Source: a virus
Taxonomy: Duplodnaviria > Caudoviricetes
Reading direction: 5' to 3' (one strand)
IMG/VR virus record: IMGVR_UViG_3300003886_000003
Coordinates: 1-62,043 of that record
Length of the DNA stretch: 62,043 nucleotides
Of this stretch, positions 1 through 62,043 are shown piece after piece. Positions within the stretch are counted from its first letter, which is position 1. Every line of letters starts with the position of its first letter. Made by a program: the position numbers and the translations under genes. The notes below the pieces were generated by a model. It saw only the letters and a list, made by a program, of their open reading frames with translations, made no database searches and was not told the origin of the DNA.

Positions 1-91
1 CCGCTACCGCCCGGTAGACGCCACTGGGCCATCGGGCGCTGTGGTCTATGATGAGGGGCTGTTCATGTACTCCCATCACGAGTCAGACCCG
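1..91. repeat. Terminal direct repeat, copy 1 (identical to 61953-62043); circular-assembly overlap
   Basis: First 91 nt match the last 91 nt exactly; the primase reading frame runs continuously across the junction. Confidence 0.95.
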
Positions 92-2095
92 GCTGGTATG
101 CAGAATGTCAATGCCTGGGACTTGGTACGCATCCATCTGTTCGGCGACTTCAGCGATGCTGACTTAAAGCTGCCGGTCATGTCGCGCCCCAGTAGCCAGC
201 GCATGTCTGAACTCGCACTCAACGACCCCGCTGTGACCGCTAACGTCGATAAGTTGGAAGATGAAATGGACGACATCGGTAAGACGGCGAGCCAGGAGCC
301 TGATCCGGGGGATGTGGGCGAAGTTGGGCAAAGTGGGGCGAAAAGTTCTGCCCCCAACGCCCCACTGCAAGTGCCTGATTCTGATAGTGATTGGGATGAC
401 GTGGGCGAAGTTGGGCAAAGTGGGGCGAAAAGTTCTACCCAAAATAACCAAGATACCGCGCCAGTCACTGACGAGCCTGTTCGCTTGACCTATGATGTCA
501 TCGCCCGTGAGATAGACGCGCTCGAAGCCCCCTCGTTCCATGACTGCCAAGCGCTGATCCCTCGTATCGCCGCCGCCAAGCTGGGTGAGGCTGAGGCCGG
601 TGCTCTGGCTTCCCGCCTGCGCAATCTCTGGCCTGAGCCTGCGCCGACCAAGAAGAATATCGTGGATGATATCAAGATCGCTTCCAAGCGGCTCACAGCA
701 CGACTCAGTGACAGTGGTGAAATTGCGGATATTGAGGAGTCGTTAATACACGCCGTGCTCAGGGAGCACTTTGGTGGGGGTGATCACATCCTGCGTACCG
801 GGCGCTTGTTCTGGGTCTTCAATGGTGGTGTGTGGATGCCAGCGGACGATGAGCGGGTACGCGGCTGTCTTCAAAAAACGGTGATACGCCTGCGCAAAGA
901 CCGCCCGGAGGATTTTATGGACTTGGTAGCGGCTGTCGGGGACGCCAAAACCAGCGCGTTAGTGAACCAGTTGTGGGCCATGCTTTGTGTTCAGGTTGCT
1001 GAAGTCACAGCAATAAGCGATCCACTGGGGCTTATGCGGCGCTTTATGCCACCCGTGATTAACTGCCTGAACGGTGAACTGTGGTTTGAAATGGACGGCA
1101 CGTTCACGTTTCGCAAGCATGATCCGGCCAATCGATTCACCACCCAGCTTAACGCCGAATACGATCCCGACGCCGAATGCCCCTTGTGGGACGGCTTCAT
1201 GGCAACGGTGTGGAGTGAAACAGGTGATCCCGAAGACATGCAGCGCCACATTGAAGAGTTCGGGGGCTACTGCCTGCAAATGTCACGCTGGTTGAAGACC
1301 TGGGTGCTGTTCTACGGCAAGAAAGACACCGGCAAGTCAACCACCATTGAAGTGATCAGTGAGATGCTGGGCAAGTCGGTAGTCTCCCGACCACTCAAGA
1401 GCTATGAGGGTGGCAACGACCATGCTGAGGCGGGACTGATCGGTAAGCTGCTCATGGTTGACGATGATTTTGGGCGCAATGATCGCTTACCGGATGGCTT
1501 CATCAAGCGTATCTCCGAAGAGAAACCTATCACAGCAAATCCCAAAGGCAAAGATGAGTACCCATTCATTGCACGGGTGCTGCCGGTCATCTGTTCAAAC
1601 TACTGGCCGCAGACCTCAGACATCAGTGATGCTTTCACAGAGCGTGCAATGGTGCTCAACTTCAGCCATCGGATAGTGGGTAGCGAGCGCTCGGACCAAG
1701 CCAAAGCACGCATGGTCACGGGTGAGCTGTCTGGTATCCTGAATAAGTTTGTGCGGGGTTTTAGCAATTTGAGAGCGCGTGGTGAATGGGAACCCCCTGT
1801 TGATGCCATGATCGCTCATGAGATGTGGTCCCTACAGGCTAACCCGTTAAACCTGTTTGTTAGTGAAAACCTTGTCAGGATAAAAACAGGCGGTATTAAA
1901 CGCTCTAACCTATATCGCTACTACCGGCACTGGGTGATTGGTGGGGGTTTTAGAACAATGGGTAAATCCCACTTCTTTGAAGCGATGAGCTATTTGCTGG
2001 GTGCTGCGACCAAGTATCAAGGTGAAATGACTTACCGGGGGTGGGAAATAAGTGATAATAGCGCAGTGAGTGAAGATGAGCTGGCAGATTTTTAA
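1..2095 (+). CDS. Primase-helicase, C-terminal part (D5/P4-family SF3 helicase)
   Basis: INCLNG D5-N-like motif, Walker A GKKDTGKST, Walker B LMVDDD, motif C ICSN, C-terminal winged-helix-like region. Confidence 0.9.
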   Translation, partial: RYRPVDATGPSGAVVYDEGLFMYSHHESDPAGMQNVNAWDLVRIHLFGDFSDADLKLPVMSRPSSQRMSELALNDPAVTANVDKLEDEMDDIGKTASQEPDPGDVGEVGQSGAKSSAPNAPLQVPDSDSDWDDVGEVGQSGAKSSTQNNQDTAPVTDEPVRLTYDVIAREIDALEAPSFHDCQALIPRIAAAKLGEAEAGALASRLRNLWPEPAPTKKNIVDDIKIASKRLTARLSDSGEIADIEESLIHAVLREHFGGGDHILRTGRLFWVFNGGVWMPADDERVRGCLQKTVIRLRKDRPEDFMDLVAAVGDAKTSALVNQLWAMLCVQVAEVTAISDPLGLMRRFMPPVINCLNGELWFEMDGTFTFRKHDPANRFTTQLNAEYDPDAECPLWDGFMATVWSETGDPEDMQRHIEEFGGYCLQMSRWLKTWVLFYGKKDTGKSTTIEVISEMLGKSVVSRPLKSYEGGNDHAEAGLIGKLLMVDDDFGRNDRLPDGFIKRISEEKPITANPKGKDEYPFIARVLPVICSNYWPQTSDISDAFTERAMVLNFSHRIVGSERSDQAKARMVTGELSGILNKFVRGFSNLRARGEWEPPVDAMIAHEMWSLQANPLNLFVSENLVRIKTGGIKRSNLYRYYRHWVIGGGFRTMGKSHFFEAMSYLLGAATKYQGEMTYRGWEISDNSAVSEDELADF
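314..436 (+). repeat. 36-bp direct repeat (314-349, 401-436) in the primase linker, iteron-like
   Basis: GTGGGCGAAGTTGGGCAAAGTGGGGCGAAAAGTTCT occurs twice; encodes VGEVGQSGAKSS twice. Confidence 0.9.
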
Positions 2096-2113
2096 CCATA
2101 TTGATGTAAAATT

Positions 2114-2614
2114 TTATAGACCATGAGTTGGGGAAAAACTGTATTTTAAATTTGCAGCAAGTCTTCTTATTTTTGCGGCTTCAAGGTTATTGAAGTACCC
2201 TAAGTGAATACACTTACTATTAACACCTATTGTAGCCCTCCATATTTCCCTCACTTTACACCACGAAACACCAGTCATCCCTGATAAGTTATTTATGCTC
2301 TTACATGCGTTTCTCATATTGTAGCTAGTGTTTACATCACGCAAATTAGCGATTCTGTTATCACTCCCACTACGGTTTATGTGGTCAATCTCAAATTCAG
2401 GAAAAGTGCCGTAAACATATAACCAGGCTAACCGGTGGGCAAAATACTTTTTACTATCAACCTGCATTCGTATATAAGGGGTATTGCGGCTACTATCCAA
2501 TACCCCAGCAACATCGCCTATTTTTACCCTGTTTGATACTCTTACTTTCCATGTAAAAACACCAGTATTGGGGTCATAGTGGAGTATTTCTTTTAATCTT
2601 TTTTGTGATACCAT
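2114..2614 (-). CDS. HNH-AP2 homing endonuclease
   Basis: LHYDPNTGVFTW, AHRLAWLY, IDHINR..DNRIANLR, then AP2-like GVSW...WRATI...HLGYF; AT-rich relative to neighbours. Confidence 0.9.
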   Translation of the reverse strand: MVSQKRLKEILHYDPNTGVFTWKVRVSNRVKIGDVAGVLDSSRNTPYIRMQVDSKKYFAHRLAWLYVYGTFPEFEIDHINRSGSDNRIANLRDVNTSYNMRNACKSINNLSGMTGVSWCKVREIWRATIGVNSKCIHLGYFNNLEAAKIRRLAANLKYSFSPTHGL

Positions 2615-2826
2615 CACAGTTCCTCTCTCGGTGTCACACGCCATGCTTCAACGTAGCGAATTTTAGTGATGTTGGTGCTGTCTCGCCAATACCGGTCACC
2701 ATACACTTTCACTTTCAACCGGCCATCGGGCATTCGCTTGAGAATGTCACATACCATGTAGTATTGTTTGCAGTTGCTACCGACGCAGTGCTTGCACTTC
2801 AGCAGGTGGTTAGGCTTGCTCATCAA
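2614..2826 (-). CDS. Hypothetical protein
   Basis: ORF coupled to neighbours by overlapping start/stop codons. Confidence 0.6.
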   Translation of the reverse strand: MMSKPNHLLKCKHCVGSNCKQYYMVCDILKRMPDGRLKVKVYGDRYWRDSTNITKIRYVEAWRVTPREEL

Positions 2827-3038
2827 ATCCTCTCCATGCTAATGTTCACGCGGGTATTAATGTGGTTCGGCTCATCATACACCCACACCACCTTTATCAC
2901 TTTAAAGATAGCGCCATGCTGACCGCCGCTAAAACGCAGCTCATCCCCCAGCCTGGGTACGAAGCGAATCACCTTTTTATTATAGAGCACATTGCGGTTA
3001 ATAAAGTGTGCCAGCACATCTGCCTTTGTATCAAACAC
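2823..3038 (-). CDS. Hypothetical protein
   Basis: GTG start overlapping the upstream gene; 3' part of track ORF 2823..3209. Confidence 0.5.
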   Translation of the reverse strand: MFDTKADVLAHFINRNVLYNKKVIRFVPRLGDELRFSGGQHGAIFKVIKVVWVYDEPNHINTRVNISMERI

Positions 3039-3225
3039 TATTTTCTTCCTTCTTCTTTCGTTCCTGGTAGTCTTCAACCATCTCAACCAACATGCTACCC
3101 CACTCATCACCACAAGTCTCTGACGTGTAGCTACAGTTGGCGCACTCCATATTCCCATCGTACGCCTCTTGAGGGGTCGGGTAATCAAAGGGTGAATCAC
3201 ACATCTCACAATACATGTAGGCCAT
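3031..3225 (-). CDS. Small zinc-ribbon-like protein
   Basis: CEMC...CANC motifs; coupled to the upstream gene. Confidence 0.6.
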   Translation of the reverse strand: MAYMYCEMCDSPFDYPTPQEAYDGNMECANCSYTSETCGDEWGSMLVEMVEDYQERKKKEENSV

Positions 3226-3929
3226 TATCGATTCTCCTTTGCTCTACTGTTTTTAACTCGCTTATCGAAGTCAATCCCAAAGCTGCCAAACTGGGTGGAT
3301 GGATACAGTTGTAGTATTGACCTGCGCCATAGGGACAACGCCCCCATCCCCCTATTAACATCATGCAGCCTGGGTTGCAGGTCATACGCTTCCTGCTCTG
3401 CCATTGGAAAAATAGTATCAAACCACTCCTTGTTATACCGCCTGACTATCCTATTGTACTTTGTGATGTTCTGAGTGACACATGCAAAGGCTTTTTTCCG
3501 CGCCTCACGCTTACCGCCGTGTAGGTGAAAACGAAAGTCCTTTTTTGTTTTAATGCCAGTCTTAATGTTCATTACCCGGCACACCCACGCATGACACTCA
3601 CCACCACCTCGCTCTCGTATTATCTGGTGGCGTATGCCCACCATGCGAGCAGGAGTAGGTAGCTCCAACTCCCTTATCAACGTACCGCTCGGCAACACCT
3701 TGTGCTTCTTGAACAGCTTGTTACGTTCTGTCAGTGCCAGCTTTAGTGAGTCGTCACCAAGCCCTGGAAAATAGGGTTGATACACCTGTTTGTCGATTGT
3801 GATGATCACTTGGTAGCCTTTAAAATCCTGTGGCCGACCAACTCTTATGTTGAGGAAAGCAAACACCGCCCTCATCTTCGCAATATCGGGCTTGTGCGGT
3901 TCTATGCGGTTCAAATTACTACTGGCCAT
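3225..3929 (-). CDS. Putative DNA-binding protein with AP2-like domain(s)
   Basis: VGI...AWVCRV...KKDFRFHLHGGKREARKKAFA resembles the AP2 beta-sheet plus helix; a second weaker copy lies N-terminally. Confidence 0.5.
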   Translation of the reverse strand: MASSNLNRIEPHKPDIAKMRAVFAFLNIRVGRPQDFKGYQVIITIDKQVYQPYFPGLGDDSLKLALTERNKLFKKHKVLPSGTLIRELELPTPARMVGIRHQIIRERGGGECHAWVCRVMNIKTGIKTKKDFRFHLHGGKREARKKAFACVTQNITKYNRIVRRYNKEWFDTIFPMAEQEAYDLQPRLHDVNRGMGALSLWRRSILQLYPSTQFGSFGIDFDKRVKNSRAKENR

Positions 3930-3933
3930 TATC

Positions 3934-4095
3934 TTATCCTCTTGTTACTCGCCATATCCAAGCCACACCCTCCATTAATGCCACTCCCAATATTACCCCG
4001 GCAATAAACCCACTGAACACATCATCAGGTGATGTGCCCCTGTAGACGACTACCGCCGCTACCAGCAGACCGGCAATGTAGAGTGCCCGAATCAC
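3934..4095 (-). CDS. Small two-TM membrane protein (53 aa, not in ORF track)
   Basis: GTGA overlap with upstream stop; MIRALYIAGLLVAAVVVY...FIAGVILGVALMEGVAWIW. Confidence 0.55.
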   Translation of the reverse strand: MIRALYIAGLLVAAVVVYRGTSPDDVFSGFIAGVILGVALMEGVAWIWRVTRG

Positions 4096-4688
4096 GCTTC
4101 AAACTCCGATGCCGGGCAGTCGGGGTGGTGCACATCCCCCGGCGCGTTACACTCACAAGACGGTGCGGCGGGTAGTGGTGGCAGGGGCGTATCATCATCA
4201 CCCCCAAGCTCAGCCGTGTGCTCGGTGTTCGGTTTATGACGAATCACTACGTTGTCCAGCTCCCGCTTTATCCGCTCGTTTAGCTGATCCTGTGACAGCC
4301 GCGCACGCTGAGAACGCTCAAACCGCTTCTCACGCTCGTACTGAATAGTCGCGGCGCTCTTCCGATCCTGCACGTACTGCTCACGCTGAGTGGGCTTAGT
4401 GCGCTTGTCCGGCTCAGTGTTCCGGCCTGTGTCCCACTCAAGGTTAATCGCTTGACCGGCGCTGTCCAACCACTGGTGACTGGGCATCCGTGTCTTACAC
4501 AACTGAACAATGTGCGCCACCCCCCGCTCAGTAGTGGCGTAGACATCGCCCACGCCCTGAACTGGCAAGATCATGCGCTCACGAATGAGCCAGATGATGG
4601 TGTCTTTAACTGCCGGTGCGCGGGCGTTGGGTACTGGTGCCTGTGAGGTGTAGCAGTGCAGCAGTACGGTGATTGTCAATGGCGTCAT
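4092..4688 (-). CDS. Hypothetical protein; N-terminal domain paralogous to 4688..4951
   Basis: Shared MTP..I..L.HC..S...P....AVK..I..L....I...Y..T.RG.AHI.Q.....P...W.DSAG pattern. Confidence 0.7.
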   Translation of the reverse strand: MTPLTITVLLHCYTSQAPVPNARAPAVKDTIIWLIRERMILPVQGVGDVYATTERGVAHIVQLCKTRMPSHQWLDSAGQAINLEWDTGRNTEPDKRTKPTQREQYVQDRKSAATIQYEREKRFERSQRARLSQDQLNERIKRELDNVVIRHKPNTEHTAELGGDDDTPLPPLPAAPSCECNAPGDVHHPDCPASEFEA

Positions 4689-4951
4689 CAGTCTATTACC
4701 TCCCCGGCGCTATCGACCCAAACAGCCCTCGGTAGCGGCAACTGGGTAATCTGTTTAATGTGTGCTCGACCACGCTTGGTGGAGCAGTATATGGCTTGCT
4801 CGTGCTTCTCCGACTCCTGCTCATCACGCTGAATCAACCCGGCGCACAGTAGCCCTTCAATTGAGTTCTTAACCGCCGCACTGCCTTGCCGGGGGTGTTG
4901 AGAGGGTGAGACATGGCAGTGAATCAGTATCTCAATGTCGTTGGGTGTCAT
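4688..4951 (-). CDS. Hypothetical protein, winged-helix-like
   Basis: GGAG RBS; paralog of the downstream gene; Y..T.RG wing-like motif. Confidence 0.7.
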   Translation of the reverse strand: MTPNDIEILIHCHVSPSQHPRQGSAAVKNSIEGLLCAGLIQRDEQESEKHEQAIYCSTKRGRAHIKQITQLPLPRAVWVDSAGEVID

Positions 4952-4979
4952 GGTTTTCTCCAAGTTATTTTAATAGTGT

Positions 4980-5540
4980 AGTTGATAAGAATATCAGAGA
5001 TGAGGGGCGAATGGAAGCGGGATTGTGGGGTGGTTTGATGGTTGTTTGAGGGTTCGGGGAGAGTGCTATTGGGGTGCTATTGGGGTGCCAAGCTGACCGG
5101 GTTGTTGACGAATTACAGGGGGCTTGGAGGGGTAAAACGCGGGATTTTATATTTTGAGGTGCCCGCCGTAGGGGGCAAAATGGTTATGGTGGGAGGATTT
5201 TAAATTTTTGGATGGGGAGGTTGATAAGTTTGGTTGATTTTAGGTTTTTCGGGTATTTTCTGTTGCCCCCTGTTGCCCCTATATTCAAGGGTTTTGCCCT
5301 TTGATTTGCCCCTAGACTGATTTTTTAAGTTATTGATTGTATCTAATAATATTTTTAAAAGGGGTAGAAGGGGTAGAACTAGAAATATCTTTATATATAG
5401 TAAATGTTTTATGTCCCTACATAATTAGGTGACAAAGAAAATTCTGTATATATAAGGGTAGAACTTTTATTTTGCCCCCAATGCCCCCTAGCCTGTTTTG
5501 GTTGGTGACGAATGATGACGAATGATGGCCGGTCAGCCTG
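4980..5540. other. Putative replication origin (iterons plus AT-rich core)
   Basis: About 560 bp non-coding; clustered TTGCCC(C) and GGGTAGAA repeats around an AT-rich TATATA core; the same motifs occur in the primase gene repeat. Confidence 0.6.
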
Positions 5541-5544
5541 GGGG

Positions 5545-5775
5545 CTAAATGTTCAAATCCAGCCAGTCGTTCAGAGTGCCATCAAAATCACGTAATGTTT
5601 TTAGCAGCAATAACCATTCGTTTATTTCCCATGCGTGCTTGCCATCACTAGCGGCTGTATAGAGCACCTCAGCGAGTGAAGTGTGGCGTGTGGATGTCAG
5701 GACATAGGATAGTTGCAGATGGCCGTGAGCGCGCAGCAGGGGAACGCCTGTGAGTACCTGGGTTGCCATCAGCAA
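5545..5775 (-). CDS. Hypothetical protein
   Basis: ORF track; coupled to the upstream gene. Confidence 0.5.
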   Translation of the reverse strand: MLMATQVLTGVPLLRAHGHLQLSYVLTSTRHTSLAEVLYTAASDGKHAWEINEWLLLLKTLRDFDGTLNDWLDLNI

Positions 5776-6098
5776 TACCCCCGTGGTGTGTCAAGTACGC
5801 ATTGATAGGCGTCTATTTCCTGATTGTCTGGGTTGATAGCTGCCAGTGGATGAAACAGGCACATTCTGAGCGTGCCCTTGTCATGGGGGAATGGGTACGG
5901 GTTACAGGTGCAAAGCCGGTCAGCCATAATGCGGCGCTTCATTTCAGCGCGGCGCTCTTTTTCAGCGCTGTGTGTCTCACGTGAGCCGCAGTGTGGGCAT
6001 TTCGGCCATTTTGCGTACTGTTCTGGCAGTTTGTAGATTGTGAAGCGTGAGCCGCAGCCTAGAGCGCCACGGCTACAGCGCATCCTGTGCCTACTCAT
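5769..6098 (-). CDS. Cys/His-rich putative zinc-binding protein
   Basis: C..C, CPHCG and CTCNPYPFPH...C..H motifs. Confidence 0.65.
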   Translation of the reverse strand: MSRHRMRCSRGALGCGSRFTIYKLPEQYAKWPKCPHCGSRETHSAEKERRAEMKRRIMADRLCTCNPYPFPHDKGTLRMCLFHPLAAINPDNQEIDAYQCVLDTPRGYC

Positions 6099-6285
6099 CA
6101 GCGCCTAGCCAGTGGCGATAGCGCCCTATTGTGTTGCCATTGGTATCACGGATAGGGAAGTCAGACTCCTGTTCAACCACACGATCAGCGATATCTCGCA
6201 GGACGTTGTAAATGCCCCCTTGTATGCCCCCGTCAGAATCTTCAAAGGCGGCGTTGTCAGTGTTGAATGTTATCACTACTTGCAT
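6091..6285 (-). CDS. Hypothetical early protein
   Basis: GGAG RBS; MQVVITFNTDNAAFED...IRDTNGNTIG, a common small phage protein type. Confidence 0.7.
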   Translation of the reverse strand: MQVVITFNTDNAAFEDSDGGIQGGIYNVLRDIADRVVEQESDFPIRDTNGNTIGRYRHWLGADE

Positions 6286-6298
6286 TGTGTTTTCTCCT

Positions 6299-6607
6299 TC
6301 ACCATTGGTAGGTTCTAAGTTCAGGTACTTCCACGCCATCCCGGTCAAGCACAAGGTAGGAGCAGCCGTATTTTACAGCCAGGTCTATCAGTGAGATAAA
6401 TCCGTTACTAAACCCCGCCCCATTGCAGGCAGGAGCAACAATGTCAGGTGTCATTTCTGCCGTCAGGAAGATAATGAAGCCGTATTCAAAATTGACGACA
6501 CGGCACAGATCAAAACTTTGTTCTGTTGTGTCTTTAAGATAGTCGTTATCGACTCGCGTGATATGGCAGGTATTAATGACCAGCGCTTTTTCTATTGGGA
6601 GTTTCAT
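6299..6607 (-). CDS. DUF5983-like protein
   Basis: NTCHIT, EYGFII, GCSYLVLDRDG...L..YQW pattern. Confidence 0.55.
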   Translation of the reverse strand: MKLPIEKALVINTCHITRVDNDYLKDTTEQSFDLCRVVNFEYGFIIFLTAEMTPDIVAPACNGAGFSNGFISLIDLAVKYGCSYLVLDRDGVEVPELRTYQW

Positions 6608-6609
6608 GT

Positions 6610-6789
6610 CTAGCAGTTCCCTGTGTTGTCGTAGATAGGGTTTTCAGAATCGCTATTCAGGATGATACGGCATATTGGCCCCGCCGGGTCTTCATGCAAG
6701 CAGGCAGGAGTCATTATATTAATTTCCAATATGCCATCCGTATCCGATTTGTGTACAGTAATTTTAAAGTCTTTTGATTTGATTGTCAT
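6610..6789 (-). CDS. Hypothetical early protein
   Basis: CAACACA leader plus GAGG RBS before ATG 6789. Confidence 0.6.
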   Translation of the reverse strand: MTIKSKDFKITVHKSDTDGILEINIMTPACLHEDPAGPICRIILNSDSENPIYDNTGNC

Positions 6790-6833
6790 GGTGTGTGCCT
6801 CTTTGTGTTGCTGACGAATTGAGTGTGCCAGGG

Positions 6834-7508
6834 TTAGAAACAGTCTCTGAGTGTCCATGGTTCATCAATATAGCCTTGTGCCTCATCGTGCAGTTTCTGA
6901 ATTTCTATATTTACTTTAAGGATGGTGGCACTTAGCGCGTCGCTTTTTTTAGTTGCCTCTTCCCGCAATTCAGCGGCGCGAGTTTTTGCGTCCTCTTTCA
7001 TGGTGTATTCACATTCTTTTTCGGCGTCGAATTGTGCCCGGCCATCGGCCTGTACTGCCGCTAGGTGCAAGCCTTCATCAATGCCAGTGGTGTCTGTGCC
7101 ACCTTTTTCTCCCAGCACATAATCAAAGTCAATAAGTGCAGCGCTTTCCGTGCCTGACCACGTGTCACAGTATCCGATAACGTATACCGGGCATCCCTTG
7201 CGTGCTGGTAGTTGCCACACAGCACCCCGGTAGGTGTCAGCGTTACCGGAATCATTGCGGTTATACCAGCCCTTGTGTCCAAGCCGTATAATTTCATCGG
7301 CGTACTTGACAAAGCGCAGCCCCGATTTTTCAGTGCTTTCAATCCATCGCTTTTTAGTGTCTTCAATTTGTGGATTGTAGACACTGGCAGGTTTATGGGA
7401 GGTAACCGCCTTGTGTTTTTGACGAATCAAAGATAGTACAGCGCAAGCGGTCAAGTGTGGAAGATGGGCGCGTGTTGCTTTAAAGCGGGTATATTTGCTT
7501 GTGGTCAT
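6834..7508 (-). CDS. Hypothetical early protein
   Basis: 224-aa ORF with CACAACACAGGA leader. Confidence 0.75.
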   Translation of the reverse strand: MTTSKYTRFKATRAHLPHLTACAVLSLIRQKHKAVTSHKPASVYNPQIEDTKKRWIESTEKSGLRFVKYADEIIRLGHKGWYNRNDSGNADTYRGAVWQLPARKGCPVYVIGYCDTWSGTESAALIDFDYVLGEKGGTDTTGIDEGLHLAAVQADGRAQFDAEKECEYTMKEDAKTRAAELREEATKKSDALSATILKVNIEIQKLHDEAQGYIDEPWTLRDCF

Positions 7509-7532
7509 GGTGTGCGTTTCCTGTGTTGTGTA

Positions 7533-7622
7533 AATCCAGACAGCGCCCCCAATGTTTACAGCCAGTCACAACACAAGCCATCGGGGGTACTGTTTCGGGC
7601 TGTGTGCCCTCATCAGTGGATT
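7533..7622 (-). ncRNA. Type I hammerhead ribozyme HH1
   Basis: AAUCCA-CUGAUGA-GGGC(ACACA)GCCC-GAAA-CAGUACCCCCGAUG...CAUUGGGGGCGCUG-UC^-UGGAUU; full core and three stems; predicted cut between 7539 and 7538. Confidence 0.9.
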
Positions 7623-7692
7623 AATCCTGTAGCGCGAATGCCAGTATTATAAAGGCAAATACTAGCAGTGAGTATGTTTCTACCCCTGACAT
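7621..7692 (-). CDS. 23-aa hydrophobic peptide
   Basis: GGGGGG RBS; MSGVETYSLLVFAFIILAFALQD; stop overlaps HH1 stem I. Confidence 0.45.
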   Translation of the reverse strand: MSGVETYSLLVFAFIILAFALQD

Positions 7693-7708
7693 TTGATTAC
7701 CCCCCGTG

Positions 7709-7867
7709 TTAGTTGTTCCAGTCTTTGCAGCATCGTGTTGATAACCATAATTCGCCGTCAAGGTATGCCTGCCTGTATTCATTTAACATTTTAGCCGCTT
7801 CCTGGCGGGTTCTATATTCGTCAATTGTTTCCGTGACACCCTGGTATTTATAATTTATGTATGTCAT
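7709..7867 (-). CDS. 52-aa early protein (not in ORF track)
   Basis: CACAACACA leader; MTYINYKYQGVTETIDEY...CCKDWNN. Confidence 0.7.
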   Translation of the reverse strand: MTYINYKYQGVTETIDEYRTRQEAAKMLNEYRQAYLDGELWLSTRCCKDWNN

Positions 7868-7896
7868 GTTTCAAACCCCGCTTGTGTTGTGGTTTA

Positions 7897-7956
7897 AGTC
7901 TATACAATGCCCATCAGTGGGGCATTGTTTCACGCTTACGCGATCATCAGTAGACT
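7897..7956 (-). ncRNA. Type I hammerhead ribozyme HH2
   Basis: AGUCUA-CUGAUGA-UCGC(GUAA)GCGU-GAAA-CAAUGCCC(CACUGAU)GGGCAUUG-UA^-UAGACU; cut between 7903 and 7902; first stem II pair is U-U. Confidence 0.82.
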
Positions 7957-8389
7957 AAGCGGCTTTTATTTCTCTTAGTGTTTTGGGTTCAAAATACAGG
8001 TCAATTTCTATGCTGTGTTCTATCAGTTCATCAATTGAGATATACCCCAGCTCCCCACCATGGCCAAGATTAGCAAACCCGAAAGCCTGGAACTGTTTGT
8101 CTTTGTCTAATGGGTGATCGTCGTCTGATCCTGCATCTTTTTCCAGTATGTACCAGTCCATACCACCATTAAAATAATGCAGGTGTACAATGGCAGCGTC
8201 GCCCTTGCCATCTTGTTGGCAGGTTTTCGGCATGTCGGCAATGAGCGCGGCCAGCTTTACCACCTTGTCAAAAAAATATTGTTTTTCTTCGCCGTGAAAG
8301 GTGGAAGTAATTGCAGCCAGTTGGCGCTTGCTGATAAAAGGTTTAAGCGTGTTGATTGCCTGGTGTGCGTCTTGTATTGTGGATTCCAT
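7955..8389 (-). CDS. DUF2958-like early protein
   Basis: HYF..GMDWYILE.D...AFGFANLG..GELGYISIDEL...IEIDLYFEPKTL pattern. Confidence 0.65.
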   Translation of the reverse strand: MESTIQDAHQAINTLKPFISKRQLAAITSTFHGEEKQYFFDKVVKLAALIADMPKTCQQDGKGDAAIVHLHYFNGGMDWYILEKDAGSDDDHPLDKDKQFQAFGFANLGHGGELGYISIDELIEHSIEIDLYFEPKTLREIKAA

Positions 8390-8414
8390 GTTAATACCTC
8401 TGTGTTGTGGTTTA

Positions 8415-8474
8415 AGTCTATACAATGCCCATCAGTGGGGCATTGTTTCACGCTTACGCGATCATCAGTAGACT
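8415..8474 (-). ncRNA. Type I hammerhead ribozyme HH3 (identical to HH2)
   Basis: Same sequence as HH2; cut between 8421 and 8420. Confidence 0.82.
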
Positions 8475-8763
8475 AAGCGGCTTTTTTGAGGTCGGTCGGT
8501 TCCTGGGTATGCCATTCGCGGGTTTTTGTGTGCATCCATTTGCGTGCGATGATTTGCAGACCGTTGCCAGTGTCAACGCCGAACGTGAAGACAGTGTAAG
8601 CGCCATCAGTTCGGCGTGTGGTTGTGTGTTCCACTAATACCTCTGAGTTTTTAGCGCTTGTGCCGACTCTCACAGTAACATCGGCTGTATCTTTCGCACC
8701 ATAAGATTTTCCGGTTTTATATATGCAGGAATTGATAACGTTCCATATTGGGTATGATTGCAT
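8473..8763 (-). CDS. Hypothetical early protein
   Basis: CACAACACAACACAAGGA leader; MQSYPIWNVINSCIYK. Confidence 0.7.
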   Translation of the reverse strand: MQSYPIWNVINSCIYKTGKSYGAKDTADVTVRVGTSAKNSEVLVEHTTTRRTDGAYTVFTFGVDTGNGLQIIARKWMHTKTREWHTQEPTDLKKAA

Positions 8764-8797
8764 GATTGTTTTTCCTTGTGTTGTGTTGTGGATGGTA

Positions 8798-8826
8798 ATT
8801 TTATCAGATTTATTTGATAACTGCAA
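8798..8826 (-). promoter_or_regulatory. Sigma70-type promoter with internal inverted repeat
   Basis: TTGCAG-17 nt-TAAAAT; TTATCA-N8-TGATAA (8801-8820) fills the spacer. Confidence 0.6.
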
Positions 8827-8841
8827 TGGATTGTTGACGGA

Positions 8842-9180
8842 CTAGCTTAATTCTATATCAAGTGTGTTGCAAATATCATAAGCCAGGAATTGCGCCGCGC
8901 TATCGTCGTCGCGTTCCAGTAGTCGCCGAACTAACACGGTCAGCGATTCCATCGATATGATACAGTTTAATCGGTTTACCCATAGCGAATCATCATGGGT
9001 ATAACTGTCACCTCTTTCTGGAACGTAACAGGCTTCCAGGTGCCCATCAATTCCTTGATTGACAGCCATCATTATTGTGTCGATGTCCTCTCCCACCATT
9101 GTCATGGTATAGGCTTCACTTTGTGATTCCGTAATTAACTTTTTTAATTCGTTTGACCAATCGCCGCTATAGTATTTCAT
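8842..9180 (-). CDS. Hypothetical acidic early protein
   Basis: CACAACACAGGAG leader. Confidence 0.7.
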   Translation of the reverse strand: MKYYSGDWSNELKKLITESQSEAYTMTMVGEDIDTIMMAVNQGIDGHLEACYVPERGDSYTHDDSLWVNRLNCIISMESLTVLVRRLLERDDDSAAQFLAYDICNTLDIELS

Positions 9181-9238
9181 GGTTAATACTCCTGTGTTGT
9201 GTGTTGTGTTTTAAAAAATTGCAGCCAGTAAGGTAGAA

Positions 9239-9835
9239 CTACCCCCACTGGTCGGCCATCGCCAACGCTATGCCCGAATATGTCTCGCTTCGTAGCTTCC
9301 ATCGGTCAGCCGATGGGCCTAGCTTGTTCTGTCCGCTATCTGTCTGATTCTCCCAACGCGGTAAGCCATTGACTACTCGCGGGGGTATTTCTTCAGTTGG
9401 TTTTAAGTTTGGCAAACCCTTCAACCATAGCCCGGTTCGCTTGCTTGCATTGTGTCCAAACTGATAGGGCTGTATATACTGGTCGGCTTTTCTGATTCGC
9501 GTACCGATACAGCCTACCGGATTTTCAATGCAGACTTTTGGAATATGGCTGGAAAGACGAATTATATCATGGACAAATTGCAGCGCTTTTTCTGTTTTTT
9601 CTTTTCGTCCTGGGGTGCGACCATTCCAGTGTAACCCGCTACTACATAGGTATGTACAGGGTGGATGGATGATCAGCATATCCCATTCATGACGAATCAT
9701 TACTGATAGAACATCATCAACAATATGATATTTTGAATTGTTAAAAAGCAAATCGCATGACCAAGATTTATGGCCAGTCAGTCTAAAGGCATCGCGGACA
9801 ATTCCGCTATGTTCACAACCTATTAATATTTTCAC
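9239..9835 (-). CDS. Short phage DNA cytosine methyltransferase-like protein
   Basis: LIGCEHSG (motif I-like), HPPCT (motif IV PC), IENP (motif VI), KRTGLW. Confidence 0.75.
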   Translation of the reverse strand: MKILIGCEHSGIVRDAFRLTGHKSWSCDLLFNNSKYHIVDDVLSVMIRHEWDMLIIHPPCTYLCSSGLHWNGRTPGRKEKTEKALQFVHDIIRLSSHIPKVCIENPVGCIGTRIRKADQYIQPYQFGHNASKRTGLWLKGLPNLKPTEEIPPRVVNGLPRWENQTDSGQNKLGPSADRWKLRSETYSGIALAMADQWG

Positions 9836-9921
9836 TGGTTAAATTGTCCCCATTAAATAAGCAAAGCCTAGCGAGTATGTCGCAAAAATAATAAACATTA
9901 CTATTTCATCAGCTTTCATTT

Positions 9922-10179
9922 TTATATCTCGCTATTAACAATTTCAGTTATCAGGCTGTCCAGCATGTAGCAATATTCAATACCCGCCGTTGCTTCAGTT
10001 TGGCGACGGATATCACTTGCCTGTCTGATTGCGCGTTCAGTCACATTAAATTTACCATTGATGGGGTATAGGTGGCTTTCATCCTGTTCACGGTAAAGCC
10101 TGTTAATGCAGGCAATGTGTGCGTTGCCGTTAAGGTGATCGGCTTTGTCTGCTATTTGTAATGGTGTCAATTGTTCCAT
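9922..10179 (-). CDS. Hypothetical early protein
   Basis: CACAACACAGGAG leader before ATG 10179. Confidence 0.65.
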   Translation of the reverse strand: MEQLTPLQIADKADHLNGNAHIACINRLYREQDESHLYPINGKFNVTERAIRQASDIRRQTEATAGIEYCYMLDSLITEIVNSEI

Positions 10180-10249
10180 GTTTAGCGCTCCTGTGTTGTG
10201 CTGTGTTTTAATACAATAGCCCCCTTGCACAAGGCTATCATTTAAAACT

Positions 10250-10636
10250 CTAGCGGCCCATGTGAGATATAATGGCTTGTGCTGAGCATTTATAGCCATG
10301 TTTGCGCGTATCTTCCAGCATAATGCAGTTTTTAGGCTTTGCGGTATCAAGACCAATAATGGTAAATACCTTGTTATTCATTTTAACAATTTTTCCCAGC
10401 CATTCAGGGTTCAATTGATAGCTTGCTGCATACAGTTTGAAGTCGTCGCCATGTCTCCCCAGCCCGGTTTTTCCCTTGGTCTGAAATTCTATGGTCATTT
10501 TATAATGACTGTCACCATAGCTCCCAGACTTACGCGTGATAGTAATACCGTGCTCAAGCGCCAACTGTGTTAATAACTCCATTGTATCATCGCCGATTCT
10601 GTTTGCTGTCCGCTTGTCAAAGTTTTCAATTGTCAT
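10250..10636 (-). CDS. Hypothetical early protein
   Basis: CACAACACAGGAG leader. Confidence 0.7.
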   Translation of the reverse strand: MTIENFDKRTANRIGDDTMELLTQLALEHGITITRKSGSYGDSHYKMTIEFQTKGKTGLGRHGDDFKLYAASYQLNPEWLGKIVKMNNKVFTIIGLDTAKPKNCIMLEDTRKHGYKCSAQAIISHMGR

Positions 10637-10663
10637 GGTTAATACTCCTGTGTTGTGTTGTGT

Positions 10664-11023
10664 TTAGAAATACCCCTGATCAGGGTCATGCAATGATTGA
10701 AATAACTCATCATCATCGTATTTTGCATCTTTATTAAATGATAGCTTTGGTAAAATTTCCATGTCCCCCGACCAAAATAGTTTTATACCCCAGTCGCGTT
10801 TTTCTTCCTCTGTCATATTGGTTGTATCTTCGCTGTACGGGGAGTTTTGCTCTGCTATCCAGACATAAATATCTACCCCGCCGAATATGCCGTAGCCATC
10901 ATAGGCAGGTTCACATATCGGCGCACCTTTCGGCTGTATAAGATATACCGGCTTGCTTTCCCCGGTATGCTTGTTTCGTATTGGTTCCTGTGTATCGGCT
11001 GTAGTAAATGAAAAGAATCCCAT
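10664..11023 (-). CDS. Hypothetical early protein
   Basis: AAGGAG RBS; MGFFSF...YDGYGIFGGVDIY...DPDQGYF. Confidence 0.7.
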   Translation of the reverse strand: MGFFSFTTADTQEPIRNKHTGESKPVYLIQPKGAPICEPAYDGYGIFGGVDIYVWIAEQNSPYSEDTTNMTEEEKRDWGIKLFWSGDMEILPKLSFNKDAKYDDDELFQSLHDPDQGYF

Positions 11024-11036
11024 GGTGATTGCTCCT

Positions 11037-11303
11037 TTAGAATTGTAATGATGTTTCGCTAGTGCGTAAGTATTCAGGAACAAGGCTTTTTATGTCTGAA
11101 AACATAGCATAATAGTCGATTCTTCCAATTGTGCCGTCGTCAAATTCGTACGCGTACAACCAATTATGATCGCTGATAAATTTATGGATTATTGCGGTAG
11201 AATATGCCCCCGCCATAAATAGATTGTTATTTGCTTTTTGCATGGCCGTGTTTGCTACTCCTTCAGCTATGCTTTCAATTTCTATTTGATAGTCTGTAGT
11301 CAT
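11037..11303 (-). CDS. Hypothetical early protein
   Basis: CAACACAGGGG leader. Confidence 0.6.
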   Translation of the reverse strand: MTTDYQIEIESIAEGVANTAMQKANNNLFMAGAYSTAIIHKFISDHNWLYAYEFDDGTIGRIDYYAMFSDIKSLVPEYLRTSETSLQF

Positions 11304-11404
11304 GACGTACCCCTGTGTTGTAACGTTTTGAATACAATAACAATAGCCTTGATTAGCACGTAAGCGGCTAAGCCTGTTATAAGGGGATATATAGAATAGT
11401 GCAT
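11300..11404 (-). CDS. 34-aa single-TM peptide, first gene of the early operon
   Basis: CACAACACAGGA leader; MHYSIYPLITGLAAYVLIKAIVIVFK; ATGA overlap with next gene. Confidence 0.5.
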   Translation of the reverse strand: MHYSIYPLITGLAAYVLIKAIVIVFKTLQHRGTS

Positions 11405-11437
11405 TGATATACTTCCTGTGTTGTGCTGTGAGTTTTG

Positions 11438-11467
11438 AGAGTAACACAGGCAGTATACACTTTTCAA
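11438..11467 (-). promoter_or_regulatory. Putative early promoter
   Basis: TTGAAA-18 nt-TACTCT with extended TG; overlapped by AAGTGT repeats. Confidence 0.45.
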
Positions 11468-11886
11468 CACTTTTGTGCATTATCTTACACTTATTTACCT
11501 ATGAAAAAGTCGACACTTTTTTGCCCCCTTCCATATTTTCTGTATGATTTATGTGATGAATGTTAATATTCTATAGGTAATACAGCAAGTTACGCGTGCG
11601 TGTATGCGTACACCTTATAATAACACGCTCCCCGATTGCTGGTTATACCCTCCCCCCGGTACAAATTCCCCCCGGATATCGTGTTAGTGCGCGGCTGTAA
11701 ATTTTGGAAGCACTACCAGGGCGCGGGCTGGCTGGAAATTCCTGGTCATTCGAGATGAAAAGAGTCTCATACAATCGTGTCAGGCTGGGAACAGATATCG
11801 GGGGGAGCAAGGGCCGAGCCTATCTGATCCACCCTATCTCTCGGAGCTACAGAATTCCCGATCCCTGAAGGGAAGTCATCATATAT

Positions 11887-11950
11887 ATCTGATAAAAAAT
11901 TTTTATGCTATCCACAGCAAATCTGACAAAAATTTTTTATTATCCACAGC
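11887..11950 (+). repeat. Tandem imperfect ~31-bp repeats ending in DnaA-box-like 9-mers
   Basis: ATCTGA(T/C)AAAAA..TTTTAT..TATCCACAGC twice; TTATCCACA at 11940-11948. Confidence 0.6.
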
Positions 11951-12018
11951 CACTGAAATTTGACTTGTACACAGTAATTTGCGACGCTCAAAACATCAAA
12001 CAACCAGGAGATGGTGTT

Positions 12019-12189
12019 ATGGCAGACAACGGTTTTCCAGTTCCACAGCGCAAGCCAAGGGTGAAGCGGCTGAGCGGTAGATCGGTTGCTCAAGCAGTGG
12101 CCGGTACGGAACAGCCTTACCCGGTCTATCAGTTTTCACGCAGAGTGTTTGTAGAACGGCCCAAACACAATCCATTCAAGGGGCTGTAA
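12019..12189 (+). CDS. Small basic hypothetical protein
   Basis: AGGAG RBS; abuts the terminase small subunit start. Confidence 0.5.
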   Translation: MADNGFPVPQRKPRVKRLSGRSVAQAVAGTEQPYPVYQFSRRVFVERPKHNPFKGL

Positions 12190-12990
12190 ATGGCCACTAA
12201 AAAACGCGTGGGTGGTGCTCGGAAGAAGACTGTAGAGACAATTACAAAGCGCCTCGGTAGACCCCCCAAAGAGCTGAAGAAACTCGGTAAGGAAACTTGG
12301 GACGAGTTTATATTGATGACCACCAAGGGCACCAAGCGTGCCGTTGCACTGGAAGCGCTGCAAATAACCAAGTACACCTATGATGCTTATTTGATATCGC
12401 ATGTGACGGCAGTTGAACAGGTTCGCCGTGCTGATCAGATATGGCTCAGACGCAACTGGCCGTTGGAGCAGATTGAAGAGATACTGGTGTTGATCGCGAT
12501 GGGCAAGACCATGAAGCAGGCCGGTGAGCTGTTGTTTCTGGACAATGTGGAGATGGTTGGGCTGTATCGAATACTGTTGAAAGACCCGCAGATCAGGAAG
12601 TTGTATGACGAGGCGCGGGAGATGCAGGCTGAGGCGTGGGCTGATGACACGATTGATATTGCTGATGACGGGCGCAATGATACCTACATTAAAGAGAGCC
12701 GGAATGGGACTGAGTACGAGGCGGTGAACTTTGACAACATTCAGCGCAGTAAGCTGCGGGTTGATTCGCGGCGCTGGATCATGGCGCGGCTTCATCATCA
12801 ACGCTTCGGGGATCGGATCAAGCAGGACATTGAAGGGAGCATGGTGGTCAATCATGCCGACCAGTTGACAGCGGCGCGTCAGCGCATGGAGAAGGCCCAC
12901 AAGCAGCGCAAGAAGCTGGGCACTGGCACGCCAGGCAACGTGGTAGACAAGACCATTACTGATCTGCCACCCACCAAGAGTACCCACTGA
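12190..12990 (+). CDS. terS: Terminase small subunit
   Basis: YDEAREMQAEAWADDTIDIADD...RSKLRVDSRRWIMARL...FGD (Sf6-type TerS pattern); directly upstream of TerL. Confidence 0.85.
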   Translation: MATKKRVGGARKKTVETITKRLGRPPKELKKLGKETWDEFILMTTKGTKRAVALEALQITKYTYDAYLISHVTAVEQVRRADQIWLRRNWPLEQIEEILVLIAMGKTMKQAGELLFLDNVEMVGLYRILLKDPQIRKLYDEAREMQAEAWADDTIDIADDGRNDTYIKESRNGTEYEAVNFDNIQRSKLRVDSRRWIMARLHHQRFGDRIKQDIEGSMVVNHADQLTAARQRMEKAHKQRKKLGTGTPGNVVDKTITDLPPTKSTH

Positions 12991-12994
12991 CCCG

Positions 12995-14464
12995 ATGGCT
13001 CGTGCTACGTCCAAGTCGATTGACCAGACTGAGTTCGAGCAGAACCTCCTCGATGACATGGCGCAGTTTTATGATGACTTCCTGGGGTTTGTCTACTACG
13101 CGTTTGAGTGGGGGGTGGGGCAGTTAGAGGACATGGATGGGCCTGATACGTGGCAGGCCGAACAGATGCTCCGGGTAGCTGAGTGTGTCAAGCGTGACCC
13201 GGAGGGAACGATCAGAGAGGCCATCGCAAGCGGGCACGGGATCGGTAAGAGTGCGGAGGTGGCGTGGATCATCCTGTGGGCCATGAGCACCCGGCCCCAT
13301 TTGAACGGGGTGGTGACGGCTAATACAACGACCCAGTTGAACACCAAGACCTGGCGCGAGTTGGCGCTGTGGCACAAGCGGGCCATTAATGCACACTGGT
13401 TCAAGTGGACCGCCACCAAGTTTTTTCATATCGAGCACCCTGAGACATGGTTCGTCGCGGCAACGCCTAATACCGAGCACAACTCGGAGGCATTTGCCGG
13501 GCTGCATGGCACGCACTCTTTGATAATTTATGATGAGGGGAGCGGCATACCGGACAAGATTTATGAGGTGTCCGAGGGCGCGATGACTGATCCCAGGGCG
13601 ATGTGGTTCTTGTTCGGGAACCCAACGAAGAACACCGGTAAGTTTCGGAATGTGTTTGCCAACGATGCACGCTGGGTGACCCACCAGATTGATTCGCGCA
13701 CTTGTAAGATGACCAACAAGACCGAGATTGCTGCCCAGGTTGCGGAGTACGGGGAGGACTCGGATTTTGTGAGGGTCAGGATCAAGGGGCAGTTTCCCCG
13801 CATTGGTTCCATGCAGTTTATATCGAGTGAAGCGGTGGATCGCTGCATGTACTGGGAGGCACCGTATGAGAACTACTATTTGATGCCGATCATTGTCGGG
13901 GTCGATGTGGCACGCTACGGGGACGACAAGACCGTGATCATCGTGCGCCAGGGTCGTAAGATGTTGGAGATACGGAAGTTCATGGAGAAGAGCACCATGG
14001 AAGTGGTGAGCGAGGTCGTCAAGATCATCCGTGAGTACCGACCAGCGGCTGTGTTTGTGGATGGCATTGGTGTGGGGGCCGGGGTGGTTGATCGGCTGCA
14101 CCAGTTGAACCACGATGTGTTTGAAGTGATCGCCAGTCAAAAGGCAACAGATGAAGTGACCTACTATAACAAGCGCATTGAGATGTGGGACAGGATGCGT
14201 GCCTGGATAAAAGCAGGTGCCGACCTGCCCAACGACCCGGACTTGCGGGTGGCGCTGATTGGTATTGAGTACGGGTTTAATGACAAGGAGCAGATGCGCC
14301 TTGAGCGTAAACAGGACATGAAGAAGCGCGGGCTGAACTCGCCGGACGAGGCAGAGGCCATTGCGGTGAGCTTTGCAGAGTTTGTGGGTGAGGTTAATAT
14401 GAACTCATTTGAGCCGGTAGATAATTTTGAGCCGGGTGGTGAAGGGGACATGGAGGCAGCATGA
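12995..14464 (+). CDS. terL: Terminase large subunit
   Basis: Walker A ASGHGIGKS, Walker B IIYDE, GNP coupling motif, nuclease GVDVARYGDD, SPD. Confidence 0.95.
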   Translation: MARATSKSIDQTEFEQNLLDDMAQFYDDFLGFVYYAFEWGVGQLEDMDGPDTWQAEQMLRVAECVKRDPEGTIREAIASGHGIGKSAEVAWIILWAMSTRPHLNGVVTANTTTQLNTKTWRELALWHKRAINAHWFKWTATKFFHIEHPETWFVAATPNTEHNSEAFAGLHGTHSLIIYDEGSGIPDKIYEVSEGAMTDPRAMWFLFGNPTKNTGKFRNVFANDARWVTHQIDSRTCKMTNKTEIAAQVAEYGEDSDFVRVRIKGQFPRIGSMQFISSEAVDRCMYWEAPYENYYLMPIIVGVDVARYGDDKTVIIVRQGRKMLEIRKFMEKSTMEVVSEVVKIIREYRPAAVFVDGIGVGAGVVDRLHQLNHDVFEVIASQKATDEVTYYNKRIEMWDRMRAWIKAGADLPNDPDLRVALIGIEYGFNDKEQMRLERKQDMKKRGLNSPDEAEAIAVSFAEFVGEVNMNSFEPVDNFEPGGEGDMEAA

Positions 14465-14616
14465 GTAAAGTCGCAAACGCCCATGTCATTAATGTGGAGG
14501 CCATACCGAGCGCAGTGCTGAGGCGGCTCATCAAGGAAGTCAGGCTTGAGCAGTGCCCACGCAACACCACGCAGATGTATAACCGGATTCACAATCGGCA
14601 TAACAGGGGCAGATAG
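14461..14616 (+). CDS. 51-aa RiPP-precursor-like peptide (YhhA-type triceptide precursor)
   Basis: GGAGG RBS, ATGA overlap with terL; MSKVANAHVINVEAIPSAVLRRLIKEVRLEQCPRNTTQMYNRIHNRHNRGR; absent from the ORF track. Confidence 0.75.
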   Translation: MSKVANAHVINVEAIPSAVLRRLIKEVRLEQCPRNTTQMYNRIHNRHNRGR

Positions 14617-14617
14617 C

Positions 14618-14791
14618 ATGGAGTGGGACATGGTTGAGGGAGAGAGGGCGTGGTACGTGCTACCGGTGGAGCCGGGGCACTTTCTGGACCCTGATGGACT
14701 GTGTGCCTGCTGTAAGCCGATTGTTGAGCGCTTTGACAGGGACGGCTCACCCTGGCCCAAGCCACTGGTATTTCACGGGGCCAAGCATTGA
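14618..14791 (+). CDS. Small His/Cys protein
   Basis: H...CACCKP...H motif; operon spacing. Confidence 0.6.
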   Translation: MEWDMVEGERAWYVLPVEPGHFLDPDGLCACCKPIVERFDRDGSPWPKPLVFHGAKH

Positions 14792-15132
14792 ACGTCGAGC
14801 TGCCAAAGGGTCTGACGCCTGAGCAGAAGGTGATGGCTGAGGAAGTGCTGCACCGGGACGAGAGTGCGATTATATTGCCCCCCGGTGTAGAAGGGGGTAA
14901 GCTGCCCGGCATTGAGAGTATGGTGGCCGTGTATCATATTGGGCCACTGGGTTGCCAAAAGGTGGCGTTTTACTACACGCACATGCTGGATCAGGCGAGT
15001 GGTGAGATGCCGACGGCGACACGGGCCAAGTTCCCCGATGGCCGAAGACCTGACCGGGGACAGCCGATGCTTTGTGGGACGTGCAACGCGCATGTGAACC
15101 TGATGTGTGACTTGAAGTGGGGGAAGCTGTGA
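14788..15132 (+). CDS. Hypothetical protein
   Basis: H....C and CGTC motifs; overlapping start/stop. Confidence 0.6.
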   Translation: MNVELPKGLTPEQKVMAEEVLHRDESAIILPPGVEGGKLPGIESMVAVYHIGPLGCQKVAFYYTHMLDQASGEMPTATRAKFPDGRRPDRGQPMLCGTCNAHVNLMCDLKWGKL

Positions 15133-15596
15133 ATAGTCCAAGAGCGATCATTATGCCCAACGCCGCCGGTCAGTTTGGCCGGGAGATTACGGCAGACCAC
15201 AATGAAATCAACATCCTTGAGACTGATGATGTCAAGTTTGGCAAGCTGGAAATGTGGATCGCCAAGCAGATTGGTGCATCACTCGTGCAGCACTATCCCA
15301 ACCGGCAGTGGGGGGTAAAAGTAGACTGTCCGGCACAGATGATGGTGGTTTCATGCAATTCTGTGTCCTACAATAAGGGCTACCACATATCGATGCACTT
15401 GCGAAATGTTGAAGAACTGCAGCGACGTGCTATACTCGCCGCAGGAGAAATCCTTGAGCGCCACGATATCTCACGTGCTCGACGATTTGATGCCGACATC
15501 TTGGAAACGTTACCGAGGAATCATAAAGACGATGTAATAGTCAAAGACGGTAGTGCAGACCCGGTGCCCATAAACGTCAAACCGGCGCGAGATTGA
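15129..15596 (+). CDS. Hypothetical protein upstream of portal
   Basis: GTGA overlap; L..HYP...W.V...ILAAGEILER pattern. Confidence 0.7.
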   Translation: MNSPRAIIMPNAAGQFGREITADHNEINILETDDVKFGKLEMWIAKQIGASLVQHYPNRQWGVKVDCPAQMMVVSCNSVSYNKGYHISMHLRNVEELQRRAILAAGEILERHDISRARRFDADILETLPRNHKDDVIVKDGSADPVPINVKPARD

Positions 15597-15599
15597 GAT

Positions 15600-17948
15600 A
15601 TGCCAGCGCAACAAGCACAAGGTAATCAGAACCCGGAGTTCAGACCGGAAGGCCCAGCTCGCCAGATGACCGGCGTGCAGGCAGAGTTCACACAGAACAA
15701 ACAGTTCCTGGGGCAACCCAACCATCCCACCTCACCCAGTACACCTGGGCGTGTTCCTGGGAAAGAATCACCCCTTTATACTCGTGGACCGCAAGATATT
15801 GCTCCCGGTGAAGTGCCCGGTGGTGATGCCTCGGCTACAACGATGGACAGCGTTAATACGCAAGCCAAACAAAGTATAGAAGGGGCTTTTTTGAAGTCTC
15901 CCGCCTGGCTGATCATGAAAGCGCACGAGATATACACCACCTCGACGGACTATCTCGACGCCAACATCACCAATACCTGGGAAGTCAGCCTCGCTCATTT
16001 CAATAATGAGCACGCCCCCGGTAGCAAATTGCGTACCAAAAACTTCAAACGATCAAGAGTGTTCCGGCCCAAGACCCGCAGCATGATCAAGAAGAGTGAG
16101 TCGGCCCTTGCGGTAGCGATGTTCTCTTCACAGGACTATCTCAATCTGACGCCGGTAGATGCGTCCGATGAGGTGCAGGTTATCTCTGCAGAAATCAACA
16201 AGAACGTGCTGCAGTACCGACTGGATAGCCAGATGCCATGGTTCCAGACCGCTATTGGTGCCTATCAGGACACCAAGAACTACGGGCTGTGCATTTCACA
16301 CAATTATTGGAGCTACATCGCTGATACGGACTATGTGCCTGAATTTAATGGTGATGGCTCACTCATGACCAACGATACCGGTCAAGCCATGGGGCGTGCG
16401 GTGCCCATTGTGCGATCTGACACGATGGTTTGTGACAATGTGGCCCCGGAGAACTTCAGATTTGACCCCATGTGCGATTGGCGTGACCCGATCAGCACAT
16501 CACCCTACCTACTCTACATGATGCCCGTGTATGCCGGTGAAGCACTGGAACGGATGCAGAACAACGACCCCAAGACCGGTCAGCCGACGTGGAAAGTCCA
16601 TGATTTGGGGTCACTATTGGCTACCCGGCGCAAGAATTATGACCGTACACGCCAAGCGCGTGAGGGCAGACAGCGGATTGACCCCGCTGATGAGCAGCAT
16701 GGCAACGATTACACCATGCTGTGGGCACACATGAACATCGTCAAGATTAATGGCGAGGATTATGTGTTCTGGACGATGGGCACTGAGCTGTTATTGACTG
16801 ATCCGGTGCCTTTGGTCAAGGCATATCCGCACCTGAAACGGGGTGAACGCCCCTTTACCATCGGTTTTTCGACGGTTGAAACCCATCGCAACTACCCTGC
16901 TGGTGATAATGAGCAGATGTCGGGGTTGCAGGAGGAAATCAACACAGTAGCCAATCAGCGCCTGGATAACGTGAAATTGGTGCTAAATAAGCGTTATTAC
17001 GTGCGCAGAGGGTCACAAGTCGACCTGGATTCACTGGTCAGAAACGTGCCCGGTGGCGGTGTAATGATGAATGACCCGGATAAAGACGTGAAAACCGTCG
17101 ACACCCGCGATGTGACCGGCTCAAGTTATCAGGAACAGGACCGTTTGACCGCTGAAGCCGATGAACTGACCGGTCTTTTCTCGCAAGGGTCGATGCAACA
17201 GAACGGTAATGCCAGTAATACTGCGCGTGGCATGAACGCCATGAAGCAGGACGCTGGATCAATTGGGGATTACGGCATTCGGATATTCATGGAGACATGG
17301 GCCGAGCCGACCCTGCGCCAATTTGTCAAGATGATCCAGTATTACGAGACAGATGAGGTCATTTTGTCGATTGCAGCCAAGCAATCCAAGCTGTGGCAGC
17401 GTTATGGCATTGATCAAGTCACAGACACCCTGTTGCAGCAAAACCTGACAGTGCGTGTAGACATCGGTATTGGCATGACAGACCCAGTGAAGCGCGTGGA
17501 GCGCCTGCTGTATGCCATTGAGAAGGCGATGACCCTCCCAGGCATGGCAGACCGCATGAAGGCTCCTGCGCTGTCTAACGAAATATTTGCAACGCTTGGA
17601 TATCGTGACGGCAACCGCTTCTTTATGACCGACGATGAGTTTGCCAAGGCCACTGAAGATGCTGGGGACCAGACGCCGCCGGAGATTATGGTCAAGAAAG
17701 AAGAGTTGCAGATTCGGCGTGAAGATAATGCAGCCCGCCATACCCGTGAGCAGGAGGACATGGCGATGACGGCCCAACTGGGCTTCGCTAAACTGGCGAT
17801 GGATAAAGAGATGACGCTGGAAACGCTTTATCAGAAGCTGGGCATGGAGAAAGAGAAAGTGAAAGCGTTGCGCGATGTCGCGGCGCTCCGTGAAACAAAC
17901 AAAGTGCATGAGTTGGCGCTGAAGCGTCAGACCGGCTCAGGCATATAG
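15600..17948 (+). CDS. Portal protein
   Basis: 782 aa after terminase; FRFDP, LQEEIN..NQRLDN, TARG, C-terminal coiled coil. Confidence 0.85.
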   Translation: MPAQQAQGNQNPEFRPEGPARQMTGVQAEFTQNKQFLGQPNHPTSPSTPGRVPGKESPLYTRGPQDIAPGEVPGGDASATTMDSVNTQAKQSIEGAFLKSPAWLIMKAHEIYTTSTDYLDANITNTWEVSLAHFNNEHAPGSKLRTKNFKRSRVFRPKTRSMIKKSESALAVAMFSSQDYLNLTPVDASDEVQVISAEINKNVLQYRLDSQMPWFQTAIGAYQDTKNYGLCISHNYWSYIADTDYVPEFNGDGSLMTNDTGQAMGRAVPIVRSDTMVCDNVAPENFRFDPMCDWRDPISTSPYLLYMMPVYAGEALERMQNNDPKTGQPTWKVHDLGSLLATRRKNYDRTRQAREGRQRIDPADEQHGNDYTMLWAHMNIVKINGEDYVFWTMGTELLLTDPVPLVKAYPHLKRGERPFTIGFSTVETHRNYPAGDNEQMSGLQEEINTVANQRLDNVKLVLNKRYYVRRGSQVDLDSLVRNVPGGGVMMNDPDKDVKTVDTRDVTGSSYQEQDRLTAEADELTGLFSQGSMQQNGNASNTARGMNAMKQDAGSIGDYGIRIFMETWAEPTLRQFVKMIQYYETDEVILSIAAKQSKLWQRYGIDQVTDTLLQQNLTVRVDIGIGMTDPVKRVERLLYAIEKAMTLPGMADRMKAPALSNEIFATLGYRDGNRFFMTDDEFAKATEDAGDQTPPEIMVKKEELQIRREDNAARHTREQEDMAMTAQLGFAKLAMDKEMTLETLYQKLGMEKEKVKALRDVAALRETNKVHELALKRQTGSGI

Positions 17949-17958
17949 GAGGTGATCG

Positions 17959-18270
17959 ATGGGTGAAAGTAAAGGTGGGTGCTTAGGGGTTCGGCCACTA
18001 TGGACTCAAAAGCCAGTCAGAGTGACAAAGGTAATTCCTGCTGTCATTGATGATAACGGCAACGAAGCGGAACCAGCACGCGAGTATCTGGAACCAACCG
18101 GTGAGACAGAGCGTGTACAGACCGGGTGGGAGTCATGGCATGAAATTAATCGGAAGTTTGCGTTGAGTGCGATTGCCAACCCGGAGCCGTACTTTGATCT
18201 GTTCCGCTACTATGACATCACCATTGGTGAAGACGGCACACCGAATTTGGAGCTGATACGCAATGGCTAA
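17959..18270 (+). CDS. Hypothetical protein
   Basis: GGAGG RBS. Confidence 0.65.
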   Translation: MGESKGGCLGVRPLWTQKPVRVTKVIPAVIDDNGNEAEPAREYLEPTGETERVQTGWESWHEINRKFALSAIANPEPYFDLFRYYDITIGEDGTPNLELIRNG

Positions 18271-18598
18271 TACATTGCAGGATTATTCCAACGTTGAGTT
18301 TATCAACGATGCTGAGCGCCGGTACTTTATGGAAGGTAATCTCGGCGAGCAGGTGAGAGCGTTTCTTTGCTCAGAAGTTGGTCAGTACCTGCACGGGCGG
18401 GCGCGAATGGATTTTGAAGCAGCTAAAGAAGAGCTGTTTGATCTTGACCCATACACTAATGAAGGGCGTGCTGAGTACGCCCGATTGAAGATTGAAGGAT
18501 GTGCAGCACAAAACTTTTTGAAGTGGTGTGCTGATGCCATCATAAACGGGGATGCTGCTACCAGGCAGTTAAATGAAATCGGAAATGAAGAGAGGTAA
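18263..18598 (+). CDS. Hypothetical head-module protein
   Basis: Between portal and scaffold. Confidence 0.7.
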   Translation: MANTLQDYSNVEFINDAERRYFMEGNLGEQVRAFLCSEVGQYLHGRARMDFEAAKEELFDLDPYTNEGRAEYARLKIEGCAAQNFLKWCADAIINGDAATRQLNEIGNEER

Positions 18599-18603
18599 AC
18601 ATA

Positions 18604-19905
18604 ATGGCTTTTAATGATGCTACCCAACCGGGCGTATCGGGCAATCTGGCAAATGACCCCGGACAACGACCACCAGTAGTTGAAGGCGAAGACGGTGAGA
18701 CTCGTCTGCAGCGTGACGTTGATCTTGAGAGTATGTCAGATAAGTTTGAAGCCAAGCGTCGTCAGGATTTGGAAGACGCGATGGCCGAAGACCCTGGGTT
18801 GAAAGCCAACCAGGAAGCGATGGATGCTGCACAGGCTGCAGCTAATGTGGCAGCACCCGGTCAGGAAAACGCAGCGGCAACAGCGGCAGCGGCAGCGACT
18901 ATTAACGCGGCAGCAACAGCACTGGGTGAAACACAGAACGCGCCTGTTGATGGTGCTGGTGATGTGCAGCCCATGAATGATCCTGTACCTGATCCCAATG
19001 CAGTGCCAACTGAACTACAGAACGATCCACTGAAAGACTATATTGTGATGCACGAGGGTCAGCCACACATGGCGATCAAGGTCAACGGGCAAGACAGGTT
19101 ATTGCCGTTGGAGCGTGCTCGTGCTCAAGTACAAAAGCATGTTGCTGCAGAAATTGAGTTGCAACAGGCCAGGAATACAACCAAAGCGCTTAATGACCGC
19201 GAAGACCAGCTACATGCTAACGAGCAAGCGCTGGAAGCGAGGATTGCACGCTTTGGAGGTAGTGAAGATCAACCATCTGTGACCCCAGTTGCAGACGTTG
19301 ATCCAGTAACTCTTTTGCCACAGGCAAAGGATATTGTCTCCACGTTGTTTAGTGGGACAGAAGAACAAGCTGCTGAGAAATTGGCAAATGCGTTGGCACA
19401 GACAGCGAATACGCGCACACCCACACCACCGGCTGCGCCAGTTATCGACATCAACGCAATTGCAACCGAAGCAGCGGGCATAGCCGTTCAACAAGTTTCT
19501 GAAGCGGATAAGAAAAAGGATGAAGTCAAGGGATTTAATACATTCCAAGAAGTCTACCCTGAAATTATGGCTGATACGAACCTTTTTAGAATGGCAGACG
19601 GCATGACAGATGATATTGCAGATGAGTACCCTTCGTGGTCGCCATCTCAAGTCATGGCCGAGGCCGGGAAACGTACACGTGATTGGTTAGTTGAGATGAA
19701 GGGTGGTGAGGTTAAGCCACTTCCATCAATAGACCCATCGATCAATGCTGATCCCAACGCAAATCGTCAGGCAAATAAAGAGGGGTTAGTACCGATCCCA
19801 AGACCGTCGGGTGTCAGACATGATAACAGTGTTGAAGTGACTCCACAGGAGACTCCGCAAGCTGTTTTGGCTGAAATTCGTGCGTCAAGAGGACAACCGG
19901 GCTAA
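18604..19905 (+). CDS. Putative scaffolding protein
   Basis: Acidic, Ala/Pro-rich, coiled coil, IKVNGQ motif; precedes the capsid gene. Confidence 0.7.
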   Translation: MAFNDATQPGVSGNLANDPGQRPPVVEGEDGETRLQRDVDLESMSDKFEAKRRQDLEDAMAEDPGLKANQEAMDAAQAAANVAAPGQENAAATAAAAATINAAATALGETQNAPVDGAGDVQPMNDPVPDPNAVPTELQNDPLKDYIVMHEGQPHMAIKVNGQDRLLPLERARAQVQKHVAAEIELQQARNTTKALNDREDQLHANEQALEARIARFGGSEDQPSVTPVADVDPVTLLPQAKDIVSTLFSGTEEQAAEKLANALAQTANTRTPTPPAAPVIDINAIATEAAGIAVQQVSEADKKKDEVKGFNTFQEVYPEIMADTNLFRMADGMTDDIADEYPSWSPSQVMAEAGKRTRDWLVEMKGGEVKPLPSIDPSINADPNANRQANKEGLVPIPRPSGVRHDNSVEVTPQETPQAVLAEIRASRGQPG

Positions 19906-19940
19906 CTATATTTTCACTGGAAGCATAGGAGACATAGCTT

Positions 19941-20864
19941 ATGGCTGGTCAAGTATGGCAGACGGACTCATTGGGTGGCTTTATGTGGGCACCTAACTTG
20001 AGTCGTAAACTGCGAACGGCTTTACAGCCGATGGTGCGCTTCCGTCAGTTTTGCGATGCCCGTGAAGCATTTGGACTGGGGAAGGGTGAAATTTTCAATT
20101 GGAATGTTTACAGCGATGTGACGACACAGGGTGGACAGCTTGTTGAAACGGCGATTATGCCAGAGACAAACTACGTCATTACTCAAGCGTCGCTAACTAT
20201 TACCGAGTACGGTAATAGCGTTCCGTATACCAAGAAGTTGGATGATCTGTCTGAGCATCCGGTTACTGAAATTATTCACAAGGTCATGAAGAATGACGCA
20301 CGTAAGGCACTCGATGCTGCTGCAAATGCGCAGTTTGAATTGACGCCTATTCGTGTTGTGGGTAATGCTGCAGCTACCATCTCAGTAACCACCAATGGTG
20401 TGCCTTCAGGTGCGCCTGCCCAGGAGTTCAACAACACACATGCCAAGCTCATTGCCGATGAAATGGCAGAGCGGGACATACCGACATTTGATGGTAATAA
20501 CTACGTCGCTGTTGCACGTCCCACCACACTGCGTGCGTTCAAGAACAATCTTGAACAGATTCACCAGTATGTGAGCGAAGGCTGGCACGTCATCATGAAT
20601 GGCGAAAAGGGCCGGTACGAAGGTATCAGATACACCGAGCAGACGAACATCCCTAGTGAGGGATGGGCGAACAGCGACAGTATCTTTTTCTTCGGAGCGG
20701 ATACAGTGGTCGAGGCGTTTGCCATTCCTGAAGAAATTCGGGGCAAAATCCCAACCGATTTTGGTCGGTCAAGGGGTATTGCATGGTACGCGGAGTTGGG
20801 TTATGGGCTGGTTCACACTGGCGCTGCTCAAGCTCGTATTCTCAAATGGGACTCTACCGAGTAA
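19941..20864 (+). CDS. Major capsid protein
   Basis: EYGN, GEKGRYEGIRY, DFGRSRGIAWY motifs; strong RBS; position. Confidence 0.88.
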   Translation: MAGQVWQTDSLGGFMWAPNLSRKLRTALQPMVRFRQFCDAREAFGLGKGEIFNWNVYSDVTTQGGQLVETAIMPETNYVITQASLTITEYGNSVPYTKKLDDLSEHPVTEIIHKVMKNDARKALDAAANAQFELTPIRVVGNAAATISVTTNGVPSGAPAQEFNNTHAKLIADEMAERDIPTFDGNNYVAVARPTTLRAFKNNLEQIHQYVSEGWHVIMNGEKGRYEGIRYTEQTNIPSEGWANSDSIFFFGADTVVEAFAIPEEIRGKIPTDFGRSRGIAWYAELGYGLVHTGAAQARILKWDSTE

Positions 20865-20876
20865 AGGAGGTATATT

Positions 20877-21278
20877 ATGTCAGGACAATTTTATGATAAT
20901 GCCCTCCGTACACAGCATGACGCTGCCGCTGCTGTTCTTTCAGCCGCTGCAACGATGCTGACCATTCGTGGTCCGGTAGGGAAAACAGGTCGTGTCGAGG
21001 ATGTCATGGTAGTAATTACTACTGCAGTGACAGTGGCAGATGCCATTCTTGATATCGGTCCTTCAGGGACACCTGAAGCTCAACTTGCTAACTTTGCTGT
21101 GCCGTTTACGGCTTCAGCAATTGGTGATCGCGTTGCACCGCCTACTGGTGGTGCCGGGGTTACTGGCACGTTGGACGCAGGTGCGGATATAGCTGCTGAT
21201 GTTGACACACTATTCATCACTGACGGTGCCGCTGGTGCTGGCGCTGGTGATCTGCGTGTCATCGTTGCATGGTGGTAA
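20877..21278 (+). CDS. Putative capsid decoration protein
   Basis: Ala/Gly/Thr-rich beta protein immediately after the capsid gene; AGGAGG RBS. Confidence 0.6.
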   Translation: MSGQFYDNALRTQHDAAAAVLSAAATMLTIRGPVGKTGRVEDVMVVITTAVTVADAILDIGPSGTPEAQLANFAVPFTASAIGDRVAPPTGGAGVTGTLDAGADIAADVDTLFITDGAAGAGAGDLRVIVAWW

Positions 21279-21290
21279 GGAGAAAATATC

Positions 21291-21584
21291 ATGGCAACAG
21301 ACATTTCAAAAAATAGCGGCTACGGTGGTGAGGGGGCTAATGAAGCCTATAACCCCCCAAGTGCCAAGTCGTCAACAGTACGGGGTTCCCACATGGAGAA
21401 AGATGCCGTGGGAATTCAGGAAGGACTCAGTGCATGTTCAGGGTTTGACTCTGAAAATCCTGACTTTCCAATGTATGACAATATGCGTGATCCCATCACT
21501 GGTAATGTAAAGGGCCGTCCCCAACCATACCAGGATGACGCGATTAGCGTTACGTCGAAAGGCAACAAGATGTCGATCCAGTAA
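21291..21584 (+). CDS. Hypothetical protein
   Basis: AGGAG RBS. Confidence 0.65.
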   Translation: MATDISKNSGYGGEGANEAYNPPSAKSSTVRGSHMEKDAVGIQEGLSACSGFDSENPDFPMYDNMRDPITGNVKGRPQPYQDDAISVTSKGNKMSIQ

Positions 21585-21606
21585 GGATCAGTTTCTTGTA
21601 AATTAT

Positions 21607-21632
21607 ATCGGGGGAGCAATCCCCCGGTATTT
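21607..21632 (+). terminator. Possible intrinsic terminator after the capsid genes
   Basis: ATCGGGGGA-GCAA-TCCCCGGT hairpin with a short T run. Confidence 0.4.
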
Positions 21633-21645
21633 CAGGAGAACGATT

Positions 21646-21963
21646 ATGGCGAAGAAAGAGATTAAAGAGTCACCTGAGCCAACGACACTTAGAGCAGGCG
21701 TGGTTGACTATCAGGATGATCGATTAGGGATCAGTGAGTTTGATTCTGATCAGATGATGCCTATGCCGCCAACACTTGAACAGCGGTTTGAAGCAGGTGC
21801 AGATTTAATGGATGGCTGTAGCGGTCAGAAACGCATTGATACTACTTTTGAGAACACATCACAGGTAGTTGTTGGTGCTCCGCGCAGTGCCGAACAGAGT
21901 GATACCAACCGAGCGCCGGTAGGTGTTGACAAGTACGACTACCCTCACCGGTACGAAAACTAA
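21646..21963 (+). CDS. Hypothetical protein
   Basis: AGGAG RBS before ATG 21646. Confidence 0.65.
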   Translation: MAKKEIKESPEPTTLRAGVVDYQDDRLGISEFDSDQMMPMPPTLEQRFEAGADLMDGCSGQKRIDTTFENTSQVVVGAPRSAEQSDTNRAPVGVDKYDYPHRYEN

Positions 21964-21973
21964 GGGGAAGGAT

Positions 21974-22444
21974 ATGGCAGAGAACATACAACGCGGCCTC
22001 GATGACAAGGGTAATCCAACACTGGAAGTGACCGACGATCATATTGATGTGCCGGAAAAACCAACGCAGCCTGTAGAGCGCCTGGCACCTGTGCCAGAGA
22101 GCACAGTCACAGTTCGTGGTGAGGGTGTTGGTGGCAGTACCGTCATGACAGCCAGTGAATACAAAAAGTATGATGCCGGTTGCAGAGCAAAGCAGGCGAA
22201 AGAAAATGAAGTGGCTGAAGCTGCTGAACAGGAAGCTGCTGAAATTGAAGCGGCTGAAGAGGCTGAGGCGGCTGAAGCGGCTGAGCTAATTGAAATGGAA
22301 GCGGCTGAGGCGGCAGAGCTTGCTGAACTGGAAGCGGCTGAAGCGGCAGAGATTGCTGAGAAGGAAGCGGCTGAGGCGGCTGAGTTGGCAAAACTTGAAG
22401 CCGACCTGGACGGGGATACAACCCAAATATCAGGAGAACAGTAA
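21974..22444 (+). CDS. Acidic Glu/Ala repeat protein
   Basis: Repeated EAAEAAE(I/L) helix. Confidence 0.65.
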   Translation: MAENIQRGLDDKGNPTLEVTDDHIDVPEKPTQPVERLAPVPESTVTVRGEGVGGSTVMTASEYKKYDAGCRAKQAKENEVAEAAEQEAAEIEAAEEAEAAEAAELIEMEAAEAAELAELEAAEAAEIAEKEAAEAAELAKLEADLDGDTTQISGEQ

Positions 22445-22445
22445 A

Positions 22446-22796
22446 ATGCAGTTTGACCCTACTCGTGATTTCATAAAAGAACGTGGAATTGGTAGCGGGA
22501 TAAAATACATTCAGGATGGTGTGATCTATAACGCAGCTTATGTGGCCATTGGTAAAACCAAAGGTTACGCAGACGCGCATAGAGAGCCGGATGCTGAAGT
22601 AGCTAATCTCGTTGCCGCAAAAATAAATAGCAAGGCGATACCCAATCCAAGAATAGTTTCCGGGGATGTCCTTGCTAACGCTGCAGCGAAATTGAATAGT
22701 GCTGGCATGGGCGTTACACCTGTTGTTCCAAAAGAAATTGCTGAGGCGCGTCGTGAAAACGCAGCGGCTGCAGCGGCTGAGGAACATGCAGTATGA
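22446..22796 (+). CDS. Hypothetical protein
   Basis: AGGAG RBS; overlaps the next start. Confidence 0.65.
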   Translation: MQFDPTRDFIKERGIGSGIKYIQDGVIYNAAYVAIGKTKGYADAHREPDAEVANLVAAKINSKAIPNPRIVSGDVLANAAAKLNSAGMGVTPVVPKEIAEARRENAAAAAAEEHAV

Positions 22797-23458
22797 GTAC
22801 ATTTTTAAAACTGGTTCAGGATTTACACCGGGAAGCTGGTGCAGCGGGTGTTGCGCCCACTGCCGTTACCGGCCTGTCTGGTGAAGCTGACCGGTTAGTA
22901 AACTGGGTGATTGACGCTGACAACCATATTCAGAACCTGTGGTTTAACTGGAAGTTCCTGTACAAACAGTATGCGCAGTCAACCGGCATGGGCGTTGCAA
23001 CACTTGTAGCGCCAACAGATCACAGTTGGTGGGACTTTGATACCTTCAAGATAGATGGTGACCCCCTGGATGTGGTTGAGTACGAGGATATAAAAACTGA
23101 GGTGTTAGATACCACGCAAGCAATGCCTTCGCGTGTGATCATAATGCCGGATAGCAGCCTGAAGTTTGAGCCTGTACCTGATCAGGTATACGCAATCACG
23201 GCTGATTACTATGTTGAGCCTACCCTGTTGGCGGCAAACAGTGATATCTCTGCAATACCTGTGAGATTTCACAAAATTATAACGGGTCGGGCTTTAATTC
23301 TTTATGGTAATTATGAAAACGCCGTTGAAATTATTGAACAAGGCGAAAAAGATTACATTGAGATACTGGCCCGATTGGAAAGCCACCAATTGCCGGATCA
23401 AAAGAACACGCGATACGCTCCGAGAAAAGGTGGTGGATTTGAAGTTATCGCGGAATAA
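22793..23458 (+). CDS. Head-tail adaptor / tail tubular protein A-like
   Basis: TFLKLV, WFNWKFL, PVPDQVY.I...Y, IP.RFH motifs. Confidence 0.75.
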   Translation: MSTFLKLVQDLHREAGAAGVAPTAVTGLSGEADRLVNWVIDADNHIQNLWFNWKFLYKQYAQSTGMGVATLVAPTDHSWWDFDTFKIDGDPLDVVEYEDIKTEVLDTTQAMPSRVIIMPDSSLKFEPVPDQVYAITADYYVEPTLLAANSDISAIPVRFHKIITGRALILYGNYENAVEIIEQGEKDYIEILARLESHQLPDQKNTRYAPRKGGGFEVIAE

Positions 23459-23461
23459 AAT

Positions 23462-26155
23462 ATGCCACGCAAGCTCGGTAGAAGTAGAACGAAGACAAGT
23501 TACTTCCCATTGGGTGGTGGACTTGATGTAGTCACGCCTGCGCTCTCCATAAAACCTGGGAAGGCGCTTGCAATGGTCAACTATGAACCTTGGTACAACG
23601 GCGGCTATCGTCGTGTTCCAGGCTTCGAGCGCTTTGATGGTCGTCCATCCCCCAGTGCTCAAACCTTCCTTGCCTTTGAAGTAAACTCAGCCGAAGACAT
23701 CACGCTCGGTGATACCCTTACAGGTGTCACATCCACTGCCACTGGCATTGTTATTGGCATCTTCCTGAACACGGATAGAAGTGGTAACGACACTGTGGGT
23801 GTCACCAAAACAACCGGTACGTTTATCAATGGTGAAAACCTGACAGCCGTTGTTACCAACGCTGATGAGGACATGCGCCCGGATGCCAATGCCAATGATG
23901 TTGGTGTAATACTAGCCACCAACGATATCAATCTGATTAATGAAGGGGTTGATAACGCGACTGGGCTTGTCAACGAAACCAACACCAACGATATCACTGG
24001 TAACTCCGCGACGTGGACACTGGACAATATTGATGGTGTCGCTACCAGTATTAATGCCTATACGCTGCGCGTAAGAGCGCGTGTGGTGTACGCCTCACCG
24101 CCTGGGTCGATACCATCTACCGGGCCTGAAACAGATGACACAGCGACTTACAGGATGCAGTTGACGGTTGGCGCTGAAGTCAACTCAGTCACCTTTACGG
24201 AAGCTGATGCTGGTGCCGGGTTTGTCACTCGAACAGTCACACAGGCAGTATCAGTGGAAACGATTGCAAGTATCAACGCAGCGATTGTTGCTTTGGAGCA
24301 GACTGCCTTTTTACAAAGCGGGGATTTGGCAGATGGGCTTCGTATTGAGATTGATAGCTTTGACGTTCAGGTTGATTATGATAGTCCTGTGGCTATCCTG
24401 TCTTTGCCTACGTTACGGGCTGCGCCGACTCAAGCGCTCGAAGACATCTGGATAGTAGCAGCACAGGATAATTACCGGGCAGATATTGCAGTTGTGCCCG
24501 GTGCCAATCAGGTGAGAGGGGCATGGCGCAGAAAGGCTGACTCGTATGCCATTCGGGACAATCTTGGTGTCACTGCAGGCGTGCTCCATAAAGCCAGTAG
24601 TGCAGGCTGGGCAACAACCGGCGTGACCATGGCTGATTACATCCACTTTACTGCGGGTCTTGCTGCGGGAATCCCGGTAGTAGAAGGTGCCACGCTGACT
24701 GGGGGCACTTCAGGAGCCACAGCAACGCTGCACCGCATTGTACTGAATGGTGGGTCCAATGCTTGGGATGGCGGCGGTGAAGGGTACTTCGTGCTCACTA
24801 ATATCGTGGGTGGCCCCTTCCAGAATGGTGAAGCGCTGGAATCACCTGCAGCAACACCAATAGCGACTGCCAACGGTGCCAATGTAACGCTCGCCTTTTC
24901 TGCTGGTGGGCGGTATGAGTTCCACAACCACAATTTCTTTGGTGGCAGCGGCACGTTCAGAGCATACGGTGTGAATGGCGTTGACAACTTTGCTTTTGAG
25001 ATTGATGAAACCGGCACGGTATCCCCGATATTCTTACCGAGTAACCCGTTTGACCCATTACAAGTTGTCCCACCAGGAAACCCGTTTTTAATCAGGGAGC
25101 ATCGCAATCATTTATTCCTTGCGTACCCAGGTGGCAGAGTGGTTCATTCTATTCCCGGTGAGCCATTAACCTTTAGTGGGTTCCTTGGGTCTGCAGAGTT
25201 CGGGCTGGGCGATGAACTGACTGGTATGAACAGTATCGCCGGTAACGTGCTCGTGCTGACATCTGTGCGAGAGACACGGGGGCTTTACGGCACCAATGTA
25301 CTGGATTGGGAAATGCGGTTGATCGGTGAGCAAACAGGTGGTCGCCTGTTCTCAACACAGCGCATTGATACTGTCTATGGGCTAGATGACCTGGGTATCA
25401 CCAAGTCATCTCGTACCTTTGCCTTTGGTGACTTTGTGAGCGCAACGGTTTCACAGAAAGTGCAGCCGATTGTCATCACACAGCGGCCACGCTTCACTGC
25501 TTCAACAATTGTCAGAGAATCAAACCAGTACCGATTGTATTTTGATGACAATACAGCACTTATAATGTATGTACCTGCCGGTGAGCGAGACAAGCCACCA
25601 GAGTTCGGGTTCCTGTCTTACCCGTTCCCTGTCAGTCAGATTTATAATACTGATGACGAGACTGGTAAAGAGCGCACGTACTTTGTAACCAATGATGTCA
25701 CTAACCTTGGCTTTGTTTTTGAGGATCAGGTAGGGCGCAACTTTGATGGTGCAGAAATCATATCTTATGTGCGCACTGCCTTTAACCAACTCGGTACGCC
25801 ATCACATAAGAAACGATTTAGACGTGCTGATCTTGAGTTAAATTCTAGCAAGCCGCTTGATCTTAAATTTATCAGCGATCTTACTTACGGTTCATCTACA
25901 GTGTCGAGCAGTATTGAAGACCTGACAACCAATGATGTGCCTGTTATTAATATATTTTCAGGTGGTGGTTTTTGGGATACTGACAACTGGGACGAGTTCT
26001 TTTGGGATGGGCAAAGTATTGCAACCGCGAGAGCAGAGCTTCGTGGCTCCGGCGAGAATATTGGGTTCCTTATTTTCAATCAGTCGAAGGTGACTGCTCC
26101 ATTTATACTCCAAGGAATTACGATTCATTATGACTTGAGAAGGCTGCAGAGATAA
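23462..26155 (+). CDS. Tail nozzle / stabilisation protein (tubular B-like)
   Basis: GGL..., NYEP...GGYRR..GFERFDG, HRNHLF, KRFRR; beta-propeller-like pattern. Confidence 0.75.
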   Translation: MPRKLGRSRTKTSYFPLGGGLDVVTPALSIKPGKALAMVNYEPWYNGGYRRVPGFERFDGRPSPSAQTFLAFEVNSAEDITLGDTLTGVTSTATGIVIGIFLNTDRSGNDTVGVTKTTGTFINGENLTAVVTNADEDMRPDANANDVGVILATNDINLINEGVDNATGLVNETNTNDITGNSATWTLDNIDGVATSINAYTLRVRARVVYASPPGSIPSTGPETDDTATYRMQLTVGAEVNSVTFTEADAGAGFVTRTVTQAVSVETIASINAAIVALEQTAFLQSGDLADGLRIEIDSFDVQVDYDSPVAILSLPTLRAAPTQALEDIWIVAAQDNYRADIAVVPGANQVRGAWRRKADSYAIRDNLGVTAGVLHKASSAGWATTGVTMADYIHFTAGLAAGIPVVEGATLTGGTSGATATLHRIVLNGGSNAWDGGGEGYFVLTNIVGGPFQNGEALESPAATPIATANGANVTLAFSAGGRYEFHNHNFFGGSGTFRAYGVNGVDNFAFEIDETGTVSPIFLPSNPFDPLQVVPPGNPFLIREHRNHLFLAYPGGRVVHSIPGEPLTFSGFLGSAEFGLGDELTGMNSIAGNVLVLTSVRETRGLYGTNVLDWEMRLIGEQTGGRLFSTQRIDTVYGLDDLGITKSSRTFAFGDFVSATVSQKVQPIVITQRPRFTASTIVRESNQYRLYFDDNTALIMYVPAGERDKPPEFGFLSYPFPVSQIYNTDDETGKERTYFVTNDVTNLGFVFEDQVGRNFDGAEIISYVRTAFNQLGTPSHKKRFRRADLELNSSKPLDLKFISDLTYGSSTVSSSIEDLTTNDVPVINIFSGGGFWDTDNWDEFFWDGQSIATARAELRGSGENIGFLIFNQSKVTAPFILQGITIHYDLRRLQR

Positions 26156-26156
26156 T

Positions 26157-29100
26157 ATGTCAAATAACTACTATCATTTTCTGACCCCATTCGTACCGGG
26201 TACAAAGGTTCGGTCTGATCAGGTTAATTCTGAGTTTACCGGCGTTGATTCTGGTTTTGATTTACTGCCTTCTAATCCTGCATCGATGAGCCTTGGTACT
26301 GCCACACTGGGCACAGATGTTCAGGGCGCGACGATTAATGAGTACGATGTCACAATGCCCAATACCCGCACCGTCAATCTTACCGGTGATGAGGTAGTCT
26401 TCCAGGCAACGCACACGAATGATGGTGTTGCCGCGCCCACGATGGATGTTGATGGGATTGGCGCGATACAACTGCTTGGCACTGACCTCAGTGCGCTAGT
26501 GGCTGGTGATCTTGTCAACGGTGAGTTTTACTCCTTTAGGTTTACCGGCTCAGTATGGCAGATGATGAACCCCTCACGCAGCTACCTGGCTGCGGCTGTA
26601 ACAGCAAGCGCGGCAGCGGCAGCGAGTGCAGCGGCGGCGCTCATTAGTGAGGGCTTGGCAGCGGGTAGCGCGTCTAGTGCAGCTATTTCCTCTACCGCTG
26701 CACAAGACTGGGCGATCAGAGCTGAGAACGATCCAGTACCGGTTGTATCCGGCGGTGATGGGGCTACCACGTTCTCGTCACTTCACTGGGCGGCAAAGGC
26801 TGCAGCGAGTTCAGCGGCAGGCGTTATTGATGGCACTGGTATTGTCGCGCCAACTGCCGGTGCGCCATACGACTACAACGCAAACCTGATTTACAGAAAC
26901 GCCAACGCACTTGACACTGCAATGATAGGCTTCACCGGCACACTCGGTGAGTTCAGGCTGTCGAACCTTGCCTATGGTGGATTCATCGCGCTAAACACTA
27001 CTGATGCGGCGGGTAATTTTGCAAGGCGCTTTGCAACAGGTAGTACCGGGAATGTGGGCATCTATTCTGATGGTAATACTGATGCTGAGAACCGTTGGCT
27101 AACCATGTACCACCAGAACGGTACGGAGAGAGCAGCATTCGGGCACCTTGGTTCAAGCCTGCTCATTATTCGCAACAGCATAAATGGCGGGGACATAAGA
27201 CTACAAGCCAATGATGCTGGTGGTGTGCCGCGAGTAATGATGCTGGTTGATCCTGATGGGCCTGTAGATGTGTCTTATGCGGGCACTACAATGCTGTCCA
27301 CTACTTCTACCGGGATAACATCTCCTGGGGCAGTTCTAACGACTACCAGTGCAATTGATCTTATTGGTGTTGGCAACGCACTCAATGTTGGTGCAGCCAA
27401 CCCCGCACTCGGTCAGCATATTGCTATTGACCTACGCACTATTCAGTCAAAATTTAATAGCGGCTTGGTTGGGAACATATTTATAAACCCACTGGGTGGC
27501 ACAGTCAATATAGGTCGTACAAGTGGTGCAACACAGGAAAATATTAATTTCAATGTTGCCGGGCTTACTGCTTTCAGGATACAGGCTGCAGGGTTTTTAA
27601 GTGCTCAAAACTCAGTAACGAATGACACGGTTGCAAACGTTTTAAGGTTTACTTGGTCAAACGCTCAGATACGTCAAATCATTGGGGCTGATACCGGCGG
27701 AAATCTAAGGATGGAAACGTTGGTAAATGGTGCTAACGTCCTGCTTTACGCGAATGATGCAGGGGGCACAAGCAGACCGTTGTTTATAGGTGATCCTGAT
27801 GGTTCTGCCGATCTATACTATGCGAGTGCTCGTCGCACTGGTACGGGCGCTGGGGGTGAGTTCCAAATTCATGCCGACGGCAATCTAGGCACTGATGAAA
27901 AGTTTATATCGCTACGCCAACTCGATGGGACTGAGGTTGGGCAGATGGGTCTGCTTAACGATTCAAATCTATATCTCTTTAACCAGATAAATTCTGGACG
28001 GGTTATTCTATCAGGTAGAAGTGCAGCGGCAGTAACTCGCACACTAGCGGCGTTTGATCCAGATGGCAACACGCTACTATATTACGCTGGCATCCTAAGA
28101 TGGTTCACCTCTAGTGGGGGACTGGTTACATTGCGGGGTGATGATAGTCTTTCTGGATCAAATCGATATATAAGGCTTGAGTACGCTGATGGCACACTTG
28201 TTGGGAACATCGGCCATATTGGAAGCCAGCTAGTTTTTAGAAATCAGATTAATTCTGGCATTGTATCAGTTGATGCCAGGAACTCAGTGGGGAGTATTGT
28301 TAACTGTCTAGTTGGTGCCCCTGATGGAAATACAACCTTGTACAGAGCTGGGGTAATTAACTTTGCAACGTCAGGGTCAGGAACTTCAACGATATACTCC
28401 ACAGGAAATACTGATACAGGTACTAGGTATCTGAGGTTTGCGTATCAAAATGGCACGCTGCGCGGGTTTATTGGGCACAATGGCAACAGCACACTTGCCA
28501 TCGATAACAGAATTAACGCAGGGTTTATCACGTTAGTCGGCAGGGACACTGGGGGAACAAGCAGAAATTTAATGGCAGGTGACCCTGATGGCCCAACCTC
28601 GTTATATCAAGTAGGCGTAAGAACAGCCGGAACATTAACTGGTGCGCTTGGTGGGTTTGAAGTCAGAAACGATTTGACCGGTGTTGGCTTTGAGCGTGTG
28701 TTGACTGAAAGTGATGGCCAGCAAGTATCTGCATATAAAACCGGGTCCAACCAGACTGTGGCTGGCACAGTTCTAACTGATATATCAGGGATGGAGATAA
28801 CTGTTCCTGACGCCAACAGTAACTGGTCGTTTAAACTACACGCCACAGTGCAGTTCACTGGTGGTGGGGTGCCTGGGAATTTTAATATTGGTTGGAATAT
28901 AGTTAGTGGCACTACTCCAACTGTAGAGTTAGCAGGAAGGCTAATTGATACAGTGGCTGGCACATTTTCTGATGCAGACAGGGACGGAGGCAGTCTTAAC
29001 GGCTTCCAGTTAACACCTGCCAATGCAGCAAACCGCCATTCACTTGTTATTGAAGGCACTATGAACCTGACAGTTGGGACTGCACCTGTGTTTAGGCTTC

Positions 29101-29177
29101 AAATGGCTCGTTCAGGCGCAAGCGGGTCACTCGTAGTATTTGCCGCCGCTTATATGACACTAACTAGATTAGATTAA
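26157..29177 (+). CDS. Tail fibre/spike with internal repeats
   Basis: N-terminal attachment region, Ala-rich linker with S.LHWA, five DPDG-type repeats. Confidence 0.8.
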   Translation: MSNNYYHFLTPFVPGTKVRSDQVNSEFTGVDSGFDLLPSNPASMSLGTATLGTDVQGATINEYDVTMPNTRTVNLTGDEVVFQATHTNDGVAAPTMDVDGIGAIQLLGTDLSALVAGDLVNGEFYSFRFTGSVWQMMNPSRSYLAAAVTASAAAAASAAAALISEGLAAGSASSAAISSTAAQDWAIRAENDPVPVVSGGDGATTFSSLHWAAKAAASSAAGVIDGTGIVAPTAGAPYDYNANLIYRNANALDTAMIGFTGTLGEFRLSNLAYGGFIALNTTDAAGNFARRFATGSTGNVGIYSDGNTDAENRWLTMYHQNGTERAAFGHLGSSLLIIRNSINGGDIRLQANDAGGVPRVMMLVDPDGPVDVSYAGTTMLSTTSTGITSPGAVLTTTSAIDLIGVGNALNVGAANPALGQHIAIDLRTIQSKFNSGLVGNIFINPLGGTVNIGRTSGATQENINFNVAGLTAFRIQAAGFLSAQNSVTNDTVANVLRFTWSNAQIRQIIGADTGGNLRMETLVNGANVLLYANDAGGTSRPLFIGDPDGSADLYYASARRTGTGAGGEFQIHADGNLGTDEKFISLRQLDGTEVGQMGLLNDSNLYLFNQINSGRVILSGRSAAAVTRTLAAFDPDGNTLLYYAGILRWFTSSGGLVTLRGDDSLSGSNRYIRLEYADGTLVGNIGHIGSQLVFRNQINSGIVSVDARNSVGSIVNCLVGAPDGNTTLYRAGVINFATSGSGTSTIYSTGNTDTGTRYLRFAYQNGTLRGFIGHNGNSTLAIDNRINAGFITLVGRDTGGTSRNLMAGDPDGPTSLYQVGVRTAGTLTGALGGFEVRNDLTGVGFERVLTESDGQQVSAYKTGSNQTVAGTVLTDISGMEITVPDANSNWSFKLHATVQFTGGGVPGNFNIGWNIVSGTTPTVELAGRLIDTVAGTFSDADRDGGSLNGFQLTPANAANRHSLVIEGTMNLTVGTAPVFRLQMARSGASGSLVVFAAAYMTLTRLD

Positions 29178-29192
29178 TAAAGGTGAATTGAT

Positions 29193-30536
29193 ATGCCATT
29201 ACTAGAAGACCTATATGCACAAAACCCCGGTGTGGCAACGCCCACTGCTAGTGTGGTGGCAACGACACCGGCTGCGCCAACACAGAATGCTGTAGCAGGC
29301 AATGCAACAGCGGTAGGGGGCACCGCTCAGCAAGCCACAGCCGCGCCTGCAGCGACAGCAACAGATGTTGGGGCTACCAGTGTTGCCTCGGAGGGTTACG
29401 ACGCCGCCTTGGGCACAGTGGACGCTAACCAGCTCGCCAGTGAACGGTTGAATACTATCACTTCACAGGACAGCCCGCTGATGGCGCGTGCAAGAACATC
29501 CGGTATGTTGACTTCCGCGAAAAGAGGGCTGCAGAACTCGTCCATTGCTGCGGGTGCTGCGCAAGGTGCAATGGTGGATCGTGCCATGCCCTTGGCTCAG
29601 CAGGAAGCGGCTACCTATTCAAAGCAGTCGCTCACTAATCAGGCGGCTGAGAACCGGTCCCTTGAGTTTGGCGCTGCCGCCGGTAACACCGCTGAGTTAG
29701 CACGAGCAGGTTTCGCTGCTCAGGCTGAACAACAAAGCGCTGCACAGCAAACAGCCACTTCTCAATTTAACGTCGATCAACAGAACCGGATTGAAACGCT
29801 GAATGTTCAACTCGGTACGGATGTCAGCAAGTTCAACGCACAGCAGTTAAACCAGGCTGAGGCGCTCAATGCTCAGATGCAAACAGCGGTAAGCCAAGGT
29901 AATGCCCAGGCATATAACCAGGCTCAACAGCAGTTCGCTGAGCTGCAGACACAAGTGAGCCTTGCTAACGCTGATCAACAGTTCAGGGAAAGTCTTGCCG
30001 GTGCTGATATGACCAATAAGATGAACCAGCAAATAATGGATCTGGATTCTCAGATAAATAAACAGTATCTAGCCGGTACGCAAGCAATGGATTTGGCAAC
30101 TATTCAGGGGCAGTATCAGCAACTGATATCATCAAACACGACAGCAGCGACGTTATTTCAATCGTATTTTGATGGTATTGCGCAGGCAATGGCTAACCCA
30201 CAAATCGGAGAACAGCGCATTGCAGATTATGTTAATACCCAAAAGACAATGCTTGAGTCAGGGCTTAAAATGATAGACTCAATTAACAATCTTGATCTTG
30301 GTGACTTCACGCTACCAGGAGCAACTGGATCACCTGGAAATCTAGCGCCAACACAGGGAACACCTGGAACGCCTGGGGCACCTGGAACACCAGCACCAAC
30401 ACCAACAGTAGGGGCACCACCACCACCAGCACCAGCACCAACAACTCCGCTAGATTATTCAAAGTTGAATAGCTATGAGCTTAAAACAATAGGGAAGTAT
30501 GGTGAAGTTAAAGGCAGGCAGATGCTAGGTATTTAA
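29193..30536 (+). CDS. Putative DNA ejection/pilot protein
   Basis: Gln/Ala-rich; SPLM..AR......RGL.NSSIA; SQFN repeats. Confidence 0.7.
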   Translation: MPLLEDLYAQNPGVATPTASVVATTPAAPTQNAVAGNATAVGGTAQQATAAPAATATDVGATSVASEGYDAALGTVDANQLASERLNTITSQDSPLMARARTSGMLTSAKRGLQNSSIAAGAAQGAMVDRAMPLAQQEAATYSKQSLTNQAAENRSLEFGAAAGNTAELARAGFAAQAEQQSAAQQTATSQFNVDQQNRIETLNVQLGTDVSKFNAQQLNQAEALNAQMQTAVSQGNAQAYNQAQQQFAELQTQVSLANADQQFRESLAGADMTNKMNQQIMDLDSQINKQYLAGTQAMDLATIQGQYQQLISSNTTAATLFQSYFDGIAQAMANPQIGEQRIADYVNTQKTMLESGLKMIDSINNLDLGDFTLPGATGSPGNLAPTQGTPGTPGAPGTPAPTPTVGAPPPPAPAPTTPLDYSKLNSYELKTIGKYGEVKGRQMLGI

Positions 30537-30537
30537 T

Positions 30538-30978
30538 ATGATTAGACCAGCGACATTCACAGACCATACAGCCATCTTTGGAATTGCAATTGATATGACT
30601 GCGAACTACCCTAATGTCAGGCCCGATGAAGGTAAAATCAATCGGTGTATTCAGACAGCGGTTAGCTCATCAAAGCACTTTGCAATGGTGTCTGAAAAAG
30701 ACGGAAAGATTGTTGGCGCACTGCTTGCGATTACAAGTAATAACTTGTGGGCGCAGCGCAGTAATTGCCAGATTATTTTATGGGCAACACGAGCGCCGGG
30801 GGAAGGTATCAAACTGCTTCGTGAGTTTCGTGGCTGGGCGCAGTTACGTCGAGTTATAAGGTTATGGGGCGTGGTGCCCGATTTTGATGTTGATCCAAGG
30901 GTGCTACTCCTGTTAGAGCGTACCGGGTTCAAACGTTATGGTGGGTCATATCAGATGTTCAGAGAACTGACGAGTTAG
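30538..30978 (+). CDS. GNAT-fold-like virion assembly protein
   Basis: MIRPAT..D, G.IVG, G..LL, ERTGF pattern; typical podovirus position. Confidence 0.65.
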   Translation: MIRPATFTDHTAIFGIAIDMTANYPNVRPDEGKINRCIQTAVSSSKHFAMVSEKDGKIVGALLAITSNNLWAQRSNCQIILWATRAPGEGIKLLREFRGWAQLRRVIRLWGVVPDFDVDPRVLLLLERTGFKRYGGSYQMFRELTS

Positions 30979-30988
30979 GAGGTGTAGC

Positions 30989-31915
30989 ATGGGACTATGG
31001 AGTTCAATTAAAAAAGGCGTCAAGGGCGTCTTTAAAGGTGTGAAGAAAGTCTTTAAAAAAGTTGGCAAAGCCGCTGGCAAATTCTTCAGATCAAAGTTTG
31101 GCAGGGTCATACTGATCGCCGCTGCAGTTGTCACTGCCGGTGCTGCGCTGTATGCAGCATACGCACAATACACTGTCACTGCCGGTTCATTCCTGACAAA
31201 ATTTGTAGCAGGAGCCAAAGCCTTTGTTGGCGCGTTGGCCTCTCCGGTTAAGTCGGTTAAAAACATGTTCGGGGTTGGCGCTGAAGCAGGCGCAGCCGGT
31301 GGGCAAGCTGTAGCAGCAGCGGAACAAGTTGGTGCAGCCGGAGATGTTATTGCAGGTGGTGGAGCAGGTGTGACAGCAGCCCCTATTGATATGATTGCAG
31401 GGGGAGCAGAGGCTAACCAAGGGCTTATGGCCGGTGCCAATTCAATACGAGGGCTTGGACCTGATCTTACCGGTTTGGCGGGTGGCAGTGGCGGTGGCGC
31501 AGGAGCACTCACTGGTGCAGGAGAAGGTTGGATGATGCCGCAAGTGGGTGCTGAAAGTCTCACCAAGGGCGCATCCGATGCCGGAGGCTGGTTATCAAAA
31601 GCAGCGTCTGGTGCTAAAGAGTTTGTCAAGTCTACCGGCGGTGGAATAGTGGCCGGTCAGATGATCTCCGGGTATGCAAAGGGCAAGCAGCAGGAAGAGT
31701 TGCTGAAGGAAGAGGAGCGCATTCGCCGGTATTACGACTATGATTGGAAAAACTCTAACGCGCTCAATAATGTCAATTATAACATTAATACCCCACAAGG
31801 GTTACTGAGCCGCGCTTCTCAAACCCCACGAGCAGTGCGTGAGTCTCAGCCTGATCGCGGCAACACGTACCAATATGGCGGCGGTAATTCAAACTACGCC
31901 CCGGTAGGAGGATAA
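30989..31915 (+). CDS. Putative ejection protein
   Basis: Basic amphipathic N-terminus, hydrophobic segment, Gly/Ala-rich. Confidence 0.65.
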   Translation: MGLWSSIKKGVKGVFKGVKKVFKKVGKAAGKFFRSKFGRVILIAAAVVTAGAALYAAYAQYTVTAGSFLTKFVAGAKAFVGALASPVKSVKNMFGVGAEAGAAGGQAVAAAEQVGAAGDVIAGGGAGVTAAPIDMIAGGAEANQGLMAGANSIRGLGPDLTGLAGGSGGGAGALTGAGEGWMMPQVGAESLTKGASDAGGWLSKAASGAKEFVKSTGGGIVAGQMISGYAKGKQQEELLKEEERIRRYYDYDWKNSNALNNVNYNINTPQGLLSRASQTPRAVRESQPDRGNTYQYGGGNSNYAPVGG

Positions 31916-31919
31916 TCAC

Positions 31920-32621
31920 ATGGCTCAGCACGGTGCGTTAGCACAGGCACAGCAAGCAGTACAGGCGGCACAGGCGCAGGCTCAGCCTATGCCACAGCCA
32001 GGTGGACAACCCGCAGGGGCACCAGGAGTGGCACCCCCACAAGCCGGAGGCCCACCACCGGGTGCCCCACAGCCGCAGCCTGGGGCCGCACAGCCACCTC
32101 CTGGTGCTGGTGAGGTCGATATAGACATACCGAGCCAAGATGCAGGCAGCGGCCAGATAGGGGGCGCTGATGTCGATTCTATGCTGGAAGACGCTACCCC
32201 CAGCGAGCAGAAAGAGTATGAGCGTGCAATGGGTGCCCTGTACAAGATTATGTACGAGGATGACAGCGCCAGTAACTCACTGATCGGGCAACTAAGCCCT
32301 GAAGAAAAAGTTGGATCAGTCGCTAAAGCCAGTATGCTTCTCATTACCCAGCTTGATGACAAGCTCGACTTTGATGAAGCAATCATCGCACAGATGACTG
32401 AGGAAGTGGTTGATCGGGTCATTGAGCTTGGTGAGGCAAAGTTTGGTGAAGAGATGTCATTCACTGATAATGAGTCTCAAGCGGCACTGGGCGCAACATG
32501 GGAAGGGGTGATGCAGATATTTGGTGTTGATGAGCAGGACTCTGAACAGCTCACCGCTGGCATGGATAAGAATCAAAAGTCTGCGTTGGAGAAACAGTAC
32601 GAGGGGGCACTCAATGGTTAA
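31920..32621 (+). CDS. Hypothetical virion protein
   Basis: Pro/Gln-rich N-terminus, acidic helical C-terminus. Confidence 0.65.
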   Translation: MAQHGALAQAQQAVQAAQAQAQPMPQPGGQPAGAPGVAPPQAGGPPPGAPQPQPGAAQPPPGAGEVDIDIPSQDAGSGQIGGADVDSMLEDATPSEQKEYERAMGALYKIMYEDDSASNSLIGQLSPEEKVGSVAKASMLLITQLDDKLDFDEAIIAQMTEEVVDRVIELGEAKFGEEMSFTDNESQAALGATWEGVMQIFGVDEQDSEQLTAGMDKNQKSALEKQYEGALNG

Positions 32622-33321
32622 ACTAGCAAAGTGGGGTGCAGTCGCCGGGCTAGGCGAAGGCATTGTAAAGAACGCTGAGACAGCGATCAAGCGCGAGGAT
32701 GATGTGCTTGAGGAGCAGCGTACCCAGCGACTTGAAAACATACGCAACAGCAATGCCATCAAGCGTGACAAAGTGCGAGCGTCGGAAGACAGAAAACGTA
32801 CCGAGATGGAGATTACTGGCCGGTCAGACTTGCAAGATGTGCAGATTGAAGCAACTGCAACTGAAGGTGTTAAAAACCGTACGGGAGAAATGGCTGTTCA
32901 GGAAGAAAGAAGTGCAGGCGCACTTGCTGTTGCTAAAGTTAATCAGGCTAATAAAGATAAAAAGAAATGGACTTCCAACAGGATCAAAGGTGGTAAGGAA
33001 ATGAATGCCGAGGGTAGCATTGTTGAGTACCCTGACTCTATTGCTGTTACTGATCCATATTCCAGTCTGACTTTTGTTCAAAGAGGTAACAAGTTGTTAT
33101 TGCAAGGTGTAAAATACGCCAAGATTCCAGATGAACAAGACCCAAGAGGGTTTATTGTGCGGCTTATAAACGCTGACACAGGTATGCCCTATGCGTACTT
33201 GCCAAATCCTAAAGCTGAAAACGCTGCAGAAAAACAAGCACTAAAAAGCGAAGAAGACGGGATGGCATTTCAAAAGGCTTTCGGGTATTTACCAATATCG
33301 TACAGGAAGAAATTTGAATAA
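32614..33321 (+). CDS. Putative internal virion protein
   Basis: GAVAGLGEG N-terminus plus coiled coil. Confidence 0.65.
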   Translation: MVKLAKWGAVAGLGEGIVKNAETAIKREDDVLEEQRTQRLENIRNSNAIKRDKVRASEDRKRTEMEITGRSDLQDVQIEATATEGVKNRTGEMAVQEERSAGALAVAKVNQANKDKKKWTSNRIKGGKEMNAEGSIVEYPDSIAVTDPYSSLTFVQRGNKLLLQGVKYAKIPDEQDPRGFIVRLINADTGMPYAYLPNPKAENAAEKQALKSEEDGMAFQKAFGYLPISYRKKFE

Positions 33322-36300
33322 TGGCCTTTACGAGCGCACAGTTTATTGAAATGTTTGGGGAGCAAGACCCGGACAAAGAGCAAGCATTGCCTGTTGAACC
33401 ACCTGTGCCAGATATCCCAAGTGAAGTACCGGCACCAGCCCCTGTAGATGTAGCGCCTGATGAAGCACAGGCACCAGCCCCTGTAGAGCCTGAAGAACCC
33501 GACAAAGTTTTTACTTCCGAAGACTTCATTAATAAATTCGGCGCAGTGCAGCCACAAGCAGCATCACAGGCTCCCCCACCTGACACTGAACCCACTACGG
33601 TTACTGGAACTTTTGCGGAGTGGCTTGCACAAGAAAAGGAAGCGGCTCCTGATCCCAAAGATAACCCCGGTTATTATTCAAACTTGGTACGCAAGTTTGC
33701 CGAGTCGTTCCCCCATGCTGCCGGTGAAGCGTTAGCAACAGGCAACGCGATAGGGAAAAGGATTAACGAAGAGTTAAAAACTAAAGAAGGTAGCGCCTGG
33801 AATGACATATTGTCTGCCACACAGCTACTACAGGGTATTGCGAGCCAGCGGCTTAAAGGTGCTGATTTTGGTGCCGTAACCCTTACAACACCAGAAGATA
33901 TAAAAGCTAAGTTCAATGAAGGTGATGCACTTGGGACAGCCGTTAAGGTAGCAGAATTTATACCTGAGACATTGGCTGATTCAGTCGCCTACATGATTAG
34001 CCTACCACTTACAACTCTGTCTTTGACAGACATGATTGCTCAAGAAAACGCGGATAATGAAGGTAAAAAAGTACCTGATTTTATAGACTATGTTGAGGCG
34101 TTCCCGTTTGCACTAGGCTCAGCCATAATAGAGCTAGTAACGGGTAGAGCGTTAATCAAACCGCTTTTGAAATCAGTAGGAGTAATCGGTAAAAAGAATA
34201 AAAAAGCGATTGAAAAAGTCGGTAAAGATGCTTTACGGCAAGGGTTTGCTGCCTCCCTTAAAAAAGGGGCCAAACTTGGCGGTGGAGAAATGACTGGTGA
34301 GTTTATTCAGGAAGGTGTTATTGAATACATCGGTGGGCGATACGGCACTGATAAAGCGCTTGACTGGAAAGAGGGGGCTGAGCGCGGTGGTTGGGCAGCA
34401 CTTGCTGGTGCTGGTTACGGCTTTACGCTTGGCACCATTGGAGCTAGAGCCGATCAGCGTAGAGCCGGTGAGCAAGAAGGGGATGTAGTTGCTGATGAGC
34501 TTACTGGCGCACTGGACGAGGTTGAGAATGAAGCTGGTAATATTGATCAGGCCCAGGCTGATGCGGTTGATCGGGCGCAGGAGCAGGGCGGGGATGAGCT
34601 TGATCAAGCACTAGCCGGTGCGCAAGCAGCCGCAGACATAGCAGCAAAGGATGGGGATGCAGCAGCAGCCGTTGAGGAAGCCAGCGCGCTACAGGACCGC
34701 ATAGCGGAAGATGAGAAGCGTACCGCTGCAGAGAGTGCCAAAGGTGAACTTGAAGCTGCCAAAACAAGAAAAAAGCAGCAGGCAAAGAAACGCGAAGATG
34801 AAAGTGTTGAAGAGTTCCGGGCACGAGTAGCAGCGGCTGGACTGGAAGCCGGTCAGACTACCGCACAGCCTGTTCCAGAACCACAAGCGCCGATCCCTGA
34901 AGCACCAGCCAACCCTGCAATGCGCGAGGCGCTCAAAAAAGCAGAGTCAGAGCGTATTGCAAAAGAAAAAGTAACCAAGGCTGAAGAAGTAAAAGCCGAA
35001 GAAGTAGCAGCAGTTGCTGAGAAAAAACGTGGCGAATTTCCTGAAGACTTTATTGCACAGGAAACCAAGCCATCACGTCGTGAAGAAAACCGCCCTGGAA
35101 AAGATCGACGCGAAGACACTAAGCAACGTAAAGCCATTAACGAGATGACGCTTGAAGAAGCTCAGCACGAGCTTAGAACTGATTCGCTGACCGGGCTGGG
35201 AAGCAATCGCGCTTGGGAGGAAACTGAGAAAAAACCTGTCATTGCAGCTATCGATGCTGACTCGTTGAAGTGGTTCAACGATAACATGTCTTTTGCTTCG
35301 GGCGACAAAATGCTCAAGGAGATTGGCAAGGCCATTGCTGCAGAAACAGATCAGGGGTTCCACCCAACCGGTGATGAGTATTTTGTACAGGGTGATACGC
35401 AAGAGGAAGTTGATGCGATTATGGCTCGTGTTGAAGCACGGCTAAAAGATATAAAAATTACTGCTACACGCCCCAACGGAACAGTCATAACTAAAACAGG
35501 CGTAAGTTTTAGCTATGGCACCGCTGCTAACGAGGAAGCAGCAATATTTGCAATGAAGGATGAGAAGGCAAACCGCCAGAAAGCCGGTGATAGAGTTGCA
35601 ACCGGTGAGCGCCCATCGGGGGTCAATGAAGTAGGGTTTAACGCCTACCGCGAAGAAGAAATAAAACAGGAAGAAAAGAAAAAGGAAGAGAAACTTGCAA
35701 AGCGTAAAGCGAAACTTGCAGGGAAAAAAGATACTCCTAAAACTGAAAAGGAACTGGCAGGGGAGTTTCGTTCCGAAGCAGAGGAAGCTGCAACATCTCC
35801 GACCAATAATTTAAAGGAGCCTACTGAAGCTCAGAAAACTGCAGGCAATTATAAAAAGGGCCATCCTGAACTACAGGGTGTAAAAATAGCTGTTGAAAAT
35901 CCAGTTGGCTCAGTGCGCACTGGTACTGATGAAACCGGCAGATCATGGAAGCAAAAACTTAAAGATGCCTATGGATATGTAAAAGGTACTTTAGGCGCTG
36001 ATGGTGATCCTGTTGATACCTTTGTGGGCACTAATGTAAAAAGTGAAAAGGTGTTTGTGGTTGATCAGATCAATCAAACCTCTGGTGAGTTTGATGAGCA
36101 CAAGGTGATGCTGGGGTATTCTAACGGGCTTGACGCAAGGCGTGCTTACAGCAGGAACTATGAGGACGGTTGGAAAGTTGGCCCGATCACTGAGATGACA
36201 ATGGATCAGTTTAAGCAGTGGGTTAACTCAGACAAAGCACAAAGAGCTATTCAACTATCCAAGATACAGAGCGACCTAAAAAATAAAGCGTCTGGTGTAA

Positions 36301-37202
36301 CTCAAAAAGAGATTGATGACACGATTGCTTCACAGACTGGAAGAGGGCGCAGAACAACCAGTGTCACAAACAACTCTTCAAGGCTTGAAAAAGCGAAGAC
36401 CAGAATACCGGTATCAACTAATGAAGATGTGGAGAATACACTCGGTAAGCCTGACAAGAAGCCCAAACCCAAGACTGAAAAGGTTGAGCCAAAAGTATCT
36501 CGCCAGGAAGTAAATAGCGTCGCTGATGGTATCAGAGCAGAAATGCCCAGTGTTGGCATTACTGTTGTTACCAACGTCGATGAGCTGCCATCCAACTTGT
36601 CTCAGAAAGTTAAAGACGATAAGGCAACCGGGGTGAAAGGATTTTATGATTCAGAAACAGATCAGATATATATCATAAGTGACAACGCCAGCTCTGTTGA
36701 AGATGCAGAGTCAACAATACTCCATGAAGTTGTCGGGCACAAAGGGTTGCAAGCGTTTCTTGGTGACAGTTTTGATACTGTAATGAATGAGATGTATCAG
36801 TCAATTACTGACAGAAAAGCGCTTAATGCTTTGGCTGAAAATAAAGGTATAGACACCACAACAGACGCAGGCAAACAGTTAGCGGCTGAAGAATATGCAG
36901 CGTCAATTGCTGAAAAAGATACAGGCACACCGGGCATACAGCGGCTTATATCTAAAATGCGTGCTGCACTTCGCAAGATGGGTGTTATCAGTGAGTGGAC
37001 TAATGCTGATATAAAAGCGCTTTTAAGCGAAGCAAGAGCCGGTATGCAGCGGGCACCATTGAGCGATTTTGTGGTATCTTATAAGGCTGAAGTGAGAGAA
37101 ACCGGCGAAGTAGTTGACATTAAAGATGATGTAGACGTTGCCCTGCGTCAGATTGATAAGCGGCGTGGAGTATTGGAACAGCTAAGAGGATGCTTGTCAT
37201 GA
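33321..37202 (+). CDS. Polyvalent protein: GGDEF-like, inorganic-pyrophosphatase-like and zincin-like domains
   Basis: DSLTGLGSNR / IDADSLKWFND / SGDKML / TGDEY; PTEAQK.AGNYKKGH...YGY...GADGDPVD...DEHKVMLG; HEVVGH...EEYAA. Confidence 0.85.
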   Translation: MAFTSAQFIEMFGEQDPDKEQALPVEPPVPDIPSEVPAPAPVDVAPDEAQAPAPVEPEEPDKVFTSEDFINKFGAVQPQAASQAPPPDTEPTTVTGTFAEWLAQEKEAAPDPKDNPGYYSNLVRKFAESFPHAAGEALATGNAIGKRINEELKTKEGSAWNDILSATQLLQGIASQRLKGADFGAVTLTTPEDIKAKFNEGDALGTAVKVAEFIPETLADSVAYMISLPLTTLSLTDMIAQENADNEGKKVPDFIDYVEAFPFALGSAIIELVTGRALIKPLLKSVGVIGKKNKKAIEKVGKDALRQGFAASLKKGAKLGGGEMTGEFIQEGVIEYIGGRYGTDKALDWKEGAERGGWAALAGAGYGFTLGTIGARADQRRAGEQEGDVVADELTGALDEVENEAGNIDQAQADAVDRAQEQGGDELDQALAGAQAAADIAAKDGDAAAAVEEASALQDRIAEDEKRTAAESAKGELEAAKTRKKQQAKKREDESVEEFRARVAAAGLEAGQTTAQPVPEPQAPIPEAPANPAMREALKKAESERIAKEKVTKAEEVKAEEVAAVAEKKRGEFPEDFIAQETKPSRREENRPGKDRREDTKQRKAINEMTLEEAQHELRTDSLTGLGSNRAWEETEKKPVIAAIDADSLKWFNDNMSFASGDKMLKEIGKAIAAETDQGFHPTGDEYFVQGDTQEEVDAIMARVEARLKDIKITATRPNGTVITKTGVSFSYGTAANEEAAIFAMKDEKANRQKAGDRVATGERPSGVNEVGFNAYREEEIKQEEKKKEEKLAKRKAKLAGKKDTPKTEKELAGEFRSEAEEAATSPTNNLKEPTEAQKTAGNYKKGHPELQGVKIAVENPVGSVRTGTDETGRSWKQKLKDAYGYVKGTLGADGDPVDTFVGTNVKSEKVFVVDQINQTSGEFDEHKVMLGYSNGLDARRAYSRNYEDGWKVGPITEMTMDQFKQWVNSDKAQRAIQLSKIQSDLKNKASGVTQKEIDDTIASQTGRGRRTTSVTNNSSRLEKAKTRIPVSTNEDVENTLGKPDKKPKPKTEKVEPKVSRQEVNSVADGIRAEMPSVGITVVTNVDELPSNLSQKVKDDKATGVKGFYDSETDQIYIISDNASSVEDAESTILHEVVGHKGLQAFLGDSFDTVMNEMYQSITDRKALNALAENKGIDTTTDAGKQLAAEEYAASIAEKDTGTPGIQRLISKMRAALRKMGVISEWTNADIKALLSEARAGMQRAPLSDFVVSYKAEVRETGEVVDIKDDVDVALRQIDKRRGVLEQLRGCLS

Positions 37203-37672
37203 GAGTGATATCTAAATCAGACCTACCCATAAAACCAAATCCTGATACTACCAAGAAAGACTTAAAAGTTGACCTTGACAGTTTGATATCTCAAGCGTCG
37301 AAAGTCAGGGATGCTGAAAAGGTACTGGTTTCAATTGCCACAAGATTAGCTGCCATTGATAAGCAGCTTGAGGGTTTGTGGCCCAGGGTGAATGCGCTGG
37401 AAGAGAAATTAAATAAAGCAGAACAGTTTAATAAAGATCACATAGCTATGCACAGTGATACTGCATCTCGTGCTGGTAAGGACGTGGACACCATACGCTC
37501 CATTAACTCTGAAGTACGGATGATAGGTAGCAACGTGTCAAAAGCGCTTTCAGAAATAGCCAGTATTGAAGCTGATGGAAGCGAGCATAAAGTCCGTAAA
37601 ATATATCATGAAGTTAAGCATGGTGCGCAAGGCCGTATTAAGGGCGTGCTATCAACTATAGTGGAAGATTAA
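37199..37672 (+). CDS. Hypothetical coiled-coil protein
   Basis: ATGA overlap with the upstream gene. Confidence 0.65.
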   Translation: MRVISKSDLPIKPNPDTTKKDLKVDLDSLISQASKVRDAEKVLVSIATRLAAIDKQLEGLWPRVNALEEKLNKAEQFNKDHIAMHSDTASRAGKDVDTIRSINSEVRMIGSNVSKALSEIASIEADGSEHKVRKIYHEVKHGAQGRIKGVLSTIVED

Positions 37673-37673
37673 A

Positions 37674-38708
37674 ATGTTTGGCAAACCGGTACTACAAGAT
37701 TTCGACTCCACTTATCTCAGGCTGGATGCAACCAACAGCCCGCTAACCGGCACACTCACGACACAAGCGATTGTGCCAGATGTCGATATCACGCGGGACT
37801 TGGGATCGCCAACACTCAAGTTCAGCCGCATGTTCGGCGGGATTGGGGTGTTCCTGAAAGGCGGCAGCAATATCACTTTCCCAGTAAATGTGGCGCATGG
37901 TGGCCTGATTGGTGGCACACAGAACGGGGCCGGTACAACCCAGCATATTCTCAATGGTAATAACTTTGCAGCCGTCGCAGCGATTGGCGTCTGTGCTGCG
38001 AATAATGCAGCAGGCACGGCAACGCTCAGATCATCGAGGGGCGGGTCAGTCGCCATTGGTGCGGCGTATGCGTATCTAAGTGGTACAGCGACGATGGAGG
38101 CTACAGGGTACGCCTCCACAGCCATCGGATATGCCTATGGCCCCGGCACTTCCGTTCTACAGGCAACCAATTCAGGATCGCTCGCCTTTGGATACGCAAA
38201 TGCCCGGTCAGCAACCAGCACGGCACATATTATATCCAGTGGTAACGGATCATTTACGTCGGGATTTGCGCGGGGCTTTACAGGTGCAGGATTGGCGCAC
38301 ATTAACGCAACCAGTGCCGGATCGTTTGCAACAGGATACTCCCGCACTTCTAACGGATTTAATGCCGTGATTGAGTCGCTTGGTAATGGCGCTTTTGCAC
38401 AAGGCGCGTGTACAGGAAGTTCAGTGGCGTCTGATATAACGGCGGGCGCGGCAGGTGCTTTTGCGGTGGGCTATGTGCTTAACGGCAGTATTCAAGCAAC
38501 GGGGGTTAACTCAGTGCAGTTTGGCCCCGGTATTAACACTCAGGCTGACTCACTACAAGTGGGCGGTGCTGGTATACGATTCAAAGGAACACTCGGTATT
38601 CCTACAACGCCACAAAACGGTGATTTCTGGCGTGTGGGTAACTTCGTGTATGTAAGATCGAACAATGTAAATATTCAAATAGCTGGACCCGGACCGCTAA
38701 CCAATTAG
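37674..38708 (+). CDS. Gly/Ala/Ser-rich fibre or adhesin-like protein
   Basis: YLRLD motif; repeated (A/S)xGxxAxG beta-roll-like units; PTTPQNGDFW. Confidence 0.65.
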   Translation: MFGKPVLQDFDSTYLRLDATNSPLTGTLTTQAIVPDVDITRDLGSPTLKFSRMFGGIGVFLKGGSNITFPVNVAHGGLIGGTQNGAGTTQHILNGNNFAAVAAIGVCAANNAAGTATLRSSRGGSVAIGAAYAYLSGTATMEATGYASTAIGYAYGPGTSVLQATNSGSLAFGYANARSATSTAHIISSGNGSFTSGFARGFTGAGLAHINATSAGSFATGYSRTSNGFNAVIESLGNGAFAQGACTGSSVASDITAGAAGAFAVGYVLNGSIQATGVNSVQFGPGINTQADSLQVGGAGIRFKGTLGIPTTPQNGDFWRVGNFVYVRSNNVNIQIAGPGPLTN

Positions 38709-38719
38709 GAGAAAAGGAT

Positions 38720-39202
38720 ATGAAACCAATAACGGCATTTTTGAAGTCACTGATAGTTTTAATGATCGCCAGCCCTACAATGAGTAAGGTGCAGGCAGTT
38801 GATCAGCTACAGCTTGTCACCAATGGTGTCAGCAATGCAGCAGGTAATATCTGGTTTGATGAAATCGCGATATTCTATGCGTCTATCGGTACGATCAACA
38901 CAGGCACTTTTAACTCGTGGCGCAACTCTGTTATTAACGATGGTGAAGTAAAGTCTAACGCCTTGCTGGATGCCACTGAAGATGCGCTCGTTAGAGTGGG
39001 CACGCTATCTGATATTAGTGAGGCCATACGATTTAAGAAGCGCGAAGATAGAGTAGTCGAAATGGTAGATGAAGTTAAGTCTTTGCGCACGTTCAGGGAT
39101 GCACAGACAGACCCAGTGGTTATCACTGCGTTGAACTGTGGCATTGTGGATTTAATTAGTAAGCGCAATGGGCTGCAACAACGTATTGGTGGGGGCGCAT
39201 GA
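38720..39202 (+). CDS. Hypothetical protein
   Basis: AGGAG RBS; signal-peptide-like N-terminus. Confidence 0.6.
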   Translation: MKPITAFLKSLIVLMIASPTMSKVQAVDQLQLVTNGVSNAAGNIWFDEIAIFYASIGTINTGTFNSWRNSVINDGEVKSNALLDATEDALVRVGTLSDISEAIRFKKREDRVVEMVDEVKSLRTFRDAQTDPVVITALNCGIVDLISKRNGLQQRIGGGA

Positions 39203-40005
39203 AGGCGTTAAACGCAATTGCCGGTGTGCCAAGATCAGGGTCAACCCTGTTGTGCAATATTTTGAATCAAAACCCGGCGTTTCATGCAACAGATACTTCC
39301 GCAATTCCTGAGATAATGGGCACGTTGACTAGCACGATAAGCATAAACGCAGAGATACAAGGTCTACTGGCTGTTGATTCTGAAAAAACAGAACAGCGTA
39401 TCCGAGAAGCAATGCGGGCATTAGTCAGTTCCTGGTACAGCGAGATGGATAAGGTGGTGTTTGATAAAAGCAGAGGGTGGGCTTTTCATGGGGTACTCCT
39501 TGCTGACCTGTTTCCAGAAGCTAAAATTATAGCAACGGTGCGCGACCTGAGAAATGTGTTTGGGTCTATTGAAAAGCAGCATCGTAAAGCGCCGTTCTTT
39601 GATATGGCTACCAACCCAATGGATAAAACAATCATGCAGCGGGCTGATGTGATGATGTCGCCCACCGGCATGATTGGAACCTGTGTGGTCGGGCTGCAAG
39701 ACTTGATATCAAGGTGCCCAAAGCGCGTACATGTTGTGCGCTTTGAGTCTTTAGCCCACGATCCTAAAACCAACTTATCAGAGATATATGAGTTCTTGGA
39801 GCTTGAACCGTATGAGCATGACTTTGATAATATTGAAAACGTATCCAATGAGCCGGACCATTTATATCTCAATAAGTTTCCGCATAACGGTGATGGCAAA
39901 GTAGAAAAGACAGATAGAAATGCGTGGCAAGAATACCTCACGCCTGATTTGGCACAGATGATTCACTCCCGGTATCCAGACTACAATAAACTATTCGGGT
40001 ATTAA
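39199..40005 (+). CDS. Sulfotransferase family protein
   Basis: 5'-PSB motif GVPRSGSTLL..IL, 3'-PB motif VRDLRNVFGS, VRFESL..DP. Confidence 0.9.
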   Translation: MKALNAIAGVPRSGSTLLCNILNQNPAFHATDTSAIPEIMGTLTSTISINAEIQGLLAVDSEKTEQRIREAMRALVSSWYSEMDKVVFDKSRGWAFHGVLLADLFPEAKIIATVRDLRNVFGSIEKQHRKAPFFDMATNPMDKTIMQRADVMMSPTGMIGTCVVGLQDLISRCPKRVHVVRFESLAHDPKTNLSEIYEFLELEPYEHDFDNIENVSNEPDHLYLNKFPHNGDGKVEKTDRNAWQEYLTPDLAQMIHSRYPDYNKLFGY

Positions 40006-40008
40006 ATT

Positions 40009-41139
40009 ATGGCTAATGAACTGAACCTCTCACTCAACACCAGCGGTCTGACATTGGTGGCGCAGATATTTGCAAATAACTTTGTTCAGCAAGGTGTCAA
40101 TATTGCAATGGTTGAAACGGGTGCGGGCACTGGACTGTATGTAGGGTCTGTCCCCGGCGCACCGGCAATAGCAGAGGGGGAGTACACCGTTCTGTTTCTT
40201 GACACGATTGGGCCACCAATTAACACTATTGTGGGTCAGGGGGAGCTTTACTGGGCGGGCAGTGCAGAGGATCGTAGAGCGGTCCATTCGATGACTGCAT
40301 ACGAGCGCGGGATATGGGTCGATACTCAGGGTGGTGGTGCGCCAGGTGCGGTTATTGACGTTAATGGCACGCCCACCAATCCATGCAGTGTAATGGCTGA
40401 CGCTATAGCCATCGCCGCAGCGCTTGGCCGAAATGAGTTTATGCTGCATGGTCCTGTCACACTCCCGTCCGCACTTCCGCATTCGGTGTTCACGGCGGTT
40501 GCTGGTGGATCAATCCTTGATGCTGCGGGCTTTGATATTGGTGGGTCAATCTTCAATAAGGTGGGCCTGACGGGTGCTATGGGTGTTGCCAGTGGTCCGA
40601 TCTTCGGTTTTAACACGTTTCTGGTTGGGCCGATATCCGGTTTGGTGGGGACTTTCTTCGATCCTGCTCTCTCTGGAACCATCACGATGGGCACCGGTAC
40701 ACTCACACTGGTGGCGGGTGCTTCTACTGTCCCAGCGACCGGCACGGCGATCATCAACCTCGCGGGGGTGGGTAATCTCAATCTCAGGGCATACTCAGGC
40801 GGTATTGAATTGCAAGGCTCCACAGCGCCAGCACAGGCCAGCACGCTCGAATTTATTGCTGGCCAGTTGATACTGAATGCGAGTAATACAGCAGGTACAA
40901 TTGTGGTCAGGGGCCATGTTGCACCATTGACGGATAACTCTGCCGGTGCGACTGTGATCACCACGGGCGTGCTCCAAGGTGTGCAGATACAAGAAATGTA
41001 TAGTGATATGGGTCTGGACCTGGGCAACCCTAAAACGATAACAGAGAACGTGCTTGGTGAGAACTACGGTGAGTCCACTACCAGTATTAATAAATCAGTT
41101 GTTAAGGTTGCAGGAGTGACCACGATTACAAGATTATGA
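40009..41139 (+). CDS. Gly/Ala/Thr-rich structural (fibre/decoration-like) protein
   Basis: GT.TNP motif, beta-helix-like composition. Confidence 0.6.
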   Translation: MANELNLSLNTSGLTLVAQIFANNFVQQGVNIAMVETGAGTGLYVGSVPGAPAIAEGEYTVLFLDTIGPPINTIVGQGELYWAGSAEDRRAVHSMTAYERGIWVDTQGGGAPGAVIDVNGTPTNPCSVMADAIAIAAALGRNEFMLHGPVTLPSALPHSVFTAVAGGSILDAAGFDIGGSIFNKVGLTGAMGVASGPIFGFNTFLVGPISGLVGTFFDPALSGTITMGTGTLTLVAGASTVPATGTAIINLAGVGNLNLRAYSGGIELQGSTAPAQASTLEFIAGQLILNASNTAGTIVVRGHVAPLTDNSAGATVITTGVLQGVQIQEMYSDMGLDLGNPKTITENVLGENYGESTTSINKSVVKVAGVTTITRL

Positions 41140-41363
41140 TACTTGATCCCCTATCGATAGCGACCAAGGGATATGTCGGGATAACTCAGACGCATGAGTA
41201 TTGCCCTCTGCCACTTGCCATTGCTTCACTGGGGTACATACGCTTCATACATATAGAAAAAGGTGGTGGCAGCTCTACAGTGTATAATGAGCACAGGGTC
41301 AAAGAAGACAATGAAGCAATATTGGCAGTTATAATCGCTACAACAGAAGAGTTTTTGCACTAG
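41136..41363 (+). CDS. Small hypothetical protein
   Basis: ATGA overlap; duplicated PL.IA..GY motif. Confidence 0.6.
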   Translation: MILDPLSIATKGYVGITQTHEYCPLPLAIASLGYIRFIHIEKGGGSSTVYNEHRVKEDNEAILAVIIATTEEFLH

Positions 41364-41372
41364 GAGAAAATA

Positions 41373-44300
41373 ATGGCTGGACTCGCTACATGTATTCGTA
41401 AGGCTGGAAAAGCACTCAGCAGATCAGACGCTGATTCCATTCGTGAGATGCAGGGTGATTATATTGCAGATGGTATGTCAGGCACAGAGTCTGCTAAAAA
41501 AGCAGTTGGTGATCTGATAGGCATGGTCGAGCAAGAAAAATCTGACATCATAAAGAAAGTAACTAGAGCTGGTGGGGATACCCGTGCGCTTACCGGTGAG
41601 CTGTCATACCCGAAAGGCACAAAGCCAGGCAAGGCTTCTAAAAAGACAAAGACAAAACAACCGCTAAAGTATCGTCTTGATGATGAAGTGGTTGAAGATT
41701 TGATAAATGAAAAGCCACTTCACCCAGTTGCTCAAATGTATAAGGTTGGTATCTCTGTAGAGGAACAGGTTGAGAATAACCCTGGCATGTCTCCACAGCT
41801 TCTCAATAAAGCAAGAGGCATGACAGAGAACCAGTTCGAGAATTTCCTGGGGTTTATTCCGAGACAGTATCTTGCTGACTTTGGCAAAAAGATAACGGCA
41901 GTAAAAGAATACATCCGTGAAGCCTCTCGCATGGATGGAACGCGCAATGAGCTTATGGATGAGTTTGATAAGGTGATAAAGCCATGGAATAAATTTATTG
42001 CCAAAAATCCTAAGTGGGGACGGCTGCTAGGCACGATAATGCACGAGTCAACACTGGCTGAAGTTGATCCGTCGATGGAGTATAAAGCGCTCAAGAAACC
42101 GAAGAAAATAAAAGCAGATGATGCGTACTACAAGATAGACGCACTGCGCAGAAAGAAGCATAAAATTCTGCAGGATAGATTTAACGCTATGCCCACAGAC
42201 GCGCAGAAAATCTACACGTCTGTTCGTGACTCATATAAAACACAGCGTGCTCGTGTACACCAGCAACTGAGAGATAACATCTCCAACACTGACGTTGGGA
42301 CTGATGTAAAAGACTCCATGCTTGCACTGCTTCGTACAAAGTTTGAAGTAGGCAGAGTGAAGGGACCGTACTTCCCGCTAACCCGATTTGGTGAATTTTG
42401 GGGAGTAGCACGTGATGCAGACGGGAACATAATCTCTTTCAGCAAGTTTAACACCGGCCCGGAAATGCGTCAGTGGGTAGCGGATTTCAAAGCGTTGGGT
42501 AATGGGGTGACTGCAAGGGGCGGTAAGAAGATGGATGAAAAGTCTGTCATGAATCATATTGACCCCAGCTTTGTAAAAAAGATAACTGACTTGACACAGA
42601 ACATTGGTGGCATCCAGGGTAAGGAACTGACCGATGAAATCTGGCAGCTTTATCTCCGGTCAATGCCTGAGATGTCAATGCGCAAGTCGTTCATACATCG
42701 TGCTGGCAGGCTTGGGTTTAGCGCTGATGCTACCCGTGCTTACGCATACAATATGTTTCATGGCGCACACCAGTTAGCCAAACTAAAACACCTTCCTAAA
42801 ATGGAAGGACTCATGACTAAAATACGGGATCAAGCCAGTGAGCTTGAAAACACAGATGACCCCGATGGAAAGTGGGCGTCCCCGATATACAAAGAGATGG
42901 TCAAGCGGCACGACTTTGCAAAAAACCCCAAGGTCAGCCCCATGGCAACCAAGGCTACAGCATTCGGGTTTCTGTGGTTCCTGGGAGCAACGCCATCTGC
43001 AGCGCTTGTTAACTTAACTCAAAATGCAATTGTCGCATTCCCACATCTTAACGCTCGGTATGGTAAAGGTATCGATGGCGCAGGGCACGTTGCACAGTTA
43101 ATGAAAAAAGCCTATGGAGAATACTTTGGCTCAACTAAATCAATGGCTGACCGGTTACGAGGCGACGAGCATAAAGCGTTTATAGAAGCTGAGAAATCGG
43201 GCGTCTTTGGTAGAACACGGGGGCACGATCTTGCCGGTGTTGCCGAGGAAGGCATGACATACAACTCCAAGCAACGTCAGTTTATGGAGATGGCTTCTTG
43301 GATGTTCCATAAGGCCGAAGAGTCTAACCGGCAGATAACCTTCATGACCGCATACAGATTAGCGCGTGAAGCTAAAATGGATCATGAACAGGCGATACAA
43401 GCAGCGGAAGAAGATACCTTATTGTCACACTTTGATTACAGCGTTGCTAACCGCCCGCGCATACTGCAAAACAGCATGGCGAAAGTAATATTCCTGTTCA
43501 AGCAGTATTCAATGCACATGATATACCGCATGTCTCGTGATTTCTCAGATGGGTCAAAAGGCACGTTCCGTCAAGTTGGCAATAAGCTGGGACTGACTGA
43601 AAATGAGATACAGGATTTTGAGCAGGAAGCACGTAAGCGACTCGCCGGTATGCTTGGCGTTACTGCGCTGCTTGGTGGCATGTCATCGATGCCCTTGATG
43701 TGGGGTGCAATAGCAATCATGAATGCTACGATGGGCACAGAGGATGAGCCTTTTGATGCTGAAGTAGCAATACGGCAGTACATATCAGAAGCATTCGGTG
43801 GAGGTGAAACTGGGACTGAAGCCCAGGAGTTTATTTGGAAGGGGAGTGTAGACACTGTGTTTAATGCAACACTGTCATCCCGCATATCGCTCAACCAGTT
43901 ATTGTGGCGGTCACCCCCACCACAAAAAGAAGGTGATGAAGTATACTACCACTACCTGGGTGAACTTGTAGGCCCAGTATTTTCTGTAGCAAAAGATGTA
44001 GTAGAATCAAGCAAGCTGTTCTACGAGGGGCAGGCTGATCGTGGGCTTGAGAGGTTGATGCCTAAAGCCGGTAAGGATTTGCATAAGGCATTCAGGTACT
44101 TTAACGATGGCGCACAGAACTATCGTCAGATGCCCATCATTGCACCTGAAGCGTTCAATGAGTGGGATATATTTTTACAGGCAATTGGATTTGCGCCTGC
44201 AAGACTTACTCAGCAGCAGGAGCAAAACAGAGCAGTAAAAAACACAGAGCGATTCATTACAGACAGAAAATCGCACATTATGGATCGTCTGTTTATGGCA

Positions 44301-44537
44301 ATCAGGAACAGCGATCCAAGTTCTATTAAGGCGTACAAATTAAAAATTATAGCTTTTAATAAATCCAATCCTGGCATGGCAATTGATGTGTCTGCTATAT
44401 TTGCTTCCGCGAATGCCAGGAACGAGTATGACATGATGACACTCGGTGGCATAAATGTTAACAAGAAGCTGTTCTACCTGAATCAAAAACTTCGCTTCGC
44501 ACCCCGGTACGATAAAGAAGGGAACATTAAAAAATGA
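41373..44537 (+). CDS. PLxRFG-domain large internal virion/ejection protein
   Basis: GPYFPLTRFG motif; ALVNLTQ, E..NR..T...AY, FDYS..NRP, FKQYS. Confidence 0.85.
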   Translation: MAGLATCIRKAGKALSRSDADSIREMQGDYIADGMSGTESAKKAVGDLIGMVEQEKSDIIKKVTRAGGDTRALTGELSYPKGTKPGKASKKTKTKQPLKYRLDDEVVEDLINEKPLHPVAQMYKVGISVEEQVENNPGMSPQLLNKARGMTENQFENFLGFIPRQYLADFGKKITAVKEYIREASRMDGTRNELMDEFDKVIKPWNKFIAKNPKWGRLLGTIMHESTLAEVDPSMEYKALKKPKKIKADDAYYKIDALRRKKHKILQDRFNAMPTDAQKIYTSVRDSYKTQRARVHQQLRDNISNTDVGTDVKDSMLALLRTKFEVGRVKGPYFPLTRFGEFWGVARDADGNIISFSKFNTGPEMRQWVADFKALGNGVTARGGKKMDEKSVMNHIDPSFVKKITDLTQNIGGIQGKELTDEIWQLYLRSMPEMSMRKSFIHRAGRLGFSADATRAYAYNMFHGAHQLAKLKHLPKMEGLMTKIRDQASELENTDDPDGKWASPIYKEMVKRHDFAKNPKVSPMATKATAFGFLWFLGATPSAALVNLTQNAIVAFPHLNARYGKGIDGAGHVAQLMKKAYGEYFGSTKSMADRLRGDEHKAFIEAEKSGVFGRTRGHDLAGVAEEGMTYNSKQRQFMEMASWMFHKAEESNRQITFMTAYRLAREAKMDHEQAIQAAEEDTLLSHFDYSVANRPRILQNSMAKVIFLFKQYSMHMIYRMSRDFSDGSKGTFRQVGNKLGLTENEIQDFEQEARKRLAGMLGVTALLGGMSSMPLMWGAIAIMNATMGTEDEPFDAEVAIRQYISEAFGGGETGTEAQEFIWKGSVDTVFNATLSSRISLNQLLWRSPPPQKEGDEVYYHYLGELVGPVFSVAKDVVESSKLFYEGQADRGLERLMPKAGKDLHKAFRYFNDGAQNYRQMPIIAPEAFNEWDIFLQAIGFAPARLTQQQEQNRAVKNTERFITDRKSHIMDRLFMAIRNSDPSSIKAYKLKIIAFNKSNPGMAIDVSAIFASANARNEYDMMTLGGINVNKKLFYLNQKLRFAPRYDKEGNIKK

Positions 44538-44809
44538 TTGAGAACATGACGATTAGTATTGAAGCCATGGTGGTAGTCGTATCTGTTATTGTTATTCCGC
44601 TATTGATATGGGGTCTTAATATGCACTCTAAAATAAACACGCTTGTTGATCAAACAGTATTAATGAGCAACGCACATTCAGAAAATACACGCGCAATACA
44701 GGGACTCACTTATGCAGTAAAGGAGCTGTCCCACTATATGTTATGGCTTGGTGAACAGCAGACCGGCAAAAAGCCATCACCACCACTTAGAAAGGATATA
44801 GGCAGATGA
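44534..44809 (+). CDS. Single-TM protein (holin/antiholin candidate)
   Basis: N-terminal TM; upstream of the lysin candidate. Confidence 0.5.
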   Translation: MIENMTISIEAMVVVVSVIVIPLLIWGLNMHSKINTLVDQTVLMSNAHSENTRAIQGLTYAVKELSHYMLWLGEQQTGKKPSPPLRKDIGR

Positions 44810-45414
44810 TAGATATTAATCAGTTCACCCGGTATGTTATTCGCCCGGCATTGAAGGCGATTGGAAAGTACAGCCAGCAAGCAGAAGAAATTGTTCTCGG
44901 TACTGCGCTGCAAGAATCAGAGCTGACGTTTTTGGTTCAGCTTGGCAATGGGCCAGCCAGAGGGCTGTTTCAAATGGAACCACCTACCCATAATGATATA
45001 TGGGATAACTTTCTCGAATACAATAACGAGCTTGCGATCAAGGTTGCGGCACTCAGTGTCACCGCTGAATACTCAACCGATGAACACGACAAACTATATG
45101 TTATCCCACCACAGGCTAGTGAGCTTGTATGGAACCTTCAGTACGCTGCAGCCATGGCACGGATGCAGTACCTGAGAGTCAAAGACCCGCTCCCACCAGC
45201 CGGTGATGTACCAGCGCAAGCGGTATACTGGAAGGAGTATTACAACACCTACCTGGGTGATGGTACTGTTGAAGAGTATGAGGAATCCTGGTTCACCAAT
45301 CACCCGGACCCTGAGAATATTCTGGATGGTAGTGGGGATGATGGTGAAAAGGAAATGCAGCCATTGCCACCAGGCACTGTAACGGGTGAAGATGGAAACG
45401 TGAGGGAAGTTTAA
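44806..45414 (+). CDS. Lysozyme-fold endolysin candidate
   Basis: TALQES (catalytic Glu candidate), GPARGLFQME, YWKEYYNT. Confidence 0.7.
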   Translation: MIDINQFTRYVIRPALKAIGKYSQQAEEIVLGTALQESELTFLVQLGNGPARGLFQMEPPTHNDIWDNFLEYNNELAIKVAALSVTAEYSTDEHDKLYVIPPQASELVWNLQYAAAMARMQYLRVKDPLPPAGDVPAQAVYWKEYYNTYLGDGTVEEYEESWFTNHPDPENILDGSGDDGEKEMQPLPPGTVTGEDGNVREV

Positions 45415-45743
45415 TGGAAAACTGGATTGCTATAGCAAAAAATTCTACCGCTATATGGACTGCTTTTATCATACTCATGGCTATTCTGCCAGGAATGTGG
45501 GACCACACTACGCGGCTGTTTTCATCGATGAAAGAGCGTAGCGAGGATTTCTATGAGGGGCACAGCTATGTCAACATATTTGCTGAGTTACTGCGTCTAC
45601 TCAAAGTGCCGGAGTCAATCATAAAGGCACGCCTTGGTGGTAAGGTTGGGCTTCCACATTTTATGGCAGTGCTACCGCCATTCAGCTTGCTGTTCGGAGT
45701 GCTCATGCTAGGCATGAATATCAGCGCTAGGAATAAGAAATGA
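45414..45743 (+). CDS. Two-TM membrane protein
   Basis: Two hydrophobic segments; lysis module. Confidence 0.55.
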   Translation: MENWIAIAKNSTAIWTAFIILMAILPGMWDHTTRLFSSMKERSEDFYEGHSYVNIFAELLRLLKVPESIIKARLGGKVGLPHFMAVLPPFSLLFGVLMLGMNISARNKK

Positions 45744-46300
45744 AAATCAGCAAGGTACTCGACGCAATAAGACCATTTGCAGCGGTAGCCGCTCAGTTTA
45801 TTCCTGGTGGCCCTGCAATACTGGCTGGGCTGAATCTGATACTACCCCCGGATAAGCAGCTTCCTGCTAATGCAACCGGTCAGCAGATACTGACAGCCGT
45901 TGATACACTACCCCCGGATCAACGTGCTTCATTTCTTGAGAAAGAAATTGACTTGAAAATTGCTCAAGAAGTTGGCTGGACAGAACGTTACGTTGCAATG
46001 ACTGCAGCCGATGGGCAATCTACACGGCCACAGATAGCACTACTGCTTACTAAAATGCTGGTTTGGCAGACCATTGCTTTCATGGCGCTGCTTGGTTTTG
46101 CAGTAATTATGAAAGATGGCGATCTATCGGTGCTCAGCCAGCCATATCTTTGGACTGTGTTTCTAACTCTTACCGGTGTACCATCTGCGGTGCTGACTAA
46201 CTACTTTGGCGAGCTGCGAAAGGAACAGCAGAACCGGACAGGCACACCAACCGCGCCGGGGGCAATTGCACAAATAATAAAGGCAGTTAGCGGTAAATGA
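45740..46300 (+). CDS. Holin-like protein (3TM/GTA-holin-like)
   Basis: TRP followed by two TM helices and YFG..R. Confidence 0.6.
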   Translation: MKISKVLDAIRPFAAVAAQFIPGGPAILAGLNLILPPDKQLPANATGQQILTAVDTLPPDQRASFLEKEIDLKIAQEVGWTERYVAMTAADGQSTRPQIALLLTKMLVWQTIAFMALLGFAVIMKDGDLSVLSQPYLWTVFLTLTGVPSAVLTNYFGELRKEQQNRTGTPTAPGAIAQIIKAVSGK

Positions 46301-46581
46301 CAAAACTATCCATTGCTACTATTATATCGCTCTTGACACTCATCGGGGGCGCGTACGCGTGGGACTTCTCACAGCGGCAACAGACCCACCAGGATATGAG
46401 CACGCATGTTGCGATGGCTGATATTGAGCTAGACTTGCAGCGTATTAATCTTGAGCTAAAGCTACTGCGCACAATACGTGAACGCAGGCCACTTACCCCA
46501 GATGAAGATGACCGCTTAAATTATCTGATTCAGTTAAGGGGAATCCTACGTGAAAAACAACAGCGAGAAGTCAATGGGTAA
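46297..46581 (+). CDS. Membrane-anchored coiled-coil protein (possible spanin-like)
   Basis: N-terminal TM plus coiled coil. Confidence 0.45.
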   Translation: MTKLSIATIISLLTLIGGAYAWDFSQRQQTHQDMSTHVAMADIELDLQRINLELKLLRTIRERRPLTPDEDDRLNYLIQLRGILREKQQREVNG

Positions 46582-47182
46582 AGGTTTGTTCTCTGCCTGG
46601 GGTAACTTGCCTGGATGTGACTTGCCGGGATATCCAGGTGCCCATATCCACCTTGGGCAGAGAACTCTATTACTGGTATTACTTTTGATGTCGTCGATCA
46701 CCAGCGCCGCGACAGTGCCACTGATAGAGACATGCACAACGCCCGTGCCACCCTGCACGATCTACAATCAATCTGTCCTGTGGGTGCTGACCGGCGATGA
46801 GCACGAGATGAGTTGGGTTGAGAACTCACCCGATTTAAGCGTAGTTAATATTATCTATGATGTACAGCTATTGAAGTTCCCCCCGGACGACGCCAACCCG
46901 ATACCTGTTGCAAAGGGTGCGTTCTCTGAGGGCAACAACGCTTTTAAATGGGTGGTGCCCAAGGCTGGGTGGTATTATGGCCGCGTGAGGGCTTGTAACA
47001 ACACTGGTGTCCCGCAAGATGGCTCGCTGGTGACTTCTACAGAGCGCACAGCAGGGAGCTGGTGGGAGTGTAGCACCTGGGCGGTATCCTACGACCCCGC
47101 CTTTACCGAGCAAGCAGTGTTCCCTCGTGGGTTCATTATCTATGTCAAATTAAAATCAGCTACAGGGGGTAGCATCCAATGA
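46574..47182 (+). CDS. FN3/Ig-like hypothetical protein
   Basis: W...YDVQ...YYGRVRACN...S.W pattern; true start uncertain. Confidence 0.55.
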   Translation: MGKGLFSAWGNLPGCDLPGYPGAHIHLGQRTLLLVLLLMSSITSAATVPLIETCTTPVPPCTIYNQSVLWVLTGDEHEMSWVENSPDLSVVNIIYDVQLLKFPPDDANPIPVAKGAFSEGNNAFKWVVPKAGWYYGRVRACNNTGVPQDGSLVTSTERTAGSWWECSTWAVSYDPAFTEQAVFPRGFIIYVKLKSATGGSIQ

Positions 47183-47514
47183 GTAGAATAAACCAACGAA
47201 AGCTAATCGTTGATCCCAATTCGGCAACCACGAGCTGGGTGTGGTACGTCACCACCAAGCTGAATGCTGCAGATCAAGCGACATGGCTGGCTGAAATTGA
47301 TGCAGGCACTGTATCAGCGATAGCAATTACCGCTGTGCCTGAGTGGGTTATCGACGGTGCGCTTAATGAAGGGAATTACGACTTCGCTGTAGTGCAGGCA
47401 GATGTCGCTGGCAATACCTCAGACCCGGCAACATTCCCGGCATGGGCCGCAGTCCCTTTAGACATCGTGCCCCCTCCACCGGCAACGGGCGGCGCAATCG
47501 TTTCAGCCGGGTAA
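47179..47514 (+). CDS. Ig/FN3-like small protein
   Basis: EGNYDFAVVQADVAGNTSDP. Confidence 0.6.
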   Translation: MSRINQRKLIVDPNSATTSWVWYVTTKLNAADQATWLAEIDAGTVSAIAITAVPEWVIDGALNEGNYDFAVVQADVAGNTSDPATFPAWAAVPLDIVPPPPATGGAIVSAG

Positions 47515-47548
47515 TACGCAGCATAATACGCTGGCTGCGGGGGCTATT

Positions 47549-47794
47549 TTAACCTTCGTCCCAGGAATCTTGAATGCTGACTTGTTCAATACCTTCTTGG
47601 CGATGCTTGGCAAAGTATGACTGCACCACCTCGACATCGGCCACGTATTTGTGGGCGAGCTTATAGACCGGCACAGGGAAGACACCCAGTGCAATGTCTT
47701 TCCGAGCTGCACGCATGTTCTTAAATTTGAATAGCGCGGTAAGCTCTTTGAGTGTGAAGTATGGCAGAGAAACGTCAAAATTTTGACTATTCAT
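47549..47794 (-). CDS. Xis/AlpA-like winged-helix DNA-binding protein
   Basis: FTLKELTALF...RKDIALGVFPVPVYKL. Confidence 0.55.
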   Translation of the reverse strand: MNSQNFDVSLPYFTLKELTALFKFKNMRAARKDIALGVFPVPVYKLAHKYVADVEVVQSYFAKHRQEGIEQVSIQDSWDEG

Positions 47795-47810
47795 AAAATT
47801 CCCATTGTAA

Positions 47811-47840
47811 AAAAGTGTAATAAAGTGTAAAAAAGTGTAA
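47811..47840 (+). repeat. Three tandem 10-bp repeats (WAAAGTGTAA), operator-like
   Basis: AAAAGTGTAA TAAAGTGTAA AAAAGTGTAA just upstream of the Xis-like gene. Confidence 0.8.
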
Positions 47841-47858
47841 CAGGTATTTTGCCCCTTT

Positions 47859-49280
47859 TCAAGCCTTGGCGACACGCTTCTTGAGCATATTCATGCGCCT
47901 ATCCTGGCCACGCTCTTTGTCATCCAGTGTACAGATAACATCCAGATCGATTGTGCCTTCAGCAGCGATCACATGGATCACCACCCCGTGCCCACGCCTC
48001 AGACCCCCTATCAGCCGCGCATTGGCTTGCAGGAACAGCTCAAGCGACCAGTTCAGCCCGAACCAGATAAGCTCCTGTGCGCCCCCGTGCTGCAGGTTCA
48101 AGCCATGGCCCGCGCTCTTGGGGTGCATGATCAGTACCGGCGTTTTCCCTGCGTTAAATCGATCCTCAGACGCTTCATCTGACAGGACATCCCACTTTAT
48201 TTTGGCTTTCGTGAGTGCTTCCTTGATTCGTACCAGATCAGACTTGAAGTTGTAGACCACCATGACCGGCCCAGTAGCCAAGCTGAGCACTTCCAGCAGC
48301 GCCTCAATCTTGTGATCGTGGAAAGCTACCCAATCGGGTGAGGTAGTGTAGACAGCGCCGTTAGCGAGCTGCAGGAGCTTACCAGACAGCACTCCGGCGT
48401 TGACAGCGGTAATCTTTTTGCCTTTGACCTTCAACATGTAGCGCCGTTCCATGCGCTTGTAGTCCTTCCACTGTGCCGGGGTCATCTCCACCATGATGGG
48501 GTTGTACATGACTTCAGGCAATTCCAGCCAGTCCTCAGCTCGGAGTGACATGGCAAGATCACCGATCAGAGCCATAATTTCTTTCTCGGCATGAGGTTTC
48601 GGGGTCCAGCCGTACTCATACTGACTGGGTGGGTTAAACCACCGTGTCCGGTAAGCAGTGATATTGATACCCAGGCGCTCACCACGATCCAGCAGGAAAA
48701 TCTGTGACCACAGCGCCAGTAGATCACCGGGCGTACCGGTCAGCTCAATAATACGGCCCATGAACCGGCGCACTTTCTTCAGTGCATTGAATCGATGGGA
48801 GGCGTGAGATTGATAGCAGCTAGACTCATCGATCACCATGCTATCCCACTTCCACCTTCTAACCATTTTACGCTCATGCACATGCTGGCCCACCAGCCAT
48901 GTCATGTTCTCGTTGTTGATGGTGTAGATGTCAGCTTCCTGATCCATCGCAGCTAGGCGCTGCTCAGGGGTGCCGACCATGTGTACAATATTCAGGCTGC
49001 GGGTATGTGCCCATGCGTCTATCTCATCAGCCCAAACTTTCCGGGCTACTCTGAGTGGTGCAGTCACGAGGGTTTTACTGACATCAAAGCTATATTGCAG
49101 CTTCGTTAATGCGGTAAGCGTACCGACTGTCTTTCCCAACCCCATGTCCACCCAAAGTGCGCACATCGGGTGCTCAATAATATGGTCAACCATCATGTTC
49201 TGATAGTTGTACATATCCTCTTCAGAGAATTTTACAGGCTTTCTTGTTCGGGATACTGCGGGGGGCTTTAATCGGGCCAT
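47859..49280 (-). CDS. SNF2-like SF2 helicase
   Basis: DMGLGKT, VIDESS, LTGTP, SAGHGLNLQ, QANARL. Confidence 0.92.
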   Translation of the reverse strand: MARLKPPAVSRTRKPVKFSEEDMYNYQNMMVDHIIEHPMCALWVDMGLGKTVGTLTALTKLQYSFDVSKTLVTAPLRVARKVWADEIDAWAHTRSLNIVHMVGTPEQRLAAMDQEADIYTINNENMTWLVGQHVHERKMVRRWKWDSMVIDESSCYQSHASHRFNALKKVRRFMGRIIELTGTPGDLLALWSQIFLLDRGERLGINITAYRTRWFNPPSQYEYGWTPKPHAEKEIMALIGDLAMSLRAEDWLELPEVMYNPIMVEMTPAQWKDYKRMERRYMLKVKGKKITAVNAGVLSGKLLQLANGAVYTTSPDWVAFHDHKIEALLEVLSLATGPVMVVYNFKSDLVRIKEALTKAKIKWDVLSDEASEDRFNAGKTPVLIMHPKSAGHGLNLQHGGAQELIWFGLNWSLELFLQANARLIGGLRRGHGVVIHVIAAEGTIDLDVICTLDDKERGQDRRMNMLKKRVAKA

Positions 49281-49281
49281 G

Positions 49282-49503
49282 TCAAACACAATGCTGGTGT
49301 TCTGGGTTTACACATAATAGGTTTTCACATGAGTTGCGAACCATATACCCTTCGTCTAGTTCACCATACTCACGCTCATACGCAAAGCGACGAGCAGTTA
49401 CCAGCTCCCCATTATGCAGGAACTGGTCAACTTTTCGCTGCCATATCCAACAGCCTTTTTCATCCAGCTCCCAATATTTATCAAAGTAGAAAGCGATGGT
49501 CAA
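49282..49503 (-). pseudogene. Degenerate/truncated HNH endonuclease
   Basis: CWIW...ARRFAYE..YG...VRNSCENLLCVNPEH; the usual His of AHR and of HxC are replaced and the ORF stops early. Confidence 0.55.
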
Positions 49504-49778
49504 TTGTGTATTCCCAGTATTTTCTTGGTGCCTTTAACCGAGTCAACGAAGTGTGCCTCTGCACCATGCTCAATCAAGTCTTCGTATTCTTCTTGCTGAA
49601 GATCACCGATAACCCCGGTGTCAGGGTCTTTATATTCAATCCAGATGTGCTTCCCACCCTTTATAAATATGCGGTCAAACGCACCGCGAGTGCCAGGAGA
49701 TGTTACTTTTCTGGACTTCCAACCGTGAACTTTAGCAACTCGCACACTGTCACGCTCTATCTTTTTCTCAACACCCAT
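49500..49778 (-). CDS. VRR-NUC domain nuclease
   Basis: EKKIE...G..DR...IEYK...LQ. Confidence 0.85.
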   Translation of the reverse strand: MGVEKKIERDSVRVAKVHGWKSRKVTSPGTRGAFDRIFIKGGKHIWIEYKDPDTGVIGDLQQEEYEDLIEHGAEAHFVDSVKGTKKILGIHN

Positions 49779-49963
49779 TATAGCTGCCCGTTTGGTAGTG
49801 GCTTAATACTTGAAAAAGCATAATCGGAAGCATACTTCAGTGTAGGAGAAAAAACCCACACACCAAATGATGTGTGCCCACTCTCAGATGGCACTACAGT
49901 TCCTATCTCTTTGACGCCCCCTTTGCCAGTGAGTATAACTCGTTGTCCTATCATGTATTTCAT
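49778..49963 (-). CDS. Small SH3-like hypothetical protein
   Basis: KY.IGQRV pattern. Confidence 0.55.
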   Translation of the reverse strand: MKYMIGQRVILTGKGGVKEIGTVVPSESGHTSFGVWVFSPTLKYASDYAFSSIKPLPNGQL

Positions 49964-49964
49964 G

Positions 49965-52007
49965 TCAGTCATCCTTCTTGTATCGATGTGCTCTGAAACC
50001 ACCAGCAGTAATTGGTAGACCCTCAGCCCAGTCAGGCAGGTCGCACATCAGTTCTGCACTCTCATGCAGTGAGCCAAACCCTATCGGCGTTTCCATCATG
50101 ATTTCATCGTGTACTGTACCAATGATGGGGTAGCCTGCAGCTTCAAGGTTGAACATACCATGTACCATGATATCACGTGCTGTGCCCTGTACTGCGTTTT
50201 CAGTCAGCTTACCGCCATAGGTAGGCCACCGCCCCCAGCGTCTTGTGTAGGTATCAACACCGAGGTGTGTGAGCTTATCATTGTGGTCTATCTCCGGCTT
50301 GTAGTACGCGAGTCTGCGACCAGATGGCAGTCTCATGTACAGGAAGTCACCTTTAACTTTGAAGTACAGCTTATTCGTCTTATACATTTTGCCTGGGTTA
50401 GCAACCGCTGCAATTGCAGCTTCTTCAATGGCGTACCACATCCTTACAATCATCGGGTTATCTCTGCGCCAATCAGTTTTTATTTCCTCCCCGCGATCAA
50501 GATCAATATCAACCCCGTAGTTCCCGGCCATCTTCACAAACGCTTTGCCCCCACCTTGGAACCCAAGCGCCAGCTCACCAGTCTTACCCACAAAACGCTC
50601 ATCGGGGTGTGTCTGTTTCATGGTCATCAGGAAGACAAGATCAAGCGGTAAGTTGTACATCTTGGCCCCGGTATACTCGTACACCTTTCCGTGTGTGCGA
50701 AATATTTCCAGCTTGTCTTCCTGACCGGCAAGCCATGCAGTGATACGCCCTTCAATTGAACTATAATCCTGACACAGCAGATCGTATCCGGGCTTGGCAA
50801 TCAACATGCCGCGCACGGTACTTGCGAATATCCTCATCGGGTCTTCAGAGTACAGTGTGCGTATCCAGTCAAGACTCAGTTGCTTATAGGCTTCAATCGC
50901 TAGTTCAGGATCAGGTATAACCGGCCTGAACAAGTTCTGTAGCTGCACAATGAGTGATGACCATCGACCAGTACCCGCTGCATGATAGAGAAACATACCG
51001 CGCAATCGATCATCCAGCAAGCACACAGCGCGGCTCATGGCTTGGTACTTGGATGGCGCTTTCATGCTATGCAGCGCACGCATCTTGATTAACTTTTTGA
51101 CTGGCTTACTGGTGAGTTCAGGGTCTTTCAACGCATCGCGCATTGTCTCCGCTTGCAGGTTTGGTATATTGTAACCGCTGTCTCTGATCCATTCGGCTAC
51201 TTTTGCGGTTTGAGATATGTTGAACCCGCAAAGCTCAAATGAGTCCCTTTCCAGTACGCCCTTGTATTCTTCCAGCAGTTCTTCAACATAGCCAACGTAC
51301 TCAAGGTCAACCATCACCCCGCGATCATTGATTTTCTGATCCAGGTTCCATACCTGTCTTTCTTTTGGGGATAAGTCAGGAAGGTAATCATCCACACCAC
51401 GCTCAGCATAAACGTCATCAACACAATACTGATACAGCGCAATATACTTTTCAGGCGCGTTGTAGACTGTCCACCTATCTTCAGGAATTTTCTTGGTAGG
51501 TTTGCGTGGCTTGCAGAGTTGCAGCATTGCCATGCGCCCCTCTTCACTCTTGAGATGCCCACCGGGAATTGCTTTAGCACAACTGAATAAGTCACGCGGG
51601 AGTGAGTGTGCTGCAGCCTTGGCCGCTGTACAAACCCAGCGCTCTATTGGGATTTCAGGAAACCTGATACGCTTACCGGCACGAGCAGTTAATACTACAC
51701 GCTCGAATTGTGCATTGTGCGCACCCCACTCAACTGACTCATCTGCGCCAGCATCAACGATACACTGGGGTATTTCAGAGCCATGATAGAAATCACCACC
51801 GCGTTCTATATGGAACCACTCCATTGCCTCAACAATCTCAACAGGCAAGTTATCAAGTGGCACCCAGGACGATACATCCTCAGCGTTCATTGCAAAGCAC
51901 CCACAATGCACCAGCGTGCTCTCGTGCTCGGCATATCTAAAAACGCCGGTATGCTTTAAGTTAATGCGGGAGAACGACTCAATATCACAATGGAATCGAT
52001 CAGCCAT
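49965..52007 (-). CDS. DNA polymerase, family A
   Basis: Exo DIES, AHNAQFE, YCVDDV; TGRWSS...QLQN; motif A DYSSIE; motif B R...K...L...F; motif C VHDE. Confidence 0.95.
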   Translation of the reverse strand: MADRFHCDIESFSRINLKHTGVFRYAEHESTLVHCGCFAMNAEDVSSWVPLDNLPVEIVEAMEWFHIERGGDFYHGSEIPQCIVDAGADESVEWGAHNAQFERVVLTARAGKRIRFPEIPIERWVCTAAKAAAHSLPRDLFSCAKAIPGGHLKSEEGRMAMLQLCKPRKPTKKIPEDRWTVYNAPEKYIALYQYCVDDVYAERGVDDYLPDLSPKERQVWNLDQKINDRGVMVDLEYVGYVEELLEEYKGVLERDSFELCGFNISQTAKVAEWIRDSGYNIPNLQAETMRDALKDPELTSKPVKKLIKMRALHSMKAPSKYQAMSRAVCLLDDRLRGMFLYHAAGTGRWSSLIVQLQNLFRPVIPDPELAIEAYKQLSLDWIRTLYSEDPMRIFASTVRGMLIAKPGYDLLCQDYSSIEGRITAWLAGQEDKLEIFRTHGKVYEYTGAKMYNLPLDLVFLMTMKQTHPDERFVGKTGELALGFQGGGKAFVKMAGNYGVDIDLDRGEEIKTDWRRDNPMIVRMWYAIEEAAIAAVANPGKMYKTNKLYFKVKGDFLYMRLPSGRRLAYYKPEIDHNDKLTHLGVDTYTRRWGRWPTYGGKLTENAVQGTARDIMVHGMFNLEAAGYPIIGTVHDEIMMETPIGFGSLHESAELMCDLPDWAEGLPITAGGFRAHRYKKDD

Positions 52008-52791
52008 CTTTATTCATTCTCATATCAAAATGCTCCGCTGCTTCTTTCCTGCTTTCTGCGTCGCTACTAACACATAGCACGCCGCACTCTATATCAGGCA
52101 TCGGTACATCACGTCCCGCTGCAGGGTCAAGTTCATCAAGAAAAACACGTTTCCGCTTTCCATCACCTGCGTAGCTTTTGTTAATTGCTACATTCATTTT
52201 TCGTTCTTGCTGCGCCATTCTATTAAATACTTCAGGGAAATCAATCCGTATTTTATTCCAGTATCCTAGCTGGCCTTTAACACATCCTATGCAGTTATTG
52301 TTGTTATATCCCAGCTTGTACATTGCAGGCAGCTCAATCCCCGCTCTCTGTATTATCCTATAGCAATCGCTTTTAGTGACACCTTTTTCTTGTAGTATCC
52401 ATTCAACTTCTAACTCACCGTTTTCATCTTCAAATCTATCAATGCGTTTTTGCTCATCGGCAGTTAGACCAAAAAGGTGTATGTCTCCATCTTGTTGATA
52501 GTTTTTTCTGACATTGCGCTTTAGCTCCAATGTGCAACGCGCCCCACCAACGCCAATCAGCCAGCCTGTTTTATTAAAAACATCATATATATCTTTAAAC
52601 TTTTTGGAGCAGAGTATTTTAACGCGCTTTCCTACCCAGTTTTCAACATCACGCAAAAACCTCATGTTGTCAGGGTGCTCGTACTTCAAAGTGTCACAGT
52701 ACAGCACTTCGCAGTCAGGATACTTTTCTACAGCCAACTTTGCTGCAACTGCACTGGCTGCTCCACAGCTAAACCAAACTAGCTGTCTCAT
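52000..52791 (-). CDS. PAPS-reductase-like (adenine nucleotide alpha hydrolase) protein
   Basis: WFSCGAASA PP-loop-like, EHPDN.RF, CT.ELK, Y.LGY.NNNCIGCVKG. Confidence 0.8.
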   Translation of the reverse strand: MRQLVWFSCGAASAVAAKLAVEKYPDCEVLYCDTLKYEHPDNMRFLRDVENWVGKRVKILCSKKFKDIYDVFNKTGWLIGVGGARCTLELKRNVRKNYQQDGDIHLFGLTADEQKRIDRFEDENGELEVEWILQEKGVTKSDCYRIIQRAGIELPAMYKLGYNNNNCIGCVKGQLGYWNKIRIDFPEVFNRMAQQERKMNVAINKSYAGDGKRKRVFLDELDPAAGRDVPMPDIECGVLCVSSDAESRKEAAEHFDMRMNKDG

Positions 52792-53165
52792 GGTATCAAT
52801 TCAAAAAAGTCATTGGCGTGTATTCGCTCGAAGATGTCGCGTTGTGGGTGATCCGGGTAATCGTTATTGCTTTTAATGAGGTTTCTTTCCCTGGATATAA
52901 TTCGCAGGTTCCAAGATACATGAAGGCCACAAAAGTTTGGGTGTATTAGAGGGTATATGTGATCGACTTCAACTTCCGCACCGGCCTTACGCATAGCTTT
53001 ACACACACTGTATACTACTCGTATCGCCTTAACATCGGCCCATACAGGCTGCGCGTTCCACAGCTTATTGTAATATTTATGCCCAATTCCTGTTGTCCCT
53101 TCTTTTGGTGGCTTTACAAGCCAGTCAGGTTTCGGGCGCTTCTTGTTGAATGCGTGAGTGCCCAT
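52788..53165 (-). CDS. HNH endonuclease
   Basis: P.WAD...VDHIYPL...CGLHVSWNL...N..KSN. Confidence 0.8.
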   Translation of the reverse strand: MGTHAFNKKRPKPDWLVKPPKEGTTGIGHKYYNKLWNAQPVWADVKAIRVVYSVCKAMRKAGAEVEVDHIYPLIHPNFCGLHVSWNLRIISRERNLIKSNNDYPDHPQRDIFERIHANDFFELIP

Positions 53166-53379
53166 CTAAACTTCGGTAAACACATACACCGCGCCGGAAA
53201 CTACAATAAAGAATATGACAATAAGTGCAGCACCACCAAACGCATCAAGCCAGTCATAAAACTCACTCGTGCCGTTTTTCTTTCCCACTGTTCATCCCCC
53301 AATAAATAAACTTAGCCACAATAAAAGTGGCTGCTATAGACAGTACCAAATATATAACAACGTATTTCATATTAAAAAA

Positions 53380-53467
53380 TGGGTGGTCCGGTTCGCCATC
53401 CCCGGTTGTAGCGAATATTATGCAGGGTTAGATACCATGCGCTAGACATGCTCTGCAATACCACCCA
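53380..53467 (-). ncRNA. Structured intergenic RNA / terminator downstream of SSB
   Basis: UGGGUGGU/ACCACCCA closing stem, internal hairpins, followed by U6. Confidence 0.4.
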
Positions 53468-53479
53468 AATCCTCATCCT

Positions 53480-54064
53480 TTAGTCGTCGAGGAATCCCCC
53501 GTCATCAACGCCGTCGTCATCATCGATGTCAACGATGTCCATTTCTTCGGCTTCAGCAGGCTTGGCACCAAACGCTGTGGAGTCTTTATTAAACTGCACA
53601 ATGCGCAGATTACAATTGACTCGCTTACCGAAATCATTATCCATCACCCATAAGGTAATGTTCGTATTGACATAGCACCCTGAATACGGTCTGCCACTTG
53701 CCTCATCCAGTTCAGCCTTGTTGCGATCAAGAATCTTTGGCTTTGTCTGGTTGGACGTGCGAATGTAGAACATACCCGCGTACCCATCATACTCAATGCC
53801 ATCATCATCAGCGTCGCCAAAACAATACTCCAACTTCTTCACTGGAATTTTGTCTGCGCCCCCATAATACTCAGAGAGGATTTCCTTGGCTGTTTTCTTG
53901 ATGGTGCTGATCATCTTTGCATGATCCTTGCGCGAGGGGTCCATCAAAAAGGTAGCTTCATATCGTGGGGTTTGACCCTGACGAAACGCCTTTGGTGTGA
54001 ACAGCCGTGCAAATGAAAGTCGCACCTCTTTCAGTTGAATAATGTCACTCGTTACTCCTGCCAT
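53480..54064 (-). CDS. Single-stranded DNA-binding protein (DUF2815 / gp2.5-like)
   Basis: VRLSF..LF, YSGCYVN, VQF..D...FG, acidic tail. Confidence 0.9.
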   Translation of the reverse strand: MAGVTSDIIQLKEVRLSFARLFTPKAFRQGQTPRYEATFLMDPSRKDHAKMISTIKKTAKEILSEYYGGADKIPVKKLEYCFGDADDDGIEYDGYAGMFYIRTSNQTKPKILDRNKAELDEASGRPYSGCYVNTNITLWVMDNDFGKRVNCNLRIVQFNKDSTAFGAKPAEAEEMDIVDIDDDDGVDDGGFLDD

Positions 54065-54090
54065 CTTACTTCTCCTGCGTTAACGCGCTA

Positions 54091-54710
54091 TCTGCGCTGG
54101 TTATAAAATCATCTTGGTTGGTTTAATACTGTGCCCCCTTCCCTGCCAGTGTTTGGGCCTTTTTACAGTATCTACAATAGTGTAGTTAATTATTATTTCG
54201 CACCCGCAAGGAATAAGTGGTGCTACAGTTGTTCCCGCTGGCCGCAAACCGCCATACAGCTCAATAGCCTCCCGACGTGCAATTTGCTCGGTAAAGCGCA
54301 GTGGTAATTTTAATGCACCGGGAAGCATGTGATCCTTTTTAACCCATCCAACACCCTTGCGGTTATTAGGTAGGTGCATATCTAAAATTAAAAAGGTGTC
54401 TCCCTCTTTCAACGAGAGCAGCGCATCCCGAATTACTATTTCTTCCAGTTGCATCTTAAATGGGTTAAGTATGCTCCCCTTGATACCACCAACAGAAAGA
54501 AGCTGGCTTTCCAAGTCGCCCCCAATTTCAGTATAGTATATAGCGTTCCCATTTAACTCGAAGTTTTTAGGTGTGGGTTCCATAGGTAGGCTTAGCCCAG
54601 CTACAGGCATAGCGGCTGACGCGCCTGCCACGCCCAGTAGTTTTAGAAAACCGCGCCTACTTATTTCCATTACCATAAAACGCTCCTTTTCTGCGCTGGT
54701 TATAAAATCA
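54091..54710. repeat. 21-bp direct repeat (54091-54111, 54690-54710) flanking the Tat-motif gene
   Basis: TCTGCGCTGGTTATAAAATCA occurs twice. Confidence 0.85.
54101..54676 (-). CDS. Protein with twin-arginine (Tat) signal motif
   Basis: SRRGFLK plus hydrophobic stretch LLGVAGASAA; AGGAG RBS. Confidence 0.7.
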   Translation of the reverse strand: MVMEISRRGFLKLLGVAGASAAMPVAGLSLPMEPTPKNFELNGNAIYYTEIGGDLESQLLSVGGIKGSILNPFKMQLEEIVIRDALLSLKEGDTFLILDMHLPNNRKGVGWVKKDHMLPGALKLPLRFTEQIARREAIELYGGLRPAGTTVAPLIPCGCEIIINYTIVDTVKRPKHWQGRGHSIKPTKMIL

Positions 54711-54899
54711 GTTGCTCTTGATAGGTTTTACTGTGAGTGATTTCCTGCTATTAAACGCATAAAATAGCTGGTCGTTAGGATCAAGCTGCCCTGACCAGTT
54801 AGCAATTGCATCACGAAGGTACTCTCTAATTTCAGACACGTTGTACCCCGCTGGCATAGAAACTGCTACTTCAAATTTTTGTTTTCTATCTTTTTGCAC
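54708..54899 (-). CDS. Hypothetical protein
   Basis: ORF track. Confidence 0.5.
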   Translation of the reverse strand: MQKDRKQKFEVAVSMPAGYNVSEIREYLRDAIANWSGQLDPNDQLFYAFNSRKSLTVKPIKSN

Positions 54900-55018
54900 T
54901 CTATAAACATCCTAATACTGGTGGGCGTCCAGATATGTATTCAAACCCCCGCTGGTCGAAGGTACGGAGTGGGAAAAACACAACAAAAACCCACTTTTGA
55001 ATTTTAACACCCATAAAC

Positions 55019-55222
55019 TTAATCATCTCCCTTATCAAAATCAGCTTCAGGAAATTCATGCCACCCATGACATAGCTCAGTGTCCTCAACTTTACGGTTT
55101 CCTATGCGGTCAAACTGCACAAGTGATATTCCTTTGATGTTATGGTGTGGCCGTATTAGCGCACTGCATCCTTGAAATACAGATATTGTGCCAGTGTACT
55201 CCGCGTGCCACATGTCAGTCAT
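55019..55222 (-). CDS. Hypothetical protein
   Basis: Overlaps the DUF2800 stop. Confidence 0.55.
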   Translation of the reverse strand: MTDMWHAEYTGTISVFQGCSALIRPHHNIKGISLVQFDRIGNRKVEDTELCHGWHEFPEADFDKGDD

Positions 55223-56444
55223 CTAAAAAACTCGTATCGTCATCATCCAGGTCTTCCATTTCATCAGTGTTCGCTTGATACACTTCACGCGGGTCGCTGC
55301 CTAGCACTAAGACTGCTTTGCCAGCAGGCTTTATGACTTCAGCCAGCAGGTCTTCATTCTTCTTGCCCATTACTTTTTCAGCAGCCGGTATGCCAATGAG
55401 TTTTTGAGTAAACATGTCGGCCACTTTTTTGAATTTCTTTGAAGCCCGCATCATTTTTTCTGCAGCCCCGTCATTACGCCATGTCCTGTTAGACCGGCCT
55501 GAAACCATCTTCAGTGGTAGCTCATCCGGGCCTATGACTTCCTGGCCCCCTTGCACCTTGGTCATACAGCTTTCTTCAATGTCGTTACACCATGAGCGTA
55601 TGGTGCCTAAGTTAGCGAATGAGTCACCCAGTTCTGCAAGGCTCATGGTGTTGACATCAATAACCTCATCCATCTCGTCACTCATCTGATTGTGGACCCA
55701 CTGTGTACGTGCGTTGCAATCCAGCTTGCCGGGGCAAAACCGGCACCAATCCCCAGGCTTAAACTCAGCACCTTCACCTGTAATAGCAATTATGGATTGT
55801 GGCTTGGCAGTTGTCTCAGCCCACTCAATAATTTCACTGGCTGGTATAGTCCACTCATCAATGTGATCAAGGCGGGGTTGGCAGATATTAAGCTGAAAAG
55901 TATCAATCTCGTATAAGTGCCCCAGTTCCTGAATCACACCCAACCCGTACAATCTCAACTGAGTATTGTCAACTGCGAACTCCTTCACACCCTTGCCCAT
56001 TTTAAGATCAGTAATGGTACAGATACCTTCATCTGTGTTGATACCAATACGAATGTCATCAGACGTGCCAAAGCCCAGTTCCACCCAAAAATCATAGTGA
56101 ACGCGCAGCTCAAAGAATGCGTCGCCGTCAAAGCTATTCACATAGTCGAGAAAAACCTGAATGGCATCAGCGAATGCAGCATCACAAGTGAAGGTATATC
56201 CATCGATGGTTTCGGTGTGCCCAATGTACTTAACAGCCGGTACGTTTTCAGCGCGGCAATACTCTGATATGTTGTGCCCGAAGGTTCCCTCAGCAGCAAA
56301 TATACTCGTGGTGTCCGGCATGTCTTTGGTGTACAGCACTGACGCTGTACAGTTGATCCAACGCTTACCGGCTGACGGCCCTAACGGTGAGTGCTCAAGA
56401 TCATCAGTGACACGTTTTACAGCATCTTGCACTTTACTCGTCAT
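55215..56444 (-). CDS. DUF2800 family Cas4-like PD-(D/E)xK exonuclease
   Basis: HS.LGPS...RW..C, EGT..H, FGTSD, DLKMGKG, QL.LY, QPR, CRFC....C. Confidence 0.9.
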   Translation of the reverse strand: MTSKVQDAVKRVTDDLEHSPLGPSAGKRWINCTASVLYTKDMPDTTSIFAAEGTFGHNISEYCRAENVPAVKYIGHTETIDGYTFTCDAAFADAIQVFLDYVNSFDGDAFFELRVHYDFWVELGFGTSDDIRIGINTDEGICTITDLKMGKGVKEFAVDNTQLRLYGLGVIQELGHLYEIDTFQLNICQPRLDHIDEWTIPASEIIEWAETTAKPQSIIAITGEGAEFKPGDWCRFCPGKLDCNARTQWVHNQMSDEMDEVIDVNTMSLAELGDSFANLGTIRSWCNDIEESCMTKVQGGQEVIGPDELPLKMVSGRSNRTWRNDGAAEKMMRASKKFKKVADMFTQKLIGIPAAEKVMGKKNEDLLAEVIKPAGKAVLVLGSDPREVYQANTDEMEDLDDDDTSFLDD

Positions 56445-56784
56445 GGCCAGCACCCCCGCTATTAACAGCTAAGTGACTACGTTTAGCGCCCACAGATGCA
56501 CACATTGAATTGACATATATAATCATGCCGGGGTCACGCTCATTAACCATCTTGAAAAATAGATCGATTGTATTATCACAACACTGTGAGTACGCGACCC
56601 ATACCTGTTTACCACGCATGTTCATGTCGTCGAGATTGACGCACAGTTCTCGCAGTGCGTCATCCCCCCGATCAAACATTGTTTGAAGCAGTGACATTGT
56701 GCCTGGGTGCCCTTCAGAAACCTCACGCATAACTGCCTGAATGTCACCGTCAAACTGTATTTTATGCCGACGGATTTTAGCCAT
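56434..56784 (-). CDS. Hypothetical protein
   Basis: SEGHPG...LDDMNMRG..VW..Y..C pattern. Confidence 0.65.
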   Translation of the reverse strand: MAKIRRHKIQFDGDIQAVMREVSEGHPGTMSLLQTMFDRGDDALRELCVNLDDMNMRGKQVWVAYSQCCDNTIDLFFKMVNERDPGMIIYVNSMCASVGAKRSHLAVNSGGAGHDE

Positions 56785-57140
56785 CAGTCCGGCATCTTGT
56801 CAGTGCAAGCGTCAATAACTTGTTGGTACTTCACTTCATCCAGGTTGCCTAGTGTTGAAGCGCCGTGTGCCTTGAGTATTGACTTGGCTTGTGCAGGCGT
56901 AGTGGCTTGCTGCAGTGACTGTAATGCTTCACGCACAGCCTGCTTGCTCGGTGCATCCTCAGCGGGTGTCTCTTTCGGCTTGCCAACTACTTTTTCATTT
57001 GGCTTACTCTTTTTAGAAGATGTTGCCTTTCCTGTTTTACCAACATCACTTGTTGCGGCAACTGCACCGCTACTCGCTCCGTTTTCCAGTGCTGTTGCGA
57101 TACGTTCCAGCGCTTCGACGCCCCGTTCCATTAATCCCAT
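56784..57140 (-). CDS. Hypothetical replication-module protein
   Basis: GGAG RBS; LERIA.ALE, Lys/Pro linker, IL..HGA..L..L...KY (usual neighbour of DUF2800). Confidence 0.7.
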   Translation of the reverse strand: MGLMERGVEALERIATALENGASSGAVAATSDVGKTGKATSSKKSKPNEKVVGKPKETPAEDAPSKQAVREALQSLQQATTPAQAKSILKAHGASTLGNLDEVKYQQVIDACTDKMPD

Positions 57141-57159
57141 TGTACTTTCTCCATTGTTG

Positions 57160-57390
57160 TTAACACGCACATCTTTCTGGTATCGACATGAACCAGCAAA
57201 CCCAATAATTCTCATGATACTCAACCGGGATGTCAGTATACGGCAGACTTATCCCTCTTGGCATCACAAAAATATCAAAACCGCCTAAACTGTCCGTTTT
57301 TCTTTCTGATTTCCTCACCATTACCCTCATGCCTGACTGCTTATGCTTGCGCTTGATGGCATTCAACTGGCACAGGTTGCAATCAGTCAT
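57160..57390 (-). CDS. Hypothetical Cys-containing protein
   Basis: CNLC...CAC. Confidence 0.6.
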   Translation of the reverse strand: MTDCNLCQLNAIKRKHKQSGMRVMVRKSERKTDSLGGFDIFVMPRGISLPYTDIPVEYHENYWVCWFMSIPERCAC

Positions 57391-57640
57391 TGCTTTCCCC
57401 TGGAAATGGCGGCGATATCATATTACCTCCCCGCCCGTGTTTCCATTTTTTAGGGATCGGGCCATCGGGCCAGTCGCCATTGATACAGGATTCAAACACG
57501 AAGCGCATACCCTGAGTGGTCATATTCACATCGTACCGGTAAGCAAATCCATGCTCGGCAAGCAGGCCACCGATCTGATCCGCGTAGTCCTTGGTGACAT
57601 CATCAATCTGATCCTGTAGCGTGTAGCCGTGCTTCTTCAT
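57383..57640 (-). CDS. Hypothetical protein
   Basis: Overlapping start/stop. Confidence 0.6.
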   Translation of the reverse strand: MKKHGYTLQDQIDDVTKDYADQIGGLLAEHGFAYRYDVNMTTQGMRFVFESCINGDWPDGPIPKKWKHGRGGNMISPPFPGESND

Positions 57641-58314
57641 GGCTCATCATTAAAGTAGACTGGATTGCCAGCACCATCAGTGCCTACACATCTTCCTTTT
57701 GGAACGTCTTCAACCAGGATGGGAGCCATCGCCGGTTTCACCAATTTTATCGCCTCGAAAATGACAATCTCGCAGCCATCGCTCGCTACACATTTGCGTG
57801 CAGCTTTTTCAGCCTCTTCATAGCTGTCATAAAATTTATTCATGTCTCTGGACCGTTTTACTCCATGCACTGTGTCAGCCCCATGAATTTTGAATTTGTG
57901 TAATTGCCTCATATCCTTTTTCTCCTGTGATTTTAATAATACAAAGCTAATCGAGCTATTGTTGGATGATTCAATGTGCTTTGCAATTTCCAGGGTGACA
58001 ACTTTTGTGTCTTTGCTGTAGACTCGCCGGTAAAAATCAGCCGCACCAAGCCCCAAGCACTTGACCCAAGAAGTGCCCGCTGTATAGTCATGAGGGGAGC
58101 GAGTATCAGCCATGAACCACTTCCAGTCAGGGCGATCAACTCGTGAGATAATACAATGCTTATTGGATACTCGCCGGTAGCCCTGCTCCATAAGCTCTCT
58201 TGCTTTCTCCCGCATCTTAGCATTACGCGCAAGTTCAATACTCTCTTGGATACTCATCTCACAAAACTTACTGTATGGAAAATTGCCGGGTGCATCCCAA
58301 AGCTGACCGGTCAT
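57637..58314 (-). CDS. Hypothetical protein (possible two-gene fusion)
   Basis: Internal AGGA RBS plus ATG at MRQLHK. Confidence 0.6.
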   Translation of the reverse strand: MTGQLWDAPGNFPYSKFCEMSIQESIELARNAKMREKARELMEQGYRRVSNKHCIISRVDRPDWKWFMADTRSPHDYTAGTSWVKCLGLGAADFYRRVYSKDTKVVTLEIAKHIESSNNSSISFVLLKSQEKKDMRQLHKFKIHGADTVHGVKRSRDMNKFYDSYEEAEKAARKCVASDGCEIVIFEAIKLVKPAMAPILVEDVPKGRCVGTDGAGNPVYFNDEP

Positions 58315-58658
58315 GGCCCTGTTCTTTCCCTGACTACTTTAGCCAGTTCCTCGCTCGCATTAGCACCTGCTTCAGTGACAAACTTACGCAGCTCACTAAC
58401 AATTATCATCTGTTGCTCGGATACTTCTTTTTCTGACCTGCCAGATTCCTTGGCTATTTTTCGGAGAATATCGCGGGGAAGCCTTGCATGGATATCAATG
58501 TATGTGGGGATATACATTTCCAGCATCAGTAGTACGAGTAATGATGGGCAATCAATATCCTCACACCGCTGCTCAAGCCACACTACTGCACTTTGTGCCA
58601 GCTCCATTGCGGTGTGAAAGTCATCTGTACCAACAACTTGCTGTCTGTATTTTTTCAT
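58311..58658 (-). CDS. Hypothetical protein
   Basis: Overlapping start/stop. Confidence 0.6.
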   Translation of the reverse strand: MKKYRQQVVGTDDFHTAMELAQSAVVWLEQRCEDIDCPSLLVLLMLEMYIPTYIDIHARLPRDILRKIAKESGRSEKEVSEQQMIIVSELRKFVTEAGANASEELAKVVRERTGP

Positions 58659-58897
58659 TATTCACCGTCCCTTATATAGTCATCAACTTCCTGCTTGTCA
58701 GTGCCGTACAGAATATAGTATGGATCGACTGGCGTGTTTTCATCAGGGACAGGCTGACCGTAATTGCCATCATATTCACACTCATAAGCAGTGCAATAGA
58801 ACTCAAGAAATTCTTCAGCGTTGGACCGCTCATCAGACTCAGCGGCATATAGTGGGAAGGAAAGTAGCAGTGTTATTAATAGTGCTAGTTTTAGCAT
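58658..58897 (-). CDS. Small secreted acidic protein
   Basis: GAGGA RBS; signal peptide MLKLALLITLLLSFPLYA. Confidence 0.6.
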   Translation of the reverse strand: MLKLALLITLLLSFPLYAAESDERSNAEEFLEFYCTAYECEYDGNYGQPVPDENTPVDPYYILYGTDKQEVDDYIRDGE

Positions 58898-58919
58898 CAG
58901 CGTCATCCTCGTTAGCATT

Positions 58920-58947
58920 AAAAGAATGGCCCCTTTCGAGGCCATCC
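58920..58947 (-). terminator. Intrinsic terminator of the candidate sRNA
   Basis: GGAUGGCCUC-GAAA-GGGGCCAUUC-UUUU. Confidence 0.7.
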
Positions 58948-59038
58948 TGACCAAAGCACAAACCCTCACAGGGAGTTTTTGCACTGTACCGGGACACAAC
59001 CCCCGGCATTTACACAACACATGGAAACACCATGAGCC
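58920..59038 (-). ncRNA. Candidate trans-acting antisense sRNA (~120 nt)
   Basis: Lies between promoter and terminator; several hairpins; seed UGUGUUGUGUAAAU complementary to early-gene leaders. Confidence 0.65.
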
Positions 59039-59041
59039 GTG

Positions 59042-59071
59042 ATCATATTATAAAAATACTTTTCATGTCAA
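59042..59071 (-). promoter_or_regulatory. Sigma70-type promoter
   Basis: TTGACA (59071-59066), 18-nt spacer, TATGAT (59047-59042). Confidence 0.7.
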
Positions 59072-59128
59072 ATAAACTTTGATAGTATGCCCTCTTGATA
59101 TATGTGATAAATAACTTGAGGAACCAAT

Positions 59129-59446
59129 GTGGACCTATTCAAGCCATTAACCAAGAAGCAAGAGCGCACTTATGATAGAACAATCAATATTATACGTGAA
59201 GAAGTTGGCTCATATCAAAAAATCGCCACGACTGCTTTTTCTATAACAGGATTGCACATATCCGGTCAGACAGTGCATGTATGGTTCATTGAGCGAAGGA
59301 TTCCTGAGAAGTATGCAGTAATTTTTTGCAGCATGGTGCCGGGCAAGGTGGACTTTATGGATTTGTGCCCCTGGCTCTTGCCGGTGTTCAATGCTTGGCA
59401 ACAGGAAAAGTTAAATAGTGGGGCCACAAACGGCTGGGATAAGTAG
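59129..59446 (+). CDS. Cro/CI-like HTH regulator
   Basis: ISGQTVHVW...RIP...DLCP pattern; divergent from the replication arm. Confidence 0.6.
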   Translation: MDLFKPLTKKQERTYDRTINIIREEVGSYQKIATTAFSITGLHISGQTVHVWFIERRIPEKYAVIFCSMVPGKVDFMDLCPWLLPVFNAWQQEKLNSGATNGWDK

Positions 59447-59458
59447 GGACAGTGTACC

Positions 59459-59674
59459 GTGAATATTATAGTTACGCCCATCGGGGAACGATACCTGGAA
59501 ATAACGATATGCGAGTTGCGCTATCTGTTCCTTCGGGCTTATGATGGTGAGCTTCCAGAATCAATAACCACTGAAGACGCTGTGCTGTCTGTACAGATGT
59601 TCTTCGGTATTGAAATGTGTGAAAGAATGCTAACAGAAAAAGGAGAAGTGCAATGCAAGGTTGGATGTTCATAA
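59459..59674 (+). CDS. Hypothetical protein
   Basis: ORF track. Confidence 0.45.
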   Translation: MNIIVTPIGERYLEITICELRYLFLRAYDGELPESITTEDAVLSVQMFFGIEMCERMLTEKGEVQCKVGCS

Positions 59675-60060
59675 CAATTAATCCCAATGGTTCGCTCGGC
59701 GTCAGTGGTGCTGTCATACGTGAGATTACTACCGAGAAGTTTTTGTGCCGGTTCTTTCTTGGCCCAACTTCACACTCCCGTGTGGTTACAATTGCTGAAC
59801 TGGAATCATATCATCTGTTCCAGACTCAAGATGAAATGGATAGCTACGTTGATACCTTGCGTCAACGCGCTGAAGCAGAACCACAGCAACCGGGTGGTGC
59901 TGTTAATCCAGAAACCCCTGACGGCGATCCACCCCCCGCTGTTACTCCCGGCCCACCTGCGAATAAGCGCCCAAGCAGAAAGCAAAAAGGCAAGGGTAAA
60001 ACTGTGCATCCAAAAGGCAAGCCAACCAAGCCAGCCGGTAATGACTTTCTGGACGACTAG
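59653..60060 (+). CDS. Hypothetical protein with FLDD tail
   Basis: AGGAG RBS. Confidence 0.7.
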   Translation: MQGWMFITINPNGSLGVSGAVIREITTEKFLCRFFLGPTSHSRVVTIAELESYHLFQTQDEMDSYVDTLRQRAEAEPQQPGGAVNPETPDGDPPPAVTPGPPANKRPSRKQKGKGKTVHPKGKPTKPAGNDFLDD

Positions 60061-60062
60061 CC

Positions 60063-60359
60063 ATGAATGACGAGTGGCTAAGTCTAAATTCAGATGATGG
60101 TAATACTATGGCAATTCTCCGTTGCTCAACCATTACCGGTGTGCGCTTTCAGCCTTTAATAACCGATCAGGGCGAGCAGGCTCAAGCCAGGCACCCCATT
60201 ACCGGTGAGGTTCTTAAAATATGGAGCATCACTGTTGAGTTGGGGTCCGGCGGGCACCAGCTCACCTACTCTGATAAACAGAAGGGTATCAAAGAGCATA
60301 AGCGTATTTGTAGTGTAGTGCAGGGTAACAATCCAGAAACCAATAAAAGGATAAACTAA
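60063..60359 (+). CDS. Hypothetical protein
   Basis: Operon spacing. Confidence 0.65.
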   Translation: MNDEWLSLNSDDGNTMAILRCSTITGVRFQPLITDQGEQAQARHPITGEVLKIWSITVELGSGGHQLTYSDKQKGIKEHKRICSVVQGNNPETNKRIN

Positions 60360-60679
60360 TGAACCAAGGGCAAGGGGTATCACCTGAAAAGGATATAAGT
60401 ACAGAAGCGCTATCGGCAGAATTGAACGCCAAAACGGTAATTATCGATAAGTGCGCTCGGCGTGACCAGTTCTTTTGCGCTGCGCTGACCGGTCTTTTGG
60501 CTAGTGCAACTAACTGTGATCGCCTTAAAGCTGTTGACCGCTACGCTGCAAATGGACTGGTGGCAGACGCTGCAATACTGGCTGACGCTGCGATGGAGTC
60601 CGGGCAGGAATATTATAATGATTTGCACCGTGAGTTAAAAAATAAAATTGCTGACAACGCTACACTAGCAAAAACCTGA
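60359..60679 (+). CDS. Hypothetical protein
   Basis: RDQF..AALTGLLA...A..LADA.M motif common in small phage proteins. Confidence 0.7.
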   Translation: MNQGQGVSPEKDISTEALSAELNAKTVIIDKCARRDQFFCAALTGLLASATNCDRLKAVDRYAANGLVADAAILADAAMESGQEYYNDLHRELKNKIADNATLAKT

Positions 60680-60700
60680 GCACACAATTGGGAGAGCGCG

Positions 60701-61165
60701 ATGACCGAAGTACAAACCCCCGGCAAAGGGGCACCAGTTCCTGGGCCTACTGTTGAGCAGTACATCACATTATCACAAGCGAATGACAATAAACTTGAAA
60801 AATTAAAATTCGTTCAGTCAAACCTGCGCATTATTGTCGCAGCAATTGATCACTCTATGTCTGTATTGTCGGAGCTGCCTGAGCCGGGCATAGCGACACT
60901 TATTGGTGAGATAAAAAAGGCTGTACTCGATGTCTCTGATAGCACGACTGACCTTGAGCTGTGTGAGCGAGACAGGCACAAAATACACGATCCCTATCTA
61001 CGGAGCTTGGCTGATAACCTGACATCGATGCGTGGCTATCGGGACGTTCTGCTTGAACGACTGGCAATGGTTAATAATACCGTTCAATCAGGTATGTCTA
61101 AAGAGGATTACATCGCTCGCACCATTGTTGATATTGTTGACGGCACAAAAGACAGAAAGGAATAG
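60701..61165 (+). CDS. Hypothetical coiled-coil protein
   Basis: GGAG RBS; precedes the primase. Confidence 0.65.
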   Translation: MTEVQTPGKGAPVPGPTVEQYITLSQANDNKLEKLKFVQSNLRIIVAAIDHSMSVLSELPEPGIATLIGEIKKAVLDVSDSTTDLELCERDRHKIHDPYLRSLADNLTSMRGYRDVLLERLAMVNNTVQSGMSKEDYIARTIVDIVDGTKDRKE

Positions 61166-61167
61166 AC

Positions 61168-62043
61168 ATGCGGTCACTCGGTATTTCCACCGGGAAGTCG
61201 CGCCTGTCACCCTACATAAAATCCGGCAAGGTTTCCTGGCGAAAGCTATTAGCTAAACTCACTGAGTTTACAGTAGCGGATATAAAGTATGCGGATTACA
61301 TCGCACTGCCGCGTGATGAGCAGGCTGATATCAAAGATGTCGGGTACTTCATCGGCGGCAAATTCAATAGCAACACCCGCAAGAAAGACAAACTGGCTTA
61401 CCGATCAGTCATCACGCTCGACATCGATCATCTTGATGCATGGGATTTGACTGACGGTGAAGAGCAAAGCAGCATAGGTGACAGCTATGACAGCTATGAA
61501 TACGTGGTGCATTCAACTGCCAAACATAGTGCGGCCAGTCCGCGTCTGCGCCTGGTCTTTCCACTGTCACGCAACGTTACCCCCGATGAGTATGAACCTT
61601 TAGCTCGCATAATTGCCAACGAGCTTGGTATGGATGTCTTCGACGATACCACCTTTCAGCCTGCACGTATTATGTTCTGGCCCTGTATCACATCCGACGG
61701 TAACAGGTACATGGAACACAACTTAAATGACTTTATCGATCCCGATGAGTGGTTGGGTAAATACAAAGACTGGCAGGACTTCGCTGCTTGGCCGCACAGC
61801 TCACGAGTGGAAGCAATGACCCATGCGGGCGCTGTCAGTGTGGAAGACCCGCTCACCAAGCCCGGTATCATTGGCGCGTTCTGTAGAACCTATGATATCC
61901 ACGCTGCCATCGTCCACTTTGAACTGCCCTATGAAACCACCGAACACGATAACCGCTACCGCCCGGTAGACGCCACTGGGCCATCGGGCGCTGTGGTCTA
62001 TGATGAGGGGCTGTTCATGTACTCCCATCACGAGTCAGACCCG
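61168..62043 (+). CDS. Primase-helicase, N-terminal part (continues at 1..2095; about 959 aa in total)
   Basis: ATG at 61168 after AGGA; MRSLGISTGKSR...KDVGYFIGG...ITLDIDH...HST...PRLRLVFPL resembles phage primase-polymerase N-termini; in frame with ORF 41..2095 across the overlap. Confidence 0.85.
   Translation, partial: MRSLGISTGKSRLSPYIKSGKVSWRKLLAKLTEFTVADIKYADYIALPRDEQADIKDVGYFIGGKFNSNTRKKDKLAYRSVITLDIDHLDAWDLTDGEEQSSIGDSYDSYEYVVHSTAKHSAASPRLRLVFPLSRNVTPDEYEPLARIIANELGMDVFDDTTFQPARIMFWPCITSDGNRYMEHNLNDFIDPDEWLGKYKDWQDFAAWPHSSRVEAMTHAGAVSVEDPLTKPGIIGAFCRTYDIHAAIVHFELPYETTEHDNRYRPVDATGPSGAVVYDEGLFMYSHHESDP
61953..62043. repeat. Terminal direct repeat, copy 2
   Basis: Identical to 1-91. 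Confidence 0.95.

What the first reader, a model, noticed from the sequence alone, without database searches (positions are those of the whole stretch)
6620..59071. Candidate RNA circuit: ribozyme-segmented early mRNA, shared C/A-rich leaders and one antisense sRNA
Seen: (a) three hammerheads between early genes; (b) 11 early genes with a (CA)CAACACA motif just upstream of the Shine-Dalgarno; (c) a promoter- and terminator-bounded RNA about 10 kb away on the circle whose seed is the reverse complement of that motif. Each predicted cleavage site lies only about 8-11 nt upstream of a leader motif. Inference: self-cleavage cuts the polycistron into units with accessible 5' leaders, and the sRNA, made from the promoter at the head of the replication arm, switches off the whole early regulon at translation. 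That would be a protein-free early-to-middle switch. I do not know of a described phage system combining all three parts, but I could not search the literature.
Basis: partly seen in the sequence, partly recalled or inferred. Interest (0 to 1): 0.92.

Follow-up and report, generated by a model that had tools for sequence, protein, structure and literature searches.

The report
Ribozyme-cut phage early operon with antisense RNA
A complete phage genome has an early operon carrying three hammerhead ribozyme motifs and a shared CA-rich ribosome-loading leader, plus a small structured RNA elsewhere that is antisense to those leaders; the first two parts are known kinds, and the RNA switch is plausible but unproven.

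Summary
All three observations are in the sequence. (a) A hammerhead descriptor finds exactly three type-I motifs, all sense and intergenic in the leftward early operon (0 of 300 shuffles; 0 hits in 193 unselected loci, 2.0 Mb). One is canonical. Two are identical copies with a U·U next to the core. Rfam calls none. (b) CAACACA precedes the start codon of 11 of 18 genes in that block and 0 of 76 elsewhere. (c) A consensus promoter, a very stable fold (z -4.0) and a terminator bound an RNA of about 115 nt. Its 5' end is antisense to the whole start region of one early gene (27 of 32 positions) and to other leaders over 9-10 nt.

Clustered hammerheads in phage operons are published. CA/ACA leaders are known translation enhancers, and the same leader heads genes in 26 of 26 unrelated phage loci. 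Hammerhead plus CA leader recurs in six other lineages (control 0 of 11). The small RNA is also the terminated leader of the replication operon. It is absent from five related genomes, which also lack the ribozymes and leaders. No expression data were available. A targeted antisense brake is likelier than a global protein-free switch.

The parts
11452..11507 (-). Candidate promoters of the leftward early operon (TTTTCA-17-GATAAT and TGCACA-16-TATACT, each 9 of 12)
   Evidence: Weak consensus matches; the region as a whole is not above the shuffle expectation (15 found, 13.5 expected).
11402..11423 (-). CA leader and start codon of g1 (34-aa hydrophobic ORF). An upstream CCUGUGUU can pair with AACACAGG.
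   Evidence: The hairpin fold has z -1.44, which is not significant.
11301..11320 (-). CA leader and start codon of g2 (88 aa)
10634..10660 (-). Double CA leader, GGAG and start codon of g4 (128 aa, weak HicB-like PHROG match); part of the 31-nt repeated start region
10177..10198 (-). CA leader and start codon of g5 (85 aa)
9178..9206 (-). Double CA leader and start codon of g7 (112 aa); reference copy of the 31-nt start region, which g4 matches at 94%
8761..8788 (-). Double CA leader and start codon of g8 (96 aa)
   Evidence: 16-nt antisense match with one mismatch to the small RNA.
8415..8474 (-). Hammerhead 1, type I. Core CUGAUGA, then U-CGC-GUAA-GCG-U, then GAAA. Stem III has 9 bp and stem I has 6 bp. 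Predicted cut after A8421.
   Evidence: The minimum-energy fold gives the three-way junction. U·U at 10.1/11.1.
8387..8407 (-). CA leader and start codon of g9 (144 aa, phrog_5203), 11 nt after the hammerhead 1 cut
7897..7956 (-). Hammerhead 2, identical to hammerhead 1 (exact 85-nt repeat, 7883-7967 and 8401-8485). Predicted cut after A7903.
7865..7889 (-). CA leader and start codon of g10 (52 aa)
7533..7622 (-). Hammerhead 3, type I, canonical core (CUGAUGA, GGGC-ACACA-GCCC, GAAA, GUC then cut). The stem III domain is 56 nt long. Predicted cut after C7539.
7567..7576 (-). UUGUGUUGUG at the tip of hammerhead 3 stem III; a second element complementary to the CA leaders
   Evidence: Inverted repeat I16 with the g8 leader, 15 nt at 87% (13 of 15).
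7505..7535 (-). Start region of g11 (224 aa, unknown function): AUUUACACAACACAGGAAACGCACACCAUGA. This is the best predicted target of the small RNA.
6787..6810 (-). CA leader and start codon of g12 (59 aa); shares ACACCAUGA with g11
6605..6628 (-). CA leader and start codon of g13 (102 aa, DUF5983)
59042..59071 (-). Sigma-70-type promoter TTGACA-18-TATGAT at the head of the replication arm
   Evidence: 11 of 12
58918..59036 (-). Candidate small RNA and 5' leader of about 115 nt: four hairpins, with an unpaired GU-rich stretch between hairpins 1 and 2
   Evidence: -47.6 kcal/mol, z -4.03. No Rfam family. No similar DNA in the phage collection.
59008..59036 (-). Segment antisense to the g11 start region (27 of 32 positions; 14 nt perfect at 59021-59008)
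58918..58948 (-). Terminator-like hairpin (11 pairs in the fold) followed by a U-run, 25 nt before the first gene
   Evidence: Not listed by the terminator scan.
58658..58897 (-). First gene of the replication arm (79 aa, signal-peptide-like by eye), directly after the terminator
59129..59446 (+). Divergent gene (105 aa) that looks Cro-like by eye; conserved in relatives. Its candidate promoter overlaps the small-RNA promoter.
   Evidence: 27-42% identity in 8 related loci. No Pfam or PHROG match.

Best explanation
The leftward early operon (about 11,450 to 5,545, minus strand) is a lineage-specific accessory module built on two known RNA devices.

(1) Three type-I hammerheads lie in the sense strand between genes. 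Self-cleavage would release g9 and g10/g10b as separate messages. It would give the g9, g10 and g11 messages a 5'-OH end 8-11 nt before their leader.

(2) Eleven of 18 genes carry a CA-repeat (ACA-rich, G/U-poor) block directly 5' of the Shine-Dalgarno. I read this as a translational enhancer and unstructured spacer. It loads ribosomes and cannot pair with the ribozyme next to it. Many unrelated phages use the same leader, with or without ribozymes.

(3) The strong promoter at the head of the replication arm first makes a highly structured RNA of about 115 nt. It ends at an intrinsic terminator 25 nt before the first replication gene. Its 5' 29 nt are an antisense copy of the whole start region of g11, the gene that follows hammerhead 3. 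Its unpaired GU-rich stretch matches the other CA leaders over 9-10 nt.

I think this RNA is most likely both a leader/attenuator of the replication operon and a trans-acting antisense repressor. Its main target would be g11, with weaker GcvB-like effects on other leaders. That makes it a brake on part of the early module, not a global switch.

Shown here: the sequence features and their statistics. Inferred: cleavage, enhancer activity, transcription start and stop, pairing in vivo, and any timing.
For: Hammerheads:
- Three hits and no others; 0 of 300 shuffles; 0 hits in 2.0 Mb of unselected natural DNA.
- All are sense and intergenic.
- No minus-strand terminator-like site lies in 5500-12200, which fits one polycistron.
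- Clustered hammerheads flanking genes in prophages were shown to cleave in vitro (PMC3088659, passages).

Leaders:
- 11 of 18 starts against 0 of 76.
- Mean ACA count in -30..-1 is 3.2 against 0.55-0.86 in the other gene classes.
- ACA/CA repeats next to the Shine-Dalgarno are translation enhancers, and the paper's Discussion cites an earlier report that ACAA repeats work even without a Shine-Dalgarno (PMC3879156, abstract, Introduction and Discussion).
- The 18-19-nt leader CACAACACAACACA(N)GGAG occurs in 26 IMG/VR loci. All 26 have an ATG 3-13 nt after GGAG.
- A hammerhead followed by CACAACACA: 20 of 37 pattern hits are full hammerheads, in six sequence families. The reverse-complement control motif gives 0 of 11.
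- Phage G002 has three hammerheads and five CA leaders with no Shine-Dalgarno.

Small RNA:
- Promoter 11 of 12; fold z -4.03 with the seed unpaired.
- 14-nt perfect antisense match, the best in the genome, E 0.033.
- 27 of 32 positions over the start region.
- Cofold gain is -30.9 kcal/mol for g11. It is -22.3 (g4), -21.7 (g8) and -19.0 (g12). It is -4.3 to -10.6 for six leaders without the motif.
- The similarity to g11 stops right after the start codon, as expected for an antisense regulator of initiation.
Against: - No RNA data: no sequencing run was listed.
- Rfam does not call the hammerheads.
- Hammerheads 1 and 2 fail the published rule that 10.1/11.1 must pair (PMC3088659). Being identical, they give no covariation.
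- The small RNA has no homologue: nhmmer and blastn find nothing in 14 related loci, and blastn finds nothing in the phage collection.
- By eye, none of the six syntenic intergenic regions I read shows a promoter, a structured RNA and a terminator in that order.
- Five related whole genomes lack the hammerheads, the CA cluster and every early-left ORF of 100 aa or more. Co-occurrence therefore rests on one genome.
- The same DNA read on the + strand looks like a CA leader with an ATG and a 16-codon ORF. Relatives L053 and L059 have a CA leader in front of the Cro-like gene at the syntenic place. The complementarity could be a relic.
- One of 200 shuffled queries reached the alignment score.
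- The ranking of the leaders against the seed is circular, because the seed was found through the motif.
- The terminator scan did not list the hairpin.
Confidence: 0.42

Rival explanations
1. The small RNA accumulates and shuts off translation of all eleven CA-leader genes. Ribozyme cleavage exposes the leaders. Together they give a protein-free early-to-middle switch.
For: The seed is unpaired. It matches 9-14 nt in all 11 leaders, and all 11 rank within the top 14 of 94 start regions. Seeds of that length suffice for GcvB on CA-rich sites (PMC3879156, Introduction). The RNA, the leaders and the ribozymes are present together here and absent together from five relatives.
Against: Only three of the 11 leaders follow a ribozyme. 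The RNA's promoter is a better consensus match (11 of 12) than the early operon's (9 of 12), so nothing makes it late. CA leaders occur widely without any such RNA. Outside g11, g4, g8 and g12 the predicted gains overlap those of leaders without the motif: g10 is -10.6 and g2 is -12.5, against up to -10.6. There is no conservation and there are no expression data.
Confidence: 0.12
2. The RNA acts only in cis. It is a promoter-proximal terminated leader that gates the replication operon, by antitermination or attenuation, as with lambda 6S RNA/tR' or HK022 put (both recalled). Its complementarity to the leaders is a by-product of an inverted or relic copy of a start-region cassette.
For: The terminator lies 25 nt before the first gene, with no room for another promoter. 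Start-region cassettes are repeated within the genome. The + strand reads as a leader with an ATG. Relatives have a CA leader on the Cro-like gene at the syntenic place. The element is not conserved as an RNA.
Against: The copy has 27 matches and no substitutions, only two indels. It ends exactly after the start codon. It sits in the unpaired 5' part of a very stable RNA. No + strand promoter was seen upstream of it (and reading). No antiterminator protein was found. A cis role and a trans role do not exclude each other.
Confidence: 0.3
3. The CA leaders are aimed at a host factor. A host GU-rich sRNA of the GcvB type, or a protein such as CsrA, S1 or Hfq, reads them. Alternatively the abundant early transcripts act as a sponge for such an sRNA, as the prophage RNA AgvB does for GcvB.
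For: GcvB pairs through an unstructured GU-rich region with CA-rich sites at ribosome-binding sites (PMC3879156). AgvB mimics GcvB targets (PMC12197685, passage; PMC4104026, seen in a search listing only). This operon carries 14 CAACACA copies in its leaders.
Against: The host is unknown: the primase search in genomes gave only distant partial matches. No GcvB-like match was found in the window. Nothing here tests it.
Confidence: 0.08
4. Only hammerhead 3 cleaves. Hammerheads 1 and 2 are crippled copies carried along by an 85-nt duplication.
For: U·U at 10.1/11.1 and a stem II of only 3 bp. The published screen rejected such mispairs (PMC3088659). The two copies are identical, so nothing shows selection on them.
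Against: Three other phage hammerheads (two in L005, one in L013) also have a U after A9. The minimum-energy fold gives the three-way junction. Both copies sit in the typical place, between a stop codon and the next leader.
Confidence: 0.4

Closest known systems
Clustered hammerhead ribozymes flanking genes in prophages (Perreault et al. 2011, PMC3088659; passages read)
   Same: Several hammerheads in the sense strand, between genes of a phage operon, flanking single genes. Proposed to cut long transcripts into gene-length mRNAs. Three such clusters cleaved in vitro.
   Different: This case is type I with a very long stem III in one copy and a U·U next to the core in two. Each is followed 8-11 nt later by a CA-repeat leader. 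I did not find that link in the passages I read or in my searches.
GcvB sRNA and CA-rich/ACA translational enhancers of enterobacteria (Yang et al. 2014, PMC3879156; Sharma et al. 2007 as cited there)
   Same: ACA/CA repeats just upstream of the Shine-Dalgarno. An unstructured GU-rich stretch of a terminator-ended sRNA pairs with them. The sRNA promoter overlaps a divergent regulator gene's promoter.
   Different: No sequence or Rfam similarity to GcvB. Here both the RNA and the targets are phage-encoded. The RNA is also an operon leader. One target is matched over its whole start region.
Antisense RNA control in phages: P1/P7 c4 RNA, P4 CI RNA, P22 sar, lambda OOP (all recalled, not read here)
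   Same: Small phage RNAs that pair with phage mRNAs at or near start regions. c4 and CI act on sites that are not their own antisense strand.
   Different: Those act within one operon or on one or two sites and serve immunity. Here the RNA lies about 10.5 kb from its targets, has up to 11 of them, and no lysogeny genes were noticed.
T4 RegB endoribonuclease and RegA translational repressor (recalled)
   Same: Post-transcriptional shut-off of many early messages through their start regions.
   Different: Those are proteins. Here an RNA is proposed, and nothing shows a shut-off.
Synthetic ribozyme insulators such as RiboJ placed before a ribosome-binding site (recalled)
   Same: A self-cleaving ribozyme sets a defined 5'-OH end just ahead of the ribosome-binding site and decouples it from upstream sequence.
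   Different: Natural, multi-copy and inside a polycistron. Followed by a CA-repeat spacer rather than a hairpin.
Start-associated sequences of Cluster K mycobacteriophages (recalled)
   Same: A conserved short sequence directly upstream of the start codons of a subset of phage genes.
   Different: Different sequence, different host group, and no link to ribozymes or an antisense RNA.

Membership tests
Hammerhead ribozyme, type I | Core C3 U4 G5 A6 N7 G8 A9 ... G12 A13 A14 A15.1-U16.1 H17 (consensus as given in PMC3088659) | tested here: met
   All three sites carry it. H17 is A, A and C.
Hammerhead ribozyme, type I | [quoted passage not shown] | tested here: inconclusive
   Met for hammerhead 3 (G-C at 10.1/11.1). 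Not met for hammerheads 1 and 2 (U·U), unless read as a U insertion after A9, as in L005 and L013, plus one more U.
Hammerhead ribozyme, type I | Match to an Rfam hammerhead covariance model at gathering score | tested here: not met
   0 matches. 15.2-15.7 bits against 48.5 needed. The same models also missed canonical hammerheads in 10 other loci, so the test is weak for this subtype.
Hammerhead ribozyme, type I | Stems I and II held together by a tertiary contact or pseudoknot | not tested
   No candidate contact found by eye. Other phage hammerheads share GGCA in loop II, but these three do not.
Hammerhead ribozyme, type I | Self-cleavage | not testable with these tools
   No sequencing run was listed.
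ACA/CA-repeat translational enhancer | ACA or CA repeats in or just upstream of the ribosome-binding site | tested here: met
   11 leaders with 3-7 ACA triplets in -30..-1.
ACA/CA-repeat translational enhancer | Loss of expression when the ACA triplets are replaced | not testable with these tools
   This needs reporter assays.
Trans-acting base-pairing sRNA (GcvB-like) | Own promoter and intrinsic terminator bounding a short non-coding transcript | tested here: met
   Consensus level only: promoter 11 of 12; hairpin plus U-run in the fold. The likely gene start lies downstream at 58897.
Trans-acting base-pairing sRNA (GcvB-like) | Unstructured seed complementary to several mRNAs at their ribosome-binding sites | tested here: met
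Trans-acting base-pairing sRNA (GcvB-like) | Homology to GcvB or any described sRNA family | tested here: not met
   No Rfam match above noise. No similar DNA in the phage collection.
Trans-acting base-pairing sRNA (GcvB-like) | Conservation, or covariation of seed and targets, in relatives | tested here: not met
   Relatives lack the RNA, the leaders and the ribozymes alike. No close relative could be fetched.
Promoter-proximal terminated leader (lambda 6S/tR' type, attenuator) | Terminator between the promoter and the first gene of an operon | tested here: met
Promoter-proximal terminated leader (lambda 6S/tR' type, attenuator) | A cognate antiterminator protein, or an alternative anti-terminator fold | tested here: inconclusive
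   No Pfam or PHROG match suggests an antiterminator among the 30 different proteins scanned. Alternative folds were not examined.

The most novel reading that the evidence does not exclude
A virulent-type phage runs a wholly RNA-based control layer on an accessory early module. Hammerheads cut the polycistron and leave 5'-OH messages that begin with ACA-enhancer leaders. A phage-encoded GU-rich RNA resembling GcvB, itself the terminated leader of the replication operon, silences those enhancers. It starts with the gene behind hammerhead 3 and so couples the onset of replication-arm transcription to the shut-off of early functions. A second anti-leader element inside hammerhead 3 hints that leader pairing may also tune ribozyme folding.
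Probability: 0.12. Interest if true: 0.85.

Novelty: new variant of a known kind. Interest (0 to 1): 0.6.

Why it matters
What phage hammerheads are for has stayed open since they were found in clusters in 2011. This genome gives a compact test case that can be synthesised. It has three ribozymes, each 8-11 nt ahead of a leader of a known enhancer type, and one candidate antisense RNA with an unusually long match to the message behind one ribozyme.

Two results here reach beyond this genome. First, the CA-repeat leader with a Shine-Dalgarno is used widely by unrelated phages: 26 of 26 loci have a start codon in place. Second, hammerheads are followed by that leader in six other lineages, while a control motif gives none. 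This suggests a natural "ribozyme insulator plus unstructured enhancer" design, as used in synthetic biology.

If the small RNA works in trans, it would be a phage-made counterpart of GcvB acting on the phage's own messages.

Tried and rejected
Searches for close relatives, all without a useful match:
- Early region against the phage collection by megablast: none. By blastn: only the methyltransferase gene.
- g11 protein, the DUF2800 protein and the primase as single queries in IMG/VR: none, or one hit at 30%.
- Primase in the metagenome collection: none.
- The 24-nt hammerhead 1 core in IMG/VR: none.
- Tblastn with the DNA polymerase reached at most 35% identity.

An alignment of 41 primases then reached family relatives at 39-50% identity. 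Five whole genomes from that set were fetched. The closest primases (55-56% in the search listing; 56-59% in the alignment) come from sources whose DNA I could not fetch.

Sequencing runs: none was listed for 5900-11900, and no RNA holder was listed.

Host: the genome-contig scan with the primase alignment gave only distant, mostly N-terminal matches. The host stays unknown.

Function of g11: PHROG families of unknown function only. All protein-atlas hits fell below the level that means anything.

Early proteins against the other hammerhead phages: no homology apart from one weak g9 hit. Those modules are therefore analogous, not related.

Covariance model for hammerheads: MAFFT misaligned the variable stems. 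I built no model and relied on the descriptor and its controls.

RNA duplex ranking with the whole RNA gave meaningless long duplexes. I replaced it with seed-only duplexes and cofolding.

The k-mer scan for anti-leader sites used a crude definition of non-coding (no ORF of 60 aa or more on either strand). It is only weak evidence that G002 lacks a complementary RNA. I did not search the other CA-leader loci for complementary RNAs.

The hairpin in the early 5' UTR is not significant.

Literature: two searches for hammerheads in phage operons or next to Shine-Dalgarno sites and a term search (passages only) of one review of phage sRNAs turned up no description of the three-part combination or of the hammerhead/CA-leader link. 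Subscription journals are not covered. Supplements are closed. The supplementary figures of PMC3088659 may show whether U insertions after A9 or 10.1/11.1 mispairs were tested.

Full report
WHAT THE WINDOW IS. The window is a complete virus record of 62,043 nt whose ends repeat 91 nt, so the circle is 61,952 nt. It has four parts:
- a leftward block of small genes at 11,480-2,114;
- a long rightward structural block at 11,905-47,514;
- a leftward replication arm at 59,020-47,549, carrying DUF2800, family-A DNA polymerase and an SNF2 helicase;
- a rightward block from 59,129 that runs across the ends into a P4-type primase (names and Pfam families).
No tRNA was found.

HAMMERHEADS. Reading the minus strand shows three hammerhead-like sites. 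I wrote a descriptor requiring CUGAUGA, a stem II hairpin, GAAA, a stem III hairpin closed by A15.1-U16.1, a non-G at position 17, and a stem I that joins the flanks.

It finds exactly three sites, all on the minus strand and all between co-oriented genes:
- 8474-8415;
- 7956-7897;
- 7622-7533.

Controls:
- None of 300 shuffles gave a hit.
- None of 193 loci (2.0 Mb) fetched for other reasons gave a hit. One probable false hit arose in 100 kb of control-motif loci.

Hammerhead 3 is canonical: G-C at 10.1/11.1 and a GUC cut site. Its stem III is unusually long. Hammerheads 1 and 2 lie in an exact 85-nt repeat. They have a 3-bp stem II with a GUAA loop, and a U on each side of it. By the published screen this is a mispair at 10.1/11.1 and a reason to reject the hit, unless the gene context is typical (PMC3088659, passages). 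Three other phage hammerheads that I met also have a U after A9.

Rfam calls none of the three. It also missed clear canonical hammerheads in other phage loci, so I give that little weight.

Clustered hammerheads that flank genes in prophages, and cleave in vitro, were described in 2011 (PMC3088659). Part (a) is therefore a new member of a known kind.

LEADERS. CAACACA is twice as frequent as in shuffles (28 against 14.4 +/- 3.8). Sixteen copies lie on the minus strand within 5.3 kb.

On my hand-curated gene list, 11 of 18 starts in the 11,404-5,545 block have the motif 17-26 nt before the start codon. None of the 76 other starts has it (p 4.6e-10). In several genes the whole 31-nt start region is repeated.

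The cut sites of the three ribozymes lie 11, 11 and 8 nt before CACAACACA.

The motif fits a known device. ACA/CA repeats just upstream of the Shine-Dalgarno enhance translation. GcvB silences them through an unpaired GU-rich region. The Discussion of that paper cites an earlier report that ACAA repeats work even without a Shine-Dalgarno (PMC3879156, abstract, Introduction and Discussion).

THE LEADER TYPE IS WIDESPREAD. The pattern CACAACACAACACA(N)GGAG occurs in 26 IMG/VR loci. In 26 of 26 an ATG follows 3-13 nt after GGAG. Only one of these loci has hammerheads nearby.

The pattern "hammerhead core, then CACAACACA within 33-63 nt of GAAAC" gave 37 loci. Of these, 20 hold a complete hammerhead whose cut site precedes the motif. 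They fall into six sequence families, one of which accounts for 14 loci. The same pattern with the reverse-complement motif gave 11 loci and no hammerhead.

One of these phages, G002, is a complete genome. It has three hammerheads and five CA leaders that lack a Shine-Dalgarno. Another, G001, has three hammerheads at 1-kb spacing.

The early proteins of these phages are unrelated to ours. So "hammerhead, then G/U-poor CA leader, then start codon" is a recurrent design and not a shared ancestry. My two literature searches did not turn it up.

THE SMALL RNA. At the head of the replication arm there is a near-consensus promoter. The 119 nt after it fold into four hairpins at -47.6 kcal/mol (z -4.03). 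UGUGUUGUGUAAAU is unpaired in that fold, and a long 3' hairpin is followed by a U-run. The first gene starts 25 nt further on. The same RNA is therefore also the 5' leader of read-through transcripts.

- The best non-self match of this region in the whole genome is a 14-nt perfect antisense match to the g11 leader (E 0.033).
- With two small gaps, 27 of 32 positions match, from 27 nt before the g11 start codon to 1 nt after it (score 38 against 24.0 +/- 2.4; 1 of 200 shuffles reaches it).
- Cofolding predicts a gain of -30.9 kcal/mol for g11, and -22.3 to -10.6 for the other motif leaders. Six leaders without the motif give -4.3 to -10.6.

g11 is the gene right after hammerhead 3. Its function is unknown. 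A second anti-leader element sits at the tip of hammerhead 3's stem III. I cannot explain it.

WHAT WEAKENS THE CIRCUIT.
- The RNA matches no Rfam family and nothing in the phage collection.
- Family relatives exist. Five whole genomes share the probable major capsid protein (65-86% identity), the probable large terminase (56-72%; both named by position and recall), the polymerase (37-59%) and the primase. They lack every early-left ORF of 100 aa or more. They have no hammerhead. They have at most 4 CAACACA in any 6 kb, against 16 here.
- Their syntenic control regions keep the gene that looks Cro-like by eye. By eye, none of the six that I read shows a comparable RNA.
- The three parts are thus present together here and absent together elsewhere. 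That fits a link, but it rests on one genome.
- Read on the + strand, the antisense segment looks like one more CA leader, with an ATG and a 16-codon ORF. Two relatives have a CA leader on the Cro-like gene at that place. It may be a relic.
- The RNA's promoter gives no reason for late expression.
- Only three of the 11 leaders follow a ribozyme.
- CA leaders and hammerheads occur together in G002 without a complementary RNA that I could see. That scan was crude.
- No sequencing run could be found.

VERDICT.
- Parts (a) and (b) are real and belong to known kinds.
- Their pairing across phages is a modest new generalisation.
- Part (c) is a credible antisense RNA with one strong target and several weak ones. 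It is equally an operon leader with a terminator.

My odds:
- 0.42 for a dual leader and targeted antisense brake;
- 0.30 for a cis-only role;
- 0.12 for the global protein-free switch.
Everything about activity, expression and timing is inferred.

Noticed in passing
window 4963-5545: About 580 nt with no ORF split the leftward block. An AT-rich core is flanked by GGGGCAA/GGGCAA-type repeats and a doubled 'cattcgtca'. It may be a replication origin or a second promoter region.
   Followed up: no
window 11896-11950: Two 23-nt direct repeats (83% alike) lie in the divergent junction between the early-left operon and the structural operon. An inverted repeat (24 nt, 88%) links 11874-11897 with 8799-8822.
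   Followed up: no
window 59032-59082 (+): A 16-codon ORF lies behind a CA-leader-like sequence on the strand opposite the small RNA. It overlaps both divergent promoters. No + strand promoter was seen upstream.
   Followed up: partly
window 7567-7576 (-): UUGUGUUGUG sits at the tip of hammerhead 3's long stem III. It is complementary to the g8 and g10 leaders. Its role is unknown.
   Followed up: partly
window 301-353 and 388-440: A 53-nt direct repeat (89%) lies inside the primase gene.
   Followed up: no
window 22243-22362: GCGGCTGAAG-like repeats lie inside a structural-block ORF. They surfaced as a spurious lncRNA match in Rfam.
   Followed up: no
L041 15500-18984 (phage G002): An unrelated complete phage has three hammerheads and five CA-repeat leaders that run straight into ATG with no Shine-Dalgarno. 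Its early 5' leader of about 380 nt carries GUGUGUUGAUG and 'ttgattctct' repeats.
   Followed up: partly
L013 329-381; L035 3449-3485; L038 11819-11855: Rfam finds a RAGATH-5 match and abiF RNA motifs in other hammerhead-bearing phage loci.
   Followed up: no
A3 alignment (G002, L038, G003; by eye also the two hammerheads of L005 in A2): Several phage type-I hammerheads share GGCA in loop II, opposite GCC or UGCC in the 5' strand of stem I. This is a pseudoknot candidate. The three hammerheads in the window lack it.
   Followed up: no
L053 7130-7160 and L059 7050-7080 (+): In two family relatives the Cro-like gene is preceded by CCAACACAGGAA. The CA leader type therefore occurs singly in the family, outside the hammerhead module.
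   Followed up: partly
window 9239-9835 (-) and 2114-2614 (-): The early block includes an orphan DNA methyltransferase (phrog_757, E 1e-54), with no restriction gene noticed nearby. Its last gene looks HNH-like by eye. Together with the many small unknown genes, this suggests (by inference only) an anti-defence or host-takeover module.
   Followed up: partly

What the first reader, a model, noticed from the sequence alone, without database searches (positions are those of the whole stretch)
7521..7606. HH1 carries an anti-leader sequence in its stem III loop
Seen: the loop contains UUGUGUUGUG (7576-7567), complementary to the CACAACACAG leader (7530-7521) just 3' of the cleavage site. Loop II is ACACA, also complementary to UGUGU. 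Inference: a cis switch that masks the downstream enhancer until cleavage, an alternative pairing that tunes cleavage, or a second seed-bearing RNA (the 364-nt HH2-HH1 product) acting in trans on other leaders.
Basis: partly seen in the sequence, partly recalled or inferred. Interest (0 to 1): 0.72.

Follow-up and report, generated by a model that had tools for sequence, protein, structure and literature searches.

The report
Hammerhead ribozyme carrying an anti-leader loop
A self-cleaving hammerhead ribozyme in a phage early operon has an unusually long arm whose loop is antisense to the CA-rich leader that precedes most early genes, so it may double as a built-in translation silencer, but this rests on one genome and on calculation only.

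Summary
On the minus strand, UUGUGUUGUG (7576-7567) lies in the 24-nt apical loop of stem III of a type I hammerhead (HH1, 7622-7533; cut after C7539). It pairs with CACAACACAG (7530-7521), and with G7520 as well (11 bp). Loop II is ACACA.

It is more than chance. Only 1 of 3000 loop shuffles pairs as well. The loop is also the best anti-leader window of 20,673 on that strand.

New here:
- The 12-mer 7578-7567 is a perfect complement of the leader behind HH2 (7891-7880), which is the 5' end of the same 364-nt product.
- The same 9-mer recurs only once more on this strand, in a promoter-plus-terminator sRNA candidate at about 59 kb.
- Among 109 unique related phage hammerheads, only HH1 has this long arm, this loop II and such a complement.
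- No close relative of the phage was found, so there is no covariation test.

Best reading (confidence 0.4): a GU-rich antisense element that silences CA-rich translation enhancers, as GcvB R1 does, kept on the upstream cleavage product.

"Masked until cleavage" is poorly supported. Chance or a neutral inverted copy remains a serious rival (0.3).

Verdict: new variant of known kinds; interest moderate.

The parts
7533..7622 (-). HH1, type I hammerhead ribozyme (whole motif, stem I to stem I)
   Evidence: Pattern and parse. The MFE equals the hammerhead fold, -35.9 kcal/mol.
7610..7616 (-). CUGAUGA core box of HH1
7597..7609 (-). Stem II (GGGC/GCCC) with loop II ACACA (7605-7601)
   Evidence: ACACA is 1 of 109 unique loop II sequences in the related phage hammerhead sample, where UNANU-type loops dominate.
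7541..7592 (-). Stem III, a 52-nt hairpin (5 bp, A-C mismatch, 9 bp, 24-nt apical loop)
   Evidence: It is the longest stem III among 144 parsed type I hammerheads; 101 of them have 12 or 14 nt.
7567..7578 (-). Anti-leader GCUUGUGUUGUG in the stem III loop.
   Evidence: inverted repeat I6.
7538..7539 (-). Predicted cleavage site: GUC then the cut, between C7539 and U7538
   Evidence: Position of H17 in the parse. Cleavage itself was not tested.
7520..7530 (-). Cis (downstream) leader CACAACACAGG, including the first two G of the SD. The start codon of gene 6834-7508 is at 7508-7506.
7880..7891 (-). Leader CACAACACAAGC behind HH2, at the 5' end of the 364-nt HH2-HH1 product. It is a perfect 12-nt complement of 7578-7567.
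   Evidence: I6, 100% complementary, 301 nt between the arms. Duplex -21.3 kcal/mol. Predicted paired, with unpaired probability of each base at most 0.05.
7897..7956 (-). HH2, type I hammerhead (cut after A7903). HH3 at 8415-8474 has an identical motif.
   Evidence: Class model R1 gives 17.1 bits, E 1.5e-4, full length, for both.
8415..8474 (-). HH3, a duplicate of HH2
7709..7867 (-). 52-aa ORF on the HH2-HH1 product
   Evidence: No PHROG match.
7621..7691 (-). 23-aa hydrophobic ORF. Its stop codon overlaps stem I of HH1. Its SD, GGGGGG, is at 7706-7701.
   Evidence: Read. In the MFE the G-run pairs with C-run 7586-7582 of stem III.
58920..59037 (-). sRNA candidate carrying the same 9-mer UGUGUUGUG (59021-59013)
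   Evidence: Promoter-like TTGACA, 18 nt, TATGAT, 11 of 12. Fold z -4.65 with a terminator-like hairpin and U-tract. Rank 2 anti-leader window.

Best explanation
HH1 is a type I hammerhead of the kind that sits between phage genes. It has one lineage-specific addition: stem III is lengthened to a 52-nt hairpin, and its 24-nt loop displays a GU-rich 12-mer (GCUUGUGUUGUG).

The 12-mer is antisense to the CA-rich, ACA-motif leader (CACAACACA, then GG of the SD) that precedes at least 12 genes of the early operon on the minus strand.

Most likely it is an RNA-level anti-enhancer that works as the R1 seed of GcvB does. It pairs with positions about -22 to -12 of a leader, covers the ACA motifs and the first SD bases, and lowers translation initiation.

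Self-cleavage leaves the element on the upstream product (HH2-HH1, 364 nt), whose 3' end is the folded ribozyme. Its best partner is the leader at that product's own 5' end (12 of 12 Watson-Crick). Next come the other early leaders, including the one just downstream (11 bp). It could therefore act as a fold-back on its own message, in trans on the operon, or both.

Shown: the complementarity, its non-randomness, its exposure in the apical loop, and favourable energies.

Inferred: that the ribozymes cut, that pairing occurs in cells, that it represses, and the split between cis and trans.
For: - Complementarity and energies: -16.9 kcal/mol with the cis leader, -21.3 with the HH2 leader, and -14.5 to -21.3 across the 13 leader sites; a 14th CAACACA site listed (8869, inside an ORF) gives -12.8.
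- After opening costs, the net is -7 to -15 for 9 of 12 leaders.
- Non-random: 1 of 3000 loop shuffles; rank 1 of 20,673 windows on the strand.
- The leader is a real repeated element next to the SD. The exact 9-mer occurs 11 times on the minus strand, all within 7522-11425, each just 5' of an SD and start codon.
- CA-type leaders also follow hammerheads in unrelated phage contigs such as L116. A CA motif is present in 48 of 144 hammerheads, which argues for an RNA or translation role.
- The only other same-strand copy of the 9-mer lies in a promoter-plus-terminator sRNA candidate. That candidate shares nothing else with stem III, so the two copies are independent.
- In the 364-nt product the leader:anti-leader helix is predicted; the summed pair probability of each base is at least 0.95.
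- Precedent: the GU-rich GcvB R1 seed silences CA-rich or ACA enhancers next to the SD (PMC3879156, abstract and passages). E. coli GcvB shares UUGUGUUGU with the HH1 loop.
Against: - No conservation or covariation. No close relative of the phage was found.
- None of the other 108 unique hammerheads of the sample, and none of 18 multi-hammerhead locus strands, shows an anti-leader in a ribozyme. It is a one-off.
- Part of the 12-mer is weakly paired inside the loop in the MFE; opening costs 3.5 kcal/mol.
- The 12-nt perfect repeat is one of 3 such in the genome.
- HH2 has a U-U where the 10.1-11.1 pair should be (read). Perreault et al. rejected such candidates unless activity could be measured, so the 364-nt product may not form efficiently.
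- The enhancer role of the leader is by analogy only. The host is unknown. No expression data exist.
Confidence: 0.4

Rival explanations
1. No function. The complement is a chance match or a neutral inverted copy of the nearby leader, for example from a template switch during replication. It is tolerated because the stem III loop of a hammerhead is free to vary.
For: - It is unique among 109 unique related hammerheads.
- No relatives exist to show selection.
- Three perfect inverted repeats of 12 nt or more within 400 nt exist in this genome. My estimate of about 1.3 expected is arithmetic, not a tool result.
- The perfect 12 of 12 match is to the nearest upstream leader, as a recent copy would give.
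Against: - Shuffles reach the observed pairing in 1 of 3000, and the loop is the top-ranked window of the strand.
- The second-ranked window is an independent sRNA-like unit with the same 9-mer.
- The match lies in a 32-nt insertion found in no sampled relative, and it sits exactly in the exposed loop.
Confidence: 0.3
2. Cis mask of the downstream gene. The loop holds the leader and SD of gene 6834-7508 until HH1 cuts, and the message is then released for translation. This would be a natural version of engineered hammerheads that sequester the SD.
For: - There are 11 bp with the leader 8 nt after the cut, covering G7521 and G7520 of the SD.
- Engineered ribozymes that sequester the SD do control translation in bacteria (PMC5052635, passages).
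Against: - The mask is in loop III, not in stem I, so cleavage leaves an 11-bp duplex of -16.9, about -12.5 net. That is much stronger than the 6-bp stem I.
- The nested fold with this helix is 6.3 kcal/mol worse than the hammerhead fold.
- The 2-nt linker makes coexistence with the active fold doubtful (inference).
- The loop matches the upstream leader better: 12 Watson-Crick pairs against 9 plus a wobble plus 1.
Confidence: 0.12
3. Cleavage tuning by upstream sequences, sensing translation. When the leader of the 52-aa ORF and the G-rich SD of the 23-aa ORF are free of ribosomes, they pair with the loop and with the CCCCC strand of stem III. HH1 then misfolds and cuts less. After cutting, the same fold closes the product.
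For: - The nested MFE of the product and of the uncut precursor has both long-range helices. It beats the fold with the HH1 helices enforced: -93.8 against -88.1, and -106.4 against -98.3.
- The stop codon of the 23-aa ORF overlaps stem I.
Against: - Shuffled upstream sequences break stem III in 66 of 200 (cleaved) and 54 of 200 (uncleaved) trials.
- Scrambling only the leader leaves stem III intact in just 4 of 50. The predicted misfold is therefore neither unusual nor due to the anti-leader.
- Folds of 364-433 nt are unreliable.
- A pseudoknot that keeps stem III was not modelled.
Confidence: 0.12
4. The motif acts at the DNA level or as a protein site, and orientation does not matter. CACAACACA would be a binding site or promoter element, and the copy in HH1 just another site.
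Against: - No promoter-like site lies in 7533-7622 on either strand.
- The 11 leader copies are all on one strand and all directly 5' of an SD.
- Similar CA leaders follow hammerheads in unrelated phages of different G+C content.
Confidence: 0.05

Closest known systems
Type I hammerhead ribozymes flanking genes in phage and prophage operons (Perreault et al. 2011, PMC3088659; abstract and passages read)
   Same: - There are three hammerheads within about 1 kb of one operon, each between a stop codon and the next RBS.
- Core boxes, three stems and a GUC or GUA site are present.
- In my sample of 109 unique relatives from phage contigs, stem I is 6 bp in 98, stem II is 13 nt in 99, and the start codon lies mostly 22-29 nt after the cut. 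HH1 has 6 bp, 13 nt and 30 nt.
   Different: - Stem III is 52 nt; 101 of 144 have 12 or 14 nt.
- Loop II is ACACA, against the UNANU type.
- The flanks of stem I are UU and UA, against NA and AA.
- The loop is antisense to the operon's leader.
- The pseudoknots described in that paper link stems I and II, not loop III to a tail.
GcvB sRNA: GU-rich R1 seed against CA-rich or ACA translational enhancers (Yang, Figueroa-Bossi and Bossi 2014, PMC3879156; abstract and passages read)
   Same: - A GU-rich element pairs with CA-rich repeats immediately upstream of, or inside, the RBS of many messages.
- UUGUGUUGU is shared with R1 of E. coli GcvB.
- The phage leaders contain three overlapping ACA motifs.
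   Different: - It is not a GcvB homologue (RF00022: no hit).
- The seed sits in a hairpin loop of a ribozyme, not in an unstructured stretch of a terminator-ended sRNA.
- It is made by self-cleavage from an mRNA.
- The targets are the phage's own early genes.
- Hfq dependence is unknown.
Engineered hammerhead or twister switches that sequester the SD (Felletti et al. 2016, PMC5052635; passages read)
   Same: A ribozyme in a 5' UTR with a sequence complementary to the ribosome binding region.
   Different: In the designs the SD is part of a ribozyme stem that falls apart after cleavage. Here the complement is in the closed stem III loop and stays paired after the cut.
Fold-back inhibition in hok-type toxin mRNAs, and sRNAs derived from mRNA 3' ends
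   Same: A 3'-terminal element pairs with the 5' translation region of the same message. The RNA carries a very small hydrophobic ORF (23 aa).
   Different: The 3' end is set by a ribozyme rather than a terminator or RNase. There is no evidence that the peptide is toxic.

Membership tests
Hammerhead ribozyme | Conserved core boxes CUGANGA and GAAA | tested here: met
   CUGAUGA at 7616-7610 and GAAA at 7596-7593. The pattern has 0 matches in 100 shuffles.
Hammerhead ribozyme | Three helices around the core, an A15.1-U16.1 pair, and a cleavage triplet UH (not G) | tested here: met
   The parse gives stem I 6 bp, stem II 4 bp and stem III 5+9 bp, with GUC at 7541-7539. The unconstrained MFE reproduces all three helices.
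Hammerhead ribozyme | Reaches the gathering score of an Rfam hammerhead model | tested here: not met
   There were 0 matches at gathering over the whole window. Only partial Hammerhead_3 matches appeared: 15.7 and 15.2 bits against a gathering score of 48.5, E 6.7 and 9.2. The Rfam type I model did not list it.
Hammerhead ribozyme | Self-cleavage | not testable with these tools
   No RNA data were available; no sequencing run was listed.
Phage intergenic type I hammerhead class (own model R1 from 63 members, alignment A3) | Full-length match to the class covariance model | tested here: inconclusive
   HH1 scores 20.0 bits, E 1.5e-5, but the model skips stem III and places the 3' strand of stem I wrongly at 7582-7575. 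HH2 and HH3 score 17.1 bits, E 1.5e-4, with the correct ends.
Phage intergenic type I hammerhead class | 6-bp stem I, 13-nt stem II, and a start codon about 22-29 nt after the cut | tested here: met
   HH1 has 6 bp, 13 nt and 30 nt. The class has 6 bp in 98 of 109 and 13 nt in 99 of 109.
Phage intergenic type I hammerhead class | UNANU-type loop II and a short stem III (12-14 nt) | tested here: not met
   ACACA is 1 of 109. The 52-nt stem III is the longest of 144.
GcvB sRNA family | Match to Rfam RF00022 | tested here: not met
   There was no match in the phage, while the control found it in E. coli. There was no GcvB match at E up to 10 in 6700-8300 or 58800-59200.
GcvB sRNA family | GU-rich seed that pairs with CA-rich elements next to the SD of several messages | tested here: met
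   In silico only: -14.5 to -21.3 kcal/mol with the 13 leader sites; 9-nt identity with E. coli R1.
SD-sequestering ribozyme switch | The complement of the RBS is part of a helix that dissociates on cleavage | tested here: not met
   The complement lies in the closed stem III loop. The duplex of -16.9 is unaffected by the cut.

The most novel reading that the evidence does not exclude
HH1 is a dual-purpose RNA: a self-cleaving ribozyme that is also the body of a riboregulator. Cutting itself out of the early transcript yields a capped-off, structured RNA (5'-OH from HH2, 2',3'-cyclic phosphate at HH1). The stem III loop of that RNA is a GcvB-like seed.

Together with a separately transcribed sRNA bearing the same 9-mer, it would shut down translation of the whole CA-leader early regulon, a timed self-silencing of early genes. 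It might also reach host messages with CA-rich enhancers.

That would give a concrete biological role to a bacterial or phage hammerhead beyond simply cutting operons.
Probability: 0.2. Interest if true: 0.8.

Novelty: new variant of a known kind. Interest (0 to 1): 0.55.

Why it matters
What self-cleaving ribozymes do in bacteria and phages is still largely open. The 2019 review PMC6765202 (passages read) says additional work is needed to define their purpose.

Here a hammerhead carries a seed-like loop aimed at the shared translation leader of its own operon. A second RNA in the same genome bears the same seed. That gives a direct, cheap test, using loop and leader compensatory mutants, of whether a ribozyme can serve as a regulator's scaffold and 3'-end maker.

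It also shows that the module 'hammerhead, then CA-rich leader, SD and start codon' recurs across unrelated phage contigs.

Tried and rejected
- **Close relatives for covariation: none found.**
  - blastn against phages gave only an unrelated 147-nt match.
  - Relatives of the 224-aa downstream protein were absent from viral contigs and from the phage collection.
  - In the protein database there were 5 homologues, at 49% identity or less.
  - Six metagenome loci at 27-41% identity had no hammerhead by my regex scan.
  - The exact HH1 and HH2 cores gave 0 matches in viral contigs.
- **TerL relatives.** There were 45 loci at about 34-77% identity. They had no hammerhead in the held flanks and no CA leader.
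  - Five whole records were scanned, for CTGATGA cores only. They gave 1 match, which I did not evaluate further.
- **Other searches.**
  - The 144-aa protein hit only a domain of a large protein of Xanthomonas phage Rb1.
  - The genome-contig scan with TerL gave two distant MAG hits and no host clue.
  - Sequencing runs: none was listed and no RNA holder was listed.
- **Common origin of stem III and the sRNA: rejected.** Beyond the 9-mer, 1837 of 2000 shuffles score as well. With the 9-mer included, 160 of 2000 do. The MAFFT picture overstated the likeness.
- **Loop II to loop III kissing in the active fold: rejected on geometry (inference).** A pentaloop on a 4-bp stem II sits at the far end of a roughly 15-layer stem III.
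- **Promoter inside stem III: no site.**
- **Anti-leaders in other multi-hammerhead phage loci:** none in a ribozyme on 18 locus strands, all partial contigs. The 21-kb record behind L116 has no same-strand complement of its leader.
- **Earlier-findings look-ups:** nothing for this genome or this sequence.
- **Not tested:** the plus-strand ORFs that overlap HH1 (7455-7652 and 7499-7624).
- **Not seen:** supplementary figures of Perreault et al. (tertiary contacts, pseudoknot statistics), which may bear on loop II.

Full report
**Setting.** The window is a complete virus record of 62,043 bp with direct terminal repeats. Structural genes run on the plus strand from about 12 kb. A dense early-type operon runs on the minus strand from about 11.48 kb down to about 2 kb. 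PHROG matches there are mostly 'unknown function', plus a DNA methyltransferase.

On the minus strand, three hammerhead cores stand out. CTGANGA-N(6-30)-GAAA has 11 matches against 2.95 expected, and three of them lie at 7616-7593, 7950-7928 and 8468-8446. A stricter type I pattern finds exactly these three, with none on the other strand or in the reversed-pattern control.

**The observation.** Read on the minus strand, HH1 has these parts:
- stem I: AAUCCA (7622-7617) with UGGAUU (7538-7533);
- core box CUGAUGA (7616-7610);
- stem II: GGGC-ACACA-GCCC (7609-7597);
- GAAA (7596-7593);
- stem III: a 52-nt hairpin (7592-7541);
- GUC, with the predicted cut after C7539.

RNAfold's unconstrained MFE of 7626-7500 reproduces this fold (-35.9 kcal/mol). 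It places UUGUGUUGUG (7576-7567) in the apical part of stem III.

The leader CACAACACAG is at 7530-7521, 8 nt after the cut. All ten positions pair (one G-U), and C7577-G7520 adds an eleventh pair.

**Is it more than chance?** Yes, for what it matches, though not for its length alone.
- Shuffling the 24-nt loop while keeping its G/U-rich composition reaches the observed energies in 1 of 3000 trials. This holds for the cis leader (-16.9), for the HH2 leader (-21.3) and for the mean over 12 leaders (-16.8).
- I scanned every third 25-nt window of the whole minus strand against the 12 leaders. The HH1 loop ranks first of 20,673 (mean -16.85; genome mean -4.9, sd 2.0).
- The exact 9-mer UGUGUUGUG occurs only twice on that strand.
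- Against this, perfect inverted repeats of 12 nt or more with arms up to 400 nt apart number three in the genome. The repeat is not exceptional as a repeat.

**The leader.** CACAACACA occurs 11 times on the minus strand, all between 7522 and 11425. CAACACA occurs 28 times in the window against 14.4 expected. Each copy lies directly 5' of an SD (GGAG or GGA) and a start codon.

The same arrangement turned up in other phage contigs. In L116 (59% G+C), type I hammerheads are followed at once by AACACAACAGGAGC...AUG.

From all held loci I parsed 144 type I hammerheads, 109 of them unique:
- stem I is 6 bp in 98 of 109;
- stem II is 13 nt in 99 of 109;
- loop II is mostly of the UNANU type;
- stem III is 12 or 14 nt in 101 of 144;
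- the first ATG lies mostly 22-29 nt after the cut;
- a CA motif lies in the next 30 nt in 48 of 144.

Clusters of hammerheads flanking genes in prophages are described by Perreault et al. 2011 (passages read). The ribozymes as such are therefore a known kind.

Rfam does not report them at gathering score. My class model from 63 members finds HH2 and HH3 full length (17.1 bits, E 1.5e-4). It finds only the 5' half of HH1 correctly (20 bits), because it cannot span the stem III insertion.

**What is special about HH1.**
- It has the longest stem III of the 144.
- It has the only ACACA loop II of the 109.
- It is the only hammerhead whose stem III holds 9 or more Watson-Crick complements to its own downstream region. 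The next candidate, L252, has 5 Watson-Crick pairs, or 10 with wobbles.
- None of 18 other locus strands with three or more hammerheads has a complement of its leader inside a ribozyme.

The anti-leader is therefore an add-on of this phage. It is not part of the ribozyme's architecture.

**New points.**

(a) The 12-mer GCUUGUGUUGUG (7578-7567) is a perfect Watson-Crick complement of CACAACACAAGC (7891-7880). That is the leader just behind the HH2 cut, and so the 5' end of the same 364-nt HH2-HH1 product. In a nested fold of that product the two are predicted paired; the summed pair probability of each base is at least 0.95.

(b) The loop can pair with nearly all early leaders: -14.5 to -21.3 kcal/mol. 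After opening costs this is roughly -7 to -15 for 9 of 12. The opening costs of three targets are overestimates, because a stem III base was counted.

(c) The second-best anti-leader window of the strand (59031-59010) lies in an sRNA-like unit.
- It has a promoter-like TTGACA, 18 nt, TATGAT (11 of 12 positions).
- It has a structured RNA of about 115 nt (z -4.65).
- It ends in a G+C-rich hairpin and a U-tract.
- Apart from the 9-mer it shares no significant similarity with stem III, so the two copies are independent.

**How it most likely works.** The closest working analogue is GcvB. Its unstructured GU-rich R1 region pairs with CA-rich repeats in or next to the RBS of many messages. The ACA motifs there are translation enhancers, and silencing them is central to regulation (Yang et al. 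2014, abstract and passages).

The phage leader holds three overlapping ACA motifs next to the SD. The HH1 loop shares UUGUGUUGU with R1 of E. coli GcvB, which in silico pairs with the phage leaders too (-14 to -24 kcal/mol). It is not a GcvB homologue.

I therefore read the loop as an anti-enhancer. Pairing at about -22 to -12 should lower initiation. Because the element lies 5' of the cut, it stays with the upstream product, whose 3' end is the folded ribozyme. Whether it acts mainly on that product's own leader, on the downstream leader, or in trans cannot be decided here.

- *Masked until cleavage.* This has an engineered precedent (Felletti et al. 2016, passages). There, however, the SD sits in a helix that falls apart after the cut. 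Here the duplex (-16.9; about -12.5 net) survives the cut and is stronger than stem I.
- *Local switch.* This is disfavoured: the best nested fold containing the loop:downstream-leader helix is -29.6, against -35.9.
- *Long-range alternative.* Such a fold exists. It combines the upstream leader with the loop, and the GGGGGG SD of a 23-aa ORF with the CCCCC strand of stem III. It beats the hammerhead fold by 5.7 kcal/mol (cleaved) and 8.1 kcal/mol (uncut). But shuffled upstream sequences break stem III in 66 of 200 and 54 of 200 trials. Scrambling only the leader leaves stem III intact in 4 of 50. That prediction is therefore neither unusual nor due to the anti-leader.
- *Untested geometry.* The steric arguments are my inference, with no 3D model behind them: the 2-nt linker after stem I, and loop II lying far from loop III.

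**Limits.**
- There are no close relatives, so there is no covariation test.
- No run was listed for expression.
- The host is unknown.
- HH2 and HH3 have a U-U at the 10.1-11.1 position, a feature that led Perreault et al. to reject candidates unless they were tested.
- My literature searches listed no natural hammerhead with a seed-like loop against a leader. They cover only the open-access library, and supplements were closed.

**Verdict.** This is a new variant of known kinds, namely phage hammerheads and GU-rich seeds against CA-rich enhancers. Interest is 0.55.

Noticed in passing
window 58920-59037 (-): sRNA candidate.
- Promoter-like TTGACA, 18 nt, TATGAT (11 of 12).
- Three hairpins plus a terminator-like hairpin with a U-tract; fold z -4.65.
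- Between hairpins it carries UGUGUUGUG (59021-59013), and a second GU-rich stretch (GUUGUGU) in a hairpin loop.
- It is the second-best anti-leader window of the strand.
- No Rfam family matches it.
- A small ORF with a hydrophobic start follows at 58897.
   Followed up: partly
window 8415-8485 and 7897-7967 (-): HH2 and HH3 are one duplicated cassette of about 85 nt. It includes the last codons (K A A stop) of the upstream genes and the first 10 nt of the leader. Both have U-U at the 10.1-11.1 position next to the core and a GUAA loop II.
   Followed up: partly
L116 6514-6856, 7629-8006 (-), and about 75 other IMG/VR loci (L177-L294): A large, uniform class of phage type I hammerheads. It has a 6-bp stem I, a 4-bp stem II with a UNANU loop, a short stem III with a tetraloop, and GUC. 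A start codon lies 22-29 nt after the cut, often behind a CA-rich leader. Rfam models at E up to 0.1 did not report the L116 copies.
   Followed up: partly
window 7621-7706 (-): A 23-aa hydrophobic ORF (MSGVETYSLLVFAFIILAFALQD) with a GGGGGG SD. Its stop codon overlaps stem I of HH1. Its SD can pair with the CCCCC strand of stem III in place of the GGGGG strand.
   Followed up: partly
window 6130-11425 (-): E. coli GcvB R1 pairs in silico with the phage's early leaders (-14 to -24 kcal/mol). If the unknown host has a GcvB-like sRNA, the early genes would be natural targets.
   Followed up: no
window 11892-11940 and 50627-50724: Two perfect 13-nt inverted repeats. One is A/T-only, between the divergent early and late regions. 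The other has 72 nt between the arms.
   Followed up: no
window 8578-8615 (-): A weak match of the class hammerhead model (14.3 bits) inside a coding region. It consists of a stem and CUGAUG only, and I saw no GAAA box. It is probably not a ribozyme.
   Followed up: no

Follow-up and report, generated by a model that had tools for sequence, protein, structure and literature searches.

Three complete type I hammerhead ribozymes lie on the minus strand of a phage genome, and they are probably genuine self-cleaving elements, of two designs, situated in the intercistronic gaps of a leftward operon of small genes. The stretch of DNA that was analysed, 62,043 nt in length (the window), is the complete genome of a lytic-looking 62-kb tailed phage with terminal repeats and with genes for terminase, portal, capsid and DNA polymerase. 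Direct reading of the sequence revealed that all three hammerheads (HH1, HH2 and HH3) are contained in 942 nt, and that each occupies a gap between ORFs on the coding strand and begins inside the stop codon of the upstream ORF. The elements and their parts are as follows, with the lines of evidence in brackets; the descriptor is our own type I pattern (stems of at least 4/3/3 bp), and R1 is a custom model trained solely on HH2-type sequences.

7533..7622, minus strand: HH1, type I hammerhead, core fully canonical (direct reading, descriptor, fold, R1 match)
7622-7617/7538-7533, minus strand: HH1 stem I, AAUCCA/UGGAUU, 6 bp
7616-7610, minus strand: HH1 CUGAUGA
7609-7597, minus strand: HH1 stem II, GGGC-ACACA-GCCC with G10.1-C11.1
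7596-7593, minus strand: HH1 GAAA
7592-7541, minus strand: HH1 stem III, 52 nt
7540 and 7539, minus strand: HH1 3' core, U16.1 and C17 (predicted cut 7539/7538)
7897..7956, minus strand: HH2, type I hammerhead with the same sequence as HH3 (direct reading, descriptor, fold, family alignment)
7950-7944, 7943-7932, 7931-7928 and 7927-7905, minus strand: HH2 CUGAUGA, stem II, GAAA and stem III
7904, 7903 and 7902-7897, minus strand: HH2 3' core, U16.1, A17 (predicted cut 7903/7902) and the 3' strand of stem I
8415..8474, minus strand: HH3, type I hammerhead (direct reading, descriptor, R1 match)
8474-8469 and 8468-8462, minus strand: HH3 5' strand of stem I and CUGAUGA
8461-8450, minus strand: HH3 stem II, closed by a GUAA loop and containing U10.1-U11.1
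8449-8446, 8445-8423, 8422, 8421 and 8420-8415, minus strand: HH3 GAAA, stem III, U16.1, A17 (predicted cut 8421/8420) and the 3' strand of stem I
7883..7967, minus strand: copy 1 of an 85-nt repeat, with HH2, the CACAACACA leader and, from the upstream ORF, the final codons (..KAA*)
8401..8485, minus strand: copy 2 of the 85-nt repeat, with HH3, 518 nt from copy 1

The catalytic core is complete in all three elements (C3 U4 G5 A6 N7 G8 A9, G12 A13 A14, A15.1-U16.1 and an H17 other than G), H17 being C in HH1 and A in HH2 and HH3, and the predicted cleavage sites fall at the correct H17 positions. Stem I is open and stems II and III are capped by loops throughout, which is the type I layout and not that of type II, in which stem II is open. 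By the descriptor, stems I, II and III have 6, 4 and at least 4 bp in HH1, and 6, 3 and 8 bp in HH2 and HH3. In the latter two, stem I is AGUCUA/UAGACU, stem II is U-CGC-GUAA-GCG-U, and stem III is CAAUGCCC/GGGCAUUG (8 bp), followed by U and A17 (7903 and 8421); in HH2 only, a CCGCUU on the 5' side and an AAGCGG on the 3' side could pair to extend stem I. The upstream stop codons are UAA at 7623-7621, UAG at 7957-7955 and UAG at 8475-8473, and the last two bases of each belong to stem I. The original prediction of type I hammerheads at three stop codons is thereby borne out in core, helices, strand and coordinates, as is its claim that stem I starts within the stop codon, in every case at the second base. 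It had also taken the different stems of HH1 and of HH2/HH3, on one shared architecture, as a sign of selection on structure. The difference is real; however, HH2 and HH3 lie within a direct repeat that is identical over all of its 85 nt, so that they count as one design and the independent designs number two in total.

Such matches are rare by chance. The descriptor gave three matches in the window, every one at HH1, HH2 or HH3, while 297 of 300 dinucleotide shuffles gave none and three gave one (mean 0.01). Folded in isolation, the elements adopt three-way hammerhead junctions as their minimum-energy structures, with z scores of -3.0 for HH1 and -4.3 for HH2. For HH2/HH3, where stem II holds just three G-C pairs, RNAfold favours a shifted stem II register that uses G12 and A13. 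The base following the 6-bp stem I on its 3' side is U in HH1 and in all nine clear members of the HH2/HH3 family listed; it faces U in all but one of these, and C in that one. Loop II includes A residues in both designs (GUAA in HH2/HH3, ACACA in HH1). Crystal structures of hammerheads display a contact between a loop II A and a stem I U, and the arrangement seen here would fit such a tertiary contact.

The original prediction had proposed a search with the Rfam hammerhead models as a check, and this returned no match at gathering scores anywhere in the window. RF00163 gave nothing in the window at E<=1, its gathering cut-off of 34 bits not being reached, and E-value scans of 7300-8700 produced just partial alignments to Hammerhead_3, which scored 15.2-15.7 bits where the cut-off is 48.5. 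No other ribozyme class appeared in that interval or in an E-value scan of 4900-11700, and RF00163 and RF00008 gave nothing above cut-offs in the window and 24 related records. A possible cause of the low scores is that stem III inserts of 23 and 52 nt cost points in the 45-position RF00163 model. Standard Rfam annotation overlooks type I hammerheads of phages when stem III carries a long insert.

Scores so far under the cut-offs are nonetheless what would be expected if the motifs cleaved too slowly, or no longer cleaved, and were kept as stable 3' hairpins or were mere repeated DNA. The U-U mismatch and short stem II of HH2 and HH3 point the same way, as does the complete identity of the 85-nt copies, which extends into the last codons of both upstream ORFs and looks like a recent duplication or gene conversion. 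This explanation is nevertheless quite improbable, since the catalytic positions are intact in all three elements, HH1 is fully canonical, and in the family to which HH2 and HH3 belong, compensatory changes preserve the pairing in phages that are not related. As to the mismatch, HH1 has a Watson-Crick G-C at 10.1-11.1 and HH2 and HH3 have U-U, which the original prediction pointed out as departing from the usual pair; excerpts of Perreault et al. 2011 (PMC3088659) describe U10.1-U11.1 as a natural variant that keeps activity and as the best-tolerated mismatch, found in natural hammerheads.

The compensatory changes were seen in an alignment of type I hammerheads from viral contigs, a family that has the U10.1-U11.1 mismatch in common and includes HH2 and HH3. 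The alignment comprises 16 rows, 14 of them distinct, and was fitted by a model built from six of the distinct rows, the other eight lying outside its training. Paired bases fill 98.4% of its cells, against 63.2% (sd 2.5) in shuffles and 33-44% in slid controls, and both-sided changes occur in 13 of the 15 pairs. Only compact matches to the U-U pattern were relied on; several descriptor "type I" calls among them, with spans of more than 100 nt, look by eye like mis-assigned type III elements. The family pattern occurred once in genome contigs, in a stretch that has no stem II and lies inside a coding region, and this was set aside as a chance match; the exact HH2 core was absent from the viral contigs. 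R1 scores HH3 at 83.2 bits, although this is the same sequence as the HH2 used in its training. It also finds HH1, at 21.9 bits (E 0.038 in a 780-kb search), which is its sole window match beyond HH2 and HH3. Another phage, with locus L107, carries a U10.1-U11.1 member and a G10.1-C11.1 member with identical stem I. No HH1 homologues were found, and the evidence of compensatory change covers the HH2/HH3 family only.

The operon comprises about 16 same-strand ORFs with short gaps, from roughly 11.4 to 5.5 kb. This layout of the genes suggests that they are early genes on a single transcript. Terminator-like sites were absent from the minus strand between these limits, and a promoter scan gave 21 sites against 19.9 in shuffles, no better than chance. 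A search for sequencing runs over 6800-9300 came back empty, for RNA as well. The hammerheads flank one gene (7955-8389) and a block of two ORFs (7621-7867), and neither Pfam nor PHROGs assigned a function to the flanked genes. The ORFs concerned are as follows.

8473..8763, minus strand: ORF of 96 aa with its end in HH3, without a family match in PHROGs or Pfam
7955..8389, minus strand: ORF of 144 aa between HH3 and HH2, phrog_5203 (E 5.8e-23), function unknown; no Pfam family
7709..7867, minus strand: ORF of 52 aa, the first gene past HH2
7621..7692, minus strand: ORF of 23 aa for a hydrophobic peptide (MSGVETYSLLVFAFIILAFALQD), with its end in HH1
6834..7508, minus strand: ORF of 224 aa, the first gene past HH1; its leader after cleavage would be 30 nt

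If the motifs were slow or inactive, the 85-nt repeat could drive gain or loss of the phrog_5203 gene through recombination.

On the preferred reading, the three elements divide the message of this operon. While the polycistronic RNA is being synthesized, each element would fold to the three-way junction and cleave its own strand on the 3' side of C7539, A7903 or A8421; the new ends would be a 2',3'-cyclic phosphate and a 5'-OH. Four units would result, namely the genes upstream of HH3, the phrog_5203 gene alone (518 nt), the two small ORFs (364 nt, 7902-7539, the HH2-to-HH1 fragment) and the genes downstream of HH1. Owing to the type I topology, the entire ribozyme would be left on the 3' end of the upstream unit, which would be capped by the stem II and stem III hairpins, and the downstream units would begin with a leader of 30-35 nt that contains a CA-rich motif and the ribosome site. 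5'-OH ends stabilise RNA against RNase E decay. We infer cleavage, a single transcript and an effect of the ends on stability or translation, and mRNA processing without host RNase III is a reasonable reading.

The same fragments could have another fate. HH3 and HH2 might excise the 518-nt phrog_5203 unit with self-complementary ends, which could then be closed to a circular mRNA, whether through reversal of the hammerhead reaction or with an RtcB-type ligase. In another version, the 5' product of HH3 might be joined to the 3' product of HH2, removing the gene from the RNA. Two type I hammerheads of identical sequence, facing the same way at a spacing of 518 nt, would permit this, and both strands of stem I would be retained on the excised unit. 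Two direct-oriented type I hammerheads are also the topology of the repeat units of viroid-like and retrozyme RNAs. Such a circle or splice is still very improbable. The unit contains no endless reading frame, because its ORF is closed by a stop codon and its length of 518 nt cannot be divided by 3. In the excerpts of Perreault et al. (PMC3088659), spliced or circular products are mentioned as possible, and both are reported to have gone undetected.

A further role has been considered for HH1, since its stem III carries a sequence complementary to the leaders of the operon. The features involved are as follows.

7567..7578, minus strand: anti-leader GCUUGUGUUGUG, towards the tip of HH1 stem III (complementarity search)
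7880..7891, minus strand: CACAACACAAGC, part of the leader that precedes the gene with its start at 7867; it falls close to the 5' terminus of the fragment expected between the HH2 and HH1 cuts
6620..11424, minus strand: nine copies of the leader motif ACAACACARG, just 5' of early-gene ribosome sites

The motif has 10 matches in the window against 0.37 expected, a number that none of 100 shuffles reached. Nine copies (6620, 7520, 7881, 8775, 9191, 10190, 10647, 11312 and 11415) are in the sense orientation in early leaders, and the lone antisense copy lies in the loop of HH1 stem III. Perfect complementarity links the anti-leader to the 7867 gene's leader over 12 nt, and to eight of the 14 early leaders over at least 9 nt. 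In the 364-nt unit, the 12-bp helix between leader and anti-leader belongs to the minimum-energy fold, with pair probabilities of 0.95-0.99. In 403-nt and 476-nt contexts, RNAfold favours, by about 7.5 kcal/mol, a long-range helix that breaks HH1 stem III; the alternative and the enforced HH1 folds of the precursors have -101.3 versus -93.7 and -127.4 versus -120.1 kcal/mol.

HH1 might thus be a switch besides a cutter, its anti-leader pairing with the first leader of its own unit, or in trans with the nine early leaders, so that ribozyme folding and access to the ribosome site would be mutually exclusive. This could work in cis within the 364-nt unit or in trans from the stable 3'-terminal ribozyme on that unit. 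However, the observation is post hoc, and HH2 and HH3 have no such complementarity. The 12-nt match was dropped as a stand-alone statistic, because perfect inverted repeats of at least 12 nt are not rare here, five being present in the same 6.1 kb of the operon. Long-range minimum-energy predictions are unreliable at RNA lengths of 400 nt, local hairpins are usually the first to form in transcription, and there is no HH1 homologue in which loop and leader could be seen to change together. On balance, the switch is a tentative idea and unlikely. If it were true, cleavage would be coupled to translation, or early translation would be shut down as cleaved 3' ends accumulate, and a self-cleaving ribozyme would also be a translational timer or sensor for the early operon. 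HH1 gives a concrete, testable tie between how the ribozyme folds and the leaders of genes nearby.

GenBank phages showed no DNA match to the region except one of 147 nt at chance level, and their terminases are less than 50% identical; the related phages considered here have terminases 62-72% identical. Among 24 related records, Rfam detected type II hammerheads (RF02276) in four at E<=0.001 and in three above the cut-off. One 30.6-kb related fragment contains nine, six of them above the cut-off, and another record contains three, whereas 14 control genomes contain none. RF02276 matches are confined to the relatives and absent from the window, and a scan of 521 kb from 47 related loci with the type I descriptor gave no match. 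The type II elements of the relatives are divergent from terminase, as here, and span from a stop codon to the next ribosome site. No protein homology at E<=1e-3 was found between the operon of the window and the hammerhead-array regions of the relatives. Homologues of the 144-aa protein occur at two viral and 10 metagenome loci (46-58% identity), although metagenome loci L065 and L067 are on the same contigs as the two viral loci. None of these relatives of the phrog_5203 gene has a convincing hammerhead, and Rfam found nothing on the 10 metagenome loci; a very lax descriptor matched L004 only, with stems of just 2-3 bp, and these matches were rejected. No homologous loci were found for the 224-aa protein. 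One phage lineage exhibits permuted hammerhead topologies at a matching operon position, type I here and type II in the relatives, which argues that selection acts on cleavage and not on one RNA lineage.

The RF02276 elements resemble those described here in operon position divergent from terminase, in packing from stop codon to ribosome site and in the junction nucleotides CACUGAUGAG, CGAAAC and GUC-UG. They are circularly permuted type II ribozymes in which a pseudoknot joins loop I to the 3' tail; the ribozyme is split over both products, and the stem I hairpin stands at the 5' end of the downstream mRNA. In contrast, the entire ribozyme would stay on the upstream product here, no pseudoknot is evident, and the flanked genes are without homology. 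In phage T7, the early polycistronic mRNA is processed by host RNase III, which leaves a 5'-phosphate and a 3'-OH. The present system would be similar in that intercistronic structured RNAs split one early transcript into units with a protective 3' hairpin, whereas a hammerhead needs no protein and leaves a 5'-OH and a 2',3'-cyclic phosphate. The c4 RNA of P1/P7 (RF01695) is a hairpin in phage RNA directed against a leader or Shine-Dalgarno sequence. The HH1 loop is likewise complementary to a private tag that precedes the ribosome site in many genes of the phage itself; unlike c4-type hairpins, it belongs to a ribozyme helix, and it is known from sequence alone.

The closest precedents are the clusters of hammerheads flanking prophage genes for which Perreault et al. 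(2011, PMC3088659) proposed a role in mRNA processing. In the excerpts of that paper considered here, one example is a triple hammerhead around ardA in Agrobacterium tumefaciens, and other clustered examples cleave in vitro and in E. coli. Gene-flanking clusters, the idea of mRNA processing and natural U-U variants are therefore not new, all three being in that paper. The likeness extends to several coding-strand hammerheads within 1 kb, intergenic and flanking a single gene or short block, to flanked genes that are not conserved, to the U10.1-U11.1 variants and to the proposed role of cutting long phage RNA to gene-length mRNAs. In contrast to the prophages of those excerpts, the present genome is metagenomic and lytic-looking, with 62 kb and terminal repeats; all three elements, for which cleavage is predicted, are of type I, two form an exact 85-nt repeat, and stem III of HH1 holds an antisense copy of the operon's common leader. 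The physiological purpose of such layouts is described as still unproven in the part of a review drawn on here (PMC6765202). The operon described here would thus be another clean case of hammerheads punctuating a phage operon, in a layout known since 2011.

Read on the minus strand, the leftward operon of the window contains three type I hammerhead elements exactly as described in the original prediction, which had been made from the sequence alone:

HH1, 7622-7533, minus strand: stem I AAUCCA/UGGAUU; stem II GGGC-ACACA-GCCC; stem III of 52 nt; predicted cut after C7539.
HH2, 7956-7897, minus strand: stem I AGUCUA/UAGACU; stem II U-CGC-GUAA-GCG-U; stem III CAAUGCCC-CACUGAU-GGGCAUUG; predicted cut after A7903.
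HH3, 8474-8415, minus strand: stems I, II and III identical to those of HH2; predicted cut after A8421.

CUGAUGA and GAAA stand at the expected positions in all three elements, and the last two bases of each adjoining stop codon (7623-7621, 7957-7955 and 8475-8473) are part of stem I. A loose type I descriptor applied to both strands of the window matched only these sites, and gave matches in 3 of 300 dinucleotide shuffles, one apiece. The minimum-energy structure of the isolated elements (RNAfold) is a three-way junction, with -35.5 kcal/mol (z = -3.0) for HH1 and -21.4 kcal/mol (z = -4.3) for HH2. In HH2, RNAfold shifts stem II into a register of five pairs that would consume G12 and A13; judged by reading the aligned rows, this register is impossible in, for example, the HH2/3-family member from viral locus L098. 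HH2 and HH3 lie in the two copies (7883-7967 and 8401-8485) of a direct repeat that is perfect over 85 nt, so the three elements amount to two independent designs. The repeat takes in the last codons of both upstream ORFs (each ending in KAA and the stop) and the CACAACACA leader; a recent duplication or gene conversion at the phrog_5203 gene seems to have carried a few coding bases along with the hammerhead unit. In HH2 only, CCGCUU (7959-7954) upstream pairs with AAGCGG (7882-7877) downstream, so that stem I grows to 12 bp, interrupted by an internal loop of 13 nt, and runs into the region of the next gene's leader and ribosome site.

The Rfam search proposed with the original prediction failed to recover the elements, with zero matches at gathering scores over the whole window. 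In E-value mode, only partial Hammerhead_3 alignments appeared (15.2-15.7 bits versus a cut-off of 48.5), and RF00163, the type I model, had no match in the window at E<=1. The miss is probably attributable to the long stem III inserts relative to the 45-position model. Viral contigs were also searched for a stem II with U10.1-U11.1 (its first pair position), 3 bp and a GNRA loop. This pattern matched 102 stretches, and in the 80 loci among the matches listed, a complementary 3-bp stem was present in 51 of 83 matches versus about 5% expected by chance; descriptor calls for those 51 were type III (37), type I (10) or neither (4). Several long-span "type I" calls were rejected as type III when inspected by eye. 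Narrowing the pattern by an AGUNNA stem I left 10 stretches, one a chance match and nine hammerheads in four distinct sequences. All nine share the form yUU-AGUxxA-CUGAUGA-U-NNN-GNRA-NNN-U-GAAA-stem III-UA-UxxACU-UAA, identical to that of HH2/3, and lie directly 3' of a stop codon, 14-25 nt ahead of the next start codon.

A covariance model built on six HH2/3-type sequences detected members outside its training set in other viral loci, namely L163:6604-6658 (63.6 bits), L107:1373-1428 (36.2 bits; same stem I but with G10.1-C11.1 and a GUC site) and L118:5968-6036 (32.8 bits). Its sole additional match in the window was HH1 (21.9 bits; E 0.038, searching 780 kb). In a 16-row alignment (14 distinct, 8 outside training) fitted to the model's structure, which favours pairing, 98.4% of cells were paired versus 63.2% (sd 2.5) in shuffles and 33-44% in slid controls; two-sided changes occurred in 13 of 15 pairs, and the covariation score of 0.79 versus 0.20 was matched by none of 500 shuffles. 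Three unrelated AT-rich viral contigs (L163 6604-7998, L107 1373-2586 and L140 235-4904) carry two or three type I hammerheads each, spaced about 1-3 kb apart, some with U10.1-U11.1 and others with G-C. Hammerheads are known to form a contact between loop II and stem I. HH1 and nearly all HH2/3-family members have U opposite U right after the 6-bp stem I, which, with A-containing loops II, would fit such a contact.

The 62,043-bp window, a complete virus record, carries direct terminal repeats and encodes terminase (12995-14464), portal, major head protein, DNA polymerase, helicase, exonuclease and primase. A 1054-aa protein (41373-44537) matches the DarB-like antirestriction family phrog_10089 (E 3e-161). 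No close cultured phage was found in the GenBank phage set, the top terminase identity being 49.6%. Some 16 small ORFs on the minus strand occupy the stretch between about 11.4 and 5.5 kb, in divergent orientation to the structural genes, and most lack a family match, with three exceptions:

9239-9835, minus strand: DNA methyltransferase-like protein.
7955-8389, minus strand: phrog_5203.
6299-6607, minus strand: DUF5983.

The layout of the genes suggests that this run is one "early" transcript. No terminator-like sites were found on the minus strand within the ORF run, and a promoter scan did no better than on shuffled sequence (21 sites versus 19.9). Just 5' of the ribosome site in nine of these ORFs (minus strand, 6620-11424) lies ACAACACARG, a CA-rich tag with 10 matches in the window versus 0.37 expected, a count reached in 0 of 100 shuffles; it may be a translation enhancer or recognition tag. 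Another intercistronic gap contains a plain hairpin, AUAGCC...GGCUAU (10206-10250, minus strand), which is not a ribozyme and matches no Rfam family. Where the operon and the structural genes diverge, the intergenic region holds a 23-nt direct repeat, 83% identical, 32 nt apart and ending TATCCACAGC (11896-11950), which may be an operator. Beyond the operon, a non-coding stretch of about 550 nt (4990-5545) includes clustered GGGGCAA-type repeats (5172-5478; 5 of the 13 window copies), possibly an origin or a protein-binding array.

HH1, HH2 and HH3 are predicted, with good confidence, to be active processing ribozymes. Each element would fold during transcription and cut itself, giving four RNA units. 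The first would carry the upstream genes and HH3, the second (8420-7903, 518 nt) the phrog_5203 gene and HH2, the third (7902-7539, 364 nt) the ORFs of 52 and 23 aa and HH1, and the fourth the downstream genes. Under the type I topology, the entire ribozyme would remain on the upstream unit and cap it with a structure ending in a cyclic phosphate. Each downstream unit would have a 5'-OH and open with a leader (31, 35 or 30 nt) bearing the CA-rich tag. As 5'-OH ends give no stimulation of RNase E, and 3' ends that are structured or carry a cyclic phosphate are exonuclease-resistant, general knowledge of RNA decay suggests that such ends would affect stability.

The leader motif occurs just once in antisense in the genome, at 7568-7577, near the apex of HH1 stem III:

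7567-7578, minus strand: anti-leader GCUUGUGUUGUG, apical loop of HH1 stem III; 12-nt match to the leader of the gene at 7867.

The gene at 7867, whose leader is the perfect 12-nt complement, is the first gene of the unit ending in HH1; two other leaders are perfectly complementary over 11 and 10 nt and five more over 9 nt, making 8 of 14 leaders. For the 364-nt unit, the minimum-energy structure given by RNAfold contains the 12-bp anti-leader/leader helix (pair probabilities 0.95-0.99), and RNAfold favours this helix over the HH1 fold by about 7.5 kcal/mol in 403-nt and 476-nt precursors. A functional anti-leader is nevertheless improbable, as the feature was noticed post hoc, the same 6.1 kb holds five perfect inverted repeats of at least 12 nt, no homologue of HH1 was found in which to look for co-variation, and long-range fold predictions are weak.

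A terminase search recovered 45 related viral loci (34-77% identity). The type I descriptor had no match in any of them, in a scan of 47 loci (521 kb). Of 24 related records, 4 matched the Rfam type II model at E<=0.001 and 3 exceeded its cut-off; further searches confirmed these matches:

Type II hammerhead matches in related phage records
G007 (30.6-kb fragment): 9 matches, 6 above cut-off.
G012: 3 matches, 2 above cut-off.
G004: 1 match, 1 above cut-off.
G019: 1 match, 0 above cut-off.
14 control genomes: 0 matches, 0 above cut-off.

Judged by locus coordinates, the elements of G007, G012 and G004 are, like those of the window, oriented divergently from terminase and located a few kb upstream. 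The nine-member array of G007 spans 6.7 kb (2088-8764 of L075, the locus G007:21500-30632). Five of its elements begin between 2 nt inside and 1 nt past the stop codon of the listed upstream ORF, three begin 9-13 nt past it, and one follows a TAA without a listed ORF of at least 40 aa; every element stops just short of the next ribosome site. Stem III is nearly the same in several of them, and covariation links loop I with the 3' tail (UAUCU/AGAUA versus AGUC/GACU), a sequence pattern that fits the pseudoknot typical of type II. No homology was detected between the genes flanked in these relatives and those in the window, and relatives of the phrog_5203 gene elsewhere were found to carry no hammerhead; therefore, the ribozymes track operon position, not particular genes.

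Perreault et al. 2011 (PMC3088659) describe all three hammerhead topologies as common in bacteria, and U10.1-U11.1 as the best-tolerated mismatch, one that can occupy the first pair position of stem II. In their experiments, three tandem arrangements cleaved while being transcribed in vitro, and the Agrobacterium triple arrangement cleaved in E. coli. They take hammerheads clustered around prophage genes to imply that long phage RNAs are processed into mRNAs of operon or gene length. A 2019 review considers a processing role suggested, with more work needed (PMC6765202). The interpretation given with the original prediction is partly supported and not new. Its analogy with RNase III processing in T7 fairly restates the published hypothesis, and the hammerheads of the window are a further example of an arrangement already known.
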